DNA of 64,000 bases, from the NCBI GenBank assembly GCA_963820525.1, contig CAWGAA010000001.1, positions 640,001 to 704,000 of the forward strand, in the 5' to 3' direction. The notes beneath the pieces are model-generated. The model was not told the DNA's origin. It ran no database searches and saw only the letters and a list, made by a program, of their open reading frames with translations. Every line of letters starts with the position of its first letter. Positions within the stretch are counted from its first letter, which is position 1. This DNA is from an uncultured Spirochaetota bacterium. Its GTDB lineage: Bacteria > Spirochaetota > Spirochaetia > SZUA-6 > Fen-1364. Below, in pieces: positions 1-64,000 of the stretch. The translations under genes and the position numbers were made by a program.

Positions 1-1769
1 ATCCGTAGAGGGGGAGGCAGGCAATGTTCGTCCGCATCAAGAACTCGCACGGATACAAGTACCTTCAGATCGTTGAAAGCAAGCGTGAGGGCAAAAAGGT
101 CAAACAACGTGTCCTCACCACCCTCGGCCAACTGGATGCACTCACCGCATCAGGCAAGATCGATGACCTCACCCGATCGCTGGCGAAGTTCTCCTCGATT
201 CGAACGATCATCGATGCTCACCGCGAGGGCACCATCCAAGCGCACCGCACACTGTCCATCGGTCCCGCCCTTCTCTTCGACCGATTGTGGCAGCAGTTGG
301 GGATCAAAGAGGCGATAAAGGGCCAAGTGGCCGCTCGCCCATGGCGCTTCTCCCTGGAACGGGCGATCTTCCTCACCGTGCTGCACCGCCTCTTCGATCC
401 GGGAAGCGACCGCGCGGCAGAGCGCTGGAAAGAGGATTTCCAGATCAGCGGGACAGAGGGAATCGAGCTTCATCACCTCTACCGCGCCATGGGCTGGCTG
501 GGAGAACAGAGCATCCAGCTCGGCCATGATGCGCGAAGCCTGCGATGCCGAAAGGACCTCATCGAAGAGGAGCTTTTTCGCCGTAACCGCGATCTGTTCA
601 GCGAGTTGGAGCTGGTGTTCTTCGACACCACGAGCCTGTACTTCGAGGGGCAAGGGGGAGAAAGCCTGGGACAGTACGGGCACAGCAAGGACCACAGACC
701 CGACCTGAAACAGATGGTGGTCGGCGCGGTGCTGGACGGGGCAGGGCGGCCGATCTGCTGCGAGCTGTGGCCAGGGAACCTCACCGATGTCACCTCCCTT
801 ATCCCGGTGGTCGAGCGACTGAAGAGCCGCTTCGCAATCGCTTCGGTATGCGTGGTGGCAGACCGCGGGATGATAAGCGCAGAGACGATCGAGAAACTTG
901 AAACTGATGAGCTTGGCATGTCCTACATCCTGGGAGCGCGCATGCGCAAGGACAAGACGGTACGCGATGAAGTGCTTCCTTCCTCTGAGAAGTTCCAAGT
1001 AGTCACAGGAGAGAAGAAGAAGCCTGGGGATCCCTCCCCCCTATCGGTGCGGGAGCAGTGGGTGGGGGATAGGCGTTACATCGTGTGTTACAACGAGGAT
1101 CAGGCCCGAAAGGATGCCGCGGACAGAAAGGCCATCGTGGAGTCTTTGAAAGAGAAGCTCAAAAGCGGGGACAAGAGCCTCGTGGGCAATAAGGGCTACA
1201 GGCGATACCTGAAGTCCGCTGGAAAGGAGCACTTCACCGTCGACGAGGCGAAGCTCGCGAAGGAGCAGCTGTTCGACGGCATGTGGGTGCTGCGCACCAA
1301 TACCGCGTTTGCCGCCGCGGATGTGGCACTGAAGTACAAGCAGCTGTGGATGGTGGAATCGATATTCCGTTCGGCCAAGAGTCTTCTGGAGACCCGCCCT
1401 ATCTATCACAAAGTTGACGACACCATCCGGGGGCACGTGTTCTGTAGTTTCCTCGCCTTGGTTCTTCGAAAAGAGCTGGAAACCAGACTTGAGAAGCACG
1501 GGGACAAGCTGGAGTGGGCGGATATCAATAGGGACCTTCGAGCACTGCAGGAGGTGGAAGTGGAAATGCATGGCAAAAAGCTGTATCTGCGCACCGACCT
1601 TCGCGGGGTATGCCACACGGTATTGCAGGCCGCGGGTGTCGCAGTGCCGCAGACGGTTCGCGAATAAGAGCTACCACGGAGGAAGTTGATCTGTAGTGCC
1701 AACAGAATTTCCGTGTCTTCTAATTCCTTATAGGGTAAACATTTCATTTTTCAAAGTGTCGAAGATGGG
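1..1769 (+). mobile_element. IS1634-family element (left end outside window) inserted into an IS1182 transposase gene
   Basis: Likely right end ...AGTGTCGAAGATGGG at 1769; IS1182 coding frame resumes immediately at 1770 (RENGEAVKQAFVEVL). Confidence 0.7.
24..1667 (+). CDS. IS1634-family DDE transposase
   Basis: 547 aa; N-terminal YLQIVESKREGKKVKQRVL, FFDTTSLYFEG, GHSKDHRPDLKQ, VVADRGM and VESIFRSAK motifs typical of IS1634. Confidence 0.92.
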   Translation: MFVRIKNSHGYKYLQIVESKREGKKVKQRVLTTLGQLDALTASGKIDDLTRSLAKFSSIRTIIDAHREGTIQAHRTLSIGPALLFDRLWQQLGIKEAIKGQVAARPWRFSLERAIFLTVLHRLFDPGSDRAAERWKEDFQISGTEGIELHHLYRAMGWLGEQSIQLGHDARSLRCRKDLIEEELFRRNRDLFSELELVFFDTTSLYFEGQGGESLGQYGHSKDHRPDLKQMVVGAVLDGAGRPICCELWPGNLTDVTSLIPVVERLKSRFAIASVCVVADRGMISAETIEKLETDELGMSYILGARMRKDKTVRDEVLPSSEKFQVVTGEKKKPGDPSPLSVREQWVGDRRYIVCYNEDQARKDAADRKAIVESLKEKLKSGDKSLVGNKGYRRYLKSAGKEHFTVDEAKLAKEQLFDGMWVLRTNTAFAAADVALKYKQLWMVESIFRSAKSLLETRPIYHKVDDTIRGHVFCSFLALVLRKELETRLEKHGDKLEWADINRDLRALQEVEVEMHGKKLYLRTDLRGVCHTVLQAAGVAVPQTVRE

Positions 1770-2765
1770 CGAGAGAACGGGGAGGCAGTAAAGCAGGCGT
1801 TCGTTGAAGTGCTGCGTCTGGCACGGGAGATGGGGCTGTTGCGGGTGGGCACGGTGAGCGTTGATGGAACTCATATCAAGGCCAATGCCTCTAAACACAA
1901 GAGTGTGCGCTATGATCGGGCAGGCGAGTTGGAAAAGTTGCTACGTAAAGATATAGAAGAGCTGTTGGCCCGTGCCGAGAAAAGCGACACCGAGGCGACG
2001 GGAGATGATCAAAAGCTGCCACCGGAGATCGCGCGACGCGAAGCGCTTCTGGAAAAGATGCTTTGGGCGCGTCAGGAACTTGAGAAGCGAGCCCAAAACG
2101 AGGATGTCGAGCAGGAGGAAGAAGACAAGGGTCAGGGGCCAAAGGCGGGGGGTGCAAGCCCTGGGCGACCGAAGGACTCCCAGCAGATCAACCTCAGCGA
2201 TCCTGACAGCGCCTTGATGCGCAAGAGCAAACGCGACAGCTACGAGCAGGCCTACAACGCACAAGCGGTCGTGGATGCCGAAGGCAGCCAGCTGGTACTG
2301 AGCACGGATGTGATCCGAACCCCCAGCGATGCCAACCAACTTGAGCCTGCGGTGCAAAGTGTAGACCCTTCGATCGGCATGGTTCAACGCGCTCTTGCTG
2401 ATGGTGGATATGCCAACGCCGATTCCTTTGACACTCTGCAGCAGCAGGGCGTTGAGCTATACGTGGCAATCACACGAGAAGATCATAACGAGCGTCGCTA
2501 TGATTTCCGCCCGCCTTCCTCGCGGCCCTTGAAGAAGGTCACCGATCCGCGGCTTGTGGCGATGCGCGAGAAGCTTGCACAAAAGGATGGCAAACGCATC
2601 TACGCGCGGCGGGCTTCGACGGTGGAGCCGGTATTCGGGATCATTAAAGCTGCGATGGGGTTCCGCCAGTTCCTCCTGCGGGGCCTGGATAAAGTGCATA
2701 CCGAGTGGGACTTGGTTTGTCTTGCCTACAACGTGAAACGCCTTTGGGGCTTGTCGAGAGCATGA
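1770..2765 (+). pseudogene. 3' part of IS1182-family transposase, interrupted by IS1634
   Basis: VSVDGTHIKANASK, SDPDS, YNAQ, ADGGY, VEPVFG motifs; lacks the N-terminal ~115 aa seen in the intact paralogue at 3014-4363; element end ...CCGACAGGCTC at 2895 followed by CTAG. Confidence 0.85.
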
Positions 2766-2899
2766 AGCAGTACGGTAGGATCACGGGGAGGTGGCGCAGG
2801 GCAGACGAACGCTCTCTGTCACCAACCCAGAGAGCCGCTGGCCGATCCTGGCCGCTGAACGCCCGCGCAAATCGTCGCCAAAGCCCGACAGGCTCCTAG

Positions 2900-4432
2900 G
2901 AGCCTGTCGCGAAACCGGCCCGCAAGTCTCCGTTTGTGGTAGGCGAGCGGGCCGTTTTCATGATGAGGCGCCCCCAACTCAACTTGTCATCGAGCCGGGA
3001 TTCCTTCTCTCTCCTACGCTTCGCTCAATCTCCATCCGCTTCTGAACAGCTTCAATAGGTTGTGCGTCGTACATACTACTTGCCATTCACCCCAGACGTT
3101 CTCCAGCCCACGAAGCAAGAACTGACGAAAGCCCCGCGCTTCCTTGATCTGCCCGAATACCGGCTCCACGATCTGTTTACGCTTCCCGTAGATCCGTTGC
3201 CCCCGTGCGCTCCGCACCTTGCGCCCCATCAGTTGCTTCTTGCTCAATCCGGAAGGAATGCGCCCCCTCGGAGCCGGTACACGCTCCCCATGGCGGAACT
3301 GCTCGGTAGCAATGTAGAGGTCCACTTCCTTTTCATGGGATTGCACATGCTCCCCGTTGTAGTAGCCACTGTCGGCAGTCAGACGCCGGGGAAGTTGCCC
3401 GTCGGTGTTGGCCTTGAGCTTCTCCAGCATCGGATGCAGTTGACGGCTGTCGTTGGTTTCCTGCGTGACCTCGGCGGCAACAATCACCTGGGCCTTCCCG
3501 TCGACCGCCGCCTGGCAATTGTAGGCCTGCACAAAGCTGTTGCTGGACTTGTCCAGCATGATCCGCGATTGCGGGTCGGTGAAATTGCGTTGCGCCTTCT
3601 CGGCTGGCTTTACCTCCGCCCGCCCCTTCCCACCGGCGGCCCCAGGGTCTCCCCCCTTGCGCCGAACCTCTTCCTCTGCTTTCTCTTGCGCCTCGGCTTC
3701 CAACGCTGCCTTGGCTTCCCGAATCCTGGCCAGCCTCGTCTGCCGCCGCTTCAACTCCTCGGGCAGATCCTCATCCTTGCCCCCGGGCCCCAGGCGTGCG
3801 TCCTCTTCTTCATCCTCACGCTGCGCCCGCTTCAACAGCGCCGCGATCTCATCGTTCAGCCGCTGCTCACTCTTCAGCATTCGCCCGTAGCTCATCGCTT
3901 TGTGCCTGGAGGCGTTGGCTTTCACCTTCGTGCTGTCCAGCGCCACGTGCCCCAACTTCACCAACCCCGCCCGTTGGCACAGCTTCAGCACCTGGTTGAA
4001 CAACAACCCCAACTCCTTCAAATGCCGCTTGCGGAAGCTGGCGATCGTCGCATGGTCGGGATGTTGATCCGCACTGAGTACCCGAAAGGCCACCGACTCC
4101 CAGCAGGCCTGCTCGATCTTTCGCGAACTGTATACCCCGACGCTGTAGGCATACAGAACCAAGGCCAGCATCATCCGCGGCTCGTACGGCGGACGTCCGC
4201 CTTCGCTCAATTGATAGCTTGAATAAATCGCCTCGAGGTCCAGCGTTTCCACCACGTCGCGCATGAAGTACACCAAGTGGCCGTCGGGCAGCCATTCATC
4301 CACTCGGGGTGGAAGGAGGTACGGCTGATCAGGCTGATAGGATCGAAAAGTTCCCTCTCCCATGCGGCCACTCTATCAATGGCCGGGACCTCAATTCAAT
4401 GGCTTCCCGGAAGAGGGTTTCGCGACAGGCTC
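2900..4432 (-). mobile_element. Complete IS1182-family element
   Basis: Perfect 17-bp terminal IRs GAGCCTGTCGCGAAACC (2900-2916) / GGTTTCGCGACAGGCTC (4416-4432); CTAG target duplication at 2896-2899 and 4433-4436. Confidence 0.93.
3014..4363 (-). CDS. IS1182-family transposase
   Basis: 449 aa; GRPPYEPRMM, SSRKIE, HPDHATIASFR, ALDSTKVKANAS, TDPQSRIM, ADSGY, VEPVFG. Confidence 0.93.
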   Translation of the reverse strand: MGEGTFRSYQPDQPYLLPPRVDEWLPDGHLVYFMRDVVETLDLEAIYSSYQLSEGGRPPYEPRMMLALVLYAYSVGVYSSRKIEQACWESVAFRVLSADQHPDHATIASFRKRHLKELGLLFNQVLKLCQRAGLVKLGHVALDSTKVKANASRHKAMSYGRMLKSEQRLNDEIAALLKRAQREDEEEDARLGPGGKDEDLPEELKRRQTRLARIREAKAALEAEAQEKAEEEVRRKGGDPGAAGGKGRAEVKPAEKAQRNFTDPQSRIMLDKSSNSFVQAYNCQAAVDGKAQVIVAAEVTQETNDSRQLHPMLEKLKANTDGQLPRRLTADSGYYNGEHVQSHEKEVDLYIATEQFRHGERVPAPRGRIPSGLSKKQLMGRKVRSARGQRIYGKRKQIVEPVFGQIKEARGFRQFLLRGLENVWGEWQVVCTTHNLLKLFRSGWRLSEA

Positions 4433-4435
4433 CTA

Positions 4436-4586
4436 GCCCAACGGCGGCTTTTCGAGCGTAGCGAGAAAAACGCCGTTAGGATGGGCGGAGGCCGGCCGTG
4501 GCAGGGATGCCATGCCCGCCAAAGGCGGGCACGACAATCCATTCCGCCAGGCAAACGCGCGTAGCGCGTATGCCGGAAGGCCGGCC
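4436..4586. repeat. Multi-hairpin palindromic intergenic element (REP/MITE-like or terminator)
   Basis: Several nested inverted repeats, e.g. AACGGCG/CGCCGTT, TGCCCGCC/GGCGGGCA, ACGCGC-GTA-GCGCGT, GCCGGCC/GGCCGGC. Confidence 0.45.
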
Positions 4587-4596
4587 CGCTGCGCCG

Positions 4597-5439
4597 CTAC
4601 CTCCTGGCCAGGAACAGCATCACATCCCCGAAACCCAATAGCTTTGCCAGGCGGTCGAGAGGCCTTTTCACAAGCAGGGGGGCCGCGCCCTTCGCTATCC
4701 CTCCCCAGGTCACCGTCTTTTCCACGCTGAATCCGCTCTCCTCGAGCAGCCTTCGAAGCGTCGCCTTTCCGAAGAGGGTGAGGTGATCGGCGATGGCGGA
4801 TCTCCACCGCGCCCCGAAGAGCCTTGCCTGGAGGCCGTCGATGTTCGGCGTGGTGATCACGGCCACTCCCCGGGGGGCCAGAATCCGCCTCACCTCCGCC
4901 AGCAAGCCCCGGGGATCCGGGACATGCTCGATGAGGTGGGAAAGATGCGCCACGTGGATGCTCGCCGCGGGGAGGCGCGCCTCATCCAGCGTGCCCGCGA
5001 GGATTCTCACTCCGCGGCTCTTCGCCCCCCACTCCGCCGACTCCCTGCAGAGGTCCACGCCGAGCGCTTCCCAGCCCTCGGCCTTCATTTCCTGCAGCAG
5101 CCTGCCGGTGGCGCAGCCGATATCGAGGAACTTCCTCGGATGCGGGAAGTCCGAAGCGATCCGGGCAAAGCCGATGTCGCGCAGGCCCAGCCGGATGAGG
5201 GTGAAGAAGGCCTCTTCGTTGGAAAGCTCGTAGGAGAAGTATCGGGAGTCGTAGCGCTTTCGAAGGTCGTCCGGGATCGGCTGCGGGCTCTGGTACGCCA
5301 GTGAGCAGGAGCGGCAGCGTACGAAGCTGAAGCCGGGGTCCGAAAAGAGCGGGGATGCGGCGGTGGAGCCGCACAGGGGGCAGGGAGTCTCTTGCGTTCG
5401 CTCGAGGCGTGACGGGACCGACGAGTAGGTCTTGTCCAT
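4597..5439 (-). CDS. Class I SAM-dependent methyltransferase with N-terminal Zn-ribbon
   Basis: CPLCGS...CRSC, FLDIGCATG motif I, HLIEHVPDP. Confidence 0.85.
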   Translation of the reverse strand: MDKTYSSVPSRLERTQETPCPLCGSTAASPLFSDPGFSFVRCRSCSLAYQSPQPIPDDLRKRYDSRYFSYELSNEEAFFTLIRLGLRDIGFARIASDFPHPRKFLDIGCATGRLLQEMKAEGWEALGVDLCRESAEWGAKSRGVRILAGTLDEARLPAASIHVAHLSHLIEHVPDPRGLLAEVRRILAPRGVAVITTPNIDGLQARLFGARWRSAIADHLTLFGKATLRRLLEESGFSVEKTVTWGGIAKGAAPLLVKRPLDRLAKLLGFGDVMLFLARR

Positions 5440-5452
5440 CGGAGATCTCCCC

Positions 5453-6322
5453 TCACTCCGAGATCGTAAAGAAGATCTCCTTGACGGTTTCGTTTCCCGC
5501 GAAATCGCGCGCGGCCAAAAGGAGGTGCGACTCCCCTCCCCGCAGCTCGACCGTTCCGCACCTGATGAGCCTGTCGGCGGCGAACACGTCCGAGACGCCC
5601 ACGTGCGTTCCGCAGATCACCATCCTGCCGTCCCTCACCTGTATCGAATCGAAGACGATCCTCGAGGCCTCCTTGCCGTTGAGGGCGAGCCGGATGCTGT
5701 AGGGAGCCATCGGCCAGAGGAAGCGCACGTCCTCGCGCGGATCGTAGATCTCGGCAAGGATCTCCCGCGGGCCCGGAGAGATCGTGGCGCCGCTCACGAG
5801 GGGCGTCAGGGTCTCTCCCGTTTTCAGGAGCACGCGCTTGATCACGGGAGCCTGGTGATCCGCCAGGGGCGGAAGCAGCGAGAGGGGGTTCAGGAAAGCG
5901 GCCTCCTGGATGTCGAACACCTCCAGGTGCAGGTGCCTGCCCTCGGAAAATCCCGTGTCTCCCATGATGCCCAGAGGCTGGGAAGCGGGAAATCTCGTTC
6001 GCTCCGTGGGAACGCTCCCATCCTTCAGATGACAATAGATGGACACGTACTTGTCCGTATGGCGAAGGGCCACGAAGCCGCCCACGCCTCGGGGAAGGGA
6101 GGTATAGTCGGACCCCTCGTCGTAGCGGAAGACCAGCTCCCCATCCATGATCGGCCGGACCTCCTGCTCGCCCCCGCCGATGTCGATTCCGGCGTGGAAG
6201 TGGTCTTCCCTGCTCTCGCCGAAGGTTGCCGTGACGATCTTCTTCTCCACGGGCCAGTCCACGGCGGCCAGGGGCATCGCGAGCGCGAGAAGAACCAGGG
6301 CCGGCCCATGAATGCGCGTCAC
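5453..6322 (-). CDS. M23-family metallopeptidase
   Basis: Signal peptide; FGESR..HFHAGIDI, YCHL, GDTGFSEGRHLHLE. Confidence 0.85.
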   Translation of the reverse strand: MTRIHGPALVLLALAMPLAAVDWPVEKKIVTATFGESREDHFHAGIDIGGGEQEVRPIMDGELVFRYDEGSDYTSLPRGVGGFVALRHTDKYVSIYCHLKDGSVPTERTRFPASQPLGIMGDTGFSEGRHLHLEVFDIQEAAFLNPLSLLPPLADHQAPVIKRVLLKTGETLTPLVSGATISPGPREILAEIYDPREDVRFLWPMAPYSIRLALNGKEASRIVFDSIQVRDGRMVICGTHVGVSDVFAADRLIRCGTVELRGGESHLLLAARDFAGNETVKEIFFTISE

Positions 6323-7395
6323 ATCTCCTCCAGGTCCACCCTGAGGAGCAAATGGTCGATGCCCAGGAGGATCCCGGCGCCGATTCTTCCCAGGCAGACG
6401 CTCCCCGCGGGAAAGCTCTCGTGAGAGATCACCGACGCGAACGGCTTGACGATGAGAAGCTCCCTCTGCGCCGGGGTGCCGCCGATAAACGCGGCGGCAT
6501 CCCGTTCCGGCATGAAGGAGAAAGCCTGGAGCCCTCCGGGCAGCGGGAGGGAGGAGACGGCGTGGGACGCCGGATCGTAGAGCTCGGCGGAGCCGGCTCC
6601 CTCGAAAACGAGGTACCTCCCGTCAGGGGAAAAGGCTATGCGGACCTCCCGGCGGAAATCCGAGGAAAGGGGGATCTGGGAGAGCAGGCGCGCCGATGTT
6701 CCCTGGATCTCCAGGACCATGAGGTACTGCGGATCGATGCCGGAAACCGCGGCGGCGAGCGAGCCGTCAGGGGAGATGGAGCAGCCCAGGATGACGGGGA
6801 TGCGGCTTGCCCGAAGATCGTACTCGGCGGTCACCCCGCCGTGCCTGTCGACGAGCTGGAGGGCCCCGTTGAGAAGCCCCAGAAGCAGGAAATCGGACTC
6901 GATGGAAATGCTGGTCACGAGGCAGGGGAAATCCTTTGACCACAGGACATCGCCGCTTGAGTCAAGCTCGCTCAACCCCGTGGTGTCGGTCTTCACCGTG
7001 AAAAGCCTTCCCGCATCGCGGCTCAAGAGGGGGTAGCCCTGCCCGGAGAAGGCAAACTTCTTTTCTCCCCGCCGGTCCTGGAACACCCAGGTGGTGCCGA
7101 GCCGGGAGAAATTGATGAACCCCGCGTCCGTGAGCGCCACGCGGAACAGGGGGCGAGCCGTGTAGAGGATCCTGCCGTCTCCCGTCACGTAACCGAACGT
7201 GCCGCCGAGCTGGAATGGGGCCGTCTGCCCTTCCTCGGCGCCCGCCTCCGGGCTTGAAGAGGCATCCACGGCCCAGACCGGCTTGGCAACGAGCTCCCTG
7301 CCCAGTGGATAGGGAAACAGGGCAAAGTAGAGTATGATGACGAGAACGGACAAAAGGAAAACGCGGATTGGCCTTTTTTTCCTGATACCGTTCAC
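6319..7395 (-). CDS. Membrane-anchored WD40/PQQ-like beta-propeller protein
   Basis: N-terminal TM helix, repeated ISPDG/FSPDG turns; GTG start at 7395 chosen to avoid overlap with cdd; overlaps M23 start. Confidence 0.65.
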   Translation of the reverse strand: MNGIRKKRPIRVFLLSVLVIILYFALFPYPLGRELVAKPVWAVDASSSPEAGAEEGQTAPFQLGGTFGYVTGDGRILYTARPLFRVALTDAGFINFSRLGTTWVFQDRRGEKKFAFSGQGYPLLSRDAGRLFTVKTDTTGLSELDSSGDVLWSKDFPCLVTSISIESDFLLLGLLNGALQLVDRHGGVTAEYDLRASRIPVILGCSISPDGSLAAAVSGIDPQYLMVLEIQGTSARLLSQIPLSSDFRREVRIAFSPDGRYLVFEGAGSAELYDPASHAVSSLPLPGGLQAFSFMPERDAAAFIGGTPAQRELLIVKPFASVISHESFPAGSVCLGRIGAGILLGIDHLLLRVDLEEM

Positions 7396-7457
7396 GTGAG
7401 ATCCTTCGGCGCTCCCATGGGACGCGCTCATCGTAGTCGGGGCAGGGGGGTTTGTCA

Positions 7458-7868
7458 ATGCAAGTGAACGTCGAAGATCTTGCAGCCCGCGCAAGACAGG
7501 CCGCGGATCGCACCTATTCGCCCTACTCTCTTTTCCCCGTTGGGGCGGCGCTCCTGTGCGCGGACGGCGAGGTGGTCACGGGGACGAACGTGGAGAACCG
7601 CTCCTACGGGCTTACGATCTGCGCCGAGAGGACCGCGATATTCACCGCCGTGAGCCGGGGAAAGCGCGAGTTCCAGGCCATCGCCGTCTCGTGTCCGGCG
7701 GCGGAGTACCCCGTGCCCCCCTGCGGCGCCTGCCGCCAGGTCTTGAGCGAGTTCTGCGCCCCCGAGATGCCCGTCATCTTTGCGGGAAAGGACGGAAAGC
7801 CCGTCACCATGAAGTTGGGGGATCTTTTCCCTGTGGACTCTCTGCACGAGCTCAAGAAGAAGGAGTGA
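7458..7868 (+). CDS. cdd: Cytidine deaminase
   Basis: YSPYSLFPVGAA, GTNVEN, CAER, PCGACRQ. Confidence 0.93.
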   Translation: MQVNVEDLAARARQAADRTYSPYSLFPVGAALLCADGEVVTGTNVENRSYGLTICAERTAIFTAVSRGKREFQAIAVSCPAAEYPVPPCGACRQVLSEFCAPEMPVIFAGKDGKPVTMKLGDLFPVDSLHELKKKE

Positions 7869-7883
7869 AGGAGCGCCGCTACC

Positions 7884-8681
7884 CTACTTTCTTGTTTCTT
7901 CAGCTTTCTTGATATCGTCTTCCATCTTGGCTTTCCAGATCTCGGTCTTCTTTTTCACAACGTCCGCCTGCTCGCTTTCCCCCAGCACCATGTGCAGCCT
8001 GCGCAGGGCCGCCAGGAGGTGGATGGCGAGCTTGATGTCGTCGATGCGCATCGTGGAAAGCTCGTACTTTTCGCGGTAGCGGTCGGCCGACTGCTGGAGC
8101 AGCTCCCTGACCAGGTTGAGGTGGGAGAGCCGGGCCGAATAGCCCTCGTTTCTGGGGTCCATGCCGGCGATGAGGGTCTTGAGGTTCAGGAGGTTCTTGG
8201 CCACCACGGCGTAGCGGCCTTCAAGCTCCACGAAAGACCATTTCCATTTCGAGTTGTCGCCGAACCCATCCTTTATCGAATCGATGGAGAAGCCGATCTT
8301 CCTCGCGAGGGCGTAGCGAGCGTCGTCGGAGAAGGCCTCGATGCTCGCCAGTCCCTGCTCGTAGTCGGAGAACGGCACGTCGATGCCGGATGAGACGATC
8401 TCCTCCAGAAAGATGATCGTCTTGTACAGGCACTTTCGCGCCTCATTGAGGTAGGCCTCGTTCTTCACGCCGAGGAAGGAGAGGGAAAGCGAGTTCATGA
8501 GCAGATAGTTCGCCACGAGGTTGAGGTTGTCGTCCGCCAGCGCCAGCTTCTGGTAGCCCGTCCCGGGAGATTTTGATTCCTTGACCTTCTTCTGCTTTTC
8601 GTGGATGAGATCGATGGCGGTCTTGTAGTCCTTGATGTACTCGGAGTACTTCTTTTTGGCTTCCTCGCTGGGCCTTTTCAT
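7884..8681 (-). CDS. Conserved hypothetical alpha-helical protein
   Basis: 265-aa ORF with natural composition, start overlaps recN stop. Confidence 0.75.
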   Translation of the reverse strand: MKRPSEEAKKKYSEYIKDYKTAIDLIHEKQKKVKESKSPGTGYQKLALADDNLNLVANYLLMNSLSLSFLGVKNEAYLNEARKCLYKTIIFLEEIVSSGIDVPFSDYEQGLASIEAFSDDARYALARKIGFSIDSIKDGFGDNSKWKWSFVELEGRYAVVAKNLLNLKTLIAGMDPRNEGYSARLSHLNLVRELLQQSADRYREKYELSTMRIDDIKLAIHLLAALRRLHMVLGESEQADVVKKKTEIWKAKMEDDIKKAEETRK

Positions 8682-10381
8682 CGGGCGTTTTCCTTTTCTG
8701 AACCGTACTTTTCAAGCAGCTCCCGGGCGTGCTGCAGTGAGAGGTCGCCCTTCCTGTCCCCCGCCAGCATCCTGGCGATCTCCTCCCTGCGGGCCGCGCC
8801 CGTTACCCTCTCCACGCGCGTGACGGTCCTGCCGCTGTTCGTCGCCTTCTCGATCCTGAGATGATTATCGGCACGGACGGCGATGGTGGCGAGATGCGTG
8901 ATGCACAGCACCTGCTTGTGCCGGGAGAGGGCATGCAGCCTCTCCCCGACGGAGAGGGCCACCTCTCCGCCGATTCCGACGTCCACCTCGTCGAAGATGA
9001 GGGTGCTCATGTGGTCGTTTTCTGCCAGGATCGACTTGATGGCGAGCATCACCCGGGAAAGCTCCCCTCCCGAGGCTATCGAGCGAAGCCTCTTGAAGGG
9101 CTCTCCCAGGTTGGGCGAGATCACGAATTCGATTGCATCCCTCCCCCAGGGGGTCACCACGGGGGTCCCATCCTGCTTCTGTGCGTCCTTGACCAGGACC
9201 CGGAAGCTCACCTTGGGCATGCCCAGCTCCTTGAGCTCCTCCTCGATCCTCTTCTGAAGCGCGGCGGCCGCGGCCCTCCGCTTCTGGGACAGCTCCTGGG
9301 CCATGGCGACGAGCAGGCTCTCGGTCTTTGCAATTTCAGCCTCGAGGTTCTTCTTCTCCTCTTCCCAGTTCTCCATGCCGGCAAGCTCCTGCTCGCCGGT
9401 CCGGCGGAACTCGAGGACGAGCTCGATGGTGTCCCCGTACTTCTTCTCGAGCGCCCTTATGGCGGCCAGCCGCTCCTGAACCTCCTCCAGCCTCCGGGGA
9501 TCGAACTCGGCCTTCTCCCGGTACTGGCGGACGTTCTCCGCGAAATCCTCGATCTCATAGAAGGCATCCTCCAGCTGGTGGGTGATCTTCGAGAGCCCTG
9601 GATCTATGCCGAGGATCTCGTCCATTGCGTGGCGGGCCCGGCGAAGGGAGGCCAGGGCTCCCCCTGCGCTCTCTGCCGTCGTGGAGTGCGCCTCCTCCAG
9701 CAGGGTGGAGAGCTTCTCGTGGTGTGCGAGGATTCCCAACTCCTTCTCCAGCTCCTCCTCCTCCCCCGGAGTGAGGGCGAGGGCCGTTATCTCTTTCACG
9801 GCGAAGTCCAGGATGTCCATGCGCCGGAGGCGCTCGCGCTCGTCGCTCACCAGCTTGGAAAGCCTCTCCCGAAGCGACGAGAGGGTGATGAACTGCCCGT
9901 GGAATCGGCGGGCCAGCTCCTCCGTTCCGCCGGAGCGGTCCACGAGCATGCGGTGGTTCTCCAGGTCCAGAAGCGACTGGTGCTCGTGCTGGCCGTGAAC
10001 GTCGAACATGAGGGATGAGAACTCGGCGAGGTCGGTGCGCGTGATCGGGGTGGACTGGATGTACACCGCCCCGCGGCCCGTGTTCTTCAGCACGCGCCGC
10101 ACGATCACGGTGCCGTCCTCAGGCTCGATTCCCTTGGAGGCGAGCCATTCGGCGGCCTCCCGGTTCTCCCGGACTCCCACGATCCCGGAGACTGCCGTCT
10201 CCTCGGCCCCGGATCGGATGATGGAGGTGTCCGTCTTGTCCCCCAGGAGAAGCCCCAGGGCCCCGATGAGGATCGACTTTCCCGCCCCCGTCTCGCCGGA
10301 GAGGATGTTCAGGCCCTCGGTGAAGCGCACGTCGAGCTTGTCGATGATGGCGTAGTTGTGGACGTGCAGCTCCTCAAGCAT
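8678..10381 (-). CDS. recN: DNA repair protein RecN
   Basis: MLEELHVHNYAIID start, Walker A GETGAGKS, HGQHEHQ, ASGGELSR, FDEVDVG, CITH. Confidence 0.95.
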   Translation of the reverse strand: MLEELHVHNYAIIDKLDVRFTEGLNILSGETGAGKSILIGALGLLLGDKTDTSIIRSGAEETAVSGIVGVRENREAAEWLASKGIEPEDGTVIVRRVLKNTGRGAVYIQSTPITRTDLAEFSSLMFDVHGQHEHQSLLDLENHRMLVDRSGGTEELARRFHGQFITLSSLRERLSKLVSDERERLRRMDILDFAVKEITALALTPGEEEELEKELGILAHHEKLSTLLEEAHSTTAESAGGALASLRRARHAMDEILGIDPGLSKITHQLEDAFYEIEDFAENVRQYREKAEFDPRRLEEVQERLAAIRALEKKYGDTIELVLEFRRTGEQELAGMENWEEEKKNLEAEIAKTESLLVAMAQELSQKRRAAAAALQKRIEEELKELGMPKVSFRVLVKDAQKQDGTPVVTPWGRDAIEFVISPNLGEPFKRLRSIASGGELSRVMLAIKSILAENDHMSTLIFDEVDVGIGGEVALSVGERLHALSRHKQVLCITHLATIAVRADNHLRIEKATNSGRTVTRVERVTGAARREEIARMLAGDRKGDLSLQHARELLEKYGSEKENAR

Positions 10382-11237
10382 TGGGCTCTCCCGTCCAGTG
10401 GAGCTTGCTTCGAAGCACCTCGTAGAACGTCCGTTTGTCAGATCTGATGATGAGCGCCTTGTTTTTTGACGGCGAGATGCAGACGCTGTCCTTGGGGGCA
10501 AGGGGGAATGTCTCGTGGCCGTCCACCGTGAGCACGATCTCGGCCTTCTGCGGCTGTTCCACCTCGATACGGAGCGCCTCGGAGGCCGGGACCACCGTCG
10601 GCCTGTTGGAGAGGCTGAAGGGACAGATGGGGGTGAGGATGAACGCCTCCATCTCCGGGTGAACGATGGGGCCTCCCGCCGCCATTGAGTAGGCCGTGGA
10701 ACCGGTCGGGGTGGCAACGATGACCCCGTCCGCCCTGTAGCCGCCGACGTAGGTGTCGGAGAGGAAGACCTTGAGGCGGATCATGCGCGACTTGCCCATG
10801 ATGGCGATCACGGCCTCGTTGAGGCCCTGGAAGGCGGCGGCCTCCCTCCCCTGCCTGCGCACCGAGACGGAGAGCATGAGCCGCTCGCTTATCCCCAGCT
10901 CGCCGCGGAGGAACTTCTCCAGCGTCGGCACCAGCTCGCTCTTGGAGACCTCGGTAATGAACCCGAAGTCCCCCATGTTCACGGCCAGGATGGGGATCTC
11001 CCTGTCCGCCAGGAGCCGGGCGCAGGCCAGGAGCGTGCCGTCGCCGCCAAGCGATACCGCCAGGTCCACCTCGGTGAGGCTTTCCCGCGGGATGGAGCCC
11101 GCGAAATCCACGGGAATCGTCTCCCCGCCCTCTCGATGAGTGAACTCCGTTATCGCCCGCACCACCGCCGCAACATCCGGCTTCTGCGAGTTTATGACAA
11201 TGAGAACCTTGCGGATTTTTCCCTGCTTGGCCGCCAT
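10374..11237 (-). CDS. nadK: NAD(+) kinase
   Basis: LGGDGT, LNE, DGVIVATPTGSTAYSMAAGGP; true start likely MAAKQGK at 11237. Confidence 0.93.
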   Translation of the reverse strand: MAAKQGKIRKVLIVINSQKPDVAAVVRAITEFTHREGGETIPVDFAGSIPRESLTEVDLAVSLGGDGTLLACARLLADREIPILAVNMGDFGFITEVSKSELVPTLEKFLRGELGISERLMLSVSVRRQGREAAAFQGLNEAVIAIMGKSRMIRLKVFLSDTYVGGYRADGVIVATPTGSTAYSMAAGGPIVHPEMEAFILTPICPFSLSNRPTVVPASEALRIEVEQPQKAEIVLTVDGHETFPLAPKDSVCISPSKNKALIIRSDKRTFYEVLRSKLHWTGEPNA

Positions 11238-11296
11238 TCGTGGAACAACTATAGTGGCGGAAAGAAATGTTGTAAAGTTGGATGCCCGCCGCGGCC

Positions 11297-12322
11297 TTAC
11301 GGTATCGTGGCAAGCACCTTCTGGACCGACTCCACTTCCCGGCGCCCCAGCATGGGGTACAGGGGGAACATGAGCACGCGCAGCATCAGAGAGCGCGCGT
11401 TGGGGCAGGGGAAATCGGCGGCATCGTCGCGCGACACGGCGGCCTCGGCAAAGGCCGGCTCCGTTTCCACGCCCTTCTTCATCGCGTACTGGCGCACGTC
11501 CTTCATCCCGTCGGCCAGGACCACGGGAAAGGCGCACAGCACGATCTCGGCCTCGCCCTTCTGGATCAGGGATTTGTGCCGCGACTTCATGAGGGACTGC
11601 ATGTAGGCGCCCTGGATCTCCCGGCGGGCGGTGATGAACCTGTCTATCCCGTGAGCCTGGGAGAGACCGAGGGCCGCGTTCATGTCGGCCAGAGGGGAAT
11701 ACAGCGGGGACTGCTCCGCTATGCGCTTGAGCTGGGCAGCGGCGCTGCGCGACCGTGCAAGGACCAGGGCGCCGCCGCCGCAGGTGATGATGTCCTCGGG
11801 GGCGAGGGAAAGGACGCACAGATCGCCCGAGCTTCCGCAGGGAGTCTCGCCCCACTTTCCCCCCAGGGCCTGGGAGCAATCCTCGACGATCGGGATGCCG
11901 AACACTTTCAGGGCTTCCACGTCGGCCAGGAGGCCCAGGGTATGGTGGGCCACGATCGCCTTGGGGCCGCGGCCCACGAGCTTCTCCACCTCCTTGGGAT
12001 CGATGAGGCCGGATTCCGGCTCCACGTCGGCCAGGAGCGGGACAAGGCCCCTGTCCCTGGCCACCCTCACCTGCAGGGCAGGACACAGGGCCGACAGCAC
12101 CACGGCATCCCCGGGGGCAAGGCCGAGTGATTCGAATGCGAGGGAGAGCGCGAGGTAGGGATGGGAAACCGACACGCCGCCCGAGGTTCCCAGCACTGCG
12201 GAGACCTTGGATACCAGCTCCCGCGAGATCTCCCCGGGCCCGATGCGATCCGATACGATACAGGAAAGCACGCTTCCCATATCCCTGCGTTTGACCGTGG
12301 GTCGAAAGATAGAAATCGCCAT
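11297..12322 (-). CDS. DegT/DnrJ/EryC1/StrS aminotransferase-like protein (catalytic Lys apparently absent)
   Basis: DegT fold motifs (PLLADVEP, HHTLG, IVEDCSQALG) but SLAPEDIITCGGG where SFxxxKxxxxGEGG is expected. Confidence 0.8.
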   Translation of the reverse strand: MAISIFRPTVKRRDMGSVLSCIVSDRIGPGEISRELVSKVSAVLGTSGGVSVSHPYLALSLAFESLGLAPGDAVVLSALCPALQVRVARDRGLVPLLADVEPESGLIDPKEVEKLVGRGPKAIVAHHTLGLLADVEALKVFGIPIVEDCSQALGGKWGETPCGSSGDLCVLSLAPEDIITCGGGALVLARSRSAAAQLKRIAEQSPLYSPLADMNAALGLSQAHGIDRFITARREIQGAYMQSLMKSRHKSLIQKGEAEIVLCAFPVVLADGMKDVRQYAMKKGVETEPAFAEAAVSRDDAADFPCPNARSLMLRVLMFPLYPMLGRREVESVQKVLATIP

Positions 12323-12344
12323 AGTGTCTCGAGGTGTCCGCTTT

Positions 12345-12821
12345 CTATACGAGCGCGCTCAGGCTCTGCAGCTCCCGCGGATTGAACAGGCGCCTGGTAT
12401 TGAGGATGACGAGGTAGCCGTCCTCACCGCTCACCACGCTCTGGATGTACTCCGAGCCGATGCCCGACATCATCTGGGGCGGGGGCTGCAGCTCGGAGGC
12501 ATTAATAGTGAGGACGCGAAGGATTTTGTCAATAACGATGCCCAGCTCCCTGGCGCTCACCGTGATGACCAGGATTCCTCCGGGGTCGCTCTCCTCGTCC
12601 TCGACGGGAAGGGGGGCGATCTGGAACCTCTGGTGCAGGTCAATGATGGGAATGATCCTCCCGCGCAGGTTCAGGAGGCCCTGCACCCAGGGGGGAGCGT
12701 TGGGGATGGGCCGAACCTCCTGGTTTCGCACGATCTCCTTCACCTCCATGATGTCGATCCCGTACTTCTCGTTTCCGATCTGGAAGGTGACGAGCTGCAG
12801 CTGATTGTCGATTTCTGCCAT
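12345..12821 (-). CDS. cheW: Chemotaxis coupling protein CheW
   Basis: QLVTFQIGNEKYGIDI, IPNAP..VQGLLNLRGRIIPIIDL, GIVID. Confidence 0.92.
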   Translation of the reverse strand: MAEIDNQLQLVTFQIGNEKYGIDIMEVKEIVRNQEVRPIPNAPPWVQGLLNLRGRIIPIIDLHQRFQIAPLPVEDEESDPGGILVITVSARELGIVIDKILRVLTINASELQPPPQMMSGIGSEYIQSVVSGEDGYLVILNTRRLFNPRELQSLSALV

Positions 12822-12832
12822 GGCGGACTCCC

Positions 12833-13498
12833 CTATTCCTCGAATCCCCCTTCTCCGATGAGGGGAACGAACCGGCACCCGATGCTCTCCCGCGTCTCGA
12901 TGCGGCTGCCTGTCCTTGTTACTATCACAAGAACCTGAGAAAATCGATAGTCCCCGACGGGGACCACCATGACGCCGTTGTCCGCCAGCTGCGCGGCCAG
13001 GGCCCCCGGCACGGCCGGTGCGGCGGCGGTCACGATGATGCGGTCGAAGGGAGCCTTCCCCGGGAGGCCCTCTCCGCCGTCTCCCAACACAAGGCGGATG
13101 TTTCCGTAGCCCAGCTCCTCCAGCGTACGCCGGGCGGATACAAAGAGCTCCGGCACCCGCTCTATCGTATATACCTGGGAGGCCAGTTCCGCAAGGATGG
13201 CGGTCTGGTAGCCGCTTCCCGTGCCTATCTCCAGCACCCTCTCGCGCCCCGACAGCCGGAGCGCCTCCGTCATGAACGCAACCATGTAGGGCTGGGAGAT
13301 CGTCTGGCCGTGGCCGAGGGAGACGGGAAAATCGCCGTAGGCCTCCCCCTTGTGCCCGGATGAAACGAAGAGGTGCCGCGGCACGCGGCGCATGGCATCC
13401 AGCACCCGCGCGTCCTTGATTCCCCGCGCCTCCAGCTGGAGCTTCACCATGCGCTCCGCGGCGTTGTGCTCCAGGTGACCGTCTTCCACGCTCCCCAC
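12833..13498 (-). CDS. pcm: Protein-L-isoaspartate O-methyltransferase
   Basis: VPRHLFV, GQTISQPYMV, VLEIGTGSGYQ, FDRIIVTAA, FVPL. Confidence 0.95.
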   Translation of the reverse strand: MGSVEDGHLEHNAAERMVKLQLEARGIKDARVLDAMRRVPRHLFVSSGHKGEAYGDFPVSLGHGQTISQPYMVAFMTEALRLSGRERVLEIGTGSGYQTAILAELASQVYTIERVPELFVSARRTLEELGYGNIRLVLGDGGEGLPGKAPFDRIIVTAAAPAVPGALAAQLADNGVMVVPVGDYRFSQVLVIVTRTGSRIETRESIGCRFVPLIGEGGFEE

Positions 13499-13511
13499 CG
13501 ATCCGCCGGGG

Positions 13512-14372
13512 CTAGAAAACTACCAGGACCGGGACCTCGCTTCGCCGGATGAGATGGGCAGCCGTCGGGCCGAGCAGGTAGTCCCTGATCTTGTGCTTTC
13601 CATGGGCGCCGATCATGATGATGTCGGCCTTCTCCCTCGCCGCCACCCGGGGGATCGTGTCGACGGGCTTTCCTTCCTCCAGGAGGAACCTGTAGTGTAT
13701 GCCATGGGTGCTGAGGTAGGACAGCTCGGTGTCGAAGGGGAAGCTTTCCTCCATTTCCTCGGCCACCGTCAGAACGACCACCTCTTCCCAGATCCCGCCC
13801 AGTGCGTTCACGCAGAACTGGAGGGCGCTTTCCGCCGCCGGGCTTCCGTCGTAGGGGAAGAGCATCCTGTGGGGGCTCGTGAAGGCCCTTGGGCACACGA
13901 GGACGGGCCGCGGCGAGCTGCGCACCACGTCTTCCGTGGTGGATCCCACGATCGCCCGGTCTATATGGGCGTTCTCCCCCTTCTGCCCGATCACCAGCAT
14001 GTCTCCCGAGCGGGCTTCCTCCGCCAGGACCGCGGACGGCAGCCCCTCGCGCAGCACCGCGGCGAGCTTGACCGTGCGCTCTTCGGCGTCCTTCCTGCAT
14101 TTCTCGAGGCAGTTCTCCGCGAAGGTGCGGATATCGCTCTTGACCTTGTCGTAGAACTCCTTCAGCTCGGGCTCGGGAGGGACATAGACACGCTCGAAGC
14201 CGTAGTCGAAGTGGCTGGCCGTGTAGATGATGGGGAGATCGGTCTTTCGGGAGTCGATTGCGAAAACTACCTTGATCTCCGCGCGTGTCCTCGCCGCAAG
14301 ATCGAGCGCGTACTGGTAGGCTGTCAGGGAGTACAGCGACCCGTCGATGCCCGCGACGATCTGGCCGATCAC
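13512..14372 (-). CDS. Tandem-domain universal stress protein
   Basis: Two Usp domains: GIDGS...IGQKG...GSTTEDVVRSSPRPV and YDGS...IGAHG...PVLVV. Confidence 0.88.
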   Translation of the reverse strand: MIGQIVAGIDGSLYSLTAYQYALDLAARTRAEIKVVFAIDSRKTDLPIIYTASHFDYGFERVYVPPEPELKEFYDKVKSDIRTFAENCLEKCRKDAEERTVKLAAVLREGLPSAVLAEEARSGDMLVIGQKGENAHIDRAIVGSTTEDVVRSSPRPVLVCPRAFTSPHRMLFPYDGSPAAESALQFCVNALGGIWEEVVVLTVAEEMEESFPFDTELSYLSTHGIHYRFLLEEGKPVDTIPRVAAREKADIIMIGAHGKHKIRDYLLGPTAAHLIRRSEVPVLVVF

Positions 14373-14578
14373 GTCCTGGCCCCTCCCTTCCCCTCCCCCG
14401 GATTGCTTTCTTGCAGTATCGAGTCCTTCGCGTGAAGCTTCGATACCTTATACTGCTTCAAGAGCAGCCGGATGGCATCGTTCACACCCTCGGTGCGGTT
14501 GGCGTAGTAGCCCTCCCGCACCATCTCGTCGATGCCCTCCATCAGCTCGGTCGACGTCTCCACGTATGTTTTGGACAC
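14369..14578 (-). CDS. Ribbon-helix-helix (CopG/Arc/MetJ) DNA-binding protein
   Basis: GTG start after GGAGGG RBS; ELMEGIDEMVREGYYANRTEGVNDAIRLLL is RHH-like; coupled to usp. Confidence 0.7.
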   Translation of the reverse strand: MSKTYVETSTELMEGIDEMVREGYYANRTEGVNDAIRLLLKQYKVSKLHAKDSILQESNPGEGKGGART

Positions 14579-14706
14579 GAAAGCACCCTCCCCTCTGTCG
14601 GTCTCAAGGAAAGATTCTACTCCGAGGAAGTGGTTTCCTGCAAGAAGAATAAGGCGGCAAGGGATTCCCGCCTCCTTGCGCGGTCGGGACCCGACGCTGC
14701 AAATAT

Positions 14707-14738
14707 AAAAAAATAGGGGATAGGTAACACCTATCCCC
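14707..14738 (-). terminator. Intrinsic terminator
   Basis: 10-bp stem GGGGATAGGT/ACCTATCCCC (14716-14738) followed by a T-run on the minus strand. Confidence 0.75.
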
Positions 14739-14807
14739 CTACGAGACAAAGGGGCAAGGAAAGGAGGTGAAACTTACCCCACTGAAATCACTGTTCAGCT
14801 ATGTCTC
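14707..14807 (-). ncRNA. Candidate ~100-nt sRNA with anti-Shine-Dalgarno loop
   Basis: Minus strand: closing stem GAGACA/TGTCTC, hairpin CTGAA/TTCAG, hairpin GGGGTAAG/CTTGCCCC with loop TTTCACCTCCTTTC, then terminator; TGtTTTAAT extended -10-like motif just upstream. Confidence 0.5.
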
Positions 14808-14849
14808 TGAAAATTAAAACACCGGTGTCACTGTATAGTTACAGACCTC

Positions 14850-15617
14850 CTAGTGAAGAAAGCTCTGCAGGGCGCCAAGGAAGGCCTCCGGCGCGCTCAC
14901 GTGCAGCCAGTGGTCCCCCTCGGGGATTCTTTGAACGATTGCCCGGGCAAAAGAGAGGCGGATTGCGGCCAGATCCTCCTCTTTCACGGACGAAGACCTG
15001 CCGCCGAGAAGGAACAGGGCCTCGCCTCCAAATGCGCCCTCTCCCAAGGGAAAATCCCCAAATATCCGCGCATTCTCCAATGCCCCGACATTCACCCGCC
15101 ACCGGTAGCCGGCGCCGGAGCGCACGGCATTGGTCAGGAGGAAAGCCCGTAGCCGCTGCTCGGGAATGAGCGGCGAGATGAGCGCGTCAAGCTCGGCCCG
15201 GGACCGGCAGGCGCTGATGTCGGTGTGAAGCGCCGCGAACTCCTGTTCGTGGTCCACGGGATAGGGCTTTGGCGCGATGTCCACGACGACCAGCCTCTCG
15301 GTGAGCTCGGGATGCCGGATCGCGAATCCCATAGCCACAAGCCCCCCCATTGAATGCCCGACAAGGGCAATCGGTGCGTGCCGGTGATCTTCCGCCCAGC
15401 GGCGCACATCGGATACGCAGTCGGCGAGGGTGTTCGACGGATCATGGGGAGAGTCGCCGTGATTGCGCAGGTCAAGGGCGTAGCAGTGCGCCAGGGAAGT
15501 CAGCCGCCGTCCCATTCCGACCCAGTTCTGGGAAGAGCCGAACAGGCCGTGGAGAATGACGAGAGGCCTGCCCTGGCCGCCAAAGTCCCGGAAGGCAAGC
15601 TCGAGGCCCCCGGTCAT
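14850..15617 (-). CDS. Alpha/beta hydrolase (YbfF-like esterase)
   Basis: LHGLFGS, DLRNHGDS, GHSMGG, VVDIAP, DHWLH. Confidence 0.88.
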   Translation of the reverse strand: MTGGLELAFRDFGGQGRPLVILHGLFGSSQNWVGMGRRLTSLAHCYALDLRNHGDSPHDPSNTLADCVSDVRRWAEDHRHAPIALVGHSMGGLVAMGFAIRHPELTERLVVVDIAPKPYPVDHEQEFAALHTDISACRSRAELDALISPLIPEQRLRAFLLTNAVRSGAGYRWRVNVGALENARIFGDFPLGEGAFGGEALFLLGGRSSSVKEEDLAAIRLSFARAIVQRIPEGDHWLHVSAPEAFLGALQSFLH

Positions 15618-15654
15618 GGCGACAACCGCGCCTTCACGGCGCCAGCCTTGCCTT

Positions 15655-16365
15655 CTATGGCGTAAGCCTTGCCTTCCATGGCGCCAGCCTTCCCCAGACG
15701 ACGGCGTCCCGCCCATGGCTTTCCCATTCGGCCTGCTCGAGCTCGACGGGAAGCGGGGAACCGCTCGCGGCCGGAAAGAGGGGGTATCCGTCCATATAGA
15801 ACGGCGCCACGGTGATGACGGCCTGGGCCGCGAAGCCCCCAGCCAGAAACGAAGAGAGCACTCCCGCCCCGCCCTCCACCATGACCGATCCGATTCCCTC
15901 GGCATCGAGGGCGGCGAGCACTTCGGCCAGGTCCAGCCCCGCGCCGGTCGCCTCGACGCGAAAGAGCCGGGCTCCGCGCCGGACGAGCTCGCTTCCTCCA
16001 TCTCCCGGCGCCTCGCTGTGGAAGATCCAGGGCTTCATGTCCTCCCGGCTCATGAGCCGCGAGGCCGCGGGGGTGCGCAGGCGCGAATCGAGGACAATGG
16101 GCCTCGGCTGAGGCCCCTCGGCAAACCGCACCGAGAGAAGGGGATCGTCGGCCAGCACCGTGCCGATCCCGACCAGGATTGCCGCATGGAGGCTGCGAAG
16201 GCGATGCGTGAGAGCGAGGGATTCGCTGGAGCTCAACGGGAATGGAGTGCCTCTTGCCCCGGATATCATCGCGTTGAGTGTCTGGGCCCAGCTCAGGGTG
16301 AGGACGGGGCGTCCCTTCCGCCCTCCCCGCCCTTCCAGCACGCCAATGACCCGCTCGACGATCAT
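15655..16365 (-). CDS. RibD C-terminal reductase-family protein
   Basis: AILVGIGTVLADDPLLSVR, PIVLDSRLR, VMVEGGA. Confidence 0.85.
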   Translation of the reverse strand: MIVERVIGVLEGRGGRKGRPVLTLSWAQTLNAMISGARGTPFPLSSSESLALTHRLRSLHAAILVGIGTVLADDPLLSVRFAEGPQPRPIVLDSRLRTPAASRLMSREDMKPWIFHSEAPGDGGSELVRRGARLFRVEATGAGLDLAEVLAALDAEGIGSVMVEGGAGVLSSFLAGGFAAQAVITVAPFYMDGYPLFPAASGSPLPVELEQAEWESHGRDAVVWGRLAPWKARLTP

Positions 16366-16485
16366 GCTCCCATGCTATCGGATGCGGCGCCGCGTGTAAA
16401 CGAATGCGTGCCGGGCCGACCCTTGACTTTTCCCGAGATTCAATATACAGTTTATCATATATAGATATCTACAAAGGAGATCTCC

Positions 16486-17148
16486 ATGGCCCTGATACAG
16501 GAAAAAGACGCGAAGATAGTAAAGGAGAGGCTGGCAAAGCTTTCCTCCCCCGTCACCCTGGCCGTCTTCACGCAGGAGTTCGAGTGCGACTATTGCCGTG
16601 AAACGCGCGAGCTTGCCGAGGAAGTGGCGGGCCTGGCCGGCGGCAAGGTGAAAGTCGAGGTCTACGATTTCCTCAAGGACAAGCCGAAAGCGGAAAGCCT
16701 CGCCATCGACAAGATTCCCGCCATCGCGGTCCTCTCCGACGGCGGCGAGGATCGGGGGATCCGCTTCTTCGGGATCCCCGCGGGATACGAGTTCGCTTCG
16801 CTTCTTGAAACCATTGAGATGATGTCGCGGGGCAGCTCCGGCCTTTCCCCGGCCTCCCGCGAGAAGCTGGCCTCTCTCAAGGACCCCCTCGCCCTCCAGG
16901 TATTCGTGACCCCCACCTGCCCCTACTGCCCCCGCGCGGTGGTGCTGGCGTTCAAGCTCGCCATGGAGTCGAAGCTCGTGACCGCCTCCATGGTGGAGGC
17001 CACCGAGTTCCCCCACCTCGCCAATAAGTACCAGGTCTCGGGGGTCCCGCATACGGTGATAGGAGAAAGCCCCCAGCCCATGATCGGGGCCTATCCCGAG
17101 GCAGCCGCGGTGGACTTCGTGCTTGCCTCTGTTCAGGGAGGAAAGTAG
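16486..17148 (+). CDS. Two-domain thioredoxin-fold protein disulfide oxidoreductase
   Basis: CDYC and CPYC motifs, GIPAGYEF, AAGGAGA RBS. Confidence 0.9.
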   Translation: MALIQEKDAKIVKERLAKLSSPVTLAVFTQEFECDYCRETRELAEEVAGLAGGKVKVEVYDFLKDKPKAESLAIDKIPAIAVLSDGGEDRGIRFFGIPAGYEFASLLETIEMMSRGSSGLSPASREKLASLKDPLALQVFVTPTCPYCPRAVVLAFKLAMESKLVTASMVEATEFPHLANKYQVSGVPHTVIGESPQPMIGAYPEAAAVDFVLASVQGGK

Positions 17149-17261
17149 AGCATCCCTCACGCGCCGAGCTTCCCCTGCGCCTGTGGACATCGCCAGGGGC
17201 CGATGGTATATAATTAAGCCATAGGATAATGCCTCGAGCTAATTCGGGGCGGGGGAACAGC

Positions 17262-18215
17262 GTGAAAAGAGTGCGCGAGTGGGCCGATCGGATCCGGGAA
17301 TCGACCGAGAGGGCCTTCTTCGGCAAGGGCGACGTGGTTGAAAAGCTGCTCATCGCCCTGCTGTGTCGCGGACACGTCCTGATCGAAGACGTGCCCGGCG
17401 TCGGAAAAACGATTGCAGCCCGGGCGATCGGCCAGAGCCTCGGCGGGAGCTTCAAGCGAATCCAGTGCACCCCCGACCTTCTGCCCGCTGACGTGCTGGG
17501 CGTCTCCGTCTACAGCCCCAAGACAGGCGAGTTCAGCTTCCGGGAAGGGCCCATCCTCTCCAACGTTCTGCTCGTCGACGAGATAAACCGGGCAACCCCC
17601 CGGACCCAGTCGGCGCTCCTGGAGGCGATGGCGGAGAATCAGATCAGCATCGACGGCAGGAGAATTCCCCTCCCGTCGCCCTTCTTCCTCATGGCCACTG
17701 AAAACCCGATCGAGTTCGAGGGGACGTTCCCACTCCCGGAGGCGCAGAAGGACCGGTTCCTCCTGGCCCTTGAGATCGGATATCCCGACAGGCGCTCCGA
17801 AGAGGAGATCCTGGAAAGCCAGCGCAGGATAACCCATCCCGTTTCGGACATCGATGCGGTCACGGACCTCGCGAGCGTGAGCGAGATGCAGGAAGCCGTG
17901 GTCGAGGTTCACGTGAGCGCGGCGGTGCGCGGCTATATCCTGGACATCTCCGAGGCCACGCGGCGGGAGCCGCGCCTGAAGCTGGGCCTCTCCCCCCGGG
18001 GCTCGCTCGCCTTATACAAGGGCGCCCAGGCGCTGGCCGCGATCCGCGGCCGCGATTACGTCGTGCCCGAGGACGTCAAGGAGCTGCTCTTGCCCGCCTG
18101 CATCAAGCGGATCATCGTCCGCCCCGAGTACGCCGTGAAGGGGATCGCCCCTGCCGATGTCCTGCGGGGGATCGCCGAGAGCGTGGAAGTGCCCCTGGTC
18201 AGAGCCGGATCGTGA
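17262..18215 (+). CDS. MoxR-family AAA+ ATPase
   Basis: EDVPGVGKT, RIQCTPDLLPAD, DEINRA, ATENPIE, FPLPEAQKDRF. Confidence 0.93.
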   Translation: MKRVREWADRIRESTERAFFGKGDVVEKLLIALLCRGHVLIEDVPGVGKTIAARAIGQSLGGSFKRIQCTPDLLPADVLGVSVYSPKTGEFSFREGPILSNVLLVDEINRATPRTQSALLEAMAENQISIDGRRIPLPSPFFLMATENPIEFEGTFPLPEAQKDRFLLALEIGYPDRRSEEEILESQRRITHPVSDIDAVTDLASVSEMQEAVVEVHVSAAVRGYILDISEATRREPRLKLGLSPRGSLALYKGAQALAAIRGRDYVVPEDVKELLLPACIKRIIVRPEYAVKGIAPADVLRGIAESVEVPLVRAGS

Positions 18216-19381
18216 GAGCGTTTAAGGCGATCTTCTCTCTCTTTCTCGTCGCTGTCCTGTTGTTCCTGCCCTATCGGATCCTGCAGTTCATCGCGCTCTT
18301 GTACCTGTTCACGGTCGCCGCCTCCTTCGCCTACTCCCGCATAACGGCGGGGGCGATCCGCGTGAGACGCCGCGATCCCGTGCTGCGTGCGCACAGGTTC
18401 GAGCCCATTGAAATCGTCCTCTCCATTGAGAATACCCGGCTCCTCCCCCTGCCCTACATTACCGCGATCGACCTGCGCGGCCCCCTCTTCTCCAAGGATT
18501 CGGGCAAGTTCGTCCTGCGCCTCCGCTCCCGGGAGAGGAAGCGGCTCGCGTATCGCATCGAAAGCCAGAGCAGGGGCGAGTATCCCATCGGGCCCGTCGT
18601 GGTCGTGGGCTCCGATCCCCTGGGCCTGTTCCCCTGGAGCCGCCGGGTTTCCGAAAAGGGACGCCTGATCATCTACCCCGAGGTTCTTCCCATCTCGCGC
18701 AGGTCGGCGAGAGGATTGCCCGCGGGCAGCCTCCCCATCAACTCGCGGATCTACGAGGATGTCACCCGCTACCGCTCCCTCCGCGAGTACGTGCCGGGAG
18801 ACGACGCGCGGCGTATCAGCTGGAAGGTCTCCGCGCGGACGGGACGGCTGCACTCGATGGAGTACCTGCCCGCCCTCTTCTCCCCCGTTCTGATACTGCT
18901 GAACATGAACGCCGAGGAGTTCCCCCTGCGGTTCCGCTCCCACTGGGTGGAGCGCTCCACCGTCACGGCCGCTTCTCTGGTCATGTATTTCATTTCGCTG
19001 AAGCAGGAGGTGGGCCTCGTCTCTTCGGGGCGGCTTTCACGGGGAGAGGCGGCGCCCATGGCGCGCATGAGCTCGGCTCCCGGTCACGCCACGGCGATCA
19101 TGGAGATCCTGGCGTGCATGGAGCCGTCCAGCCTCTCCATGGATTTCACCTCCCTGCTGGCCGCCTCGGGGCTCGACATCCCCGTCGGCACCCGCATCGA
19201 GGTCATCACTCCGCGGGTCACCCAGGAGCAGGGCGCGCTCCTGCGGGAGTCCCGGCGGAAGGGATGGCAGATCGAGCTCTTCCTTATCGGGGGGGAGCTT
19301 TTCGAGGGCAGGGAGCGGCTCTCCCGGGAGTTCCCGGTCTTCGGCGTCACGGATTACGGCAATGAGCTCATCGCTGGCTAG
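18212..19381 (+). CDS. DUF58 domain protein
   Basis: DPLGLF, IYP, LREYVPGDDARRISWKVSAR; follows MoxR. Confidence 0.88.
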   Translation: MRAFKAIFSLFLVAVLLFLPYRILQFIALLYLFTVAASFAYSRITAGAIRVRRRDPVLRAHRFEPIEIVLSIENTRLLPLPYITAIDLRGPLFSKDSGKFVLRLRSRERKRLAYRIESQSRGEYPIGPVVVVGSDPLGLFPWSRRVSEKGRLIIYPEVLPISRRSARGLPAGSLPINSRIYEDVTRYRSLREYVPGDDARRISWKVSARTGRLHSMEYLPALFSPVLILLNMNAEEFPLRFRSHWVERSTVTAASLVMYFISLKQEVGLVSSGRLSRGEAAPMARMSSAPGHATAIMEILACMEPSSLSMDFTSLLAASGLDIPVGTRIEVITPRVTQEQGALLRESRRKGWQIELFLIGGELFEGRERLSREFPVFGVTDYGNELIAG

Positions 19382-20891
19382 AGCCTACGTGAATCGGCAG
19401 CGGTCCTTCGTCCACCCCCTGCTCGCCATCACGATGCCCTTCTTCTTCACCCTCTGCCTGGATGCGGCGGTCCGGGTCGTCATTCCTTCCTTCGGTTTCC
19501 CCCAGGCCGTATTCCTCGCCGTCCTCCTCCTGGTCAGCGTCGAGGTGACCGTGGTCGGCAACATCCTCTTCGACGAGAGGGCGAGCTTCCTCGCGCGTCT
19601 TCGCGAGCTCATCGTGATCATGGCCGCGATGTACGTAGCCCTCTCCCTCACCGCCAGCATCAGGGCGCGAGCGTATGTGCCGGCGGACGTGACCTTCATC
19701 TACCCCCTGGTCCTGGTGTTCTTCCAATGGAATTTCGTCGTCACGGTGCACATGCAGCTTCGGGATCGGGAGATCCTCCTCGCCGTCCTCGCCTCCAAGG
19801 AGGGCGAGGCGATGCTCCACTCCCTTCGCGACGCCTCCCTACAGGCGAGCGCGGCCCTGCGTTCGCTCCGCAGGGCATCCTCCCTGGCCGCGTTCTTCCA
19901 GGCGGCGGTCTTCTTCGTTCTCGCCATCTGCCTTCTGTTGCGGGTCACGATTCCGCCGTGGGCCCTGATCGCCTGCGCCCTTCATGCGGCGTACGGCCTG
20001 CTTGTGCGGGGGATTCTCAACACCTTCGCCCATGACCAGGTTCTCCTGGGAGAGGGCGTGGTGGTGCCGGGGAGGCTCGAGGCTGCTCGTCTGTGGGCTG
20101 CGCTCGCCCTGGTGGCTATCGGGCTTCCGCTTGCCGTGCTGGGCTCCCGCAACGCCTCGCCCCTGCCCCTCTCGATAATCCTTGCTTTCTTCTCATGGCT
20201 CGCGGGGCTCTTGCCTTCCCATTACGCTCCGGACATGGTCGATCGGATCCAGAAGATGATTGAGTCGCGCCTGGCCTTCGAGCGGCAGATGCTCGCATCT
20301 GCTCCGCCCCCTCCCATAAATCCGTCCGTCTTCCTCCTGCTGGAGGCTCTCCGCCGGCTCTTCGTCACCGTGGTGGGGGCCGCGGTCTACTTCTTTCTCG
20401 TCTCCCCCCTCCTGTCGGAGGAGTTCTTCGACAGCCTCAAGAAGCGCAGTCTCATCGCATTTCTATCGAAAAAGCTTTCAGCGCTCCTGCACTTCTTCAC
20501 CCGCGCCGCCCGACGGCTCATGAGATGGCTGCGGCGGGCGGGACGCCCCATGGCTGCAATCGATGAGCCCGCGGGCAAGAGCACCGGATACAGGGGGCCT
20601 CCCGCGGCGGCGGCGAAAGCTTCGCTTCGAAAGCGCCTTCAGGTAAGCCGGATCTTGAGGGCATTCCTCCTCTTGCTGCGGTGGGGGGGGGGCCGCGGGG
20701 TGGCATACCAATCCTCTGAGACCCCGCTAGAGTACTCTCATCGGCTGCGCGAGGTGGTTCCGCTGAGGCAGCGTGAGCTTTCCCTCATTGTCGAGGTGCT
20801 CGAGGAGGCGCTTTTCTCTTCGCACCTTCTCGCCAGGAAACGCGTTGCCGGGTACTTCCTGGCCATCCGCGAAGTGAGGGCCTCGGTCTGA
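19362..20891 (+). CDS. Multi-pass membrane protein with C-terminal DUF4129-like region
   Basis: Many TM segments; C-terminal SETPLEY; third gene of MoxR/DUF58 operon. Confidence 0.7.
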   Translation: MSSSLARAYVNRQRSFVHPLLAITMPFFFTLCLDAAVRVVIPSFGFPQAVFLAVLLLVSVEVTVVGNILFDERASFLARLRELIVIMAAMYVALSLTASIRARAYVPADVTFIYPLVLVFFQWNFVVTVHMQLRDREILLAVLASKEGEAMLHSLRDASLQASAALRSLRRASSLAAFFQAAVFFVLAICLLLRVTIPPWALIACALHAAYGLLVRGILNTFAHDQVLLGEGVVVPGRLEAARLWAALALVAIGLPLAVLGSRNASPLPLSIILAFFSWLAGLLPSHYAPDMVDRIQKMIESRLAFERQMLASAPPPPINPSVFLLLEALRRLFVTVVGAAVYFFLVSPLLSEEFFDSLKKRSLIAFLSKKLSALLHFFTRAARRLMRWLRRAGRPMAAIDEPAGKSTGYRGPPAAAAKASLRKRLQVSRILRAFLLLLRWGGGRGVAYQSSETPLEYSHRLREVVPLRQRELSLIVEVLEEALFSSHLLARKRVAGYFLAIREVRASV

Positions 20892-20914
20892 GAGAGAAAT
20901 CCCTTGCCTATCTC

Positions 20915-21079
20915 CTATCGCCGCCCCATCCCCGGATGCTTCGGCGCGATGCGGAACTGGGCTTCGCGCCGCAGGATATCCCTGCCTCCCAGGGGCTGGT
21001 TCTTCGGCATTCTTGATTTTTCCTGATTCTCCATCCTCTTCTTGTCGGAGTCCTTGCCGAACTTCCAAGGCTTGTTCAT
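20915..21079 (-). CDS. Small basic hypothetical protein (54 aa)
   Basis: AAGGAGG RBS 8 nt before ATG; fills gap between convergent genes. Confidence 0.55.
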   Translation of the reverse strand: MNKPWKFGKDSDKKRMENQEKSRMPKNQPLGGRDILRREAQFRIAPKHPGMGRR

Positions 21080-21307
21080 GGAGTGCGCCTCCTTCACGCG
21101 GATGGCTTGATGCTCTTCAGAATGAATTTAGCACTCTGCTGCGCCGGAATCAAATAGGCGCTCCCCGCAAGCAAAGCCTGCATTTTCCCATCCGCGGCCG
21201 CGCTAGTATGTTATACAGCGAAACCACCGGCCCCGCAGGGCACGGGGCGCCTTTCGCCTTCCTTGGCTTCGGCGCCTTCAGCCCTCCCTGGCAAGAGGGT
21301 AGATGCA

Positions 21308-22732
21308 ATGGAGCGATTTCGCAAATCCCTTTCGATCTTCTTCCTCGTCCTCTACATCCTGCTCACTCCGCTCATCATCCTCTACAGCCTTGGATACATC
21401 ATCGAGCCGTCGTCTCCCGCCTCCAAGCAGCAGATCGTGAAGACCGGCGGAATCTTTCTCTTGAGCACGCCCACGGGAGCGAAGGTCTCCCTCAATGGGA
21501 CCGCCTACCAGGGAAAAACCCCGCTCTCCATCCTCAACCTTAATCCCGGCTCCTACACGATAGATATCGACATGCCGGGCTTCCTGCAGTGGAGCCGGAA
21601 GGTTGTCGTCAAGGCCGGGGAGGTCGTCTCTCCCGACGATATCCTTCTGGTCCCGAAGCAGTGGAAGGCGAAGGAGATCCTCCCCCAGGCCTTCTCCAAC
21701 CTCATTCCCGCTCCCGGCGCCCCGTTCTTGATCTTCCAGCAGGGCAGGAGGCTTGATGGGCTGTATATCTTCAACGAGCAGAACGGCGCTCTGATTCCGG
21801 TCGTGGACCCGGAATCGCAGCTTGGCGGCGCACGGGTCGACGCGAGACTCATGGCGCCCGCCAGCAAAGCCCTGGTCCTTGAAGTCTCCATCAGGGGACA
21901 CCGGATGACGCTCCTGGCGAGGGTCCGTCTTCCCAACGTGACTATCGAAGATGTCACGAGCCTCTTCGGGGAAGACCCCATCGAGCGGGTGGAGTGGAGC
22001 GGAGACGACCCCGAGGACTTCTTCCCCCTGCACAGCGGCAGCGTGGATTGGGTCCACCTTCCCTCCTCCACGGTGCTCCGCGGTTTCCTCCACGGCGTGC
22101 GCGGCCTCGGCCTCTCGGGCAATGACCTGTACGTTCTGAACGGCGTCAAGGGCCTGTTCCGCCTCGACTACGCCACGGGTAGCCAGGAAGCGCTTCCCGC
22201 AGTCTGGGAAGGAGTAGAGCCGCTGTTCCAGAACAGCTTCGTGCGCATCCTTTCGCCCTCGCCCGGCCTTCTCATCTTCCGCGACGACAAGGGCTCATTT
22301 GCCGCCACCCTCCGCGATCTCGCCTACAATGGCCTGAACATCCGCGGCTTCTCCATCGACCCGGTGGCGGGAAAGATCCTCCTCTGGCAGAGGGGACGGC
22401 TCGGCGTGCTGGACTACGGCTCCAATCCCCCTGCCTTCATCCCCGAGTGGGCGCCCGTTCGCGGCGCCGATATCCAGCAGGCGTTCTTCGCCTTCGGCGA
22501 CACCCACGCCCTGTACCGTGACGGAAACTCGGTATTCCTGACCGGCCTGCGTGAAGGTGGGCGCACGTTCAGGATCGTCACGGTCCTTAGGGGGACCTCG
22601 ATCTCGTACTCCAATCGGCGGGGCATCCTGTATTACATAGACGCCGCCGCGGGGAGGCCCTCCTTCATCGTCGTGGTTCCCCGGGAGCCGGCCCTGGAAG
22701 AGCTTCTGCAGAGCCTTCCGGGAAGAGGGTAG
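21308..22732 (+). CDS. PEGA-domain membrane-anchored protein
   Basis: N-terminal TM, then KTGGIFLLSTPTGAKVSLNG..TP..NLNPGSYTI PEGA motif. Confidence 0.8.
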   Translation: MERFRKSLSIFFLVLYILLTPLIILYSLGYIIEPSSPASKQQIVKTGGIFLLSTPTGAKVSLNGTAYQGKTPLSILNLNPGSYTIDIDMPGFLQWSRKVVVKAGEVVSPDDILLVPKQWKAKEILPQAFSNLIPAPGAPFLIFQQGRRLDGLYIFNEQNGALIPVVDPESQLGGARVDARLMAPASKALVLEVSIRGHRMTLLARVRLPNVTIEDVTSLFGEDPIERVEWSGDDPEDFFPLHSGSVDWVHLPSSTVLRGFLHGVRGLGLSGNDLYVLNGVKGLFRLDYATGSQEALPAVWEGVEPLFQNSFVRILSPSPGLLIFRDDKGSFAATLRDLAYNGLNIRGFSIDPVAGKILLWQRGRLGVLDYGSNPPAFIPEWAPVRGADIQQAFFAFGDTHALYRDGNSVFLTGLREGGRTFRIVTVLRGTSISYSNRRGILYYIDAAAGRPSFIVVVPREPALEELLQSLPGRG

Positions 22733-22734
22733 GC

Positions 22735-24408
22735 ATGGAACAGCTCGTATTCTCGCGAAAGATGTCCCGGGGAAAAGTGAGGGCGATCCAGCGCTTCTTC
22801 GAGATCTTGCCGGGCGCGGTGAGCTGGTCGATCATCATCGGCATGTTCGTGCTCCTTGCGCTGGACCCGGTCATCGCCGCGCTCATCGTCATCGCCTTCG
22901 TTTTCTCCTGGTTCCTGCGCCTGCTCCACGGAAACATCCTGCTGCTCCTCTCCTTCATTCGGCTGTACGCGGAGAAGAACACGGATTGGATGGAGCGGAT
23001 TCGCAGGCTCTCCGACCTCGAGGGTTACATCGCAGAAATGGAGGGGGACGTGCGGCGCATGACTTTCCGCCAGAGGCTTTCCTTGCGCAACCATTTGAAA
23101 GACCTGCGCACGCTCGCCTCCAGCGGCTCGCCGCCGCCGCGCTGGAGCGACGTCTACCACCTCGTGATCTTCCCCGTGGCCAGGGAGAGGCGCATGATCT
23201 TCGAGCCGGGGGTTGCGAGCATCGCCGCCGGTCAATTTCCGGCAAAGAAGATCCTCATGGTCCTCGCCGTGGAGGAGAGGGCACCGGACGTCGTGAAGGA
23301 GGAAGCGCGCGCCGTTGTCGAGAAATACCGGGGTTCCTTCCTCGATTTCCTGCTCTTCATCCATCCCGACGGCATCCCGAACGAAGCCCGCGTGAAGGGG
23401 GCCAACATCACCTATGCCGCCAGTAAAGCGGCCGCGTTTTTCGATTCGATGGGCATCCCCTACGAGAACGTGATCGCCTCCTGCTTCGACGCGGACACGG
23501 TGAGCAGCCCCGAGTATTTCGCCTGCCTGACGTACCATTTCCTCATCTGCCCCAAGAGGACCCGCGCCAGCTTCCAGCCCATCCCCGTGTACTGGAACAA
23601 CTACTGGGAGGCCACAGGGTTCTCCCGCGTGCTGGACATGTTCTCCTCGCTCGCGATGATGAGGGAGCTGACCTATCCCGCCAAGCTCACCACGTTCTCG
23701 AGCCACAGCTTGAGCTTCAAGGCCCTCGCCGACGTGGACTACTGGCCCGTGGACGTCATCTCTGACGATACGGCCATATTCTGGAAGGCCCTGATCCAGT
23801 TCAAGGGAGACTACCGGGTCGTGCCCATGTATACGACCGTTTCCATGGACCTGAACCAGGCCGAGACCTGGTGGAAAACGGTCGTCAACGTGTACAAGCA
23901 GAGGCGGCGATGGGCCTACGGGGCGGAGCTCATTCCCATCGTGATCACCGAGTTCCTCTTGAGGAAGGATATTCCCCTCGGAGTGCGGCTGGTCTTCGGC
24001 TACCGGCTGATCCAGATGCATGTATCCTGGGCCACGTGGCCGTTCCTGCTCTCCCTGATGAGCTGGCTTCCCGCCATCCTGATCGCGCTCACCCATTCGC
24101 ACTCGGTGGTCCGCTACAGCGAGCCGAGGATCCTGAGCGTCATGTACCAGCTGTCGTACCTGGGCTTCGGTCTGTACGTGGTCCTCACCTGGATCTTCCA
24201 ACCCAGGGAGAAGGGCAGGCTCCGTATCCTCAAGCGGCTGCGGCACGCGCTGGAATGGCTCCTGGTCCCCCTCTTCAGCATTGCCTTCGGCGGCATACCG
24301 GCCCTCGACGCCCAGACCCGGCTTCTCCTGGGCCAGTACATGCAGTTCTGGGTGACGATCAAGGAACGAAAGGGTGAGGAGGCGCCGACGGGTGCCGGCT
24401 CCGCGTAA
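22735..24408 (+). CDS. Membrane glycosyltransferase family 2
   Basis: KGANI, FDAD, ISDD, QRRRW processive GT2 motifs with N- and C-terminal TM helices. Confidence 0.85.
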   Translation: MEQLVFSRKMSRGKVRAIQRFFEILPGAVSWSIIIGMFVLLALDPVIAALIVIAFVFSWFLRLLHGNILLLLSFIRLYAEKNTDWMERIRRLSDLEGYIAEMEGDVRRMTFRQRLSLRNHLKDLRTLASSGSPPPRWSDVYHLVIFPVARERRMIFEPGVASIAAGQFPAKKILMVLAVEERAPDVVKEEARAVVEKYRGSFLDFLLFIHPDGIPNEARVKGANITYAASKAAAFFDSMGIPYENVIASCFDADTVSSPEYFACLTYHFLICPKRTRASFQPIPVYWNNYWEATGFSRVLDMFSSLAMMRELTYPAKLTTFSSHSLSFKALADVDYWPVDVISDDTAIFWKALIQFKGDYRVVPMYTTVSMDLNQAETWWKTVVNVYKQRRRWAYGAELIPIVITEFLLRKDIPLGVRLVFGYRLIQMHVSWATWPFLLSLMSWLPAILIALTHSHSVVRYSEPRILSVMYQLSYLGFGLYVVLTWIFQPREKGRLRILKRLRHALEWLLVPLFSIAFGGIPALDAQTRLLLGQYMQFWVTIKERKGEEAPTGAGSA

Positions 24409-24522
24409 TACCGTCCGGCAGGCGCCGGTTCCGTGTAATCGTCCGGCGCGGCTCAACGAAGTCGGGCGCCGGGCAGGCAGAGCTCGGCGGTCGAGCAGCC
24501 ATCCGATCTCAGGCCCTCCGTA

Positions 24523-25644
24523 TCAGCTCTTTCCGCCGGGAAGCTTGATGTTGGCCCAGAGGGAGGGCGCCCCCGCATTGTCCCTGGTGACACGAACAGC
24601 GGCGGTCTGGAACCACAGGTGTCCCGACGGTCCCGTAACCACCTCCGCGGGCGCCCAGGTTGAGTTGTCGGCCCAGATCAGCGCCCCGGCATGCCGGACT
24701 GCCGTGTTCATGCTGAGGTCCCTGGCGTTGACGATGTCACCCGCCTTGGGAAGCCCCGCTTCGCCCATTTTCAGATACTGCACGCAGTAGTAGGCGGCGA
24801 TCGCGATGGTGAATGCCGGGTCCTGATCGAGCGCCTCCCGGATGTCGCCGGACTTGACCAGCGAGAGGACTTCGGGGGTTGCGTCGATCGCGGCCGTGTA
24901 CACGGCTCGGGAGTCGATTCCAAGGTCTTTCATGGCCTCCACGGCGCCCACGGCCATGGGCCCATTGGCGCAATAGCAGGCGTCGATGTCGGGGCTCGCG
25001 CGAAGCACGTTCAAGGAAGCGGCCCTCGCCGCAGCTTCCTGGAAGTCGCCGATCGCCTGGATCACCTTCACGTCGGAGTACCGGTCCAGAACGTCGTGAA
25101 ACCCCTTGCTTCGTTCGATTGCGGAGGCACTCCCGATGGGCCCCAGCATCTCCAGGACCGTCCCCTGGACCCGGCCGTCGTATTTGTTTTTCAGATAGTC
25201 CGCCATGCGCTGGGCGAGCTCCGATCCCGCCTTTTCGTCGGAAAATCCCACGTACATCTTCACGTCCGGCGAATCGATGTCGCCGTACGCCGTGAAAATT
25301 GGAACAGCCGCGCCTTTCGCGAAGTCGACGATCGGCCTGGCCGCCTCCGGATCCTGGGCGGCGACGATGAGCCCATCGATCCCCTGGTCGATCATGAGCC
25401 TGCACTGGGTGATCTGGGCCGCGGGATCGCCCTGGGCGTCATAGGCGATCTCCTTCCACCCGTTGTCCCTGCAGAACCACTGGAAGCTCTGCTGGAAAAA
25501 AGACTCCCAATCGCTGGTCACGGTCCTTGTGTCGAGCCCCAGGAAAATCTGTTTTCCCTGCGCCGCTTTCTCCTTCTGCCCTCCCGGGAAGGCCAGCATC
25601 GCGGCCGCAAGGAAGACCGAGAGCGAGAGAAGGGCTCTCTTCAT
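24523..25644 (-). CDS. Sugar ABC transporter substrate-binding protein (RbsB-like), no permease adjacent
   Basis: Signal MKRALL...FPGGQKE; DAQGDPAAQ, ERSKGF, ANGPMAVGA. Confidence 0.85.
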   Translation of the reverse strand: MKRALLSLSVFLAAAMLAFPGGQKEKAAQGKQIFLGLDTRTVTSDWESFFQQSFQWFCRDNGWKEIAYDAQGDPAAQITQCRLMIDQGIDGLIVAAQDPEAARPIVDFAKGAAVPIFTAYGDIDSPDVKMYVGFSDEKAGSELAQRMADYLKNKYDGRVQGTVLEMLGPIGSASAIERSKGFHDVLDRYSDVKVIQAIGDFQEAAARAASLNVLRASPDIDACYCANGPMAVGAVEAMKDLGIDSRAVYTAAIDATPEVLSLVKSGDIREALDQDPAFTIAIAAYYCVQYLKMGEAGLPKAGDIVNARDLSMNTAVRHAGALIWADNSTWAPAEVVTGPSGHLWFQTAAVRVTRDNAGAPSLWANIKLPGGKS

Positions 25645-25702
25645 GTTCCTACCTCCCGGCGAAATGAGGAATGCCGGCCGCTCGGCGTGCGGCCGATCGG
25701 CC

Positions 25703-28700
25703 TCACCAGCCTTCCGCAATGAGAAGTCCCCACTCCCCCCCAACAAGCTTCGGCCGCTGGAGCGGGTATGCCCAGTAGATCTCCAGCACCAGGACTCCGA
25801 GGATGTTGAGCCGCAAGGCCGCGCCTGCGCTGAACACGGGAACACGGAGGGTCTGATCCGCGGAGAGCTCGAGCACCGGCGGCTCGGAATTGGTCCAAGC
25901 AACCCCCCCGTCCAGGAAGGCCACGAGGTCCGTGGGAAGATAGGGGAAGCTGAGAAGGCCCAGCTCCCGCGTGCCCAGCACGGGGAGACGGATCTCCGCG
26001 TTCACGACGGCGATCTTGGAGCCGAAGAGCCTGTTCACCTGGGGCGAGGCGGGATCCCCGGCGCTGTCGATCGAGGTGACCGAGAAATAGTCGTAGCCGC
26101 GCACAAGGTCGTGCAGGCCAAGATAGAAGCCGTTGAGGGTGGGGTCGTCCGCGTCGCCCAGATACCTGCCCACGTGCAGGGCCCGCACTGCGAAAGTCAA
26201 CGGCTTGAGAAACAGGTACAGCCGCGCGTCCGCCAGGGCGGTGAGATAGATGAGGGAACCCACGGTCTGGTCCACCTCGAGCCTGTAGCGGTAGCCACGG
26301 ATGGGCGCCGTGAATCCGAAGAATGAATAGTCCCCGACATATGCAAGGCTCGCGTGCGGCAGGCTCAGGGGCGGCGGCGCGGCGAGGCTCACGTTGTCCT
26401 GGCCCGCGAAGCCGCCGCCGAGGTAGTACGAGACGGGGGCTTTCTGTTCGTACCAGATGAACGTGTATCCCAGGTCCGCCTCGAGCCTGCGGTTGATGCT
26501 CAGGGGGAGCCATGCCAGAAAGTCCGCCTCCTCCGTGAAGATTTTCTGGTCGACCACCCCCGTGTCGGCGGGGGTGATCGTGAAAGCCGCCGGCGGGAGG
26601 AGGAAAAAGTTGTCCTGTGGAATATGGGCGATGCCGAGCCCCCAGTTGACCCGCCCGGTCCTGTTGATGTAGACGGCCTGGCCGCCGAAGCTGTCGAGGG
26701 TTCCGCTGGACTGGATGGCGAGGTCAATGGAGTGGTCTCCCAGCACGTCCTCGAGATACAGCTCCACCGCCCCGCCCAGGCTCGGGCCGAAGGGGCTCAG
26801 GGCCAGCCCGAAGCTGGCCTGGCTCACGGCGATGAGGCCGAACTGCGGGAAGTAGGGGGAAAAAGACGGGGCCGGGATCTTCGGCTGCGGCGTCTCTTTG
26901 AGGGCCTCCACGGCGCGGGCCGTGTCGTCGGGGAGAAAGGCGACGGGGATTTCCCCCTCGAAGCTGACCGGGGTTCCCTGGGCCTCCTCCAGGCTCAGGG
27001 CATGCACCTCGTATTCCCTCTTGTTGAACACGGAGAAGACGAGCTCTCCGCTTCCGCGGGCGAGAGAAAAACACGGGGAGAGCTCGGTCAGCCCGCTTAT
27101 CCCCGTGGCGACGCTCGTGACGCGGAAGAACTGCCGGGCATCGAGGTCGTAGCGGTAGAGGTCGGCCACCCCGTCCGGGTCGGCAACGAAGTACACGCTC
27201 TTGCCGTCGGGGGAGAACTGCGGATTGATGTGCCTGGCCCCGTCCTTGATCGAAACGATCCGCTCCTCATGAGTGGCGATATCGAGGAAGCCAAGGTTCA
27301 TCGAGTGGAATGTCAGGGAATCGAGGCCCGTCTTTGCGCCCCGGTCCGTGGCGTAGACCAGGGTCTTTCCATCGGGAGACCAGGCGGGCTCGAGCTCCGC
27401 GTGCCAGCCGCTTGTGAGCTTGGTGAGCCGTCCGCTTTGGGGATCGAGGAGGAAGAGATCCCTGATCGCCTTTGAGGTGGCGGACAGGGCGATGAGCGAG
27501 CCGTCGGGAGACCAGGCCAGATTGGAGATCCCGTCAATGCTCTCGAAAGGAATGACCTTCTCAAGCTTCCCCGAGGGCACATCCACGATGGCGATGGCGG
27601 CATCCCCTTCCTGAAAGACCACGAAGGCAAAGGACCGCGAGTCGGCGGACCATGTCCCGGCGGAATCGATGAACTGCAGGGCATCGAAATGCGCGTCGGT
27701 GTCCGAGCTCGCCAGCGCTTTCAAGATCTTGCCGCTGGCCGCATCGGCGAGGAACAGGTCCAGCGTGAAGAGGTCCCTGCGGGAGAAGACCGCGATATAC
27801 TTTCCATCCGGGCTGATGACGGGCCCCAGGTTGAGCCCGTTTCCGATCCCCGGAAGCATCCTTCCCACATCCCCGGGCAGGGACTTTCCGGCGAGCTCTT
27901 GCGTGTATGAGGCGGTGAGATCGTCCTTCCATTTCTTGGAGAACTCGGAGTACTTCATTCCCAGCGCCGCTTCGATGCCCGCCGAGACTCCTCTGCTCGC
28001 GCTCTCGTCGAAGAGGGAGCGGGTGCCGTTTTCCCCCCATCCCTTGTCCACGTACTCCCATACCGCCTGGCCGAACCTGTAGGGGAAGTAGCGGCCCGGG
28101 TCCGAGGAGAGCTCATCGATGCCCGGCACGTCCTTGTTGAGCACCGCGTCCCTCATCCACATGTCGGTGAGCGGGTCCGACCGGCCCTTGGAGAAGTACT
28201 CGGCCATCCCCTCCACGAACCACAGGGGAAGAGGCTGGCCCGAGGAGACCGCGGAGCCGGGAGAGATCAGCCGCTGGTATTGGAAGGCATGGACGAGCTC
28301 GTGGCCGAGCACGTGCGAGTTCTCAGCGTAGACGCCGGTGAGGTAGAGGACAACCCTGCTGCCGAGGCTCTCCGTGACCCCGCCCTCTCCCTGGGAAATG
28401 ATTCCGGGCACGGCGTTTGTCTGCTGGAAGTCGACGAAGCTGTCGTAGAGGATCACCTTCTGCAGGCCTTTGATGTCGAACCCGAAGCGCCGCGAATGCT
28501 CGGCGTACCAGCCCTCCAGCATCCGTGCGGCGTCCAACACCGCCGAGGCGCCCTCGGGATAGTGGTAGATGCTGAAATGCCCCTGGGTGAGCACGGAAAA
28601 GTCGAGGTGCTCGTACTGCACCTTGTTGCGCCCGAAGTACTGCGCCGGGAGGGGCGCCGCGATCAGGGTGGCCAGAGCGAGCGCGAGCAGGGTTTCAAGC

Positions 28701-28738
28701 GCGGCCGGAAACGGGTGCAACATTCTCGATCGATGCAC
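25703..28738 (-). CDS. Secreted/outer-membrane protein with peptidase-MA-like, PD40/TolB propeller and Omp85-like barrel regions
   Basis: QYFGRNKVQY, HELVH, WFVEGMAEY, repeated WSPDG, C-terminal NAEIRLP..AFLDGG barrel motifs; start uncertain. Confidence 0.8.
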   Translation of the reverse strand: MHRSRMLHPFPAALETLLALALATLIAAPLPAQYFGRNKVQYEHLDFSVLTQGHFSIYHYPEGASAVLDAARMLEGWYAEHSRRFGFDIKGLQKVILYDSFVDFQQTNAVPGIISQGEGGVTESLGSRVVLYLTGVYAENSHVLGHELVHAFQYQRLISPGSAVSSGQPLPLWFVEGMAEYFSKGRSDPLTDMWMRDAVLNKDVPGIDELSSDPGRYFPYRFGQAVWEYVDKGWGENGTRSLFDESASRGVSAGIEAALGMKYSEFSKKWKDDLTASYTQELAGKSLPGDVGRMLPGIGNGLNLGPVISPDGKYIAVFSRRDLFTLDLFLADAASGKILKALASSDTDAHFDALQFIDSAGTWSADSRSFAFVVFQEGDAAIAIVDVPSGKLEKVIPFESIDGISNLAWSPDGSLIALSATSKAIRDLFLLDPQSGRLTKLTSGWHAELEPAWSPDGKTLVYATDRGAKTGLDSLTFHSMNLGFLDIATHEERIVSIKDGARHINPQFSPDGKSVYFVADPDGVADLYRYDLDARQFFRVTSVATGISGLTELSPCFSLARGSGELVFSVFNKREYEVHALSLEEAQGTPVSFEGEIPVAFLPDDTARAVEALKETPQPKIPAPSFSPYFPQFGLIAVSQASFGLALSPFGPSLGGAVELYLEDVLGDHSIDLAIQSSGTLDSFGGQAVYINRTGRVNWGLGIAHIPQDNFFLLPPAAFTITPADTGVVDQKIFTEEADFLAWLPLSINRRLEADLGYTFIWYEQKAPVSYYLGGGFAGQDNVSLAAPPPLSLPHASLAYVGDYSFFGFTAPIRGYRYRLEVDQTVGSLIYLTALADARLYLFLKPLTFAVRALHVGRYLGDADDPTLNGFYLGLHDLVRGYDYFSVTSIDSAGDPASPQVNRLFGSKIAVVNAEIRLPVLGTRELGLLSFPYLPTDLVAFLDGGVAWTNSEPPVLELSADQTLRVPVFSAGAALRLNILGVLVLEIYWAYPLQRPKLVGGEWGLLIAEGW

Positions 28739-28946
28739 GTTTCACTCCTTGCAGCAAGACTCATCAAAAAGATCTCCCCGCAGGTTGTGAATGGTCAAGT
28801 AGATCTCGGCTGCCGACGCGGGCCGCCAGGTCGCGCCAATCGCTTTCACCGCCCGTCTTTTAGCCCGCGCCTTCCCCCGTTCGAGCCATCGCCATTGACT
28901 CGCGCCGATCCCGCGATGATTATCACTGTGGGGGTATCGAGAATCG

Positions 28947-31691
28947 ATGTATGCAAGCGAACGGCTCGACGACGAGATCCGCTTCCTCGGCAAGGTCCTG
29001 GGAGAGGTGATCCGCGACCAGGCCGGCCTGCCTCTCTACACGCTGGAGGAGGAGATCCGACTTTCGGCCCGCGCGCGAAGGCGGGGGGACGCCGAGGCGG
29101 AGAGCTCCCTCATGCGGATCATCGGCGCCTTGAGCGAAGCGGAGGCGCGGGTCGTTGCGCGCGCCTTCACAATCTTCTTCGAGCTTGCCAACCTCACCGA
29201 GGACCGCGAGCGGGTCCGGGTCCTGCGCGACAGGGAGAAGCGCCGCCATCCGCTTCCGCGGGGCGAATCCATCGAGGAAGCGGTGCACATCGCGCGGGAT
29301 CAGGGCCTCGACGCCCCGGGCGTTCAGGAGATTCTCGACCGGCTGTCGATCGAGCTTGTTTTCACCGCCCACCCGACCGAGGCCAAGCGCCGGTCGGTCC
29401 GTTCCCGGATCCGCGCCCTGCGCCAGGCCATGGCGGCCCTCGACGACGAGAGGCTCCTTCCCCGGGAACGCCAGTTTCAGCTCACGGAGGTCCGCTCCGC
29501 CATCACGGCCCTGTGGCAGATGGAGCTGATCCGGCCCCGCCGCCCCACGGTTCTCGAGGAAGTCGAGGTGGGGCTTTTCTTCGCGGAAACCCTCTGGGAT
29601 GTTATCCCGGAGGTATACCGGGATTTCGCGCAGGCGCTTGAGAAAACCTATCCCGGCGTGCCCTTCCGCCTGCCTCCCTTTCTCCGCTTCGGCTCCTGGA
29701 TCGGCGGGGACAGGGACGGCAACCCCAACGTGAGCTCCGACGTGACGGAGCGGGCGCTCTTGCGCATGCGTTCGGCCGCCGTGGAGGGGCACCTGAAGCG
29801 GTGCCGCCGCCTCTTCGAGGAGCTGGCCACCTCCGAGCGCGAGGCCCCCGTCTCGGAGGAGCTGAAGCAGGCCCTCGAGCGTTCCCTTTTGGATTTCCCG
29901 CAGGCCATGCGGGAGGTGGAGCCGCTTTCCCCCTTCGAGATCTATCGCCGCTATCTCAGCGTCATCGAATGGCGGCTGCGGCGGACGCTTGAGGAAGATT
30001 CCCTCGCGAGCGCCGTTTCCGGCGCCTATAGGCGGGGGGCCGAGCTTGTGGCGGACCTCGCCCTCATGCGGGACAGCCTGCGGGAAAACCGGGGAGGAAG
30101 GATTTTCGAGGGAGCGCTTCAGGGCTGGATGTGGCAGGCAGAGGTGTTCGGGCTTCACACGGCCCGGCTCGACGTGCGCCAGGATTCGCGCCGAAACGTC
30201 CGGGTCATGGCGGAGCTTTTCAAGGCGATCGACCTGGCGCGTGACTATGAAGGATTAAGCGAAGGTGCGAGGTGCGCCCTTCTCCTGCGAACCATGAGCT
30301 TCAGCGGGGAGATCCCCCGCGCGGGCCTCGGCGCTGAGACGGCGGAAACCCTCAGGCTCTTTTCGCTTCTGGCCGACGCCGCTCTGAATCTCGGGCCCGA
30401 AGCCCTGGGTGGCTACGTCATCAGCATGACCCACAGCTTGAGCGATGTCCTGTCGGTCCTCTGGCTCTCGAGCGCCCGCTCCCTCACGAAAGCGGCGGGA
30501 GAGAAGGGCCTCAGCCTCGACATCATTCCCCTCTTCGAGACCATCGAGGACCTCGCCGCCGCGCCCGGCGTTCTTTCAGCGATGCTCGAAAGCCCCCTCT
30601 ACAGGGAGCACCTGAAGCTTCGCGGCGGGGTCCAGACAGTAATGATCGGCTACTCGGACAGCACCAAGGACGGCGGATACCTGGCGGCCTGCTGGGCCCA
30701 GTACAAGGCCGAGAGCGAGCTTCACCGGGTGGCGGCGTCGCACGGCGTGCGCCTGATCTTCTTCCACGGCCGCGGCGGTGCGCTGGGCCGGGGCGGAGGG
30801 CCCACGGCGCGCAGCATCCAGTCCCTTCCCCCCGAATCCTTGAGCGCGGGGCTTCGAATCACCGAGCAGGGTGAGGTCCTCGCGGACCGCTACGACGACC
30901 CCCAGATCGCCTACCGGCACCTGGAGCAGGTGATCTGGGCCACCCTGTTGAGCACCACCCGTCCCCTCTCCCCGCCGCTCTCCCGGTGGACCGAGGCGAT
31001 GGAGGAGCTGTCATCCCGGGCGCTCTCCGCCTATCGCCTCCTGGTGGAGGAGCCCGGCTTTTTACAGTATTTCGAGCAGTCAACGCCGATCAACGAGATC
31101 GAATCCCTTCCCATCGCATCACGGCCGGCCCACAGGAGCGGAAAGCGCACCCTGGATGACCTTCGGGCGATTCCTTGGGTCTTCGCCTGGACCCAGGCGA
31201 GGTGCCTGATCCCGGCCTGGTACGGGATCGGCTCCGCCTTCGAGGCGTTCGGCGGCGGGAGCCCCCAGGGCTGGGACACCCTGCGCGAGATGTACCAGCA
31301 ATGGTCGTTCTTCCGGGCGACGCTGGACAACGCGGCCCTCGCCCTGGCAAAGGCGGATATGCCCATCGCCCGGCTGTACTCCCGGCTGGTTGCCGAGCCT
31401 GCCGCGCGAGAGCGGATCTGGCGGCTGGTTTCCCAGGAGTTCGAGGCCGCAAGGCGCGCCGTCCTGAAGATCAACGGGCAGCCCGATCTCCTGGCCGAGG
31501 TGCCGTGGCTAGCGCAGTCCATCGAGGTGCGAAATCCCAACACGGATCCCCTGAACCTCATCCAGGTGGAGTGGCTTCGAAGAAAGCGGCAGTCTGAGAG
31601 CGCGGCGGACGGCGTCGGCGCCGAGCGGTGCAAAAGCCTCCTGCGCCTCACGGTTGAAGGCGTGGCAAGCGGGATGCGCACAACGGGATAA
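28947..31691 (+). CDS. ppc: Phosphoenolpyruvate carboxylase
   Basis: VFTAHPTE, GGDRDGNP, PLFETIEDL, MIGYSDSTKDGG, FHGRGG, LRAIPWVFAWTQ, GMRTTG C-terminus. Confidence 0.96.
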   Translation: MYASERLDDEIRFLGKVLGEVIRDQAGLPLYTLEEEIRLSARARRRGDAEAESSLMRIIGALSEAEARVVARAFTIFFELANLTEDRERVRVLRDREKRRHPLPRGESIEEAVHIARDQGLDAPGVQEILDRLSIELVFTAHPTEAKRRSVRSRIRALRQAMAALDDERLLPRERQFQLTEVRSAITALWQMELIRPRRPTVLEEVEVGLFFAETLWDVIPEVYRDFAQALEKTYPGVPFRLPPFLRFGSWIGGDRDGNPNVSSDVTERALLRMRSAAVEGHLKRCRRLFEELATSEREAPVSEELKQALERSLLDFPQAMREVEPLSPFEIYRRYLSVIEWRLRRTLEEDSLASAVSGAYRRGAELVADLALMRDSLRENRGGRIFEGALQGWMWQAEVFGLHTARLDVRQDSRRNVRVMAELFKAIDLARDYEGLSEGARCALLLRTMSFSGEIPRAGLGAETAETLRLFSLLADAALNLGPEALGGYVISMTHSLSDVLSVLWLSSARSLTKAAGEKGLSLDIIPLFETIEDLAAAPGVLSAMLESPLYREHLKLRGGVQTVMIGYSDSTKDGGYLAACWAQYKAESELHRVAASHGVRLIFFHGRGGALGRGGGPTARSIQSLPPESLSAGLRITEQGEVLADRYDDPQIAYRHLEQVIWATLLSTTRPLSPPLSRWTEAMEELSSRALSAYRLLVEEPGFLQYFEQSTPINEIESLPIASRPAHRSGKRTLDDLRAIPWVFAWTQARCLIPAWYGIGSAFEAFGGGSPQGWDTLREMYQQWSFFRATLDNAALALAKADMPIARLYSRLVAEPAARERIWRLVSQEFEAARRAVLKINGQPDLLAEVPWLAQSIEVRNPNTDPLNLIQVEWLRRKRQSESAADGVGAERCKSLLRLTVEGVASGMRTTG

Positions 31692-31720
31692 GGCGCGCGC
31701 GCCGGCGCGCCTGCGCCCCG

Positions 31721-33040
31721 CTATTGCGGTACCAACCGAAGGCGGGCCGACCTCTCCGCGATGAGGCTCCTCTCCTGTCTCAAGCCCAGCTTGAGCCCCA
31801 GGTTGGCTATAAGGAAAAGGAGCGGAGTCCGATAGTTTGCGGGGAATCGTGACAGGATCCTCGACAGGCCGAAAAAGCTCTTCTTTACGCTCCAGTATCC
31901 GTCGTAGAGCTGCTCCACGCTCATCTTGCGCGGGACGAACACGGGGGTGCAGTGATCGTAGAAACGCCAGTCCTCGGTGATCAGACGGTTTTCGCTTTTG
32001 AACTGTTCAAAAATCTCGGTGCCGGGGTACGGCGTGAGGATGTTGAAGGTGGCGGAAGGGATGCGAGTTCTCTGGAGGAACTCCAGCGTCCGGTCGAAGA
32101 TCGACGGATCGTCGTCGTCGAAGCCGAACACTAAGGAAGCGTGCAGGAGGATGCCTCGGTCGATTATCTCGCGCACCGCGTCTTCCGTCTCCGCAAGGCC
32201 CCTCATGCCCTTGCTCATGCGCGCGATCTTGCTCTCCGATACGGATTCCAGCCCGACGAACAGCCCGCGGCATCCCGCGGCGGCCGCCATGTCCAGCAGC
32301 TTGCGGTTTCGCACGAATGAAATGGAGGCCTGGCCGCCCCATTTGATATTCAACCTGCCGAGGGCCGCGAACAGCCGCTCCGCGTAGCCTTGATCGCCCA
32401 CGATGTTGTCGTCGAGGAACATGACGGAGGAGGCGCCGCTTCTCTCGATGTCCTCGACGACGCGCCGGATCTCCACGTGCCTGATTCGGCGGCCGAACAC
32501 GCTTTTCACGCAGCAGAACTCGCAGGCATAGGGACATCCCCGCGAGGTGACCACCGGAACGACCCCGAGCACCGACCATGAACGGCGCGACTCGCGGCGG
32601 GGAAGAGGGTAATCGTCGAGGTTCCATTCGCTTCCCCCTCTATAGAAGGGCTTCAGATTCCCGGCCTCGGCGTCGGCAAGGAGGCCCGCCCAGACCGGCT
32701 CCGCCTCGCCCACCACGACTGCGTCGGAGTACTGCGCGGCTTCCTCGGGAAGAACCGACGGGTGGACTCCCCCCAACACGACCGGCTTTCCCCTTCGGCG
32801 GAACTCCCGGGCAATCTGGTACGCCCGGGGCGCCGTGGCCGTCATGCAGGTAATGCCCACAAGATCGCAATCCGCGGAAAGATCGAGGGTTTCTACTTCC
32901 TCATCCACCACGGTGACCTCATGGCCTTCCGGGGTGAGAGCCGCGACGTAGAGCAGGGATATCTGGGGAAAACGGATCAGGGGGCTTATCCTGCGGCTGG
33001 ATTCCAGGGACTTCGAAGGCGCTATCAGGAGAACCTTCAT
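31721..33040 (-). CDS. B12-binding radical SAM protein
   Basis: GGVHPS, VVGEAE, SRGCPYACEFC, FVGLES, LTPYPGT. Confidence 0.9.
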   Translation of the reverse strand: MKVLLIAPSKSLESSRRISPLIRFPQISLLYVAALTPEGHEVTVVDEEVETLDLSADCDLVGITCMTATAPRAYQIAREFRRRGKPVVLGGVHPSVLPEEAAQYSDAVVVGEAEPVWAGLLADAEAGNLKPFYRGGSEWNLDDYPLPRRESRRSWSVLGVVPVVTSRGCPYACEFCCVKSVFGRRIRHVEIRRVVEDIERSGASSVMFLDDNIVGDQGYAERLFAALGRLNIKWGGQASISFVRNRKLLDMAAAAGCRGLFVGLESVSESKIARMSKGMRGLAETEDAVREIIDRGILLHASLVFGFDDDDPSIFDRTLEFLQRTRIPSATFNILTPYPGTEIFEQFKSENRLITEDWRFYDHCTPVFVPRKMSVEQLYDGYWSVKKSFFGLSRILSRFPANYRTPLLFLIANLGLKLGLRQERSLIAERSARLRLVPQ

Positions 33041-33216
33041 TGCTCGTGACCTCCATTCAGCGCACAGTGGATTAAACTGCGATTTGCGCCGGCACGACCG
33101 ACTTTCCTTTATGCGTCGATAGTATACCCGTTTTTCAGGAGAAAAATCCAGCCGTGTCTGGCGCGCCGCCAGTCAGCCAGGCGATTTTGTCCGCGGCCCC
33201 TTTTTTACTATGTTAA

Positions 33217-35283
33217 ATGAAGAGCGCCAAAATGCCGCAAAACCTCGACGAGCTGTGCGTGAACTCGATTCGATTCCTTTCGATAGACGCGGTGGAGAAA
33301 GCGGACAGCGGCCATCCCGGCATGCCCATGGGAGCGGCGCCGATGGCGTACGTGCTGTGGACACGATTCCTCAAGCACAATCCCGCTGACCCCGCATGGT
33401 TCGACCGCGATCGCTTCGTGCTCTCAGCCGGCCACGGCTCCATGCTCCTCTACAGCCTGCTCTACCTCACGGGATATGACCTGCCCTTGGATGAGCTCGC
33501 CCGCTTCCGTCAGTGGGGAAGCCGGACCCCCGGGCACCCCGAGCGAGGGCTCGCTCCCGGCGTGGAGGTTACCACGGGCCCCCTTGGCCAGGGCTTTGCC
33601 AACGGGATGGGTATGGCCATCACTGAGGCATACCTCGCCGCCCGGTACAATCGCCCCGGATTCCCCATCATAGACCATTACACCTACGCCATCGTGAGCG
33701 ACGGCGACCTCATGGAGGGGGTGGCATCGGAGGCGGCCTCGCTGGCCGGGCACCTGAAGCTGGGAAAGCTCATCTCCCTCTACGACGACAACCACGTGAC
33801 GCTGGCCGCGGGAACGCCCTTGAGCTTCTCGGAGGACCGTGCCGCTCGATTCGAAGCGTACGGCTGGCACACCCAGATGGTGGAGGATGGCAACGACCTC
33901 CGGGAGATCGAGGGCGCCATCAGTGAGGCGCAGAAACGGCTCGACCGACCGCACCTGATCCTTGTCCACACCCACCTCGGGTATGGATCGCCTCACAAGC
34001 AGGATACCTTTGGCGCACACGGCTCGCCGCTGGGCGCCGATGAAGCGGCGGCCACAAAGAAGAACCTCCATTGGCCCGAGGATAAGCCCCTGAGCGTTCC
34101 GGCATCCGCTTTGGAGCGGTTTCGCGAAGCCCTCGGCCGGGGCGCGGAGCTTCAAGCCCGATGGAAGAGCCTTTTCGCCGCGTATGCCAAGGCCTTCCCT
34201 GAGCCCGCCGCAGAGCTGGAAAGGCTGATGAAAGGCGAGCTCCCCCAGGGATGGGAATCGAGCATTCCTCGCTTTGCGGCGCAGCCCAAGGGAATGGCCA
34301 CACGCGTCGCCTCGGGCAAGATCCTGGCTGCTCTCGCCTCCCGGCTTCCCGAGTTGATCGGAGGCTCGGCCGACCTCAACCCCTCAACCCACACGGCGCT
34401 CGCCGGGCTCGGCGACTTCGAAAGCCCGCTGGCACCGCAGAGCGATACGCAGGGAAGCGCTGGAGGAGGATGGGGCTACGCGGGGCGCAACATCCACTTC
34501 GGCGTGCGGGAGCATGGCATGGGGGCCATCGTGAACGGAATGGCCGCTCACGGGGGGACGCTCCCTTTCGGCTCCACGTTTCTCATCTTTTCCGACTACA
34601 TGCGGCCGCCCCTACGCCTCGCCGCGCTGATGGAACTGCACGTCATCCATATCTTCACCCACGACAGCATCGGGCTCGGCGAGGACGGCCCCACCCACCA
34701 GCCCGTGGAGCAGCTGTTGGGGCTGCGCTCGGTACCGGGTCTCATCCTCCTGCGGCCGGCGGACGCAAACGAAACCGCCGCCTCCTGGAAGATCGCGGTC
34801 GAGCGCCGGGGCCATCCCGTGGCGCTCGCCCTTTCCCGCCAGAACCTGCCCATCCTCGAGTTGGAGCGCTACCCCGCAATCCCTCAGGGAGTGTCGCGCG
34901 GAGGATACGTTCTTGCCGACAGCCCGGAAGCAAAGCGGCTCCGCCTGATTCTCGTCGCCACGGGCTCCGAGGTGCACCTGGCCCTTGCGGCCCGCGAGCA
35001 GTTGACCGGCTCGGGTGTGGGCGCACGTGTTGTAAGCCTTCCCTGCTGGAGCATCTTCGAGGAGCAGACGCCGGAGTACCGCTCCGCTGTCCTTCCCCCC
35101 GGCGTGCCCATCCTCGCCATCGAGGCCGGGGTCTCCCTGGGATGGAAGCCGTACATCGGCCAGGGGGTGGAGGTGATCGGCGTCGACCGCTTCGGGGCCT
35201 CGGCGCCCGGAGACACTGTGATGAAGGAATACGGCTTGAGCGTGGACAACGTCTGCCGCAAGGCCCTCTCCTTTGTCCAATAA
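33217..35283 (+). CDS. tkt: Transketolase
   Basis: [54 protein letters not shown]; start may be 33232. Confidence 0.96.
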
Positions 35284-35492
35284 CTCTTGCGAGGAGTCTG
35301 CGTCTATGAAAGAGAATCCTCTTCGAAAGCTCGCCACGGCTACGAGAGGGTGGACGCCCCGGGGGTCTTCAATACCCGTTGGTCGTAGCGGTTCCGTCAT
35401 TCTCGTTATCTTCGGGCGGCCGGCGACCTCACGCGTCGCAAGCTCGGCCCGGGGCCCTCGTGCATCGCGCCCCCGTGCTACGCCCCCGCCCT

Positions 35493-37452
35493 TCAGTACT
35501 TCAGGTTGAAGGCCAGCAGGTTCCAGGAGAAAACGAACCACAGATAGCCCAGGCACGCGATCGCGATCAGCGTGTCCCCGATCCTTGCCACGATCCATCG
35601 CCCTTTCCCCATCCAGGAGCGCACGGCGTTGTACAAGGGCGCGATGGTCCCAACGACTCCAAGCCACCCGATGATCTGCAGGAAACGCAGCCAGGGCTCG
35701 AGCCGCGCGCTCTGCAGGTGGATGTCCGTGAATGCACGCATGAAGGTTGCGCCCCACGCTGCGAGAAACGCGACCTCAAGGGCAGGCACCAGGCGGACGG
35801 CAAGCCTCAGCCATTTTTCTCGCGAACCGAGCTGGAGCGGCCTGCCATAGTGGCGGCGGATCAATGCAGCAGCCGGCCAGATCAGCAAGGTGAGGATCAA
35901 TACCAGGACGCTTGCGATGAGAAGGGACATGGCGAAGCCGCTCGCCTGGCTCCACGAGGCCTGCTGGAAGATCATGAAGGGATAGTCCAGCACGAAAACC
36001 CTGCGCCCGGATTCGTCCTTCTTGAAGCCGACCATATCCTGACCGTCCACCTGCCGGAAAAGCATGGGGGCGATCTCCTGGAAACGTTTCGGCCGGCCGC
36101 TCAAGTCCCGTGACAGATTGGCGCTTATCGTCCCGTCGGGATTGGGATACACCTTAAGCTCTCCGACGAGACCCACCAGCTTCATGATCGTGGAATCCGC
36201 GCGGCGGCTGGTGATGTACCAGCCAGAGACCGATCGCGCGTCGGAGGCCGTGCTCGGCGGGGGCTGGATTGCCGGCGGTGAGTAGGGAAAGTAGCGGTCC
36301 AGGAGCTTTTGCAGCACGGCGGCCCGAAGGTCCACTCCGCCCTTGCCCGCGCTGTTGAGCGAGATGAAAAAACCCACCCCGATATCGGAAATAAGCGCGA
36401 GCTCGCTGTGGAAGGCGAGCGTGTCTCCTCCGTGCCCGATGATGCGGTGCCCGTTTCTGGACTCCTCGTAGAATCCGAGCGCCATCGCGTTCATCGGGGG
36501 CAGGTTGACGAAGGCGCGCGCATGCATGAGGCGGGCCGTCTCGGGCCGAAGGATCCGCGCATCGCCGTAGCGGCCGTCCTCAAGGTGAGCGATCATGAAC
36601 CGGGCGATATCGGATGCAGTGGTTGACAAGCCTCCCGCCGGAACCGCCTGCACGATCTCGAAGGGCTTCGGCGGCTGCGAGGAGAGAAAATATCCGCCGG
36701 CCATGAGCGGCGCCAGGGCTTCCGGAAGGGGTTGGCGGAAGGTGGAGAGCTTCATTCCCAGGGGCTTGAAGATATGAGCGTCGATGTAGTCGGGGTACGG
36801 CTCGCCGGACACCCGCTCGACGATGTAGCCGGCGAGCGCCGCGGCGTAGTTGGAGTACGCCGGCGTCGTTCCGGGCGGAAAGATCCGGCGCGGCAGATGG
36901 GCCTTGAGATACTCGCCCAGCGGCTTCATGTCCCGGGCGTCGGCTATGAAGAGCTCCTCCAGCGTCTCCTCGAAGCCCGAGGTATGGGTCATGATGTTTC
37001 GAAGCGTGATCGGTTTTCCAAACGCCGAGGGTATGGTGAAGTCGAGGTAATCGCCGATGTCCCGGTCCAGGTCCAGCTTCCCCTGCTCCACGAGCTGCAT
37101 GACCGCAGTCCACGTGAAGAGCTTCGATATCGATCCCGGCCGAAAAAGCGTTTTTTCGGGAATCACCGGGATCTTCCGTGCCACGTCCGCATATCCGTAG
37201 CCGCCCGCAAAGAGGAGCTTCCCATCCTTGACTACCGCCACAGCTACGCCGGCGATGTCGCTTCGCTCGAGCTTCCAGGGGGAGAATACCGTCAAGGAAT
37301 GAGGCCACATCGGAGGCCGTCATCGAGGCCGGCTTGCCGGGCGTCCGAACCGCTTGCGCGCCAAGCTCTGCTCCCTGGGCCCACACCCCGAGGGAAACGA
37401 CGGATGCAACAGCCGCGGAAAAAAGCGCCTGCGAGAGCACTGAACGTCTCAT
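35493..37452 (-). pseudogene. Beta-lactamase-related serine hydrolase with a frameshift near 37273-37282
   Basis: SISK, YSN and HGG motifs in one frame; signal peptide and DVASFLDGILP in the other; frames join at a G5 run. Confidence 0.75.
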
Positions 37453-37514
37453 AAGAGCCCAGCATCTCATGGGATGCCCTGGGATTCAAGGCCGCGTGAG
37501 ATCGCCCGCGGCCG

Positions 37515-38048
37515 CTATGAAGGATATGAGATTCTCGTGCCCTCCACCCTGGCGAAAGACGTCAGTATATGGGGCCGGGCCTCCCCTTGTGCGATGATGT
37601 GCTCCACCCGAATGCCTCTCACCGTCAGGGCATCCGCGATCATCGACCTGTGACAGCGCCACGGCACGGCCTCGGCGCACATGATCGCCACGTGGTTTAG
37701 CGACGCCTCCTTCATCAGCTCCGCCAGATTCAGCTCGAACTCCTCTGTTTGCATGTAATCCGCGTATCCGCGGAACGAGGCGTTTCGCCATCCCGTATTC
37801 GTGGAGTCCCTCCGCGTATGACGAAGGCCTCCCAGTCCCTTCATATGGGCGTAGGCTATCCCTGCGGCACGAAGGCTTGCCTCAAGCGCCTCGGCGTTGA
37901 ACTGGGGGTTCCGCGCTGAGCCGGCGAGAGTCCTTACATCGATCAGCTTCACCACGCCATGCTCCCGCAAGAGCCGGATGAGCTCCTCCACCGTTCGCGT
38001 CGAATGCCCGATGGTAAAAATCGGGCCTGTCCCACTGGCTTCACTCAT
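37515..38048 (-). CDS. DUF488 family protein
   Basis: IFTIGHSTR, DVR, LGGLR, GWRNASFRGYADYM, MCAEAVPWRCHR. Confidence 0.9.
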   Translation of the reverse strand: MSEASGTGPIFTIGHSTRTVEELIRLLREHGVVKLIDVRTLAGSARNPQFNAEALEASLRAAGIAYAHMKGLGGLRHTRRDSTNTGWRNASFRGYADYMQTEEFELNLAELMKEASLNHVAIMCAEAVPWRCHRSMIADALTVRGIRVEHIIAQGEARPHILTSFARVEGTRISYPS

Positions 38049-38968
38049 TGAATGTTCCCCGCCTCCGCCAGCCCATTCAAGAGAAGGTGGAAATACACGA
38101 GCCCGGAGTACGGGCGCCACCTCTCCATCAGGCGCCTGCCCTCTTCCGCCGAAAGAGCCTCTTCTCGCCCGAGCAGGCGGCGCAGGGAGCTCAGGGCGCC
38201 TGAATCTGCCGCGGGAAAAACATTGAGCCGGCCTAGCCCGCGAAGAAGGACGTACTGGGCGGACCATGGCCCGACGCCGCGCAGCCTCGTGAGCGTCTCC
38301 ACGACCGATGCGTCATCGAGAGTTGAGAGACGATCGGCGTCAAACGCTCCGGAGGCGAAGGCCTCGGCAGCCTCCACGAGAGATCTTGCCTTCGTCGCGC
38401 TGAAGCCCAGCTCACGCAGGGACTCCGGGTCGATCTTCGCCAGCACCGCTGGACGGGGAAACGCGTGAAGGGCGGCTCCGTAGGAGACCGCGCGTTCTCC
38501 CCACGCCTCCGCTAACCGATTGAGCATGGTAATGCCCTGCGTGAGCGTGATCTGCTGGCAGCATATCGCGTTGGCAAGGGCTTCGAAGAGGGACGGATAT
38601 CGCGGCGGCTTAAATCCATAGAACCTGCGGGTGAGATCTTGCAACATCGGGCCCCTCTTCGCCATGGCATGGAAATTGTCCAGATTGATTCGAAGACCAA
38701 GGAGGCGCTCCAGGGTCTCAACGATCCATGCCTTCGCGCTTGCCGTGAGATAGGGGCCATTTGCCTGAACGAGAAGCACGGGATTCTCCGGCGGGCCATC
38801 CTGGCTTACGGCCACCTCCACGGCCCCGCCCTTCAGAGCGAGGGCCCTGCTGTAGGTCTTCCCGTCCCACCGGTCGATCGTGCTGTGCGCGCGTCGCTTG
38901 AGTGCCCAGGCGATAAGCTCGAGCCTGAACGGCGGCGCCGCCTTCATCCGCAATGATAGATTTTCCAA
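38045..38968 (-). CDS. alkA: AlkA-like DNA-3-methyladenine glycosylase (HhH-GPD)
   Basis: FEALANAICCQQI, FPRP, LRGVGPWSAQY, FPAAD, WRPY. Confidence 0.85.
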   Translation of the reverse strand: MENLSLRMKAAPPFRLELIAWALKRRAHSTIDRWDGKTYSRALALKGGAVEVAVSQDGPPENPVLLVQANGPYLTASAKAWIVETLERLLGLRINLDNFHAMAKRGPMLQDLTRRFYGFKPPRYPSLFEALANAICCQQITLTQGITMLNRLAEAWGERAVSYGAALHAFPRPAVLAKIDPESLRELGFSATKARSLVEAAEAFASGAFDADRLSTLDDASVVETLTRLRGVGPWSAQYVLLRGLGRLNVFPAADSGALSSLRRLLGREEALSAEEGRRLMERWRPYSGLVYFHLLLNGLAEAGNIQ

Positions 38969-38990
38969 ATGCGTGGGCGCCGGCGGTCTT

Positions 38991-39449
38991 TCACCGCTGT
39001 TCGACGCGATAGGTCCCGGCCGGCGTTCGAAAACCGATGGAGAGGCGGTTCCACCCGTTAATGACGATCACGGCGAGCGTTAGGTCCACGAGCTCCTTGG
39101 GATTGAATTCCCGGCTCGCCCGCTGGTACACATCGTCGGAGACGTGTCCGTCCCGCAGCCTGGTGAGAGCCTCCGTCCACTCGAGGGCGGAGCGCTCGCG
39201 CTCGGTGTAGTACGGCGCCTCGCGCCACGCGTCCAGGCCGTACAACCGCTGCTCCGTCTCGCCCCGGGCGCGCGCCACCTTGCCGTGCATGTCCAGGCAA
39301 TAGGCGCAGCCGTTGATCTGGGAGACACGCATCTTGATCAGCTCCAGGAGGCCCGGCTCGAGCCCGCTCCTCTTGGCATAGCTGTCCAGCTCCTGCATGG
39401 CCCTGGTGCCGTCTGGAGAGACCTTCGCATAATCTATCCTCTGTTCCAT
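38991..39449 (-). CDS. Carboxymuconolactone decarboxylase / AhpD-family protein
   Basis: LELIKMRVSQINGCAYCLDMH, INGWNR. Confidence 0.9.
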   Translation of the reverse strand: MEQRIDYAKVSPDGTRAMQELDSYAKRSGLEPGLLELIKMRVSQINGCAYCLDMHGKVARARGETEQRLYGLDAWREAPYYTERERSALEWTEALTRLRDGHVSDDVYQRASREFNPKELVDLTLAVIVINGWNRLSIGFRTPAGTYRVEQR

Positions 39450-39453
39450 CCAG

Positions 39454-40296
39454 CTACTCCTTGTACGTGACCACGCGCCCCCAGAGGCTCTTGGTCCCCC
39501 AGATGCCCGAGCGCAGGCATTCCAGCTGCACGATCTGGCTGTGGTCGACGAACAGGTTGACCTCCGGACCGTAATTCTTGACGTACCATGCGAAAACCTC
39601 AGGCTCTGCAGCCTCGAACATGGGTACCTCAAGGCCCAATGCCTTGATGATCTTCGCCGGGACGTCGGTCCGCCACGTCTTCACATTCTCCGTGATTCCC
39701 TCGGACTCGATCATTATCTGGGACGCGCCGGCGTCGATGAACCTCTTGGCCTGGGAGATTGCCCACTCGGGGTCGCGCGTCCCCTCTGCTTCGAGCTCCG
39801 CCTCGGTGGATGCTCCGCCCGCTCCGAACTGGATCCCCACCTCGGGCTTCGCCTTCATACCCGCCTTGCTCACCTTTTCCACCAGCCGCAGCCAGTCGTC
39901 CAGGGGAATCGTGATGAAGCCGCTGGAAATCTCCACGATGTCGAAGCCCAGGGCCTTGCATTCCTGCAGGTATCCGTTCACGGCATCCGGGCCGAGGGTG
40001 AGAACATGCTCGATGAACCCGCCCGTCGAAACCTTCACGGCAAAGGTGTGGCACAGGTCGATCAACTCCTTGACCGCGCTCCTGGGCATCAGGCTGAAGG
40101 ACCCCCCGGCGAACTTCAGCGTGTCCACGTATGCGCCCATGGTCTCCAGCACGTCCTGGAGGTAACGCTTTCCCATCGGCGTGTAGTACGGGCCACGTAT
40201 TTCGGTCACTCCCCTCGTTCGAGGCTTGGGCTGGCGCTCGTTGACCCTGAGAAAGGGGAACGCCCGCGTCTCGTCTGTTTTTCGTTTTTCTTCCAT
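39454..40296 (-). CDS. Phosphosulfolactate synthase (ComA) family protein
   Basis: KPRTRGVTEIRGPYY, LKFAGGS, EISSG, KPEVG, MIESEG, FEAA, VNLF. Confidence 0.88.
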   Translation of the reverse strand: MEEKRKTDETRAFPFLRVNERQPKPRTRGVTEIRGPYYTPMGKRYLQDVLETMGAYVDTLKFAGGSFSLMPRSAVKELIDLCHTFAVKVSTGGFIEHVLTLGPDAVNGYLQECKALGFDIVEISSGFITIPLDDWLRLVEKVSKAGMKAKPEVGIQFGAGGASTEAELEAEGTRDPEWAISQAKRFIDAGASQIMIESEGITENVKTWRTDVPAKIIKALGLEVPMFEAAEPEVFAWYVKNYGPEVNLFVDHSQIVQLECLRSGIWGTKSLWGRVVTYKE

Positions 40297-40307
40297 AGAA
40301 TACCTCC

Positions 40308-41678
40308 CTATCGAGCGTTCGCCAGCAGGGCGACGAGTTCGCTCACGCGTATCGATTCCAGGCTTTCCACCGCGTGTATGATGTCGGAGCGCAGCTTGGC
40401 ATCTGCATGGGCTCCGGCAAGACCGTCGAACTTGTGTACGACGTGCTGGAAAGACATGGGGCGGGTATGGAATCCTTCATAGTCCTTCTTCTCCTTCACC
40501 AATACCCTTCCGACGCGGAGCGTAACCTTCAAGCGGCAGGCCATTTCCTCGGGGAACCTCCTGCTGAGCTCTGCGTCTGGATGGACCGTGATCTTTCGAA
40601 GGAGAGACTGAATGTCTTCGCCGCCAATCCGCTCGGGGCGATACTGGGCCGGCATCACCTGGTCGTCCAGAACGGCCGCCGCAAGCATGTAGTGGAGGCT
40701 GTGATCCGCCTCCTCCTTGGTGCGGACCCGCGTCTTGTCCCCCTCTTCTCCGCCTCCGATGATGTTATACGCCACGTCGAAGGTCTCCAGTTCTATCTGC
40801 TTCACGTCATCTGCTCCGAACTCTCCCTCGCGCTTGAGCTCCAGGATCCCCTCGATGGCGGACTGGGAATGGATCTCCGCATTGAATCTCTTGACGATGG
40901 TGCGCGTGACGCGCTCCAGGTCCTCGCGCGACCAGTCGATGTGGAATCTTCCCGCGATCGCGTCCATGAATCCCTTGTTGCCCTCGAAGACCTCCAGAGG
41001 GCCGGTGATCCCGTGCTTGGCCAGGAAAGCCGCGTGCATGGCGCCGAATCCGGCGTTGGGGTACGCAAGCCCCTTCCAGTTGGACAGGGCACCGGTGCGC
41101 GTTACACGAAGCGCATTGAATGCCGTCCCCGCGATGGCGATGGCATGGGCGGTTTTTTCCCTATCCAGTCCGAGAGCCTTGGATATCCCGGCAGCCAGGC
41201 CATAGAGGCCTTGAACCGTGTGGTCGAACCCTTTGGCACGAACCGGCGCTTCGTCGCTCAGCCTGCACTGCACCTGGTACGCGATGGCCAGCGCGGTCAT
41301 GAGATCCCTTCCCGTGCCCCCCGCGTACTCGCAGCCTGCGAGCACCGCGGAGAGGTTGTCCGAGGGGTGGCAGGTTTCTCCCTTGGCGAGATAGCTGTCG
41401 TTGAAGTCAAGGTACCGAACGAGGGCGCCGTTTGCGAAGGATGCACGGTCGGGAGCCGTCTTCCCCCCGCCGATCACGGTGCACAATCCGTTTCCACCCA
41501 GCTCGCTCACCTGCGCAAGCACCCTCCGCACGGGCGGCCCATCAAGCGCCCCAAGCGCGCAGCCCAGCGCGTCCAGGACACGGACCTTCAACTGGGCGCG
41601 AGCTGCTTCGCTCAAATCCTCGAATGAGCGCGCGGCCACGAACTCGGCCAGAGATTGAACCAGCGTCTTTTTTTCCAT
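40308..41678 (-). CDS. MmgE/PrpD family protein (2-methylcitrate dehydratase-like)
   Basis: RYLDFNDSY, CHPSDN, GFDH, LSNWKG, EEADHSLHY. Confidence 0.9.
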   Translation of the reverse strand: MEKKTLVQSLAEFVAARSFEDLSEAARAQLKVRVLDALGCALGALDGPPVRRVLAQVSELGGNGLCTVIGGGKTAPDRASFANGALVRYLDFNDSYLAKGETCHPSDNLSAVLAGCEYAGGTGRDLMTALAIAYQVQCRLSDEAPVRAKGFDHTVQGLYGLAAGISKALGLDREKTAHAIAIAGTAFNALRVTRTGALSNWKGLAYPNAGFGAMHAAFLAKHGITGPLEVFEGNKGFMDAIAGRFHIDWSREDLERVTRTIVKRFNAEIHSQSAIEGILELKREGEFGADDVKQIELETFDVAYNIIGGGEEGDKTRVRTKEEADHSLHYMLAAAVLDDQVMPAQYRPERIGGEDIQSLLRKITVHPDAELSRRFPEEMACRLKVTLRVGRVLVKEKKDYEGFHTRPMSFQHVVHKFDGLAGAHADAKLRSDIIHAVESLESIRVSELVALLANAR

Positions 41679-42088
41679 CAAATAAAAAATAGTGTCGGGA
41701 GCACTATCCTGGCTACTTCCTAGTACACACGCTACGTGTCGCGGACGGAAACAAAGTTCCTGTTGAGCACGCAAAGTTTTTCTATTTAGAGGAGCCGGTA
41801 TTACGCTCCGAAACGACTTTAGCTTAATTTTCTATCTATACGATATTATGCCAATAACTAATCCTTGATTAACTTGCATGATGTCTTATAATACCTTTCG
41901 AATCTCGAGGAGTCGTTTCGGCGACATTCGAGTCCTTCTAATTATACTCATTTTAAGAGTTCGTAATGAGAACGAAGGGGAGATTTCTACGCTCTTTTAA
42001 ACAACTCTTGCGTATCCTGAAATTTCTTCTACGCAATAAAAAAAATTAATCACGCTCTGCAAATGTGGCAATTCAAATCTTCTACAGA

Positions 42089-43324
42089 TTAAAGGCCATC
42101 TGCCGGGCTTGTCACTCCCAGCTTATTCTTTGTGGCAACATGTGTATAAATCATCGTGGTCGAGACATCCGAGTGCCCCATGAGCTCCTGAATGCTTCTT
42201 ATGTCGTATCCCTTCTCCACCAGGTGAGTCGCAAAACTATGCCGCAAAGTGTGTATAGTGGCGTGTTTTACTATCCCGGCCTCCCTGACGGCTCGTCTGA
42301 AAGCCTTTTGAAGGGTCGTCGCATATACGTGATGCCTGCGAATGACGTGCGTCATTGGATCTATTGAAAGATTTTCAGAAGGGAATACCCAAAACCAACC
42401 CCATTCTTTGCTGGCGCTGGTGTATTTCCTATCCAGTGCTGCAGGGACGGTTACTCCCGCTTCCAATTTCGCCCTGTCCTGATTGTAGATGATCCTGACT
42501 CGCTCGAGATGTTTTTTCAGCATTTCAACGAGCTTATCCGCAAGGATAGTTTCACGGTCTTTGTCTCCCTTGCCGGACCGTATCGTCAAGCAGTTTCTCT
42601 CGAAATCGACATCCTTTATTCGCAAGGACAGACACTCCTGCAGCCTGAGGCCGCCGCCATAGATCATCGTTGCCATCAAACGCGCAGTTCCTTTCAGCTG
42701 TTCAAGTATTCTCTTCACCTCTTCTTGTGCAAGAACCACAGGAAGTCTTCTTTGGATTTTCGAAGGGACAACGGTACTCAAAGAGTTAATCTCTATTCCC
42801 AGAACATTCCTGTAGATGAACAATAATGCGTTAAATGCGAGCCTCTGTGTTGCTGCCGATATCTTCTTTTCCACTGCAAGGTATGAAAGGAAGCTCTTTA
42901 AGTCTTGTTCCGTGATCTTTCCACATTCCTTTTCACTGACATACGATCGAAAACGCGCTATCCACGACATATAAGATTTTTCCGTCCGGAACGACAAATG
43001 CTTCAGCCTCATTATCCGAGAGACGCATTCTACCAATTTCTTCCATGTCATTGCTTCCGGGTTTGGAATAACGAGTACCTTTCTGACCACCTGCATCCCT
43101 TTGCATGACAGATAATAGTTGTAGAGCTGAATAGCATACCGAGCCTGCTTTACCTGCCAGTCTTCGTATTTCTTGCTAATATAGGAAATGAAGCCGTTGA
43201 AGTTCTGATTATCTTTCGAGAATTGCCTATAGTTCGTATATATCTCAACCCATTTCTGATAAGCGAGTCTGTCTTTCTCTCTAATGTCCGCTTTGGCCCT
43301 AAGGAACTCTAAGTAGGATGTCAT
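42089..43324 (-). CDS. intI: Integron integrase with N-terminal extension
   Basis: Tyrosine recombinase motifs YGGGLR, KGDKDR, HTLRHSFATH, MGH..TTMIY, plus IntI-specific insertion ALDRKY..EWGWFWVFPS..RRHH; divergent from cassette array. Confidence 0.96.
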   Translation of the reverse strand: MTSYLEFLRAKADIREKDRLAYQKWVEIYTNYRQFSKDNQNFNGFISYISKKYEDWQVKQARYAIQLYNYYLSCKGMQVVRKVLVIPNPEAMTWKKLVECVSRIMRLKHLSFRTEKSYMSWIARFRSYVSEKECGKITEQDLKSFLSYLAVEKKISAATQRLAFNALLFIYRNVLGIEINSLSTVVPSKIQRRLPVVLAQEEVKRILEQLKGTARLMATMIYGGGLRLQECLSLRIKDVDFERNCLTIRSGKGDKDRETILADKLVEMLKKHLERVRIIYNQDRAKLEAGVTVPAALDRKYTSASKEWGWFWVFPSENLSIDPMTHVIRRHHVYATTLQKAFRRAVREAGIVKHATIHTLRHSFATHLVEKGYDIRSIQELMGHSDVSTTMIYTHVATKNKLGVTSPADGL

Positions 43325-43449
43325 AACATGTCTCCTCTCGCTTTATAGAGCAGCACTAGAACACAACGCCCAAACCATTACTGCTGCTTGAGGAGATTTT
43401 GGAGATTATCCGTCGATCTTTAGGCTATGCGAACAACCCCAGCGGCAAC

Positions 43450-43483
43450 TTTTCGATAAAACTCTATAATATAAATGTTATAT
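43450..43483 (+). other. attI site (crossover G/TT at 43477/43478)
   Basis: GTTATAT core not preceded by an attC; similarity to cassette 21 begins at this core; left boundary approximate. Confidence 0.8.
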
Positions 43484-43763
43484 CCAATCTAGATTTATAT
43501 TGATTATCGAATAGGCAACGAATTAGTAATTCAATAAAAAGAGATAATACGTGTTTCAATAGCTTGTTTAACCATGATGGCGTTGGCATTGCTCTGGAAG
43601 GATGGCGGTGTTGTACTAATGTTGCTTGCTTGCTCTTAGTTTCAATACACTGCACGTCACCGTGGCTTAATGGTCAACGATTTCATTATAGGGCTCGGAT
43701 CAAGCTCTTTCTCTTGAAACAACAACTCTTTTCTGTTGTCCTCAACACCATCATACTGGATGG
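43478..43763 (+). ncRNA. Cassette 1: gene-less family A (candidate structured RNA)
   Basis: ATGATGGCGTTG (43574-43585) pairs with CAACaCCATCAT (43743-43754); one visible difference from cassette 21. Confidence 0.55.
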
Positions 43764-43959
43764 ATATAACATGCTGTTGGAGTTGTCCGCCTAGGCTACG
43801 CGTCGTTACTTATAGCTACGTTTGCTAGGGTTCCTTCGGTTGCTGATTCGGGGCGGCAACTCAACAGCGTCGTTAGCTGCTTCTTTATTTCTTTTACACA
43901 TTTTCCTAGTCTGTATTGGCTTTATTTTCTAGATATGATTTAATATTTGTAGCATTACA

Positions 43960-44421
43960 ATGCCAACCTTTAGAAAGGCTACTATTTCCGATATCGAATC
44001 TCTAATTTCCTTGCGCTTATCTTTTATAAATGAACTACATAAAGATTCTCCTGCTACAGACATTTCTTTGGAAACGGATCTGCGATCCTATTTCTCACAG
44101 AATATTAAAAGCAATCAGTTTATCGCTTGGCTAGCTATTGAAAATGACCAGATTATTGCTACTAGCGGATTGACTTTCTATCTATTACCACCCAATTCCA
44201 AGAATCCATCTGGCAAAGTAGCGTATATAATGAATATGTACACCCTGCCACATTTTAGGAACAAAGGCATTGCAAATGAATTATTTAAAAGAATTATTAA
44301 AGAAGCTCAATCACTTGGATATACGGAGCTATGCCTTCATGCAACAGAAATGGCAATTGGTATATATAAGAAATATGGTTTTATTGAACCACATGATAAG
44401 GAGTTGATGAAATATATTTGA
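43960..44421 (+). CDS. Cassette 2: GNAT acetyltransferase
   Basis: AYIMNMYTLPHFRNKGIA, LHAT...IYKKYGF. Confidence 0.9.
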   Translation: MPTFRKATISDIESLISLRLSFINELHKDSPATDISLETDLRSYFSQNIKSNQFIAWLAIENDQIIATSGLTFYLLPPNSKNPSGKVAYIMNMYTLPHFRNKGIANELFKRIIKEAQSLGYTELCLHATEMAIGIYKKYGFIEPHDKELMKYI

Positions 44422-44587
44422 AAATAAGTCGCAATCATTTCAGCAATAATAGAATTTATTAATGAATATTAAGAGAAGCAGCTAACATGTCGTTGCAGCT
44501 GACCGCCCAAGCTACGCGTCGTCACTTTATACTACGCGCACATACTCGTTTGCTTTTCCTAATGCGGGGCGGCAGCTGAACTCATTG

Positions 44588-46827
44588 TTATATCCATCTA
44601 AATTTATATTGATTAGTGAAGAAGCATCGGATTATTAATTCGATAATAATAAAAGACGTATTTCAATTGCCTATTTGCCTATGATGGCGTTGGCATTGCT
44701 CTGGAAGGATGGCTGTGTTGTACTACATTGCTTGCTTTTCTTTAGTTTCAGTACATGGCACGTCACCTCGGCTTGCCAACACCGATTGCATTCAACGGCT
44801 CGGATCAAGCTCCTTCAATTGATTAGATAGATCTTTTCTGCTTTCCTCAACGCCATCATACTGGATGGATATAACATGCTGTTGGAGTTGTCCGCCTAGG
44901 CTACGCATCGTTACTGATAGCTACGCGCGCTGAAGCATTTGTACTTGGATGATTCGGGGCGGCAACTCAACAGCGTCGTTATCTCCATCTAGATTTATAT
45001 TGATTAGTAAATAAGCAACCAATTATTAATTCAAGAATATTGGATAATACGTTTTTCAATAGCTTGCTTTCCCATGATGGCGTTGGCATTGAGCGGGAAG
45101 GATGGCTGTGTTGTACTAGTTTGCCTGCTTGTTTTTAGGTTCAATACACTGCGCGTCACCTTGGCTTATTGTCACCGATTACATTATAGGGCTCTGATCA
45201 AGCTCTTTTAATTGATTCGATTGCTCTTTTTCTGCATTCCTCAACGCCATCATACTGGATGGAGATAACATGTCGTTGCAGCTGACCGCCCAAGCTACGC
45301 ATCGTCACTTGAAACTACGCGCGCTCAGGTATTTCTTTTTTTTGAGGCGGGGCGGCAGCTGAACTCCTCGTTATCTCCATCTAGATTTATATTGATTAGC
45401 AATGAAGTTAAGAATTATTAATTAAATAATCTTGGATAAGACGCTTTTCAATTTCATGTTTGCCCATGATGGCGTTGGCCTTTCTCTGGAAGGATGGCGG
45501 TGTTGTACTAGGTTGCACGCTTGTTTTTAGTTTCAATGCATGGCACGTCACCTTGGCTTATTATCACCGATTACATTCAACGGCTCGAATCAAGCTCTTT
45601 CAATTGATTCGCTAGATCTTTTCTGCTTTCCTCAACGCCATCATACTGGATGGAGATAACATGTCGTTGCAGCTGACCGCCCAAGCTACGCGTCGTCACT
45701 TGAAACTATGCGTGCTCAGCTATTTCCTTTTTTTGAGGCGGGGCGGCAGCTGAACTCCTTGTTATATCCATCTAGATTTATATTAATTAGTGAAGAAGCA
45801 TAGGATTATTAATTCGAGAATAATAAAAGACGTTTTTCAATCGCTTATTTGCCTATGATGGCGTTGGCATTGCTCTGTAAGGATGGCGGTGTTGTACTAC
45901 ATTGCTTGCTTTTCTTTAGTTTCAATACTTTGCACGTCACCTCGGTTTGCCAACACCGATTACATTCAACGGCTCGGATCAAGCTCCTTCAATTGATTCG
46001 ATAGATCTTTTCTGCTTTCTTCAACGCCATCATACTGGATGGATATAACATGCTGTTGGAGTTGTCCGCCTAGGCTACGCGTCGTTACTGATAGCTACGC
46101 GCGCTGAAGCATTTGTACTTGTATGATTCGGGGCGGCAACTCAACAGCGTCGTTATATCCATCTCAATTTAAATTGATTATCAATAAAGCATTGAATTAT
46201 TAATTCAATAATATAGGATAAGACGCTTTTCAATTTCATATTTGCCCATGATGGCGTTGGTATTTGGCGGGAAGGTTGGCGGTGTTGTATTACCTTGCCT
46301 GCTTTTCTTTAGTTTCAATGTATGGCACGTCACCTTGGCTTATTGTCACCGATTACATTCTACGGCTCGGATCAAGCTCTTTCAATTGATTCGATAGATC
46401 TTTTCTGCTTTCCTCAACGCCATCATACTGGATGGATATAACCAGTCGTTGCAGCTGACCGCCTAGGCTACGCGGCGTTAGTGAAAACTACGCGTGCTCA
46501 ATCATCTGTTCTTTCCTGATTCGGGGCGGCAGCTGAACTCCATGTTATCTCCATCTAAATTTACTTTGATTAGCAATGAAGTAAGTAAATATTAATTCAA
46601 AGATCTTGTATAAGACGTTTTTCAATAGCTTGTTTGCCTATGATGGCGTTGGCATTGCTCTGCAAGGATGGCGGTGCTGTACTAGGTTGCATGCTTGTTT
46701 TTAGTTTCAATGCATGGCACGTCACCTTGGCTTATTATCACCGATTACATTCTACGGCTCGGATCAAGCTCTTTCAATTGATTCGCTAGATCTTTTCTGC
46801 TTTCCTCAACGCCATCATACTGGATGG
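44588..46827 (+). ncRNA. Cassettes 3-8: six tandem gene-less family A cassettes
   Basis: Bodies 44588-44868, 44979-45262, 45371-45653, 45762-46042, 46153-46435, 46545-46827, each followed by its own attC; all have the perfect 12-bp long-range IR. Confidence 0.55.
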
Positions 46828-46964
46828 AGATAACATGTCGTTGCAGCTGACCGCCCAAGCTACGCGTCGTTACCTGAAACTACGCGTGCTAAGGTATTTA
46901 ATTTTTTTGAGGCGGGGCGGCAGCTGAACTCCTTGTTAGCCCGCATTGAGATGGTCAGGTAGAT

Positions 46965-47504
46965 ATGAAAGCAGCTATTCTCGAGTGGATAGTGTCAATC
47001 CTGATTGAACATAAGAGCTTACTCTCCATCGCGATCAAACAGCGTTCAAAGTTCGAAGGATGGCTGAAGTATGAACTTGCTAGTCGTATGCTAGCAAAGG
47101 GTGCAACTAGCATGGAGGTAGAAGCAGCGTATCCAAGTTCAAAAACCAGATCCGACATCCATCTGAAAATAAGTGGCAAGGACTACTACATTGAACTAAA
47201 AACAGCGAACACAAATTGGAACATTAAAGGCACTACGAAAAAGGCGAAACCCATTACGATGAATGTGAACGGAATCATTAAAGATATCGAGAAGCTACGG
47301 TCACTATGCGATAGAGGAATTAGTGCGTTCATCTTGTTTCCGGTTCCCCTTGAAAAAGAGAAGTATTGGAAGTACATGGAACGCATTTCAAAAGAAACCA
47401 ACATTGATTTGTCCAAAACGTTGAAGTTCAGAACAATGACGACAAGTCTTGGAGGCAAAGACAAGGCTGATATCCTTATCTGCGTCTTAGAGGTGTCCAA
47501 CTAG
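46965..47504 (+). CDS. Cassette 9: PD-(D/E)xK nuclease-like hypothetical protein
   Basis: FEGWLKYE...RSDI...YYIELK arrangement. Confidence 0.6.
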   Translation: MKAAILEWIVSILIEHKSLLSIAIKQRSKFEGWLKYELASRMLAKGATSMEVEAAYPSSKTRSDIHLKISGKDYYIELKTANTNWNIKGTTKKAKPITMNVNGIIKDIEKLRSLCDRGISAFILFPVPLEKEKYWKYMERISKETNIDLSKTLKFRTMTTSLGGKDKADILICVLEVSN

Positions 47505-47763
47505 ACAGCAGCAGTATCGCTAGGATGACCATGATACGCAAATAGGGTCTACAGAGCTAGGAAAATAAAACGGGAAAGAACAGACAATTCGAAATAAGCG
47601 CAATGGGATAATCAGAAAGATGTCACGAAACCGCAAGGACAATAAAATCGGCTGCGGGCTAACAAGTCGTTGCAGCTGACGCCGGGAGTTCCAGCTGTTT
47701 CGATTGAGTTTGGTCTACCGTGGTCCTTCGGTTGCTGATTCGGCGGCGCAGCTGAACTCCATG

Positions 47764-48047
47764 TTATATCCAATCTAGATTTATATTGATTATCGAATAG
47801 GCAACGAATTAGTAATTCAATAAAAAGAGATAATACGTGTTTCAATAGCTTGTTTAACCATGATGGCGTTGGCATTGCTCTGGAAGGATGGCGGTGTTGT
47901 ACTACATTGCCTGCTTGTCTTTAGTTTCAAGGCATGGCACGCCACCTTGGCTTATTATCACTGATTACATTCTACGGCTTAGATCAAGCTCTTTCTCTTG
48001 AAACAACAACTCTTTTCTGTTGTCCTCAACGCCATCATACTGGATGG
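47764..48047 (+). ncRNA. Cassette 10: gene-less family A (mosaic)
   Basis: Ends match cassettes 1/21; middle 47905-47981 resembles cassettes 5/7/8. Confidence 0.55.
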
Positions 48048-48271
48048 ATATAACATGCTGTTGGAGTTGTCCGCCTAGGCTACGCGTCGTTACTTATAGC
48101 TACGTTTGCTAGGGTTCCTTCGGTTGCTGATTCGGGGCGGCAACTCAACAGCGTCGTTAGACGCGTATAGGCTATCGTTCGAGTGTCTTTTTTCCATAAC
48201 CTTGAGCAAATGCTTGATAATCTACAATCAAGTCTTTCGTAAATAATTTATTTGCACCTGGAAATTGTTTC

Positions 48272-48808
48272 ATGCATATAACTCTCATGAGACACTTCAA
48301 AGTTCAATATCATTGGAAACCCTCTTATACTTCCGATGAATATGCTTCAGCAGATGCGGAATACGACAATGCAGATGTAATTGACCAACAAATACATCTT
48401 TCCAAAGAATATACAATGATTTTCGTAAGTACTTTAAGGCGGACTCAACAGACATTATACTATTTGTTTGGAAATGTTCCTTTTAAACAAACAAACCTAT
48501 TAGATGAAGTTCGGCTAGCTCCTTTTATGTATTCTAGAATCCGTCTCCCTCTTCTTATGTGGCTTATCATGGGTAGAATACAATGGTTCTTAAATATTAA
48601 ACGCCAACCAGAGGCCAGAACAGATACTATAAGAAGAGCCGAAGATTTTATAAAGACGATAAAAGCGCTAAATGGAAATGTATTAATTATAGGTCATGGC
48701 TTCTTCCTAAGAGTACTGGCGAGTAAGATTATTGGAATGGGATTTGTAGGAAAGGCTTTCGATTATTTACATAATGGTGAATATCATACATATTATTTCA
48801 AATCCTGA
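48272..48808 (+). CDS. Cassette 11: histidine phosphatase-family protein
   Basis: LMRH, STLRRTQQT, LDEV, IGHG. Confidence 0.8.
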   Translation: MHITLMRHFKVQYHWKPSYTSDEYASADAEYDNADVIDQQIHLSKEYTMIFVSTLRRTQQTLYYLFGNVPFKQTNLLDEVRLAPFMYSRIRLPLLMWLIMGRIQWFLNIKRQPEARTDTIRRAEDFIKTIKALNGNVLIIGHGFFLRVLASKIIGMGFVGKAFDYLHNGEYHTYYFKS

Positions 48809-48975
48809 AAAATATTAAATACTTAAGACTCTTTTAGAAGCTTTATATTGTTTATAATTCTTATACGCGTCTAACAAGTCGTTGCAGTTGACCGCCTAAG
48901 TTACGTTTCTTTACTTGAGACTATGTTTGCTAAGTTCCTTCGGTTGCTGATTCGGGGCGGCAACTGAACTCCATG

Positions 48976-49305
48976 TTATATTCACGCATATTGAAGATTC
49001 TTAGATAATTTCAGTATTAGTTCCCTGTATACGTATGCTTGAGTATTGCTATCATAAAGGGCTTTTTTCCTATTTGAGTAATGTTGTGAGATTCACCTCT
49101 TTCATTTCTTTTCTTTCCTTTGCGCGGGCCCTGGTAGTCACTAGGTCAAAGCTCGCGCCACTCTTTTGGTGGCCTCTCTTACCTTTTAACCTTGTTTTCT
49201 TTCGTTCAAGGTTGAAGTCTAGATTCAACCTGTTGCGGTCAGCTTTTTTCACTCTCTTATAGTTCTCTGCATCGGCCCGCGCTAGTCTCTTATGTTTCCG
49301 CGTAA
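48976..49305 (+). ncRNA. Cassette 12: divergent gene-less family B
   Basis: Retains GCGCGGGCC (49122-49130), GCTCGCGC (49151-49158), GGCCCGCGC (49274-49282) and the TGTTTCCGCGTA end. Confidence 0.5.
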
Positions 49306-49447
49306 ATATAACAAGTCGTTGCAGCTGACCGCCTAGGCTACGCGTCGTTAGAAATAACTACGCTCGTTCAAGTATTTGTTCTTTCTTGATTCGGGGCGGC
49401 AGCTGAACTCCATGTTATCCGTTCATCAGAAAGGTGGTAACAAAATA

Positions 49448-50110
49448 ATGGCAATTGCTCAAGTTGTTCTTGAATATATCAAGATATTGATATGGCCCCT
49501 AAGTGTCTTTATTTTCGTAATTATCTTCCGCATTCCACTTATAGAATTCCTTAGAAAAGTTCGTCACGCTGATCTTCCAGGTGGGTTGTCGCTTGATCTA
49601 CAAGAAAATATTCTTGAAGCTAAAGAGCTATCGCGAAAAGTTCAGAAAGAATATCACCAACAAGATGATACTCAAAAGCCATCTATTCCATTAACAGAAG
49701 CCAATGCTAGAATAATTCAATTGGGCCTTATGCCCTCTCCAAGTGGCCTTGATATGAATTATTACCGTGCACTAGCAAATCAGGATCCAACACTGGCATT
49801 AGCTGGACTAAGAATTGAAATTGAAATATTGGCAAAGAACCTTGCAAAAGGATTTAAGGTTACTATCAGAACCAATGATTCAGGACATATTTTACTTAGG
49901 AAATTGGCAGATAGTGGCGCTATAACACAAAACCAATTTCGCCTTGCCGAAAGAGTATTGCAATTATGCAATATTGCAATTCACGGTCAATTTGTTTCAC
50001 TTGAACAGACTGATAAAATACTCGAAATATCAGATATCTTAGCAGAGCAATATATTTCTTGGCTTAGCTGGGGGTTTAGCGATAATTGGAAGCTAATGAA
50101 TGAAAAATAA
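49448..50110 (+). CDS. Cassette 13: hypothetical membrane-anchored protein with C-terminal HEPN/DUF4145-like segment
   Basis: RBS AAGGTGG; N-terminal TM (LIWPL); C-terminal LCNIAIHG resembles an RxxxxH motif. Confidence 0.6.
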   Translation: MAIAQVVLEYIKILIWPLSVFIFVIIFRIPLIEFLRKVRHADLPGGLSLDLQENILEAKELSRKVQKEYHQQDDTQKPSIPLTEANARIIQLGLMPSPSGLDMNYYRALANQDPTLALAGLRIEIEILAKNLAKGFKVTIRTNDSGHILLRKLADSGAITQNQFRLAERVLQLCNIAIHGQFVSLEQTDKILEISDILAEQYISWLSWGFSDNWKLMNEK

Positions 50111-50251
50111 CCAAAGTGATACATATTTTATCTTACATGAACGGATAACAAGTCGTTGCAGCTGACCGCCTAGGCTACGTTTCGTTGCAGCCAACTACGC
50201 TTACTAAAGTATCTGTTCTTTCTTGATTCGGGGCGGCAGCTGAACTCCATG

Positions 50252-51319
50252 TTATATCCATCTAGATTTATATTGATTAGCAAATAAGCAACGAATTATT
50301 AATTCAATAATAGAATATAATACGCTTTTCAATAGCTTTTTTGCCCATGATGGCGTTGGCATTGTTCTGGAAGGATGGCGGTGTTGTACTACATTGGTTG
50401 CTTGTTTTTAGTTTCAATGTATGGCACGTCACCTTGGCTTATTGTCACCGATTACATTCAACGGCTCGTATCAAGCTCTTTCAATTGATTCGATAGATCT
50501 CTTCTGCTTTCCTCAACGCCATCATACTGGATGGACATAACATGCGGTTGGAGTTGTCCGCCTAGGTTACGCGTCGTTACCGATTGTTACGCTTGCTATG
50601 GTTCCTTCGGTTGCTGATTCGGGGCGGCAACTCAACCGCGTCGTTATCTCCATCTAGATTTATATTGATTAGCAAATAAGCAACGAATTATCAATTCAAG
50701 AATATTTGATAAGACGTTTTTCAATATTTTGCTTTCCCATGATGGCGTTGGCATTGGGCGGGAAGGATGGCGGTGTTGTACTAGTTTGCCTGCTTGTTTT
50801 TAGGTTCAACACACTGCGCGTCACCTTGGCTTATTGTCACCGATTACACTATTGGGCTCGGATCAAGCTCCTTTAATTGATTCGATTGCTCTTTTTCTGC
50901 TTTCCTCAACGCCATCATACCGGATGGAGATAACATGTCGTTGCAGCTGACCGCCCAAGCTACGCGCCGTTATTCGAAACTACGCGCGCTCAGGTATTTC
51001 CTCTTTTTGAGGCGGGGCGGCAGCTGAACTCCTTGTTATATCCATCTAGATTTATATTGAGTAGCAAATAAGCAACGAATCATTAATTCAATAATAGAAT
51101 ATAAGACGCTTTTCAATGGCTTTTTTGCCCATGATGGCGTTGGCATTGTTCTGGAAGGATGGCGGTGTTGTACTACATTTGGTTGCTTGTTTTTAGTTTC
51201 AATGTATGGCACGTCACCTTGGCTTATTGTCACCGATTACATTCGACGGCTCGTATCTAGCTCTTTCAATTGATTCGATAGATCTTTTCTGCTTTCCTCA
51301 ACTCCATCATACTGGATGG
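50252..51319 (+). ncRNA. Cassettes 14-16: three tandem gene-less family A cassettes
   Basis: Bodies 50252-50534, 50644-50927, 51036-51319. Confidence 0.55.
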
Positions 51320-51464
51320 ACATAACATGCGGTTGGAGTTGTCCGCCTAGGTTACGCGTCGTTACTGATTGTTACGCTTGCTATGGTTCCTTCGGTTGCT
51401 GATTCGGGGCGGCAACTCAACCGCGTCGTTAGACGGCAAAAGTTTTAAATAATAGAGGTGCAAT

Positions 51465-52196
51465 ATGATTACTGAATTCCCTAAGAACATTCATGACAAG
51501 CTGAAAACCTATGTCTACTTATATATTGATCCAAGAGATAATAGCATATTCTATGTAGGAAAAGGTGTCGGTAATCGTGCTTTTTCTCATCTAAAAGATT
51601 TTTCTGAAACATAAAAGTCTGAACGTATCCAAGAAATTACCCAACATGGCTCATGTCCAAGAATCGAAATATTAATCCACGGCCTTGATGATGAAACGGC
51701 AAAGAGGGTTGAAGCTTCGTTAATCGATTTGCTTGGAATTGATACTTTATTAAATCAAGTTAGAGGATACCAATCAAAAGAGTATGGCAGAATGTCACCA
51801 GAACAATTAATCGCAGTCTATGACGTGGAAAAGGTTGAAATAGAAGAACCCTCGATACTTATAACTATCAATAAATCCTTTCACTACGGAATGCAGCCTA
51901 TTGAACTATATGATGCAACCAGATCAGCGTGGGTTATTGGTGAAAGGAAACGTGCCGCAAAATATGCATTAGCTGTCTATTCGGGAGTTGTTCAAGAAGT
52001 TTATGAAATTAAGGATTGGTACCCATCACATTCTACTTTCAATACAAAAAACTATGAAGATGAAATTGAATCAAATGAGGATAGATGGGAATTTGTAGGA
52101 AAATTAGCTGACAATAAAATTAGAAATAAATATAAATTTAAAAATGTATCTGAATATGTTGGAGCTCAGAACCCTATAAAATATGTAAAATGCTAG
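51465..52196 (+). pseudogene. Cassette 17: LEM-3-like GIY-YIG nuclease with in-frame TAA at 51612-51614
   Basis: [34 protein letters not shown] then stop; same frame continues (VEASLIDLLG..LLNQVRG). Confidence 0.8.
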
Positions 52197-52315
52197 ATTT
52201 GCCGTCTAACATGCTGTTGGAGTTGACCCCTGGAATTTCAATTTGAACTGCTGCTTGCTTCTCGGACTCTACTGTAGCTTGGCCCTTCGGGCGGCGGGGC
52301 AACTCAACAGCGTTG

Positions 52316-52627
52316 TTACATCCACGCTAATAATTTCTTTGAGAGAATATTTTGCCTATTCTGTTTTGAATTATTCAAAGCAAATAAAGAATTCGATTTA
52401 GCAATCTTGCAGGTTTTACTTTGTTGAATTCCTCTGATACTTTTGCGCGGGCCATGTAAGTTCCCATTGGAACAGCTTGCGCCCATTAGCTGAAAGGGCA
52501 TCATCAACTTTTAACATCATTTTCTTTCGCTATGCCCGAATTCTATCATCAATCAACTAACCTTATATTTTCTTCATATCGTGAAGCTTCTTTGCTGGCC
52601 CGCGCATATTGTTCTGTTTCCGCGTAG
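52316..52627 (+). ncRNA. Cassette 18: gene-less family B
   Basis: GCGCGGGCC 52445-52453 / GGCCCGCGC 52597-52605 plus a local GTTCC/GGAAC hairpin. Confidence 0.55.
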
Positions 52628-52783
52628 ATGTAACATGCGGTTGGAGCAGACCGCTTGGACTACGCGTCGTTACTGATTGCTACGCAAGTTAAAGTAATTG
52701 TACCTGTATGATACGGCGCGGCTGCTCAACCGCGTCGTTATGACGCCCAAATTTTCAGTAGCTTGAATTGCTAATCTGATGAC

Positions 52784-52839
52784 TTGACTTCATGCCTATT
52801 GATCGATAAGATTATAGTTGTACGTAGAACTTATCGATC
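52784..52839 (+). promoter_or_regulatory. vapBC promoter/operator
   Basis: TTGACT-17-TAAGAT (52784-52812) overlapped by IR GATCGATAAG (52801-52810)/CTTATCGATC (52830-52839). Confidence 0.7.
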
Positions 52840-52849
52840 GGAGGCTACT

Positions 52850-53056
52850 ATGGCTACAGTAACCATATCCCCTAAGTTTCAAGTTGTGATTCCTAAGGAT
52901 GTCAGACAGAAACTTGGACTTACTCCTGGCCAGAAAGTGCAGACCATCCTTTTTGAAGATCGAATTGAACTAATTCCCGTGAAGGCCATTAAAAAGATGA
53001 AAGGTTTCCTTAAAGGAATTGATACTCATATTCCTAGAGAATCTGATAGAATATGA
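52850..53056 (+). CDS. vapB: Cassette 19: AbrB/MazE/SpoVT-type antitoxin
   Basis: VTISPKFQVVIPKDVRQKLGLTPG; GGAGG RBS. Confidence 0.88.
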   Translation: MATVTISPKFQVVIPKDVRQKLGLTPGQKVQTILFEDRIELIPVKAIKKMKGFLKGIDTHIPRESDRI

Positions 53057-53430
53057 ATGTTGTTGATTCTAGCGCTTGGCTTGAATATTTAGCTGCTGGT
53101 CCAAATGCTTCATTCTTCTCTGAACCAATTGAGAATATAGCTGAACTAATAGTTCCTACTATTAGTTTATATGAAGTATTCAAGCGCATAGTCCAACAAA
53201 GATCAGAGAATGAAGCTCTTCAAGTAATAGCTGTCATGCAACAAGGCAGGCTAGCAGAATTGGATCAAAGAACTGCATTAAGCGCAGCTCGTATAAGTAT
53301 AGATCATCAATTACCCATGGCAGACAGCATAATATTGGCAACAGCAAGAATAAATAATGCAATTCTATGGACTCAAGATTCTCATTTTAAAGGAATTCAA
53401 AATGTAAAATATGCTAAATCACAAACCTAA
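53053..53430 (+). CDS. vapC: Cassette 19: PIN-domain toxin
   Basis: VVDSSAWLEY, YEV, MADSIILATA, WTQDSHF; ATGA overlap. Confidence 0.92.
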   Translation: MNVVDSSAWLEYLAAGPNASFFSEPIENIAELIVPTISLYEVFKRIVQQRSENEALQVIAVMQQGRLAELDQRTALSAARISIDHQLPMADSIILATARINNAILWTQDSHFKGIQNVKYAKSQT

Positions 53431-53579
53431 TATTTAATAGTTTTTAATTATAAGATTTTTCGGGGGCGTCATAACATGCTGTTGGAGTTGACCGCCTAGC
53501 CTACGTGTCGTGACTTAGAGCTACGCGCGGTAGAGCCTTTTGTACTTGGATGACTCGGGGCGGCAACTCAACAGCGTCG

Positions 53580-54256
53580 TTATCTCCATCTAGATTTATA
53601 TTGATTAGCAATGAAGTTAAGAATTATTAATTAAATAATCTTGGATAAGACGCTTTTCAATTTCATGTTTGCCCATGATGGCGTTGGCCTTTCTCTGGAA
53701 GGATGGCGGTGTTGTACTAGGTTGCACGCTTGTTTTTAGTTTCAATGCATGGCACGTCACCTTGGCTTATTATCACCGATTACATTCAACGGCTCTAATC
53801 AAGCTCTTTCAATTGATTCGCTAGATCTTTTCTGCTTTCCTCAACGCCATCATACTGGATGGAGATAACATGTCGTTGCAGCTGACCGCCCAAGCTACGC
53901 GTCGTCACTTGAAACTATGCGTGCTCAGCTATTTCCTTTTTTTGAGGCGGGGCGGCAGCTGAACTCCTTGTTATATCCAATCTAGATTTATATTGATTAT
54001 CGAATAGGCAACGAATTAGTAATTCAATAAAAAGAGATAATACGTGTTTCAATAGCTTGTTTAACCATGATGGCGTTGGCATTGCTCTGGAAGGATGGCG
54101 GTGTTGTACTAATGTTGCTTGCTTGCTCTTAGTTTCAATACACTGCACGTCACCGTGGCTTAATGGTCAACGATTTCATTATAGGGCTCGGATCAAGCTC
54201 TTTCTCTTGAAACAACAACTCTTTTCTGTTGTCCTCAACGCCATCATACTGGATGG
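53580..54256 (+). ncRNA. Cassettes 20-21: gene-less family A
   Basis: Bodies 53580-53862 (near-identical to cassette 5) and 53971-54256 (near-identical to cassette 1). Confidence 0.55.
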
Positions 54257-54365
54257 ATATAACATGCTGTTGGAGTTGTCCGCCTAGGCTACGCGTCGTT
54301 ACTTATAGCTACGTTTGCTAGGGTTCCTTCGGTTGCTGATTCGGGGCGGCAACTCAACAGCGTCG

Positions 54366-54681
54366 TTATATCCACGCTAAAGAAATTCTTTGTGAGAATA
54401 TTTTGCTTCTTCTGTTTTGAATTACTCAAAGCAAATGAAGAATTCTCTTTCACAATCTTGCGGGTTTTACCTTGTTGAATTCTTTTGATACCTGTGCGCG
54501 GGCCATCTACGTTCCTGTTGGAACAGCTCGCGCATGTTAGCAAAAGGGGCATTAATTACCTTTTTTAGCATCACTTTCTTTCGCTTTTCCTGAATTCTAT
54601 CATCAATCAACTAACCTGATATTTTATCCATATCGTGAAGCTTGTCCTTCGGCCCGCGCATATTGGTCTGTTTCCACGTAG
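54366..54681 (+). ncRNA. Cassette 22: gene-less family B
   Basis: GCGCGGGCC 54496-54504 / GGCCCGCGC 54651-54659. Confidence 0.55.
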
Positions 54682-54884
54682 ATATAACATGCTGTTGGAG
54701 TTGACCGCCTAGGCTACGCTTCATTACCAATAGCTACGGGCGGTAAAGCATTTTGTACTTGGATGATTCGGGGCGGCAACTCAACAGCGTCGTTAGGCAG
54801 TCCAAAATTTGAGCATCTCGCAGGCGTAGTGCCCGTCATCAACATGACTTGCCGTATTCCGCTCAGTCAAGTAGCATACTGCAC

Positions 54885-55385
54885 ATGAGGATTCGGTGCA
54901 CACTGAGGCTTGCAGCCAAGATAAAAGCGCTTTTACCCGATGAATCAGATGAGCTATCTCTACCAACTGAATGGTATGCGAACCTGATTAGGCATGAGGG
55001 AACTCAATTCATAATAGCAATGAATTCAGGTACACTCGCAACTGTGCTCTTCCGCGGCAAGGGCATCATCTCCTCAATTGACTTGGCTGATGCATTGAGC
55101 TCAACGGCAAGTCGCATGTTCAAACGTAATGGATGGACGTTTGCTTTAGGACGATTTGTAGACACCGATCAAAGGAATCTGGAAATCCTTCCAACAAACG
55201 ACAAACGCATACTTGGCTCCCTTACAGAAATGATTCGATTGATAAAGGGGCATCTTGAGTACGGCGACAGAGATATTGACGCAATAGCTGACAAGGTCAA
55301 CCAAGCACCAATGTCGTATATAGATCATAAAGCCCCAAAGTGGCTTTTGGATGATCTCTGCAAGAAAGCAAAAAATGAACTTTGA
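54885..55385 (+). CDS. Cassette 23: hypothetical protein (DUF6933-like)
   Basis: IRCTLRLAAKI..EWYANLI..TNDKRILGSLTE..VNQAPM pattern; family assignment from memory. Confidence 0.6.
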   Translation: MRIRCTLRLAAKIKALLPDESDELSLPTEWYANLIRHEGTQFIIAMNSGTLATVLFRGKGIISSIDLADALSSTASRMFKRNGWTFALGRFVDTDQRNLEILPTNDKRILGSLTEMIRLIKGHLEYGDRDIDAIADKVNQAPMSYIDHKAPKWLLDDLCKKAKNEL

Positions 55386-55639
55386 TATTGACTGCGGTTC
55401 TTCCCAAAGGGCATTGTCGCCGTGAAGTTGATTTCATTCACACGAAAGAGATGGGAATTGATGAATTAAAATGCAATTTGATCGAAAAAAAGATCTTCAG
55501 TAAGGAAAAGCAAATGATTTCAAATGGCCTGCCTAACAAGTCGTTGCAGTTGACGCCTTGAATTCTGTCTGAAAGATAGAGCGCTATCTGGTACAACTGT
55601 CACGGCTGGGGTGATTCGGCGGCGCAACTGAACTCCATG

Positions 55640-56377
55640 TTACATCCACGCTAATAATTTCTTTGAGAGAATATTTTGCCTGTTCTGTTTTGAATTATTC
55701 AAAGCAAATAAAGAATTCGATTTAGCAATCTTGCAGGTTTTACTTTGGTGAATTCCTCTGATACTTTTGCGCGGGCCATGTAAGTTCCCATTGGAACAGC
55801 TCGCGCTCATTAGCTGAAAGGGCGTTATTAACCTTTCTGGAATCGTATTCTTTCGCTATTGGTTGAATTCTATCATCAATCAACTAACCTTATATTTTTT
55901 TCATATCGTGAAGCTTCTTTGCTGGCCCGCGCATATTGTTCTGTTTCCGCGTAGATGTAACATGCGGTTGGAGCAGACCGCTTTGACTACGCATCGTTAC
56001 TGATAGCTACGCGTGTTAAAACCAATTGTACCTGGATGATGCGGCGCGGCTGCTCAACCGCGTCGTTACATCCACGCTAATAATTTCTTTGAGAGAATAT
56101 TTTGCCTGTTCTGTTTTGAATTATTCAAAGCAAATAAAGAATTCGATTTAGCAATCTTGCAGGTTTTACTTTGGTGAATTCCTCTGATACTTTTGCACGG
56201 GCCATGTAAGTTCCCATTGGAACAGCTCGCGCCCATTAGCTGAAAGGGCATCATCAACTTTTAACATTATTTTCTTTCGATATGCCCGAATTCTATTATC
56301 AATCAACTAACCTTATTTTTTCTTCATATCGTGAAGCTTCTTTGCTGGCCCGCGCATATTGTTCTTTTTCCGCGTAG
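55640..56377 (+). ncRNA. Cassettes 24-25: tandem gene-less family B
   Basis: Bodies 55640-55954 and 56066-56377, close to cassette 18 and sharing its attC variant. Confidence 0.55.
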
Positions 56378-57207
56378 ATGTAACATGCGGTTGGAGCAGA
56401 CCGCTTGGACTACGCATCGTTACTTATAGCTACGCGTGTTAAAACCAATTGTACCTGGATGATGCGGCGCGGCTGCTCAACCGCGTCGTTATGATTTGCG
56501 AGGCTTTCGACACGGAGGACTTATGGAAAAAAGTGGTGAGAACTCTCTTGATCAGATGATACAGTATATCAAGCAATGGCTTGAAACCAATCAGCGCAAC
56601 CAAATGGCTGTCAGACCGCTTACCGATATTCTAGAAGTGCTTGAGTGGGCAAAACAGACCATAGATGAACTTCAAAATGCACATAGTGCTACGGAAAGAC
56701 TCGGGACCCTATTTGTACAATTTGACAAGACTTATGGAACCCTAATTGAGTTCTTACCGCCGGCACCGCAGGTCAACATAGAAGGAATTGATAGGCTCGC
56801 TTCTGCTACAACCAGTCTCGCATCTTCAGGCCTGCTTGGAATATCCGGGTCCGTTTATCCAAACATGGGTCCGCAGTGGTTAGCCGGAAGGTTTAATGCC
56901 TTCGCAAAGATGCAGGAAAGGCACGAAACAATTTCTAAAGTACGGAAGCTCTTGCTTAAGCTCGAGGCGAAGAATTCCCACCCTCCCAATATCGTGGATG
57001 AATATGACTTGATGATAGAAAAGGGATTTTATTTTAGGGGAAATGAAATTGATCAGATAACCTCTGCCGGAATAACAATGAGAAATGTTCTTGAACACGT
57101 AAATGGCAAGCTTTTATCCCTTGTAGCATGGTCAAAAGGTGAGAAAAAGAAATGGTCTAAAATGGTTGAATTTCTCAAAGCCGATGCGCTCGCGCCAATT
57201 GAGCTAG

Positions 57208-58947
57208 CCCACATTTCTCACAAATAGCGTAGCTGAATCTCAAGAACGCATAGAATGTGCTTCGGTACTATTGGGATGAATCTTCAAAGCTGCGGGAGAC
57301 TCCGAAACCCACTTTTCAGATGTTTCAAGATCTCCTGCATGCCACATTCCGTGAAAAACGTCTTGAACTGTCCACAGAAGTGGACCTCAGGGCATAAGGA
57401 TCCCGCTGAGCTTATGCCTCGAGTGGGTAGTTCAGCTACCCGTCTGAAATACAGCCGTTCTGATTCGATAGATCGCCTGACGGAAGAGCTCTTGGTAGGG
57501 ATAGCCGCTTGCGAAGCTCACATAGATGCGACGTACGCTCAGACGGACCTGCGCGCCGATCTTCAACACCTTCAGCCGAATCGTGTCACACTGCGCAGTG
57601 GCAAGCTCCGTACCCTTCAAGGCAATCCTTCGCAACGCGCTCATGATCAGGTATGCCACGGAGGAAAACCACAACCGCAGCTGGTTTGCCCTCATCGTCG
57701 CGGAGCTGGTCCGGTCCGCGAAAAGGTAGAGTTGTTGTTCCTTGATACGGTTTTCCATGTCCCCTCGGGCGCAGTATAGATCCTCATAGAGTACTTGAGC
57801 AGGGAACCGGTCCTGAGGGAGGGAGGTGACGACAAACCGCGGGTTCTCCCCCTTGAGCAGGTACTCCGCTTTGGCAACAACGCGCCTGCTTTTCGACCAG
57901 GTCTTCTTCGTGCGGTACATCAACTCGGCGTATCTTCGCTGCGGCAGCCCCGTGGATATGCACTGCCGCCTGGATTCGGATAGTTGCCGACGGATCTTGC
58001 GCAACAAACGCTGGTTTTTCGCGATTCCGAACAGGAAATCCACGTCGTTTCCCTCGCACCAGCTCATGATCGCTTCACGGCAGAACCCGCTGTCTGCCCG
58101 TGCAATAATGCGCACATCAGGCCACCGCTCCCGGATCTGGGCCACGATTCTGGCCAACTCCACCTCGGCGCCCGCGCTGGCATCTATATTCGAAGGGCGC
58201 AACTTTGCGCACAAGAGATGGTCGCCGCAGAAGATGTACAGCGGCAGGTAGCAGTAGCAATCGTAGTAGCCATGGAAGAACCTGCCTTCCTGCTCCCCAT
58301 GCACGGGATCGTCGGTGGCATCAAGATCAAGCACGATTTCCGCGGGGGGCTGCTGGAAGGAGTCCAGAAAGGCATTCACCAGGAACATCTCCACCATAGT
58401 ATGGTTGACCGTGATTTTCTTGTACCGGTGTGTGAATAGACTCGTCCCGCCGCTTGTCTCTAAACGGTTCAGGGTGCTCTTTCCGGCAAGAGCGTTTCCC
58501 TTATCCCGGTTCTGCCGTCTGTTTTCCCCGCTCACATCCAGTTTCCCGCACACGGCGGCAAGAACGGGATCTTTTCTCAGCCGGTCATGATCGTTGAGGT
58601 CTTCGTAGCCAAGGCATATGCCGAATACTCTTTGGCTGATCAATTCCTCAACTGTGTGTTCGATATAGCCTTTCTCGCGGTAGTCGGTAAAGCAGTCAGC
58701 AAACGCCTTTATGAATCCCGTGGCCTGCTCAAGCTCTCTGAGAATAAGCGCGCCAGCATCTGAGCTGATCGTGCCCCCATCGAAGTTAGCGACGACCTTT
58801 TTCTCTCCGAGGTCTTGAAAGCTGAATAAGGATGGAGTACAGTCTGTTTGCATCGTTTGGCCTTTCATTCCTTGTATATTCTGTTTGTGGCAAAGCAATT
58901 ATACCAGAGTGAAAGGCCTTTTTGTATCTATTTGTGAGAAATGCGGG
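57208..58947 (-). mobile_element. Complete IS1380-family element
   Basis: IRs CCCACATTTCTCACAAATAG / CTATTTGTGAGAAATGCGGG (19/20); CTAG duplication at 57204-57207 and 58948-58951. Confidence 0.92.
57432..58853 (-). CDS. IS1380-family transposase
   Basis: FDGGTISSDAG, GYEDLNDHD, LDLDATDDPVHG, RADSGF, YCARGDMENRIKE. Confidence 0.94.
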   Translation of the reverse strand: MQTDCTPSLFSFQDLGEKKVVANFDGGTISSDAGALILRELEQATGFIKAFADCFTDYREKGYIEHTVEELISQRVFGICLGYEDLNDHDRLRKDPVLAAVCGKLDVSGENRRQNRDKGNALAGKSTLNRLETSGGTSLFTHRYKKITVNHTMVEMFLVNAFLDSFQQPPAEIVLDLDATDDPVHGEQEGRFFHGYYDCYCYLPLYIFCGDHLLCAKLRPSNIDASAGAEVELARIVAQIRERWPDVRIIARADSGFCREAIMSWCEGNDVDFLFGIAKNQRLLRKIRRQLSESRRQCISTGLPQRRYAELMYRTKKTWSKSRRVVAKAEYLLKGENPRFVVTSLPQDRFPAQVLYEDLYCARGDMENRIKEQQLYLFADRTSSATMRANQLRLWFSSVAYLIMSALRRIALKGTELATAQCDTIRLKVLKIGAQVRLSVRRIYVSFASGYPYQELFRQAIYRIRTAVFQTGS

Positions 58948-59322
58948 CTAGAGCTTCTTCTTGATCAGGAAAATATCTGGGAGCACCTTCATTCAACCCT
59001 ATCGGACATGGCAAAGCATATGTCAGAAGTAGATATCCGCATGATTGCTGTCCAAGTAGTAATGCATCTATTTGTATCGCTCTCACTTTTAAAGTTGTGA
59101 TTTTGCCTGTTTCGGCGCAAATCATAACAAGTCGTTGCAGTTGACCGCCTAATTTATGTTTCGTTACTCGAGACTACGTTTGCTAATGTCCTTCGGTTGC
59201 TGATTCGGGGCGGCAACTGAACTCCATGTTATCTTGCCATAGTAAATACCCAGTTGTGCATTTTTCATGCCATTGCATTTGTTTTAAGAATTCATCACAA
59301 CATTAAGCATGATTACCATATG

Positions 59323-59351
59323 TTGACACTGTGCGCACAATGGGGTATATT
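59323..59351 (+). promoter_or_regulatory. TA promoter with palindromic operator
   Basis: TTGACA-17-TATATT; TGTGCGCACA palindrome at 59330-59339 in the spacer. Confidence 0.75.
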
Positions 59352-59359
59352 CCTTATTG

Positions 59360-59638
59360 ATGCAGTTCGCCTTTGACAAGGAGAAGAATGACCTTCTTTA
59401 TAAACGGCGTGGGGTAACTTTTCCCATGGTAATTGAGGCGATTGCAGATAAGGGAATTCTATTGAATTTTGATCACCCAAATCAATTGAAATATCCAAAC
59501 CAAAAGGTACTTGTTGTTGATTTGGAAGGATATGCATACTGCGTACCTTATATTATTCAAGGAACTACTTGGTTCTTGAAAACGATCTATCCAAGCAGAC
59601 GTTTCAAGTACCTAATCGAAGGAGAAACCAATGGATAG
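59360..59638 (+). CDS. Cassette 27: BrnT-like toxin
   Basis: FDKEKN..RGVTF..HPNQ.KYPNQ..YAYCVPY..FLKTIYPSR. Confidence 0.8.
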   Translation: MQFAFDKEKNDLLYKRRGVTFPMVIEAIADKGILLNFDHPNQLKYPNQKVLVVDLEGYAYCVPYIIQGTTWFLKTIYPSRRFKYLIEGETNG

Positions 59639-59933
59639 ATATAATCCGAAATACATTGACCGTGAAGAGAAAGATCTCATGCAAGACATTGACAAAATAG
59701 ATCTCCGTAAGGTTAGAAAGCCGACCCAAAAGGTACAAGGACAACTCAGGAGAGCTGCAAAGAGGCACCTAGAAAAAGAATTGAAAATGAATATTAGAAT
59801 TGACCCCTATGAATTATCAAAGATTAAAGAAAAGGCAGAAATGGAAGGATTAAAATACCAAAGCCTCGTAAAGAGCGTACTACACAAATACATTACTGGC
59901 CAATTGATTGAAAAAGGGAAAAAAGCTGTATAG
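59631..59933 (+). CDS. Cassette 27: RHH/CopG-type antitoxin
   Basis: MNIRID..LSKIKEKAEMEGLKYQSLVKSVLHKY; overlaps toxin stop. Confidence 0.8.
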   Translation: MDRYNPKYIDREEKDLMQDIDKIDLRKVRKPTQKVQGQLRRAAKRHLEKELKMNIRIDPYELSKIKEKAEMEGLKYQSLVKSVLHKYITGQLIEKGKKAV

Positions 59934-60134
59934 GAATTATGGCTAAAATCTTATTATTAAAATAGATAAATGGCAAGATAACATGCGGTTGGAGTTGTCC
60001 GCCTAGGCTACGTTCATCAACAGTAAGCTAAGTTTGCTAGGGCCCTTCGGTTGCTGATTCGGGGCGGCAACTCAACCGCGTCGTTATGACGCCTCAAGAT
60101 TTGGCCGATTGAGGCAAACGGACTGGAATGCCTC

Positions 60135-60174
60135 GGGGAAGAGGGTCAGGCGTCCATGCCTGACCCTCTTCCCC
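60135..60174. repeat. Perfect 17-bp hairpin
   Basis: GGGGAAGAGGGTCAGGC-gtccat-GCCTGACCCTCTTCCCC. Confidence 0.8.
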
Positions 60175-60245
60175 TCATTGGTATCATTCGAGACCTCTAT
60201 CTCCGAACTATAATCAAATATACCGAATCGCCTTGTGAGGGCTCC

Positions 60246-60274
60246 TTGACTATACATACCAATAATGGTATGTT
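60246..60274 (+). promoter_or_regulatory. TA promoter with palindromic operator
   Basis: TTGACT-17-TATGTT with TG extension; IR ACATACCA (60254-60261)/TGGTATGT (60266-60273). Confidence 0.7.
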
Positions 60275-60279
60275 TCGAC

Positions 60280-60612
60280 ATGCAATATGAAGTCGTATTG
60301 TTGGAGCCTGCAACGGACTTCCTACGCAACCTCGAGGGGAAGCTGCAAGCAAAAGCGTTCCGATCAATCGAACTTCTAGGGCATTTTGGAACACAATTGA
60401 TCATGCCGCACTCCAAAAAGCTCAGCGGATACGATCTGTGGGAATTGCGGGTTCGACATGCAGGCATGATCTGCCGACTATTCTATTTCCACGATCGGGA
60501 TAGGATCTTTGTTGTGACTTCTGGATATGTTAAGAAGAGTGACAGGACTAATCCAAAGGAGATAAAGAGGGCACTCCGGCTTAAGATGGAGCACCTTGGA
60601 GGGACCACATAA
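60280..60612 (+). CDS. Cassette 28: RelE/ParE (HigB/Gp49-like) toxin
   Basis: MPHSKKL..LWELRV...RLFYF..GYVKKS.RTNPKEIKRA. Confidence 0.88.
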   Translation: MQYEVVLLEPATDFLRNLEGKLQAKAFRSIELLGHFGTQLIMPHSKKLSGYDLWELRVRHAGMICRLFYFHDRDRIFVVTSGYVKKSDRTNPKEIKRALRLKMEHLGGTT

Positions 60613-60905
60613 TGAAGCAGACTCGATATGAGGATTTGCTCAACCGTCAATTGAAGAACCCTCAGTTCCGGAAAGAATATGAAGCGTTAGAGGGTGAGTT
60701 CACCCTGGCAAAAGAAATAATCGCACTTCGTATCAAGAATAGACTTACGCAGAAACAACTCGCACAGCAAATCGGAACCTCCCAGCCCGCCATTGCTCGG
60801 ATTGAATCTGGTAGCTACCGGAATGTCTCGCTCTCATTTCTTAGGCGGATCGCAGATGCACTTGGAGCCGTGCCGGAAATACATCTGAAAAAGAAAGGTG
60901 CATGA
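60612..60905 (+). CDS. Cassette 28: XRE-family HTH antitoxin (HigA-like)
   Basis: LTQKQLAQQIGTSQPAIARIESG; TAATG coupling. Confidence 0.88.
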   Translation: MKQTRYEDLLNRQLKNPQFRKEYEALEGEFTLAKEIIALRIKNRLTQKQLAQQIGTSQPAIARIESGSYRNVSLSFLRRIADALGAVPEIHLKKKGA

Positions 60906-61167
60906 GCGCTATTACAACCGTGAGCTGAATAGCTTTCCACGCCCTCGCCATCCCTGGCTCGGGCGCATGTCCTGATAGATAGCGGAAGCGCTGACAATTT
61001 GTAGACGATCCATATTGGAGTCGTCATAACATGCTGTTGGAGTTGACCGCCTAGGCTATGCGTCGCTTAGCTATAGCTACGCTCATTGAAGCCTTTGTAC
61101 TTGGATGATTCGGGGCGGCAACTCAACAGCGTCGTTATGCCGTCTTGAGATTGATGGAGGTGTCAAA

Positions 61168-62013
61168 GTGAGTGAGTACTTCCTGCAAGTTGAATACTGG
61201 CCTCAAAAGCTGCCGAATGCGCATCGAGAGCTACTGAAAGGAATCATCAGGAACATTTCTACACGTTCAGATCTACTAGGACTGGCCATCGGTGGTTCCT
61301 TCATATCCGGAGAAATGGACGAGTATTCAGACCTGGACCTAAAGGTTGTTGCGAACGCAAAGGAATGGCAAGCGGTAAACGAAGCTCGGAAGCAGATAGC
61401 CGCGTCCGTCGGCCCCTTGCTCGCTACATTCACGGCGGAGCATATTGGCGTTCCACAGATGCTCATATGCCTGTATGGCGAGCTTCCCATACATGTAGAT
61501 CTGGACTTCATGGTTCCTGAGCAATTTGCTTCAAGGCCGGAGGATCCGGTGATACTGTGGGATCGCAACGGGATGTTGCATGCCGTATTGTCCCACAGCA
61601 AACCATACTCAACGTCGGTGGACTGGCAGTGGATCGAAGATAGGTTTTGGACTTGGATACACTACGTAGCAACAAGAGTCGCACGGGGAGAATTGTTTGA
61701 AACGATTCGATTCCTGTCACTTATAGGAGAGAAAGTACTGGGGCCGATAGCTGTCGAGATCTCAGGTGGCAAGTCACACGGGCTACGTCGTTTTGAGCAG
61801 ATTGCAGGCAAATACCTGGACCCAATACGATCAACAGTCGTCTCCTACAATAGGGATGAGATGGTTCAAGCGCTTTTCAACGTGGTGGATATCTACAGGT
61901 CCTTTCGGAAGAACCATGCACCAGGTACCCTGAGAATGAACGAGAAAGCGGAAGAAGTAGTCATTCTCTATCTTGAGAACATATCAAGGCAAGTCGCTAC
62001 AGAGACGGCATAA
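61168..62013 (+). CDS. Cassette 29: nucleotidyltransferase-domain protein (lincosamide/aminoglycoside NTase-like fold)
   Basis: GGS...DEYSDLD, HVDL, RGELFE; GGAGGT RBS before GTG; stop lies within the attC R'' box. Confidence 0.75.
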   Translation: MSEYFLQVEYWPQKLPNAHRELLKGIIRNISTRSDLLGLAIGGSFISGEMDEYSDLDLKVVANAKEWQAVNEARKQIAASVGPLLATFTAEHIGVPQMLICLYGELPIHVDLDFMVPEQFASRPEDPVILWDRNGMLHAVLSHSKPYSTSVDWQWIEDRFWTWIHYVATRVARGELFETIRFLSLIGEKVLGPIAVEISGGKSHGLRRFEQIAGKYLDPIRSTVVSYNRDEMVQALFNVVDIYRSFRKNHAPGTLRMNEKAEEVVILYLENISRQVATETA

Positions 62014-62309
62014 CATGCTGTTGAACTTGACGCCTTAACCTTAGGGCAGCCATCGCTGCCTGTGTTCGTAGAACATAATTGCGATGGGCTTCGTGTCGGC
62101 GGCGCAAGTTAACAGCGTCGTTATCTCCCCCAAGGGAGCATTCAAGTGCGATTGTCAAGACCTCGCACAATTAGCGATTTCGGCATCTTGCACCTGTCGA
62201 CAGGCTGACCAGTCTGCAGATTGGCGATTTTAATTTGCCTATGTTCTTACTGACCCAAATCGATTGAAGTACGCTTAGGCATTGCACCTTAGCGTTCAGG
62301 GAGAATCCG

Positions 62310-62838
62310 ATGAAGTTTGATCTGACCCTAAACTGGCAGTCCGTGTTGACCCTTGCCGCCTTGCTTTCATCATGGACAATTCCCCTTTTGCTCGACTTTC
62401 TTCGGAGACGAAGGCAGTCGGATATTGTCCGCAAGAGTATCTCTTTATATCTTGATTCACTCGAGATCAAAGCTAGGCTTTGGCTGCGCTTCTATTTTGA
62501 CGGGGACGTAAAACTTCCCAAAGGAAGGAGATCGTTTGAATACACAAACAAGCAAAATCACGACGCGTTGGAGTGACCTGTTCCGTTCAAGTGATCTCGG
62601 CAACTTGGAGAAGGAGGAGTTGCTGAAATTCGTCCAGTACTTTAAGGCCTCACAGGAAATGAGGTCCCAGGAAGACTTCAAAAAATACGTTTCCCGGATA
62701 GGTGACGAATCGCTTAGGCAAGTGTTTCCGCAGGGCCCCCACTTTCAGAATATACTAAGGACTACCGCCAAGGCAATGTCTGCTTCTCATAGGTTGGCCG
62801 CTCGACAAGCCGGGGCCACAGTTCCTCGTCGCAGGTAG
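62310..62838 (+). pseudogene. Cassette 30: hypothetical membrane-anchored protein, probable frameshift near 62574
   Basis: Two overlapping ORFs (..NHDALE* and DLFRSSDLGNL..) that join with a single-base shift. Confidence 0.55.
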
Positions 62839-63123
62839 CGCATTCATAGATGCCGCGATTCTATCGATCATCGTGGGTCAATTACGAAATGCGGGAGATA
62901 ACATGCTGTTGGAGTTGACCGCCTAGGCTATGCTTCGTAACCAATAGCTACGCGCATTAAAGCATTTGTACTTGGATGATTCGGGGCGGCAACTCAACAG
63001 CGTCGTTATGTCTCTCTATTTTTGGATAACGGGCGCTGTAAGGTATACTCACTGGCAGCATCCCAGATTACCACTTGCAGAACATCAGTCGTGGTGGTAA
63101 GTTTATATTGAAAGGAGAGATCT

Positions 63124-63978
63124 GTGAGATTCAACATCGTTAGTCTATCAATCATTCTATCAATCTTTGCAACATCCACATGGGCACAGACCAACGTTGA
63201 GACTTATGGGGTCACCTATAGGACAATAGATGGCAAAGAGCTTCAAATGGATATTCAGAGGCCTCAACCTGTGGGTGTTCCGAAACCAGTAATCGTATTT
63301 CTTTGCGGTAACGGCTGGGGATATGAGAGGACTATAAACCGCGAATCATTCTGGTATGCTCTGGACCTTGCTAATGAACATGGATATGTCGCAGTCACCG
63401 TAGACTACAGCTCATCAGCGCAGAACTCCAACGGCAGGCCAATTGGAACTTTTCCGTCCCAAATCTATGACGTTAAAAGTGCTATACGCTTTCTGAAGGC
63501 AAATGCAAAGCAGTACGATATCGATCCAACTCGGATTGGAGTCATTGGCTTCTCATCAGGAGGAAACTTGGCGCTGCTACTCGCGCTTACGCTTCCGGCA
63601 GATGGACTCGAGGGGCATGACGACTATCTCCAGTATTCCAGCTCAGTGCAAGCCGTTGTCAATCTTTCGGGGGCAACAGATCTAGTTAGTTGGAATAAAG
63701 AGCCATTTGTCAGTGCATATTTGGGAGGCTCTCTTCAGGCAAAGCCAGAACAATACAAGAGAGCTAGTCCCATCAACTATGTGAAGCCAGGCATGGCGCC
63801 GGTCTTAACCATCCATGGGGAAAAGGATATGATTGTCTCCCCCGATCAGGCACGGATGCTTGACGCGCGAATGAAAGAAGTGGGCGCGTCTCACACTTTG
63901 ATTATTAAAAGTGACTTAGGTCATAATGATGAGATTGATCAGAATGTATGGGATTTCTTGGAGAAAGCTCTAAAATAA
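63124..63978 (+). CDS. Cassette 31: secreted alpha/beta hydrolase (HSL-like esterase)
   Basis: Signal peptide, FPSQIYDVKSAIRFL, GFSSGG, IHGEKD, GH; AAGGAG RBS. Confidence 0.88.
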   Translation: MRFNIVSLSIILSIFATSTWAQTNVETYGVTYRTIDGKELQMDIQRPQPVGVPKPVIVFLCGNGWGYERTINRESFWYALDLANEHGYVAVTVDYSSSAQNSNGRPIGTFPSQIYDVKSAIRFLKANAKQYDIDPTRIGVIGFSSGGNLALLLALTLPADGLEGHDDYLQYSSSVQAVVNLSGATDLVSWNKEPFVSAYLGGSLQAKPEQYKRASPINYVKPGMAPVLTIHGEKDMIVSPDQARMLDARMKEVGASHTLIIKSDLGHNDEIDQNVWDFLEKALK

Positions 63979-64000
63979 CTTATCGGCGTAAAAGGACGAA

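Follow-up and report, generated by a model that had tools for sequence, protein, structure and literature searches.

The locus described here lies in a 64,000-nt stretch of genomic DNA (the window) from an uncultured Spirochaetota bacterium and raises the question of why most cassettes of its integron carry no conventional gene but belong to two families, designated A and B. The cassettes of these families might be mobile passengers, promoters, functional RNAs or genes for a small peptide.

The Integron and Its Cassette Array

The integrase gene intI, located on the minus strand at 42089–43324, was recognized by Pfam (PF00589, Phage_integrase, and PF13495, SAM_4) and by the NCBIfam integron integrase model TIGR02249 with 410 bits (cut-off 265) over model positions 3–315 of 315. 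Its product, called from the first ATG, is 411 aa long and is aligned by the family model over residues 99–411. The attI region was placed on the plus strand at 43440–43483 with a probable recombination point G|TT at 43477/43478: cassette 1 begins at 43478 with TTATATCC, immediately 3' of ...AAATG, whose last base is the junction G at 43477, and this first G|TT is positioned 153 nt past the intI start codon, on the opposite strand.

Cassettes were parsed with a regular expression on R' ends, which divided 43478–63005 into 30 complete cassettes and left a 31st, incomplete, that reaches the window end at 64000. All of them are in the plus orientation, as in the whole array, with intI divergent. 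The attC pattern, with inverse core sites R'' = RYYYAAC and R' = GTTRRRY, matched 30 R' ends and 27 R'' starts in the window, the attC length being 113–119 nt. In the attC of cassette 3 (44866–44984, plus strand; ~115 nt from R'' ATATAAC to R' GTTATCT) the bottom strand folded into an R stem, a spacer, an L stem with single bulges and a variable loop (z = -6.35; none of 200 shuffles was as stable); the z-scores of four such bottom-strand folds were -6.35, -5.22, -3.24, and -1.98. Possessing an IntI-type tyrosine recombinase, attC sites, an attI beside intI and a single cassette orientation, the locus has the features that define an integron.

Family A is represented in the window by 13 cassettes of 391–395 bp (~392), all on the plus strand: the attI-proximal cassette 1 (43478–43872; 395 bp, with a copy of 99.7% identity 163 positions away), cassettes 3–5 (44588–44978, 44979–45370, 45371–45761), 6–8 (45762–46152, 46153–46544, 46545–46935), 10 (47764–48156), 14–16 (50252–50643, 50644–51035, 51036–51428) and 20–21 (53580–53970, 53971–54365). 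The six members 3–8 (44588–46935) follow each other in a row and are mutually non-identical. Family B includes five plus-strand cassettes of 422–439 bp (~423): 12 (48976–49414), assigned by alignment to a divergent 439-bp subfamily, 18 (52316–52737), 22 (54366–54792) and 24–25 (55640–56065, 56066–56488). An initial sequence-only reading had described an integron of 31 cassettes, 13 A and 5 B members among them gene-less, with seven of the first eight positions gene-less; the integrase match and the parse gave the same picture, and all those seven belong to family A. An ordinary gene cassette amid the A and B copies is cassette 2 (43873–44587, plus strand), encoding a GNAT acetyltransferase at 43960–44421 (Pfam PF00583). 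A MazE/PIN toxin-antitoxin cassette was identified with Pfam at 52784–53430.

In the whole genome the array extends over 140.9 kb and holds ~174 cassettes; 60% of them belong to A (66 copies) or B (39 copies), which together take up 57.9 kb, and the remaining cassettes number 69. Within this genome the A and B copies are confined to this one array and one strand.

Layout and Coding Potential of the Two Families

The A cassettes consist of a 12-nt attC stem half, a leader of 81–83 nt (25% GC) and 13-nt arms (~50% GC) around a core of 153–156 nt, while the B cassettes have a leader of 112–134 nt (29% GC), arms of 9–10 nt (89–100% GC) and a core of 143–146 nt. Common to both is a perfect GC-richer inverted repeat of 11–13 bp around ~150 nt, with its right arm 2–16 nt from the attC stem. 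In cassette 3 the left arm ATGATGGCGTTG (44681–44692) is the exact reverse complement of the right arm CAACGCCATCAT (44848–44859), which stops 2 nt short of a 12–13-nt stretch pairing with the cassette's own 5' end and running into R''. In cassette 24 the arms, located by 9-mer count, are GCGCGGGCC (55769–55777) and GGCCCGCGC (55924–55932), the latter ~16 nt before the attC stem. Chance would give 0.02 occurrences of the A arm 12-mer in the window and 1.9 of the B arm 9-mer, but 24 and 12 were counted, respectively. Nine of 13 arm pairs were invariant among 42 distinct A copies, and 7 of 10 among 26 unique B copies. The perfect inverted repeat near attC measured 6–10 nt in all 53 of 53 gene cassettes and 11 nt in 20 of 36 B cassettes; long perfect inverted repeats beside attC are special to A and B. 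The bodies of the two families had no detectable similarity (local alignment score 18 vs. 19.7 ± 2.4 in shuffles), which, together with the measured leaders, arms and cores, agrees with the initial claim of a shared layout in families unrelated by sequence.

The synonymous fraction ranged from 0.16 to 0.31 over all six frames and was 0.245 in the frame of a 49-codon ORF present in family A. The latter spans 135–150 nt from the ATG in most copies, two unique copies reaching 72 codons, and had no homologue among the 26–86 aa proteins of a 5.8-billion-cluster collection; no ORF common to the family B copies was found. The A and B bodies thus show no coding signal, and the synonymous fraction, the often broken A ORF and the lack of a B-wide ORF all fit the original description of both families as gene-less.

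Copying Within the Array

The 19 groups of identical cassettes gave 30 pairs, in 28 of which both neighbours differ. The median identity to the nearest paralogue was 99.7%, a twin at ≥99% was present for 55 of 89 copies, and twins were separated by a median of 52 positions, being adjacent in 0 of 89 cases. Such near-identical twins, far apart and with different neighbours, indicate that the copying proceeds cassette by cassette. Placement of A and B relative to the gene cassettes was random (74 runs vs. 80.5 ± 6.1 expected). New cassettes enter an integron next to attI, and seven of the eight attI-nearest positions are occupied by A copies, all distinct (post hoc hypergeometric P = 0.005).

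Every A and B unit carries its own attC of working type. The cassette 5' end of family A pairs with its own R'' side through AU in 21 copies and CG in 15, and the same region of family B includes one pair with CG in 19 and UA in 7 copies and another with CG in 13 and UA in 9. These two partners are the ones that cassette mobility would lead one to expect, and it is exactly there that covariation occurs.

The best explanation, to which we assign a probability of roughly 0.45, is that A and B are self-amplifying, MITE-like non-coding cassettes, passengers of the integron, which corresponds to the second option of the sequence-only reading ("selfish structured cassettes"). They would be complete non-coding cassettes multiplied within one sedentary chromosomal integron through IntI-catalysed excision and re-insertion, one cassette at a time. 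Excision would use one folded strand, so that the donor copy may persist in one daughter chromosome, and re-insertion of the excised cassette would then increase the copy number, while the host would tolerate the short, cost-free bodies. The sole strongly selected body feature would be the GC-richer perfect inverted repeat with its right arm abutting the attC stem, which probably arose independently in A and in B. Its arms may work single-stranded, either in the cassette DNA or in a read-through transcript, closing the body compactly beside attC, and if the AT-rich leader acts as a promoter on neighbouring cassettes, that effect would be secondary.

MITEs and similar elements, such as the Correia elements of Neisseria, are short and non-coding, have inverted repeats at their ends, depend for their multiplication on an enzyme from another locus and may bear promoters. 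The A and B cassettes resemble them in working, being short, non-coding, closed by an inverted repeat and presumably multiplied by an enzyme encoded elsewhere, but their movement would use IntI and attC instead of a transposase acting on the inverted repeats. An assignment to true MITEs, which are genome-dispersed, was rejected: no target duplication flanked the arms in the A and B cassettes, and the bodies are found only inside the array, in one orientation.

Several observations stand against the passenger explanation. The attC folding energy was the same in A, B and gene cassettes (-24.0, -23.5, and -23.7 kcal/mol, respectively; P = 0.94), so a mobility advantage is not visible in the recombination site itself. 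With the stems removed, the bottom (recombining) strand of the A body had a mean z of -0.22 and the top strand -1.27 (small samples, in-house shuffle), which leans towards a top-strand RNA, and one-sided changes in helix 4 of family A mostly retain G-U pairs that exist only on the plus strand. Conserved A columns were somewhat clustered body-wide (106 runs vs. 122.5 ± 7.4, P = 0.017), similarly to B, and mobility alone does not appear to explain this clustering. Finally, gene conversion among copies could also yield identical twins without movement.

Comparison with Known Gene-Less Cassettes

Amplified gene-less cassettes are a kind already seen in Vibrio. According to Boucher 2006 (PMC1382264), 107 of 219 cassettes in V. 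vulnificus CMCP6 are non-coding (49%), with one family of 45 copies, a published exception to the view of the sequence-only reading that such cassettes usually form a minority. Paralogous non-coding cassettes are defined there by the absence of an ORF >150 bp, of a translated match and of a synonymous-site pattern, by many paralogues and by homologues restricted to close relatives, and the A and B families belong to this class, the translated match having been sought with the A ORF. Like the Vibrio cassettes, they are complete, with no ORF and no codon-position pattern, have many paralogues per array (there 45 and 34 copies in two V. vulnificus strains) and close homologues in near relatives only; the same two hypotheses, selfish elements or a promoter/RNA function, were proposed there. 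They differ in their host, a member of the Spirochaetota, in their unrelated sequence and larger share (105 of ~174), and in that two unrelated families have one layout, in which attC is abutted by a GC-richer perfect inverted repeat. A layout of this sort is not described in that paper, whose text has 0 occurrences of "secondary structure", this comparison being by description.

The Vibrionaceae promoter cassettes of Blanco 2024 (PMC11014356) are likewise gene-less, AT-rich, 400–670 bp long and interspersed in a very long array. However, their promoter activity was measured, while A and B are known from sequence alone and have no conserved sense-strand promoter consensus; moreover, some of the Vibrio cassettes are decayed genes, in contrast to the A ORF with its lack of a protein match. 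The integrons from the oral metagenome assigned to Treponema (Tansirichaiya 2019, PMC6557892) also belong to a spirochaete and include ORF-less cassettes (13 of 63), one of them at the first array position, but these are a minority and not amplified families, and intI here is divergent as in canonical integrons. The sRNA-Xcc1 of Xanthomonas campestris, cited in PMC6557892, is an ORF-less cassette making a trans-acting RNA, although it is one cassette only and its transcript has been demonstrated, compared to ~105 copies read here only from the genome. In the present case two families constitute ~60% of a giant spirochaete chromosomal integron.

Possible Promoter Function

Alternatively, transcription might start in the AT-rich leader, or elsewhere in the body, and drive or silence neighbours in an array whose length the platform promoter Pc could not cover. 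We rate this as clearly less probable than not. The leaders have only 25–29% GC, and that of family A includes conserved TTGATT and TATTAAT blocks ~18 nt apart with a hypervariable spacer between them. In Blanco 2024 (PMC11014356), a majority of the 29 Vibrio cassettes without genes were active as promoters on the sense strand, and promoter activity was also found in ORF-less Treponema cassettes (Tansirichaiya 2019, PMC6557892). Nevertheless, the tool scan of 43300–57000 gave 29 promoter-like sites vs. 36.4 ± 6.0 in shuffles and no plus-strand site within any A leader, and a PWM scan with approximate sigma-70 frequencies revealed no plus-strand site common to ≥40% of the A or B copies. The best common PWM site was antisense (29 of 44 A copies), with the key -10 A and -35 TTG in variable columns; a conserved sense-strand sigma-70-like -35/-10 was found in A and B by neither scan. 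These negative scans weigh little, since the authors of Blanco 2024 (PMC11014356) state that promoter prediction fails and do not require sigma-70-like -35/-10 elements. Against a promoter function is also the position of A and B directly before gene cassettes in 37 of 64 cases vs. 39.8 ± 3.1 by chance, and it would leave unexplained the inverted repeat and the runs of six A cassettes without a gene to drive.

RNA Structure

The possibility first favored was a library of functional RNAs, specifically stem-closed non-coding RNAs transcribed from their own leaders and acting either in trans (decoy, antisense, anti-phage) or in cis as 5' stabilizers, with the variable segments as specificities. 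We consider it unlikely. It is suggested by the arms, which can pair only when single-stranded and are the best-kept body feature of two unrelated families, by the better folding of the plus strand of A relative to the minus strand, and by helix 4 of A, where one-sided changes keep G-U or G-C in 15 cells vs. 9 broken. In addition, the alignment can be read as showing that the B hairpin after the left arm is swapped in the 439-bp subfamily for a different hairpin at the same place, and Xanthomonas offers an example of an sRNA encoded by a cassette (sRNA-Xcc1, cited in PMC6557892).

However, a search of 42000–64000 on both strands gave 0 Rfam matches at E ≤ 1. Two-sided changes were present in just 3 of 40 consensus pairs in A, two in the attC stem and one in a single sequence in a 4-bp hairpin, and in 5 of 28 pairs in B, of which two were in the attC stem, two in a poorly aligned 3-bp leader hairpin and one in a 2-bp hairpin. 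Compensatory pairs in the arms were absent (A 0 of 13, B 0 of 10), these paralogues of one genome giving limited power. Single-copy folds had modest z-scores of -1.76 (9 of 200 shuffles as good) and -2.45 (1 of 100). Terminators were not in excess (9 vs. 12.4 ± 3.8), complementary targets of ≥15 nt outside the array were not beyond chance, and phage and plasmid searches gave no match. The marks of a structured RNA family, an Rfam match and compensatory pairs, thus seem to be lacking. The "structured core" of the sequence-only reading retains ~14 consensus pairs within the A core, with weak support, while its RNA library was not upheld, given the Rfam result, the compensatory changes nearly all in the attC stem, the modest z and the lack of a conserved sense promoter. 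A more elaborate, self-promoted version, in which two convergent scaffolds, each closed by a conserved helix around variable inner segments, would serve as decoys, guides or cis stabilizers of downstream-cassette transcripts, is slightly less likely still; if true, cassette arrays would store RNA functions besides genes.

Small Peptide and Assembly Artefact

It is very improbable that family A encodes a small hydrophobic peptide (MMALALLWKDGG..., 45–49 aa). In that case the long-range stem would keep the start codon locked, as happens in the mRNAs of type I toxins, and the promoter-like site inside the cassette on the minus strand would supply an antisense RNA. Its ORF start does coincide with the left arm, the right arm lies shortly downstream of the stop codon, ≥45 codons are open in 28 of 44 unique copies, 29 of 44 have the sigma-70-like site on the minus strand, and toxin-antitoxin cassettes, such as the MazE/PIN one, are common in such arrays. 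But the synonymous fraction of this frame is not above that of the other five, one-base indels shift the frame, the ORF is cut to 21–40 codons in 13 of 44 unique copies, the substitutions are non-conservative (LLW to SGK or GGK), a Shine-Dalgarno sequence was not found upstream by eye, and the ORF has no homologue in the protein collection searched; the layout common to A and B would be left unexplained by a peptide, with no ORF shared in B. Judged by the synonymous fraction, the A ORF is not the conserved small hydrophobic ORF under purifying selection expected of a type I toxin-antitoxin system.

Neither family was detected in 24 genomes of the same family (0 of 24) or beside relatives of the IntI (0 matches in 80 loci), nor as a full-length match in 400 Spirochaetota genomes, and the JGI metagenomes yielded a single near-identical A copy (387 of 391) with other neighbours. 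That 105 repeat copies of 390–440 bp and 73–100% identity in one contig were mis-assembled or inflated is hardly credible: most copies are distinct (unique sequences make up 44 of 57 standard-length A and 26 of 34 standard-length B), 69 other cassettes lie between them, four runs of three studies, including wetland runs, yielded independent contigs that cover A and B pieces and cassette junctions with 0–1 differences and end at cassette boundaries, one of these contigs joins a B12-type cassette to A as deeper in the array, and a JGI contig contains a gene cassette, A and the start of B in one contiguous piece.

Integrase and Cassette Array

The integron integrase gene (intI) was located on the minus strand of the window at 42089-43324 (Pfam PF00589 and PF13495; NCBIfam TIGR02249 with 410 bits at a cut-off of 265). 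Counted from its first ATG, about 95 residues precede the match to the integron-integrase model, which begins at residue 99; either these form a genuine extension or the true start codon lies further in. Parsing by the R'-end pattern placed the G|TT junction at 43477/43478 and resolved 30 complete cassettes, the last ending at 63005, and a further one truncated where the window stops. The attC sites measure 113-119 nt, and their bottom strands folded as expected into an R stem, a short spacer, an L stem bearing single bulges and a variable loop (z = -6.35, -5.22, -3.24 and -1.98 in the four sites folded). This parse returned the counts and positions previously given by a sequence-only reading for two cassette families, namely 13 cassettes of family A (391-395 bp) and five of family B (422-439 bp), with A occupying seven of the first eight positions. 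The other cassettes of the window carry ordinary genes (GNAT, histidine phosphatase, DUF6933, alpha/beta hydrolase, a MazE/PIN pair and a Gp49/HTH pair) and one insertion sequence. Likely toxin-antitoxin cassettes lie amid the gene-less ones: MazE with PIN at 52784-53430, a CopG-like pair at 59357-59933 and Gp49 with HTH at 60265-60905.

In the source genome (G000, with contigs C1 and C2) the window corresponds to G000:C1:640001-704000 and the full array extends over G000:C1:683478-824370, comprising 140.9 kb and approximately 174 cassettes with GTTN permitted in the R' pattern (169 with GTTA required). It includes 66 A and 39 B cassettes, together 105 (60%) and 57.9 kb, and has a GC content of 37-53% (about 40% across the A/B-rich part) against about 60% in the genome. 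A search of the genome with nhmmer detected full-length A and B solely within this array and solely on the plus strand. Among the standard-length cassettes 44 of 57 A and 26 of 34 B copies were unique, with a body identity of 73-100% in A (median 84%) and 54-100% in B (median 79%). The same attC type was also present, without A/B bodies, in small clusters outside the main array (G000:C1:1956606-1967481 and G000:C2:539536-541690).

The A and B cassettes are amplified non-coding integron cassettes, a kind that is already known; the phylum is new. According to Boucher et al. (2006; PMC1382264), non-coding cassettes make up 6-49% of Vibrio arrays (in V. vulnificus CMCP6, 107 of 219), one non-coding family has 45 copies in one strain and 34 in another, and homologues were detected in vibrios only. 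The two hypotheses put forward there, selfish elements or a promoter/RNA function, are the same pair as considered here for A and B. The purpose of gene-less cassettes, and why some arrays fill with them, has been a standing question since 2006, for which the present array, with two unrelated families sharing one layout, provides a clean test case.

Layout and the Closing Inverted Repeat

The first 12 nt or so of both families are complementary to the segment that terminates in their own R''; an AT-rich leader follows (81-83 nt and 25% GC in A; 112-134 nt and 29% GC in B), then a left arm, a core (143-156 nt over both families) and a right arm. The A arms consist of ATGATGGCGTTG(G) and its complement, the right one stopping 2 nt short of the attC stem; the B arms consist of (T)GCGCGGGCC and its complement, with about 16 nt separating the right arm from the attC stem. 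In the window the A arm 12-mer is present 24 times (0.02 expected) and the B arm 9-mer 12 times (1.9 expected). The bodies of A and B are unrelated in sequence (alignment score 18 vs 19.7 ± 2.4 in shuffles), so that a common layout without common sequence, as proposed from the sequence alone, is borne out by the measured leaders, arms and cores.

The outer complementarity of 11-13 nt was considered as a peculiarity of A/B and rejected, as gene cassettes have it too (at least 10 nt in 33 of 40 examined). In these 33 the cassette 5' end is complementary over 10-13 nt to the segment terminating in its own R'', exceeding the 7-nt core sites. With this 5'-end complementarity, the attC stem between two A/B cassettes attains 12-13 bp already in the linear array. 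The inner long-range repeat, in contrast, is peculiar to A/B: perfect repeats with an arm close to attC were at most 6-10 nt long, and AT-rich, in the 53 gene cassettes compared, and attained 11 nt in 20 of 36 B cassettes. A GC-richer closing repeat, lying flush with attC, is what the two unrelated families have in common by convergence and is the sole strongly kept body feature of both; the selfish, promoter and RNA readings are therefore separable. None of the titles and abstracts listed on non-coding, ORF-less or gene-less cassettes and on spirochaete chromosomal integrons mentions a closing inverted repeat, nor is one described in the portions consulted of PMC1382264, Blanco et al. (2024; PMC11014356) or Tansirichaiya et al.

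Multiplication and Placement

Identical cassettes formed 19 groups (16 of A or B and three of gene cassettes), giving 30 pairs, in 28 of which both neighbors differed. Among the 89 of 91 standard-length copies with a paralogue aligned over at least 90% of the length, the nearest paralogue had a median identity of 99.7%, 55 copies had a twin at 99% or above, and the nearest twin was a median of 52 positions off and adjacent in none. Seven of the first eight positions are held by A (post hoc P = 0.005), each by a different variant. The 5' end of A and B cassettes co-varies with their own R'' side, as expected if each cassette had been excised and closed on itself. Relative to gene cassettes, A/B are placed at random (74 runs vs 80.5 ± 6.1). 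A preferential position upstream of genes was rejected, with A/B in front of 37 of the 64 gene cassettes against 39.8 ± 3.1 expected, as was a mobility advantage through a better attC, the fold being no better (P = 0.94; 154 of 172 cassettes scored).

The reading we favor, at a probability of about 45%, is that A and B are self-amplifying, MITE-like elements that would multiply as passengers of the integron, the closing repeat acting in the folded single strand. In a model of the integron literature, excision is strand-specific and one of the two daughter chromosomes keeps the donor copy. As parasites of the integron, A and B would burden gene-capture arrays with a cost and with rearrangements; as promoters or RNAs, they would alter the way in which the 141-kb array is expressed.

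Promoter and RNA Readings

A function as promoter cassettes appears rather unlikely. The A leader contains TTGATT and TATTAAT blocks approximately 18 nt apart, separated by a hypervariable spacer, which look promoter-like by their motifs, but the final T of the -10 element is absent. Promoter-like sites numbered 29 against 36.4 ± 6.0 in shuffles and terminator-like sites nine against 12.4 ± 3.8, i.e., both were fewer than in the shuffles. A PWM scan of A and B, with sigma-70 frequencies as weights, detected no plus-strand site common to 40% of the copies; the best common site, present in 29 of 44 copies, lies antisense within the A core, and its key positions are on variable columns. A section heading of PMC11014356 warns that promoter prediction fails for such cassettes.

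A library of functional RNAs, one of the possibilities raised from the sequence alone, is improbable. RNAalifold on the A alignment (43 of 44 unique copies, one being omitted because it straddles the locus edge) kept 40 pairs in five helices, namely the attC stem, a hairpin of 4 bp in the leader, the arms with 13 pairs, a core helix of 10 pairs and a further 4-bp hairpin. Two-sided changes were found in three of the 40 pairs, two of them in the attC stem and one as a single sequence in the 4-bp hairpin. Covariation in A exceeded the shuffle control (0 of 500 as high), driven by the attC stem pair of columns 5/293 (AU in 21, CG in 15). In the A arms nine pairs were invariant, one had a one-sided change, three were broken in single copies and none was compensated. 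In B (26 copies) two-sided changes affected five of 28 pairs: two belong to the attC stem, two to a hairpin of 3 bp within the leader, which is poorly aligned, and one to a hairpin of 2 bp; seven of 10 arm pairs were invariant with none compensated. The arms are real and kept.

The single-copy fold of A as plus-strand RNA gave z = -1.76 (equaled by 9 of 200 shuffles) and that of B z = -2.45 (1 of 100 as good); minus-strand DNA folds gave -1.85 and -2.36, respectively. Both nested stems were retained in all four single-copy centroids. The A body without stems had a mean z of -1.27 on the plus and -0.22 on the minus strand (eight copies), the B body -2.2 and -1.8 (five copies), against a simple shuffle, so folding leans slightly to the plus strand. 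Invariant columns were slightly clustered in A (106 runs vs 122.5 ± 7.4, P = 0.017) and in B (116 vs 131.3 ± 7.6, P = 0.026). Rfam gave no match at E ≤ 1, and body matches of at least 15 nt outside the array, as potential trans targets, were no commoner than chance. Overall the evidence for a structured RNA is weak, and the structured core of the sequence-only reading is weakly borne out: apart from the short hairpins, two-sided changes lie nearly all in the attC stem, Rfam is empty and the z-scores are modest.

Coding Content

A small toxin-like peptide encoded by A is very improbable. A recurrent ORF (MMALALLWKDGG...) begins at the A left arm. Of the 44 unique copies, 28 have it open for at least 45 codons and 13 have it shortened to 21-40 codons; in the remaining three, whose arm differs, it is not placeable. 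The synonymous share of single-base codon differences was 0.16-0.31 across all six frames and 0.245 in the ORF frame. Both families are gene-less, as supposed earlier, because the ORF frame is no better than the others, the A ORF had no homologue among proteins of 26-86 aa, and a search for a shared ORF in B found none.

Occurrence in Other Genomes and Metagenomes

Full-length A/B were absent from 24 genomes of the same family (many incomplete, with 60-99% completeness) and from 400 genomes of the phylum, 14 of which had chance-level matches of 20-41 nt; phages and plasmids gave no match. The closest IntI relatives, from Spirochaetia MAGs, are 57-58% identical. A/B were also absent from 80 loci beside IntI relatives, many of whose contigs end at intI, leaving the arrays of many relatives out of view. 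The arm-gap-arm pattern was detected at two metagenome loci. One (L142) was dismissed as a coincidence inside a GC-rich ORF. The other, a JGI contig (L141), carries an A copy identical at 387 of 391 positions to cassette 3 (counted from attI), flanked on one side by a VapC-like cassette and on the other by the beginning of a cassette of the divergent 439-bp B subfamily, a third context for this variant.

Contigs of four runs from three studies of freshwater sediment and wetland contained A/B pieces with 0-1 differences, their loose ends coinciding with cassette boundaries, and in one wetland run the intI region was present at about 94-97% identity; as contigs were compared, depths cannot rank cassettes, and gaps at gene cassettes in two runs (X3 and X4) are no proof of absence. 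That the repeats, near-identical as many are, represent an assembly artefact is hardly credible beside these contigs.

Arrays were present in two related spirochaete integrons (L087 and L075); a strict attC pattern had no match in the relatives and was judged too strict. L075, on a Spirochaetia MAG chromosome with an IntI 50% identical, has 3-5 copies of a cassette of about 578 bp beside attI (L075:5600-9850), which seem, from their sequence, to encode a small hydrophobic protein on the opposite strand.

Insertion Sequences and Possible Fusions in the Array

Cassette 26 of the window (56489-59228) contains a 488-aa DDE transposase gene at 57432-58898 on the minus strand (PF13701, E 5e-158); an insertion sequence has therefore landed in this 2.7-kb cassette of the array. 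Beyond the window, an ORF for an IS30-like 338-aa transposase (assigned by eye from HTH and DDE motifs) occurs eight times in the array, for example at G000:C1:762107-763123 (minus). All eight are on the minus strand and start about 150 nt before the cassette end, just upstream of attC, which suggests that the element may insert preferentially beside attC. At G000:C1:706948-708335 an element with an IS200/IS605-type TnpA-like ORF (family by eye) and a GC-rich terminal hairpin takes the place of approximately the first 30 nt of an A cassette, immediately downstream of the preceding R' GTT.

Nine partial A/B matches were insertion-sequence interruptions or fusions; a reading of them as cassettes docked at a single nucleotide was rejected. 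Insertions of 1.0-2.5 kb interrupt one A copy and two B copies (G000:C1:788031-789439, 730969-733916 and 771170-772709), with cassette stretches of about 12, 11 and 5 nt duplicated at both sides, as with insertion sequences. Two paralogous 3.2-kb cassettes (G000:C1:743309-746545 and 753382-756617) end in the last ~265 nt of an A body with its attC, the head being absent, and may represent a gene cassette and an A cassette fused after loss of the intervening attC.

Follow-up and report, generated by a model that had tools for sequence, protein, structure and literature searches.

Gene-less, highly repeated cassettes fill large chromosomal integrons, and whether their role is selfish, promoter-based or RNA-based has been debated since at least 2006. 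The chromosomal integrons of Vibrio were described by Boucher et al. 2006 (PMC1382264) as holding highly paralogous non-coding cassettes, for which the authors proposed selfish elements, promoter or RNA functions. Of 29 gene-less cassettes from Vibrio that were assayed, most are reported to have sense-strand promoter activity (Blanco et al. 2024, PMC11014356), ORF-less Treponema cassettes are described as functioning as promoters (Tansirichaiya et al. 2019, PMC6557892), and ORF-less cassettes encoding regulatory RNA have been reported for Xanthomonas (review PMC8876359).

The cassettes considered here (Family A) are represented by 13 copies in a window of 64,000 nucleotides, the whole stretch of DNA that was analysed. 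They resemble the Vibrio cassettes of PMC1382264 in being short, in combining a normal attC with the lack of an ORF, of BLASTX-type relatives and of a synonymous-site pattern, and in having close relatives within the group only, their 66 copies comparing with 45 paralogs in the single array of V. vulnificus CMCP6. They differ in their spirochaete host, in their unrelated sequence and in a body marked by an invariant long-range inverted repeat, the term "secondary structure" being absent from the text of PMC1382264. With the promoter cassettes of PMC11014356 and PMC6557892 they share the absence of a gene, AT-richness and residence in large sedentary arrays, the integrons of PMC6557892 being likewise spirochaetal; unlike these cassettes, which measure 491–666 bp and have measured activity, Family A is ~390 bp long, shows no conserved sigma-70-like sense promoter in a consensus scan, and possesses a closing repeat, of which the abstract and discussion of PMC11014356 and the abstract of PMC6557892 make no mention.

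Integron platform and cassette array

The locus is an integron, composed of an IntI platform and a cassette array; its host is an uncultured sediment spirochaete. The integrase gene intI (42089–43324, minus strand, 411 aa) encodes a product scoring 410.1 bits against the TIGR02249 integron integrase model (cut-off 265) and carrying the Pfam domains Phage_integrase and Phage_int_SAM_4. From its start codon to the first GTTAT boundary at 43477 extends an intergenic region (43325–43476), which probably contains attI and the promoter zone. A profile search (nhmmer) yielded 174 attC matches, all on the plus strand (contig coordinates C1:683763–824374), forming a same-orientation row that adjoins intI, with ...AAC / GTT... 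boundaries; the attC alignment shows the R''/L''/L'/R' boxes together with compensated variants of the L stem. GC content is ~0.40 in the array versus ~0.63 in the flank. The integron cassette context had been missed by an earlier note on this DNA, made by reading the letters.

Family A units are integron gene cassettes without a gene, downstream of intI. Each begins just behind the G of GTT and finishes with an attC of its own, with whose R'' box its head pairs; a body of 289–294 nt, its ends taken at the G of GTTAT and the C of ATAAC, is in every case followed by an attC of ~108 nt with boxes R''-L''...L'-R'. The 13 copies of the window, all on the plus strand, were found at the positions given in the earlier note. 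The first body of the array occupies 43477–43770, with arms of the inverted repeat (P1, below) at 43574–43585 and 43743–43754 (one mismatch), and its attC was matched at 43763–43875 (plus strand, C1:683763–683875). The following bodies, with their P1 arms in brackets, lie at 44587–44875 (44681–44692, 44848–44859), 44978–45269 (45074–45085, 45242–45253), 45370–45660 (45466–45477, 45633–45644), 45761–46049 (45855–45866, 46022–46033), 46152–46442 (46248–46259, 46415–46426) and 46544–46834 (46640–46651, 46807–46818). The eighth (47763–48054; 47860–47871, 48027–48038) had been numbered cassette 10 in the earlier note, and the remaining five are at 50251–50541 (50347–50358, 50514–50525), 50643–50934 (50739–50750, 50907–50918), 51035–51326 (51131–51142, 51299–51310, one mismatch), 53579–53869 (53675–53686, 53842–53853) and 53970–54263 (54067–54078, 54236–54247).

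Genome-wide there are 66 copies, 47 of them distinct, all on the plus strand and confined to one array of ~140 kb, in which up to five identical copies occur, widely separated. All 66 profile matches are full cassettes within the array and not unrelated sites with target duplications, so that a MITE was rejected. Since Family A is known from one genome and one 1-kb metagenome contig, comparative power is low.

The cassette has no conserved reading frame. Variable columns are spread evenly over codon positions (25/25/26), pN/pS is 0.77–0.97 across all six frames, no Pfam family was detected in Family A, and no relative turned up among 1.84 billion representative proteins other than a call on the cassette itself. 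The frame that begins with ATGATG at the P1 5' arm is open for at least 45 codons in 29 of the 47 distinct copies and is cut to 21–40 codons by frameshifts or stops in the other 18; at 49 codons it comes up to the 150-bp limit set in Boucher's ORF-less definition, and in a few copies it reads 65–76 codons into attC.

The 12-base inverted repeat

The arm ATGATGGCGTTG, described in the earlier note as invariant, is indeed exact on the plus strand in all 13 copies, and its reverse complement CAACGCCATCAT follows 155 nt further on, unchanged in 11 copies and with a single mismatch in two (43743 and 51299). The motif was matched 27 times against 0.32 expected by chance. Over the 24 columns of both arms there are five parsimony changes, or 0.21 per column versus 2.18 elsewhere (Poisson P about 7e-17), so that P1 evolves about ten times slower than the remaining body; non-consensus letters make up 0.43% of the arms versus 8.8% of the whole body. 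P1, a perfect 12-bp long-range inverted repeat, is thus under strong purifying selection. None of the five changes is compensated, and a perfect Watson-Crick repeat is uninformative on the strand, or on RNA versus DNA; an RNA role of P1 is possible. Beyond Family A the motif is absent from the array, and outside the array it occurs as five exact single arms in GC-rich core DNA. One copy with a mismatched P1 (window 51035, also C1:759116) occupies two different contexts, therefore a perfect P1 is not strictly required for movement.

attC sites are R''-L''...L'-R' hairpins that IntI recombines as folded single strands. P1 is similar in that its stem can form in single strands only, its GTTG/CAAC cores are like those of the L boxes of this array, and it lies 1–2 nt from the extended R stem; it differs in its order (GTT...AAC versus AAC...GTT), in lacking an R box and extrahelical bases, and in its 155-nt loop. 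P1 as a recombination site was rejected, there being no cassette boundary at its position. In retrons, the msr-msd RNA is a non-coding unit of 150–180 nt bounded by the a1/a2 inverted repeats, which are long-range and perfect over ~12 bp, a layout that Family A shares. It departs from this model in that its interior has no stable hairpin and the G that follows the 5' arm varies (G.U 41, A-U 3, other 4 of 48). A retron was rejected: the genome, which is 96.7% complete, has a sole RVT_1 match, a group II intron reverse transcriptase with a GIIM maturase domain, on another contig.

Test of the proposed RNA fold

From the 13 copies the earlier note had derived a ~180-nt structured RNA under selection, closed by P1 and containing two further covarying pairings, P2 and P3. 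The single variants that it listed for P2 are all present, as is the CTGA/TTAG change in P3 of the copy at 47763–48054. The covariation itself did not hold up: among 48 distinct copies, none of the 45 P1–P3 pairs changes on both sides, 95.4% of cells are paired versus 95.5% after shuffling (472 of 500 shuffles as high), and the covariation score is 0.057 in both cases (284 of 500 as high). RNAalifold on the 13 copies gave a covariation term of +0.12 kcal/mol and a double-sided change in one of 63 pairs, which joins columns 6 and 291 and belongs to the attC R'/R'' stem, outside P1–P3. With P3 in the register of the earlier note, pair 203/222 is C-G in 35 copies, U-A in two and disrupted in 11, 16 of 48 copies have pair 202/223 disrupted, and the double-change count is reached by 143 of 500 shuffles. 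Covariation in the paired columns does not exceed that of shuffled controls, the very outcome that the earlier note had named as refuting its reading.

It had also been argued that the wobbles fit the plus strand. Where a Watson-Crick pair varies in a minority of copies, 11 pair columns contain G.U (39 cells) and 14 contain A.C (28 cells), and transversion mismatches affect 21 pairs (71 cells); the argument is moreover partly circular because the fold was itself derived from the plus strand. The 155-nt interior of P1 folds no better than dinucleotide shuffles (z of +0.50 for plus-strand RNA, −0.28 for minus-strand RNA and −0.67 for minus-strand DNA). With an E limit of 1, 41000–64000 (23 kb) had no Rfam match, and one cassette searched to E 10 gave two noise matches only (E 4.7 and 9). 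P2 and P3 are without statistical support as selected pairings; the selection proposed in the earlier note is real for part of the element, the P1 arms. Paired P2/P3 columns show 1.38 events each versus 2.29 in the unpaired interior, so that there is some constraint inside the domain beyond the explanation given below.

The recombination stem and the other cassettes of the array

The only true covariation in Family A is that of a cassette's first bases with its own attC R'' box, and this head-to-tail stem provides an internal positive control for genuine covariation. Columns 6/294 are A-U in 22 copies, C-G in 15 and other in seven, with 16 double-change cells, a number matched by none of 500 shuffles. 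This is a DNA recombination stem; covariation of R'' with the head of the next cassette was not seen in a handful of alignment rows inspected by eye and left uncounted. Of 60 Family A cassettes that were scored, 34 have a perfect anchored run of 12 nt, 16 one of 10 nt and 10 one of 5–9 nt. When one cassette was folded as a circular single strand, attC, a 14-bp head-tail stem and P1 (12/12 pairs) coexisted, whichever strand was taken and whether the energy parameters were those of DNA or of RNA.

A second gene-less family, Family B, is unrelated to A and has 31 distinct sequences among its 35 copies. Here the arms GCGCGGGCC/GGCCCGCGC form an invariant repeat of 9–11 bp with a span of 161–166 nt (~163), and non-consensus letters amount to 0.72% in the arms versus 16.8% overall. 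Gene-size cassettes of the same array have a head-tail stem of 9–14 nt in 39 of 43 cases and no second internal stem (mean best 7.28 versus 7.08 in controls), which means that a second stem is not a general requirement of recombination. Families A and B thus each hold an invariant long-range repeat that is missing from the gene-bearing cassettes beside them, which makes the array a clear case for the question of what gene-less cassettes do.

Discussion

The reading that we put first, at a confidence falling slightly short of probable, is that Family A is a selfish or regulatory non-coding cassette with a closing stem that acts in single-stranded DNA or RNA; that single-stranded DNA is the molecule concerned we hold a little more tentatively, the main alternative being a P1 stem acting in the sense transcript. 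IntI would have copied the cassette 66 times through the ~140-kb chromosomal array, and P1 would close a domain of ~180 nt whenever the cassette is single-stranded, standing in the excised circle next to the extended attC stem. The folded non-coding cargo may give an advantage in transmission or persistence during integrase-driven excision and re-insertion, and Family A would be a selfish integron passenger rather than a host gene. Against this stand the gene-size cassettes, which do without a second stem, and the invariance of the arms, which would also suit a sequence-specific binding site; the formation of P1, and the molecule in which it would form, are predictions.

The repeat-bounded domains of Family A (12 bp, ~180 nt) and Family B (9–11 bp, ~163 nt) might further be a convergent adaptation of parasitic cassettes, in which a folded single-stranded element promotes the cassette's own excision or its re-insertion by IntI, or else shields the strand once excised, or alternatively two new cassette-borne structured RNAs, a proposal that we regard as doubtful. 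If convergent adaptation were true, it would define an integron hyper-parasite with a cis-acting structure and explain why these gene-less cassettes alone reached 35–66 copies.

A reduced form of the earlier note's reading, in which the cassette carries a sense-strand non-coding RNA of ~180 nt with ends closed by P1 that acts as a small RNA, regulatory or stable, is unlikely. It would suit the restriction of P1-like stems to the two gene-less families, which makes the stem a part of the cargo, as well as the slower P2/P3 columns, the 97-nt AT-rich stretch before P1 with its conserved blocks (TGATTA, 16–17 nt, ATTATTAATTC) and the Xanthomonas precedent (PMC8876359); it is opposed by the absence of double-sided changes, pairing at the level of shuffles, G.U variants no commoner than A.C, the unstable interior and the Rfam result. 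Nor was a consistent sigma-70-like plus-strand promoter found, the best site being present in 14 of 44 copies, or a terminator-like site after P1.

We consider it decidedly unlikely that Family A is a promoter cassette with an AT-rich body firing transcription into its neighbours, sense or antisense, and with P1 incidental or modulating. The Vibrio (PMC11014356) and Treponema (PMC6557892) cassettes are precedents, the body has ~40% GC within a 63% GC genome, and a consensus scan places a minus-strand TTGAAA-17-TA.AAT site at one alignment position in 25 of 44 copies; its −10 hexamer, however, falls on the most variable columns and 19 of 48 copies read TTGAAT (both by eye), the same scan gave no conserved plus-strand promoter, gene-size cassettes follow Family A no more often than expected (26 A-to-long transitions versus 26.9), and an invariant 12-bp repeat 155 nt apart is left unaccounted for. 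According to a section title of PMC11014356, promoters of gene-less cassettes cannot be found in silico, and sequence scans are therefore weak evidence either way.

Very unlikely, in our view, are P1 arms that serve not as a stem but as two inverted sites for a sequence-specific protein (a recombinase accessory factor, nucleoid protein or regulator). Their invariance, with five uncompensated changes and no compensated one, and GTTG/CAAC cores resembling, by eye, the attC L boxes would agree with such sites. Family B, however, shares the layout with quite different arm sequences, which speaks for pairing as such rather than for the recognition of one sequence; the motif is found nowhere else in the array and otherwise only as the five exact copies in core DNA, and the cassette encodes no candidate binding protein.

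In hok and AapA1 mRNAs the start codon is hidden by long-range pairing. That Family A is a gene of this kind for a small peptide, or a module resembling a type I toxin, in which P1 would hide the start of a translated ATGATG frame of 45–49 aa, is barely credible: the 29 open copies and the minus-strand promoter-like site (25 of 44 copies), which could yield an antisense RNA, are outweighed by the missing codon periodicity, pN/pS values alike in six frames, the 18 shortened copies and the lack of protein relatives, and by eye there is neither a Shine-Dalgarno-like sequence before ATGATG nor a comparable frame in Family B. The conserved small toxin ORF of a type I toxin-antitoxin system is absent.

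Returning to the non-coding cassette with a closing stem, P1 would, if it raises cassette mobility, represent a cis element in the competition of cassettes for the integrase; without such an effect, the case remains an example of how variants that are compatible with wobble pairs, when selected by eye, can mimic covariation among recent paralogs. Exact pieces of Family A were also found in three wetland sequencing runs from other studies, where their neighbours differ.

Integron platform and cassette array

The region examined here is the start of an integron: an integron integrase gene (intI, 411 aa) lies at 42089-43324 on the - strand, scores 410 bits against TIGR02249 (cut-off 265) and matches Pfam Phage_integrase and Phage_int_SAM_4. 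From 43477 rightwards the GC content falls from about 0.63 to about 0.40, and the DNA becomes a chain of units with sites of about 108 nt in between that have the layout of attC sites (in alignment ...ATAAC, L'' box, variable middle, L' box, GTTA...), with a period of 392 nt detected by Tandem Repeats Finder. A profile search found 174 attC sites between 683763 and 824374 of the contig (C1), and clustering of the 174 bodies placed 60 in Family A, while Family B and two smaller clusters with the same arm motif accounted for 26, 5 and 4 members. Of the other 79 bodies, one measures 164 nt; the remaining 78, which occur singly or in pairs, are 607-3308 nt long. Along the array the order of Family A, Family B and long cassettes was indistinguishable from random, with no positional link to gene cassettes. 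Integron integrases above the TIGR02249 cut-off were found in 32 of the 61 genomes searched, the source genome among them.

Family A is an amplified gene-less cassette with a co-varying head-tail stem

All 13 Family A units of the earlier note were recovered in the window (C1:640001-704000), with bodies of 289-294 nt (G of GTTAT through C of ATAAC) and a mean column identity of 90%; a profile built from them finds 66 copies genome-wide, 47 of them distinct, all on the + strand of C1:683477-818156. Family A is an amplified integron cassette that carries no gene and whose head and tail form a co-varying stem. The possibility of a coding region was rejected, there being no codon periodicity (25/25/26 variable columns per codon position in 26 indel-free copies), even pN/pS in all six frames (0.77-0.97) and no protein relatives. 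The frame opened by ATGATG runs for 45-65 codons in 29 of the 47 distinct copies and for 21-40 codons in the other 18, three cassette ORFs have no match in Pfam, and a 76-aa ORF has none in a word-indexed search of 5.8 billion clusters. A full scan of 1.84 billion representatives returned only two low-complexity matches and one 72-aa gene call, which continues the frame of the copy at C1:767845 and differs by one residue, within attC.

The first 15 nt of each Family A cassette pair with the 15 nt ending in its own R'' box. At columns 6/294 the pair is A-U in 22 copies, C-G in 15 and something else in 7, and columns 9/291 contain one additional double change, giving 16 double-change cells in this stem, a number reached by none of 500 shuffles; the alignment is able to detect covariation where it is present, and the head-tail stem serves as the positive control. 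In the handful of rows compared by eye, the head matches its own tail and not the preceding attC, as should be expected for a unit passing through a circular form. The co-varying stem is the recombination stem, a structure of DNA.

Among 43 distinct gene-size cassettes (500-1100 nt), 39 have an anchored head-tail complementarity of 9-14 nt, against a control mode of 4-5, and the stem is also found in 10 of 12 cassettes of the related genome G021 (G021:C9:237000-251401), so that a long head-tail stem is a general property of this integron. The complementarity is perfect and private to nearly every gene-size cassette, both in the array (C1:683477-824374) and in the G021 stretch, which makes the R stem of these spirochaete attC sites cassette-specific and about twice as long as the canonical 7 bp. 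A second stem between head and tail regions was sought in the same 43 gene-size cassettes and was no longer than in mismatched controls (mean best 7.28 vs 7.08). The inner stem is therefore peculiar to the gene-less families and belongs to their cargo, not to any general requirement of recombination. When a single cassette of 391 nt is folded as a circular single strand, the attC hairpin, a 14-bp head-tail stem and the inner repeat P1 (12 of 12 pairs) are predicted to form together, on both strands and with DNA and RNA energies alike, a result which is to be taken as an illustration and not as evidence.

Mobility and distribution of Family A

Four copies (C1:708335, 746180, 756252 and 789072) lack their first 26-47 nt or so and adjoin unrelated, mostly GC-rich sequence, which rules out nested cassettes; two of them have a common end-like repeat (...GCGCAATTACTTA...). 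By eye, they look like cases in which insertion elements may have landed in the AT-rich head. Identical copies at 51035-51326 and C1:759116-759407, with the same mismatched 3' arm of P1 (CAACTCCATCAT) and identical attC, have different neighbours, and this cassette seems to have moved as a single unit despite the mismatch.

Family A was found in none of the 60 related genomes searched, the sole match being one of 32 nt (E 5e-4) in G051. Scanning for two P1 arms 145-175 nt apart gave, in the species genomes, only one GC-rich stretch that bears no resemblance to a Family A cassette and, in metagenome records, one true cassette (L036, on a contig of 1011 bp) and one chance match (L037). Contigs from three wetland runs of other studies carry exact pieces of Family A, for instance 44681-44855 (175 nt, zero differences); neighbouring gene cassettes are scarce or absent there and the loose ends pass into other cassette heads, which fits mobile units in varying order. 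The arrays of G024 and G021, two related genomes, have the same attC type, and no short amplified cassettes occur within the 34 kb examined. A MITE was ruled out, as no Family A copies exist outside cassettes, and a retron-like element was likewise ruled out by the lack of a retron RT.

Selection on P1, and the unsupported pairings P2 and P3

The inner inverted repeat P1 is present as the earlier note described it: all 13 copies have ATGATGGCGTTG without a mismatch, and its complement 155 nt downstream is exact in 11 and has one mismatch in the other two. No other 12-column window anywhere in the body is as well kept as the two arms, where 0.43% of letters are non-consensus vs 8.8% in the body. 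On a tree of 48 copies they account for 5 changes in 24 columns vs 2.18 changes per column elsewhere (Poisson P ~7e-17), counts of which only the ratio is meaningful, since recombination between copies inflates all of them. None of the five changes is compensated. P1 is under strong purifying selection.

The inner pairings P2 and P3 can be drawn, and every single variant listed for them is present in the sequence, but covariation does not support either as a selected pairing. For the 13 copies RNAalifold gave -47.85 kcal/mol with a covariation term of only +0.12, and both sides had changed in one of 63 pairs, that pair lying outside P1-P3. In a larger alignment of 48 distinct copies, made up of the genome's 47 plus the one on a metagenome contig and controlled by shuffles and slides of the structure pairs, none of the 45 P1-P3 pairs had changed on both sides; the share of paired cells was 95.4%, vs 95.5% after shuffling, and 472 of 500 shuffles came out as high, while the covariation score, 0.057 here as in the shuffles, was matched by 284 of 500. 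The CTGA/TTAG variant of P3, previously taken for a compensatory change, did not survive: pair 203/222 is U-A in 2 cells and broken in 11, 16 of 48 copies break the adjacent pair 202/223, and in the register first proposed as many double changes occur in 143 of 500 shuffles. Nor did the wobbles single out the + strand, as had been claimed. Where a minority of copies departs from a Watson-Crick pair, 11 pair columns show G.U, which the + strand tolerates, and 14 show A.C, which the - strand tolerates, with transversion mismatches in 21 pairs; about a quarter of variant pair columns still pair, close to the share that unselected mutation should yield by our own estimate. P2 as drawn was not used in the minimum-energy fold of the copy tested. 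The P2/P3 columns are nevertheless somewhat slower to change than the unpaired columns of the interior (1.38 vs 2.29 changes per column on the same tree), so constraint exists there, though not of a kind that preserves pairing.

GATGG occurs three times in Family A (5' arm of P1, 5' arm of P2, tail) and CCATC twice (head, 3' arm of P1), at columns 98-137 and 272-299, which gives the 3' arm of P1 potential alternative partners: it could pair with the 5' arm of P2, by 7 and 3-4 bp separated by a bulge, or join the tail in a local hairpin of 5 bp.

A second family with the same layout

Family B, also gene-less but unrelated in sequence, is laid out like Family A, with an AT-rich head, a perfect repeat, a short tail and attC. 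Together with the two smaller clusters carrying its arm motif it comprises 35 copies, at 55639-56491 in the window and over C1:688979-815000. Its repeat of 9-11 bp (TGCGCGGGCCA...TGGCCCGCGCA) spans 161-166 nt, and in 31 distinct copies the arms are among the best-kept windows (0.72% non-consensus letters vs 16.8% overall), with four single changes, all uncompensated. A partial partner of the 5' arm (GCTCGCGC) lies close to it as well.

Highly paralogous non-coding cassettes are described for Vibrio arrays, with 45 copies in one strain, by Boucher et al. 2006 (PMC1382264), who propose selfish elements, promoter functions or RNA functions. Family A is of this already known kind. A closing stem in gene-less cassettes was not found described in the available text of the literature searched, and within that compass the invariant long-range repeat as a hallmark, its common layout in unrelated families and its absence from gene cassettes appear to be new.

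Possible roles of the inner repeat

P1 would close a domain of about 180 nt in a single-stranded nucleic acid, and a cargo closed in this way may help the cassette to persist or multiply, given that copy numbers of 35-66 are confined to the two families with such a stem, gene cassettes being single or paired. It is plausible, if a little short of probable, that P1 plays its part in the single-stranded DNA intermediate of recombination by the integrase; gene cassettes managing without a second stem, the mismatched-arm copy in two contexts and the invariance of the arms in sequence, beyond the demands of pairing alone, all count against it. That P1 closes a sense-strand RNA is rather doubtful. 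The structured RNA under selection proposed in the earlier note stands as far as the strong conservation of the P1 arms is concerned, but its P1-P3 covariation equals that of shuffles and the 155-nt interior enclosed by P1 is no more stably folded than dinucleotide-shuffled versions of it (z +0.50 for + RNA, -0.28 for - RNA and -0.67 for - DNA); no known RNA family was found for Family A.

A promoter cassette, by analogy with those of Vibrio and Treponema (PMC11014356, PMC6557892), is unlikely. Consensus scans detected no promoter conserved on the + strand, where the best site is shared by 14 of 44 copies; on the - strand, 25 of 44 have a TTGAAA-17-TA.AAT site. PMC11014356 cautions that promoters of such cassettes are unpredictable from sequence. 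Also quite improbable is a function of the two invariant arms as paired protein-binding sites. A small peptide or type I toxin-like module, in a body rejected as a coding region, is highly improbable. Type I toxins of the V. cholerae superintegron have reportedly been the subject of a study.

Other features of the region and genome

At C1:1954228-1955157 (- strand), 1.1 Mb away from the big array, is another integron integrase gene (448.6 bits), with at least one attC-like match nearby (C1:1963662-1963775) and a few further ones on C2 and C3. GC skew was too weak to assign the direction of replication. A pair of equally long ORFs (488 aa, TTG start), transposase-like by eye, is found on the - strand at 40308-41774, just outside intI, and at 57432-58898, 14 kb inside the array; the two may represent copies of a single insertion element flanking the integron platform. 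A single cassette at 52784-53430 contains overlapping + strand ORFs of 90 and 125 aa, by eye a candidate pair of antitoxin and PIN-type toxin, and more small ORF pairs are located at 59357-59933 and 60265-60905.

Follow-up and report, generated by a model that had tools for sequence, protein, structure and literature searches.

Family B comprises ORF-less integron cassettes, amplified to a total of 42 copies within a single chromosomal integron. Three 8-9-mers, invariant and complementary to one another, are retained in a body that has otherwise diverged by about 50%, which gives a concrete handle on the question at stake: do non-coding cassettes regulate the array, or do they parasitise the integron? 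The reading preferred here, tentatively and at somewhat less than an even chance, is that the cassette carries a sense-RNA domain which would fold like the tac/fbi system of hok mRNA. A large chromosomal integron is regarded as a bank of genes. Against that view, about half of the ~172 cassettes of this array fall into two protein-free families, Families A and B. To our knowledge, promoter activity is the sole function demonstrated so far for gene-less cassettes, whose role has been asked about since 2006.

The window (the whole stretch of DNA analysed, 64,000 nt) contains the integron integrase gene intI at 42089..43324 on the minus strand, divergent from the cassette array. Its product scored 410 bits (cut-off 265) against NCBIfam TIGR02249 'integron integrase', with profile positions 3-315 of 315 covered, and carries the Pfam domains Phage_integrase and SAM_4. 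The array starts at ~43477 and is that of a canonical chromosomal integron, with ~172 cassettes in 146 kb. Cassette borders were drawn at the attC G|TT junctions. The attC boxes RYYYAAC and G|TTRRRY bound the cassettes in a single orientation throughout, and all attC 3' ends (29 in the window, 173 in the array) are on the plus strand. The R-box stem of attC reaches 11-12 bp and covaries with the 5' end of its own cassette. Family B units lie in this intI-adjoining array and have attC borders; they are cassettes of the chromosomal integron.

Of the 42 copies, 38 are full length; all 42 are on the plus strand and inside C1:688976-795798. No Family B copy was detected by nhmmer in the rest of the 5.05-Mb genome. 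All three motifs are exact in 32 of the 38 full-length copies, with a spacing of 143-146 nt. A REP/BIME-type repeat was rejected, as 35 of 38 matches to the hairpin pattern are in the array and the hairpin is confined there. Identical copies have different neighbours in all seven sets, so the units move as single cassettes. Together, Families A and B make up 87 of the ~172 cassette units (47 A, 40 B). One Family B 5' arm has received an IS insertion with an 8-bp duplication of GCGCGGGC; IS targeting of the 5' arm was rejected, since this is a single event and the remaining insertions are elsewhere.

Each Family B cassette consists of a body of ~310 nt followed by attC, with conservation in its 3' two-thirds. 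The conserved domain of ~170 nt is limited by GCGCGGGCC (5' arm) and GGCCCGCGC (3' arm, 22 nt ahead of attC). Five cassettes, all on the plus strand, were located as follows. Cassette 12, a diverged subtype, spans 48976..49414, with the 5' arm at 49122-49130, local partner GCTCGCGC at 49151-49158 and 3' arm at 49274-49282, then attC; its inner stem is CCTGGT (49130-49135) paired with ACTAGG (49140-49145). Cassette 18 spans 52316..52737 (5' arm 52445-52453, local partner GCTTGCGC 52475-52482, 3' arm 52597-52605), with an inner hairpin GTTCC (52460-52464)/GGAAC (52469-52473), a fourth invariant block TGTTTCCGCGTA at 52615-52626 and attC from ~52630. Cassette 22 spans 54366..54792 (5' arm 54496-54504, local partner GCTCGCGC 54526-54533, 3' arm 54651-54659), cassette 24 spans 55640..56065 (5' arm 55769-55777, local partner 55799-55806, 3' arm 55924-55932) and cassette 25 spans 56066..56488 (5' arm 56195-56203, local partner 56225-56232, 3' arm 56347-56355).

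At these positions the 3' arm is exact in all five cassettes and the 5' arm in cassettes 12, 18, 22 and 24. The local partner, GCT(C/T)GCGC, is found 19-20 nt 3' of the 5' arm in every one, across the small inner hairpin. It repeats the 3' arm imperfectly, the two being direct repeats with one base different. The perfect 3' arm lies 143-146 nt from the 5' arm, and the local and long-range pairings of the 5' arm are mutually exclusive. The earlier note had described this three-way complementarity with its exclusive pairings, and also a single mismatch in cassette 25; both descriptions hold in the five cassettes, the mismatch being GCACGGGCC at 56195, a single, uncompensated change.

Selective conservation of the arms is visible among subfamilies. 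Comparison of seven subfamily consensuses shows 0 variable columns among the 26 of the motifs versus 100 among the 165 other columns of the module (Fisher p = 5e-10), and of the cassette's four longest invariant blocks three are these motifs. What exceeds chance is this conservation and not the number of motifs in the window: the 9-mer has 55 matches (<=1 mismatch) in the whole window against 42.3 +/- 7.1 in shuffles, which is no enrichment. Since perfect 9-10-nt inverted repeats are frequent in longer AT-rich coding cassettes too, such a repeat by itself proves nothing. Shuffling the interior 20000 times produced an 8/8 local partner in 81 cases. Private mutations are about as common in the arms as in the rest (0.0067 versus 0.0097 per column and sequence, p = 0.65), so that single copies are without visible constraint.

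Cassette 12 had been singled out as highly diverged with its motifs kept and its inner stem exchanged, and this is what was found. Its identity to cassette 18 is 51% along the body and 50% in the stretch from arm to arm, and it has CCTGGT/ACTAGG where other cassettes have GTTCC/GGAAC. The three motifs are all retained, as is the 143-nt spacing, despite four offsetting indels.

The arms could also be sites on double-stranded DNA, in a promoter cassette or as three 8-mers binding one protein (written as GCGCGRGC, one site forward and two in reverse). This is improbable. The direct repetition of local partner and 3' arm, one base apart, would suit it, as would an arm spacing that stays at 143-146 nt through the offsetting indels of cassette 12. 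Most tested Vibrio gene-less cassettes are also described as having sense-strand promoter activity, and in-silico prediction failed there (PMC11014356). Family B cassettes, however, have no recurrent promoter-like site, and a consensus scan of them found neither a conserved sigma-70-like promoter nor a canonical terminator. The AT-rich 5' leader, the easiest seat for a promoter, shows the weakest conservation in the cassette (43% identity), and promoter elements are not GC-rich 9-mers. Moreover, the inner hairpin stays self-complementary with changed sequence, something a protein site does not need; the presence of a different self-complementary hairpin in a 51%-identical subtype argues for folding rather than for a double-stranded protein site. 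Two further candidates were rejected. A U-rich tract is present 3' of the 3' arm, but no terminator was called in Family B bodies and Family A is without such a tract. A C-rich, G-poor stretch (20C/6G in 78 nt), considered as a Rho-utilisation site, is present in two subtypes only.

No conserved coding frame accounts for the motifs, in agreement with the earlier description of the cassettes as gene-less. In the Family B alignment 18 of 19 distinct gap runs are frameshifting, variable columns are spread over the codon phases as 25/26/26 and 35/34/33 (no codon phase), and no reading frame with a start codon is common to the subfamilies on either strand. For the last reason a type I toxin or small peptide was rejected. 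Open frames of 75-87 codons are present in some copies and differ from subfamily to subfamily. They exceed the ORF-length limits for gene-less cassettes (150 bp, Boucher; 210 bp, Blanco), and Family B is called non-coding because frames are not conserved and gaps are frameshifting, not on ORF length. The substitution pattern is not codon-like, and a Pfam search with E up to 1 returned nothing but one chance-level match (E 0.16), leaving no protein similarity by that search. Rfam over the window gave 0 matches at gathering scores and, at E up to 5, just two chance snoRNA matches, both inside a coding cassette.

The open frames might be taken as traces of a decayed small gene, or the cassette as a neutral passenger, its arms kept by chance or gene conversion; degenerated genes are indeed given as the source of some Vibrio gene-less cassettes (PMC11014356). 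This is very improbable here. The frames vary among subfamilies and are broken by frameshifting gaps, the Pfam search gave only its chance-level match, and with T/A at 1.5-2.3 the strand composition alone leaves few stop codons on either strand. Gene conversion would even out entire tracts and not 26 columns alone.

Folding was modelled on 27 unique copies. The long-range state is the predicted minimum-energy RNA fold in 24 of them, and the three exceptions have a mutated arm. When the RNA is truncated at its 3' end, 21 of the 27 have the local hairpin as minimum-energy form. In growing-chain models this hairpin has the lowest energy at every length before the 3' arm is complete, and the switch to the long-range helix is predicted within 0-2 nt of completion of that arm (seven of eight representatives). 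An earlier proposal, that a local hairpin forms first and long-range pairing later, is thus reproduced in the models. The accompanying idea of a bistable RNA was not: the equilibrium probabilities are 0.80-0.999 for the long-range state and <= 2e-5 for the local state, which is 1.3-15.5 kcal/mol worse. Because the long-range form dominates, the models describe ordered folding with one final state rather than bistability. The estimated refolding barrier (9.4-13.1 kcal/mol) is low enough for refolding to be quick.

The helix itself is invariant and covariation therefore cannot support it; the RNAalifold covariation term is -0.32 kcal/mol, with a double change in one of 18 predicted pairs. In the consensus fold, the stretch from one arm to the other lacks conserved secondary structure. 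Each strand has a more stable fold than its shuffles, and the z-scores do not tell the strands apart (RNA; plus -2.6 to -5.5, minus -2.8 to -4.8), and DNA parameters give equal closure on both (P 0.92-0.99). A hint of the sense strand, and the sole one, comes from wobble pairs. In the two local helices of the 27 unique copies, non-Watson-Crick cells are G.T on the plus strand in 33 cases and A.C in 2, a count drawn from just two or three fixed positions, each recounted in many related copies. In the attC-extension helix of the same copies, 26 cells are A.C on plus (G.T on minus) and 2 are G.T on plus. The attC-extension helix is known to act on the bottom strand.

From these patterns we infer that the domain most likely does its work in sense-strand RNA transcribed from the array. 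In nascent RNA the 5' arm would first be held in the local hairpin; the emerging 3' arm would then take it over, and the domain would be closed by a 9-10-bp helix. The likely use would be in cis on array transcripts, as a closed, nuclease-resistant or insulating RNA domain. In hok mRNA, as outlined in PMC9841398, a 5' element pairs first just downstream and later with the 3' end. The same three-arm order, from a near partner to a distant closing 3' partner, with a transient 5' hairpin, is predicted in silico for Family B. Unlike hok mRNA, which combines a small toxin frame between its arms with an antisense RNA, Family B has no conserved toxin frame, and the likeness would be one of mechanism, by analogy, and not of membership. 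Amplification to 42 copies is unexpected for an RNA that serves the host and counts against the sense-RNA reading. So do the missing recognisable promoter and terminator, the invariant helix, the unstructured interior, the like z-scores and equal DNA closure of the two strands, the few positions behind the wobble count and the private changes in the arms. Among the sequencing runs listed for this stretch, none is of RNA. An RNA-encoding cassette would not be without precedent: sRNA-Xcc1 of Xanthomonas is reportedly a small RNA encoded by an integron cassette. Unlike Family B, it is said to be one sRNA that acts in trans under its own regulation.

The main rival to the sense-RNA reading is a single-stranded DNA fold of a selfish cassette, with arms that would act at the replication fork or in the excised circle. 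A closing helix beside attC might compact the body or steady attC, leading to more excision and re-capture and so to multiplication. This is rather unlikely overall. The 87 units of Families A and B, the identical copies with different neighbours in 7/7 sets and the Family A copy nearest attI are all in keeping with multiplication. Arms that are invariant among subfamilies and mutate freely in single copies are expected if only intact copies propagate. Family A has no sequence kinship to Family B and likewise has a long-range stem adjoining attC and a competing arm. DNA parameters predict closure of either strand with the high probabilities given above. GC skew and the position of dnaA put the attC bottom strands on the lagging-strand template, which is where single-stranded DNA is exposed. 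In that orientation excision can depend on cassette length, as reported in PMC5371416, and RNA and single-stranded DNA motifs are described as hard to separate by sequence analysis alone (PMC5737381).

Other points weigh against a selfish DNA fold. The strand that recombines is the bottom one, on which the local hairpin has A.C mismatches in place of the G.T wobbles of the top strand. Closure cuts the path between flanking attC sites just ~two-fold, and amplification is explicable by small size and neutrality alone. A literature search found no precedent for cassette-internal structure affecting integron recombination.

A broader version is given slightly less credence again and is doubtful. 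In each of Families A and B a perfect long-range stem adjoins attC and is accompanied by a weaker competing arm. The three-arm fold might be a cis device, arisen twice, that lets a protein-free cassette out-multiply coding ones; the two families would be integron parasites that gain in excision, survival or re-capture through a folded single strand of DNA or RNA. If so, this would explain why half of the 146-kb array is non-coding, and a part for the arms in mobility, if true, would add a new layer to integron biology.

Amplified non-coding cassettes as such are already known from Vibrio. Paralogous non-coding families are described there in chromosomal integrons; V. vulnificus CMCP6 has 45 copies (Boucher et al., 2006, PMC1382264). 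As in Family B, these are ORF-less, repeated dozens of times per array and with close homologues in near relatives only, and both have been suspected of being selfish or carriers of promoters or RNA. Unlike them, Family B is in another phylum, is unrelated in sequence and has its three-arm complementarity best conserved; the term 'secondary structure' is absent from PMC1382264. Promoter-bearing gene-less cassettes, including Treponema cassettes cited therein, are treated by Blanco et al. (2024, PMC11014356). These share with Family B the lack of a gene, residence in large arrays and a possible action on neighbouring cassettes. Family B differs in having no recognisable promoter, and its conserved elements are GC-rich inverted repeats adjoining attC, not AT-rich promoter boxes. 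Folded single-stranded integron elements are represented in Weinberg et al. (2017, PMC5737381) by attC sites and the DUF1874 motif. Unlike attC, the Family B domain is within the cassette body, without the R/L box pattern or a recombination junction.

Relatives were sought at several levels. BLAST of the cassette body against 60 related genomes, many of them fragmented assemblies, gave no relative at E up to 0.01. With a covariance model, 91 further genomes from the order were scored at E up to 0.1, under strict filters and with 27 candidates per genome, and again yielded none. A pattern scan of a genome-contig collection returned 38 loci, all GC-rich chance matches with the 3' arm downstream in none; the best nhmmer E-value among them was 0.013, over a fragment. 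In a metagenome-contig collection the first pattern gave 0 loci and the second 6 chance loci with no nhmmer match, and a plasmid collection contained no Family B match. Other environmental metagenomes, from wetland, sediment and soil samples, do contain the Family B cassette.

The three motifs of Family B, an ORF-less integron cassette family, were located on the + strand in all five cassettes flagged first. The 5′ arm GCGCGGGCC lies at 49122 in cassette 12 (48976-49414), at 52445 in cassette 18 (52316-52737), at 54496 in cassette 22 (54366-54792) and at 55769 in cassette 24 (55640-56065), and the 3′ arm GGCCCGCGC at 49274, 52597, 54651 and 55924, respectively. Cassette 25 (56066-56488) carries the altered 5′ arm GCACGGGCC at 56195 and GGCCCGCGC at 56347. 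The local partner GCT(C/T)GCGC follows 19-20 nt after the 5′ arm; its hairpin and the long-range helix between the arms are mutually exclusive. Cassette 12, which a sequence-only reading by a model (the earlier note) had called diverged but motif-retaining, shares 51% identity with cassette 18 across the body (50% for the stretch between the arms), keeps the 143-nt spacing, and has CCTGGT/ACTAGG where other copies have the inner stem GTTCC/GGAAC. The three-arm layout described in that note was correct in every checkable detail. A profile built from the five bodies yielded 42 copies in the genome, all on the + strand and inside the array (38 full length, 28 distinct; seven subfamilies). Of the full-length copies, 32 have every motif intact, with arm spacings of 143, 144, 145 or 146 nt, and the remaining six have one uncompensated motif change each. 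Identical copies have different neighbours in 7/7 sets, so B cassettes move singly. One body subfamily is paired with at least three types of attC (the cassette recombination site), and bodies are mosaics of differing leaders (5′ part) and modules (conserved 3′ part); copies therefore recombine among themselves, or swap attC sites. Outside the window, a 2.5-kb IS with 23-bp terminal inverted repeats (C1:731106-733613, on the host contig) was seen to interrupt one Family B copy in its 5′ arm, bordered by an 8-bp duplication of GCGCGGGC; elsewhere, further IS copies break B bodies or attC sites.

The bare 9-mer of the 5′ arm is not enriched in the window, and perfect 9-10-nt inverted repeats are also frequent among longer AT-rich coding cassettes. 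In the aligned sequences, the telling result and the evidence beyond chance is motif conservation between subfamilies: 0/26 motif columns vary between the seven subfamily consensuses, against 100/165 other module columns (Fisher p = 5e-10). Over the entire cassette with its attC, the invariant blocks of greatest length are these four: TGTTTCCGCGTA, TGCGCGGGCC, AGCTCGCGC and GGCCCGCGC; the TGTTTCCGCGTA block, previously missed, lies partly within the attC stem. Local partner and 3′ arm are direct repeats with one base different, and an 8/8 local partner arose by chance in 81 of 20000 interior shuffles. Private changes within subfamilies occur at 0.0067 per column and sequence in the motifs and 0.0097 in the rest (p = 0.65). 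Persisting lineages retain the arms, with no visible protection in individual copies. A Family B without function was considered very improbable.

A conserved coding frame, the alternative raised in the earlier note, is absent: open frames of 60-87 codons occur on both strands and differ from subfamily to subfamily, 18 of the 19 distinct alignment gap runs are frame-shifting, variable columns are evenly spread over the three codon phases (leader 25/26/26, module 35/34/33), and a Pfam search returned nothing. Strand skew (T/A 1.5-2.3) leaves few stop codons on either strand.

The motifs had been read as a bistable RNA in which the local hairpin forms first. Using RNA parameters, 24 of 27 unique copies have the long-range state as their minimum-energy fold, the other three being copies with a mutated arm; the local state at its best lies 1.3-15.5 kcal/mol higher in energy. 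Bistability was not borne out, since at equilibrium the probability of the long-range state is 0.80-0.999 and that of the local state at most 2e-5. The proposed order of events was retained, in the model only: during nucleotide-by-nucleotide chain growth the local hairpin is the minimum-energy structure at all lengths until the 3′ arm is complete, and is displaced within 0-2 nt of that point in seven of eight representatives, the exception being cassette 18's GCTTGCGC variant. A refolding barrier of 9.4-13.1 kcal/mol was estimated. The closest mechanism is that of hok mRNA, where tac at the 5′ end is described as pairing first with the region just downstream and later with fbi at the 3′ end (PMC9841398); the arm order is the same, but Family B has no toxin frame.

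Folding of Family B is favoured by the replacement of the inner hairpin in the diverged subtype (cassette 12) by other self-complementary sequence, by G-C to A-U or G.U changes between subtypes in the interior hairpin RAAAGG/CCUUUY (read from the alignment by eye), by better folding of both strands than of shuffles (z -2.3 to -5.5), and by the attC stem, which continues for 11-12 bp into sequence specific to the cassette and shows covariation (C-G replaced by T-A at two places), making folding constraints visible in these cassettes. Counting against a well-defined structured RNA are a consensus fold in which nothing remains beyond the attC stems, a stem at the cassette end and the long-range helix, low covariation (covariation term -0.32 kcal/mol; double change in 1 of 18 pairs), and the long-range helix itself, which is invariant in the data set, so that covariation is no test of it here. 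Examples of R-box stems extended to 11-12 bp are 51429-51442 paired with 52205-52215, and 52738-52750 paired with 53462-53475. The extra pairs join each cassette's first bases to the last bases before R″ and are cassette-specific and compensated; in Family B the stem extension has a conserved top-strand C.A, which is G.T on the bottom strand.

A look-up of sequencing runs listed none of RNA. Folding energies do not distinguish the strands, and DNA parameters gave the same closure on both (P 0.92-0.99). The attC site acts on the bottom strand, and the bias of its extension (26 A.C on +, that is G.T on −, versus 2) therefore served as an internal control for the wobble pairs. In the two local helices the bias is opposite, with 33 G.T on + versus 2 A.C among non-Watson-Crick cells. 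This sole directional clue, based on just two or three fixed positions, points to the + strand for the local hairpin, hence to RNA of the sense strand. According to Weinberg et al., single-stranded DNA and RNA motifs are hard to distinguish by such analysis (PMC5737381). A single-stranded-DNA fold serving the cassette's own spread was judged rather unlikely; a sense-RNA folding path was adopted tentatively.

Family B is a well-defined, newly found representative of a known class, amplified non-coding integron cassettes. Highly paralogous non-coding cassettes in up to 45 copies were described from Vibrio in 2006 and proposed to be selfish elements or promoters/RNAs (PMC1382264), and sense-strand promoter activity is reported for most of the gene-less Vibrio cassettes tested (PMC11014356). 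The three-arm complementarity is conserved in Family B and previously undescribed for that class. A literature search found no paper on gene-less cassettes with a conserved internal alternative pairing. A promoter or double-stranded protein site was considered unlikely. Family A, a second gene-less family (392 bp; 43477-43875, with ~13 more copies in the window, e.g. 44591-44981 and 50252-50643), supplies the cassette nearest attI. Its long-range inverted repeat, ATGATGGCGTTG / CAACGCCATCAT, is perfect over 12 bp and ends a few nt short of attC, and GGATGGCGGTGTTG forms another 5′ arm, which is imperfect; the layout is that of Family B, whereas the sequences are unrelated.

No relative of Family B was found by BLAST in 60 related genomes, by the suggested covariance-model search in 91 genomes of the order, or in a plasmid collection, and pattern scans of genome and metagenome collections gave chance matches only; many related genomes are fragmented assemblies where repeated arrays would not assemble. 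Public metagenome contigs of other studies (wetland, sediment, soil) cover Families A and B at high depth and the intervening coding cassettes barely, so Family B is not private to the GCA_963820525.1 assembly. Contigs in two other metagenomes link cassette 18 straight to cassette 20, with the toxin-antitoxin cassette 19 absent. Among the differences listed, which leave aside 268 others, the best supported are variants already in the genome, none in an arm.

Up to 42 kb the window is host DNA with 57-66% G+C, and from there on G+C is 38-49%. This gap between the array (42000-64000) and the host (~60%, 1-42000) is unusually large for a sedentary chromosomal integron. The tyrosine recombinase gene at this border (42089-43324, − strand, 411 aa) matches the integron-integrase model TIGR02249 over its full length at 410 bits (cut-off 265), and Pfam assigns it Phage_integrase and SAM_4. 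Repeated attC sites downstream on the + strand, with G|TT junctions, give 29 cassette ends in the window. The array spans C1:683,875 to ~829,640 with ~172 cassette units, 47 of them Family A and 87 Families A and B jointly. GC skew on the + strand is negative between ~300 kb and 2.6 Mb, with the sign switching close to dnaA (C1:2,616,550), so the array is probably replicated leftwards, so that attC bottom strands would belong to the lagging-strand template; this skew is weak, and there are 4 contigs in the assembly. All the arrays that Loot et al. (2017) report with this orientation are small, having no more than 22 cassettes. A DDE_Tnp_1_4 transposase gene is at 57432-58898. In cassette 17 (51465-52196, +) an in-frame TAA (51612-51614) breaks a GIY-YIG-like frame into two pieces, which match PF22945 at consecutive profile positions (25-45 and 57-117), each under cut-off. 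Cassette 19 (52784-53430, +) holds a MazE/AbrB-type antitoxin and PIN-domain toxin pair within a single cassette.
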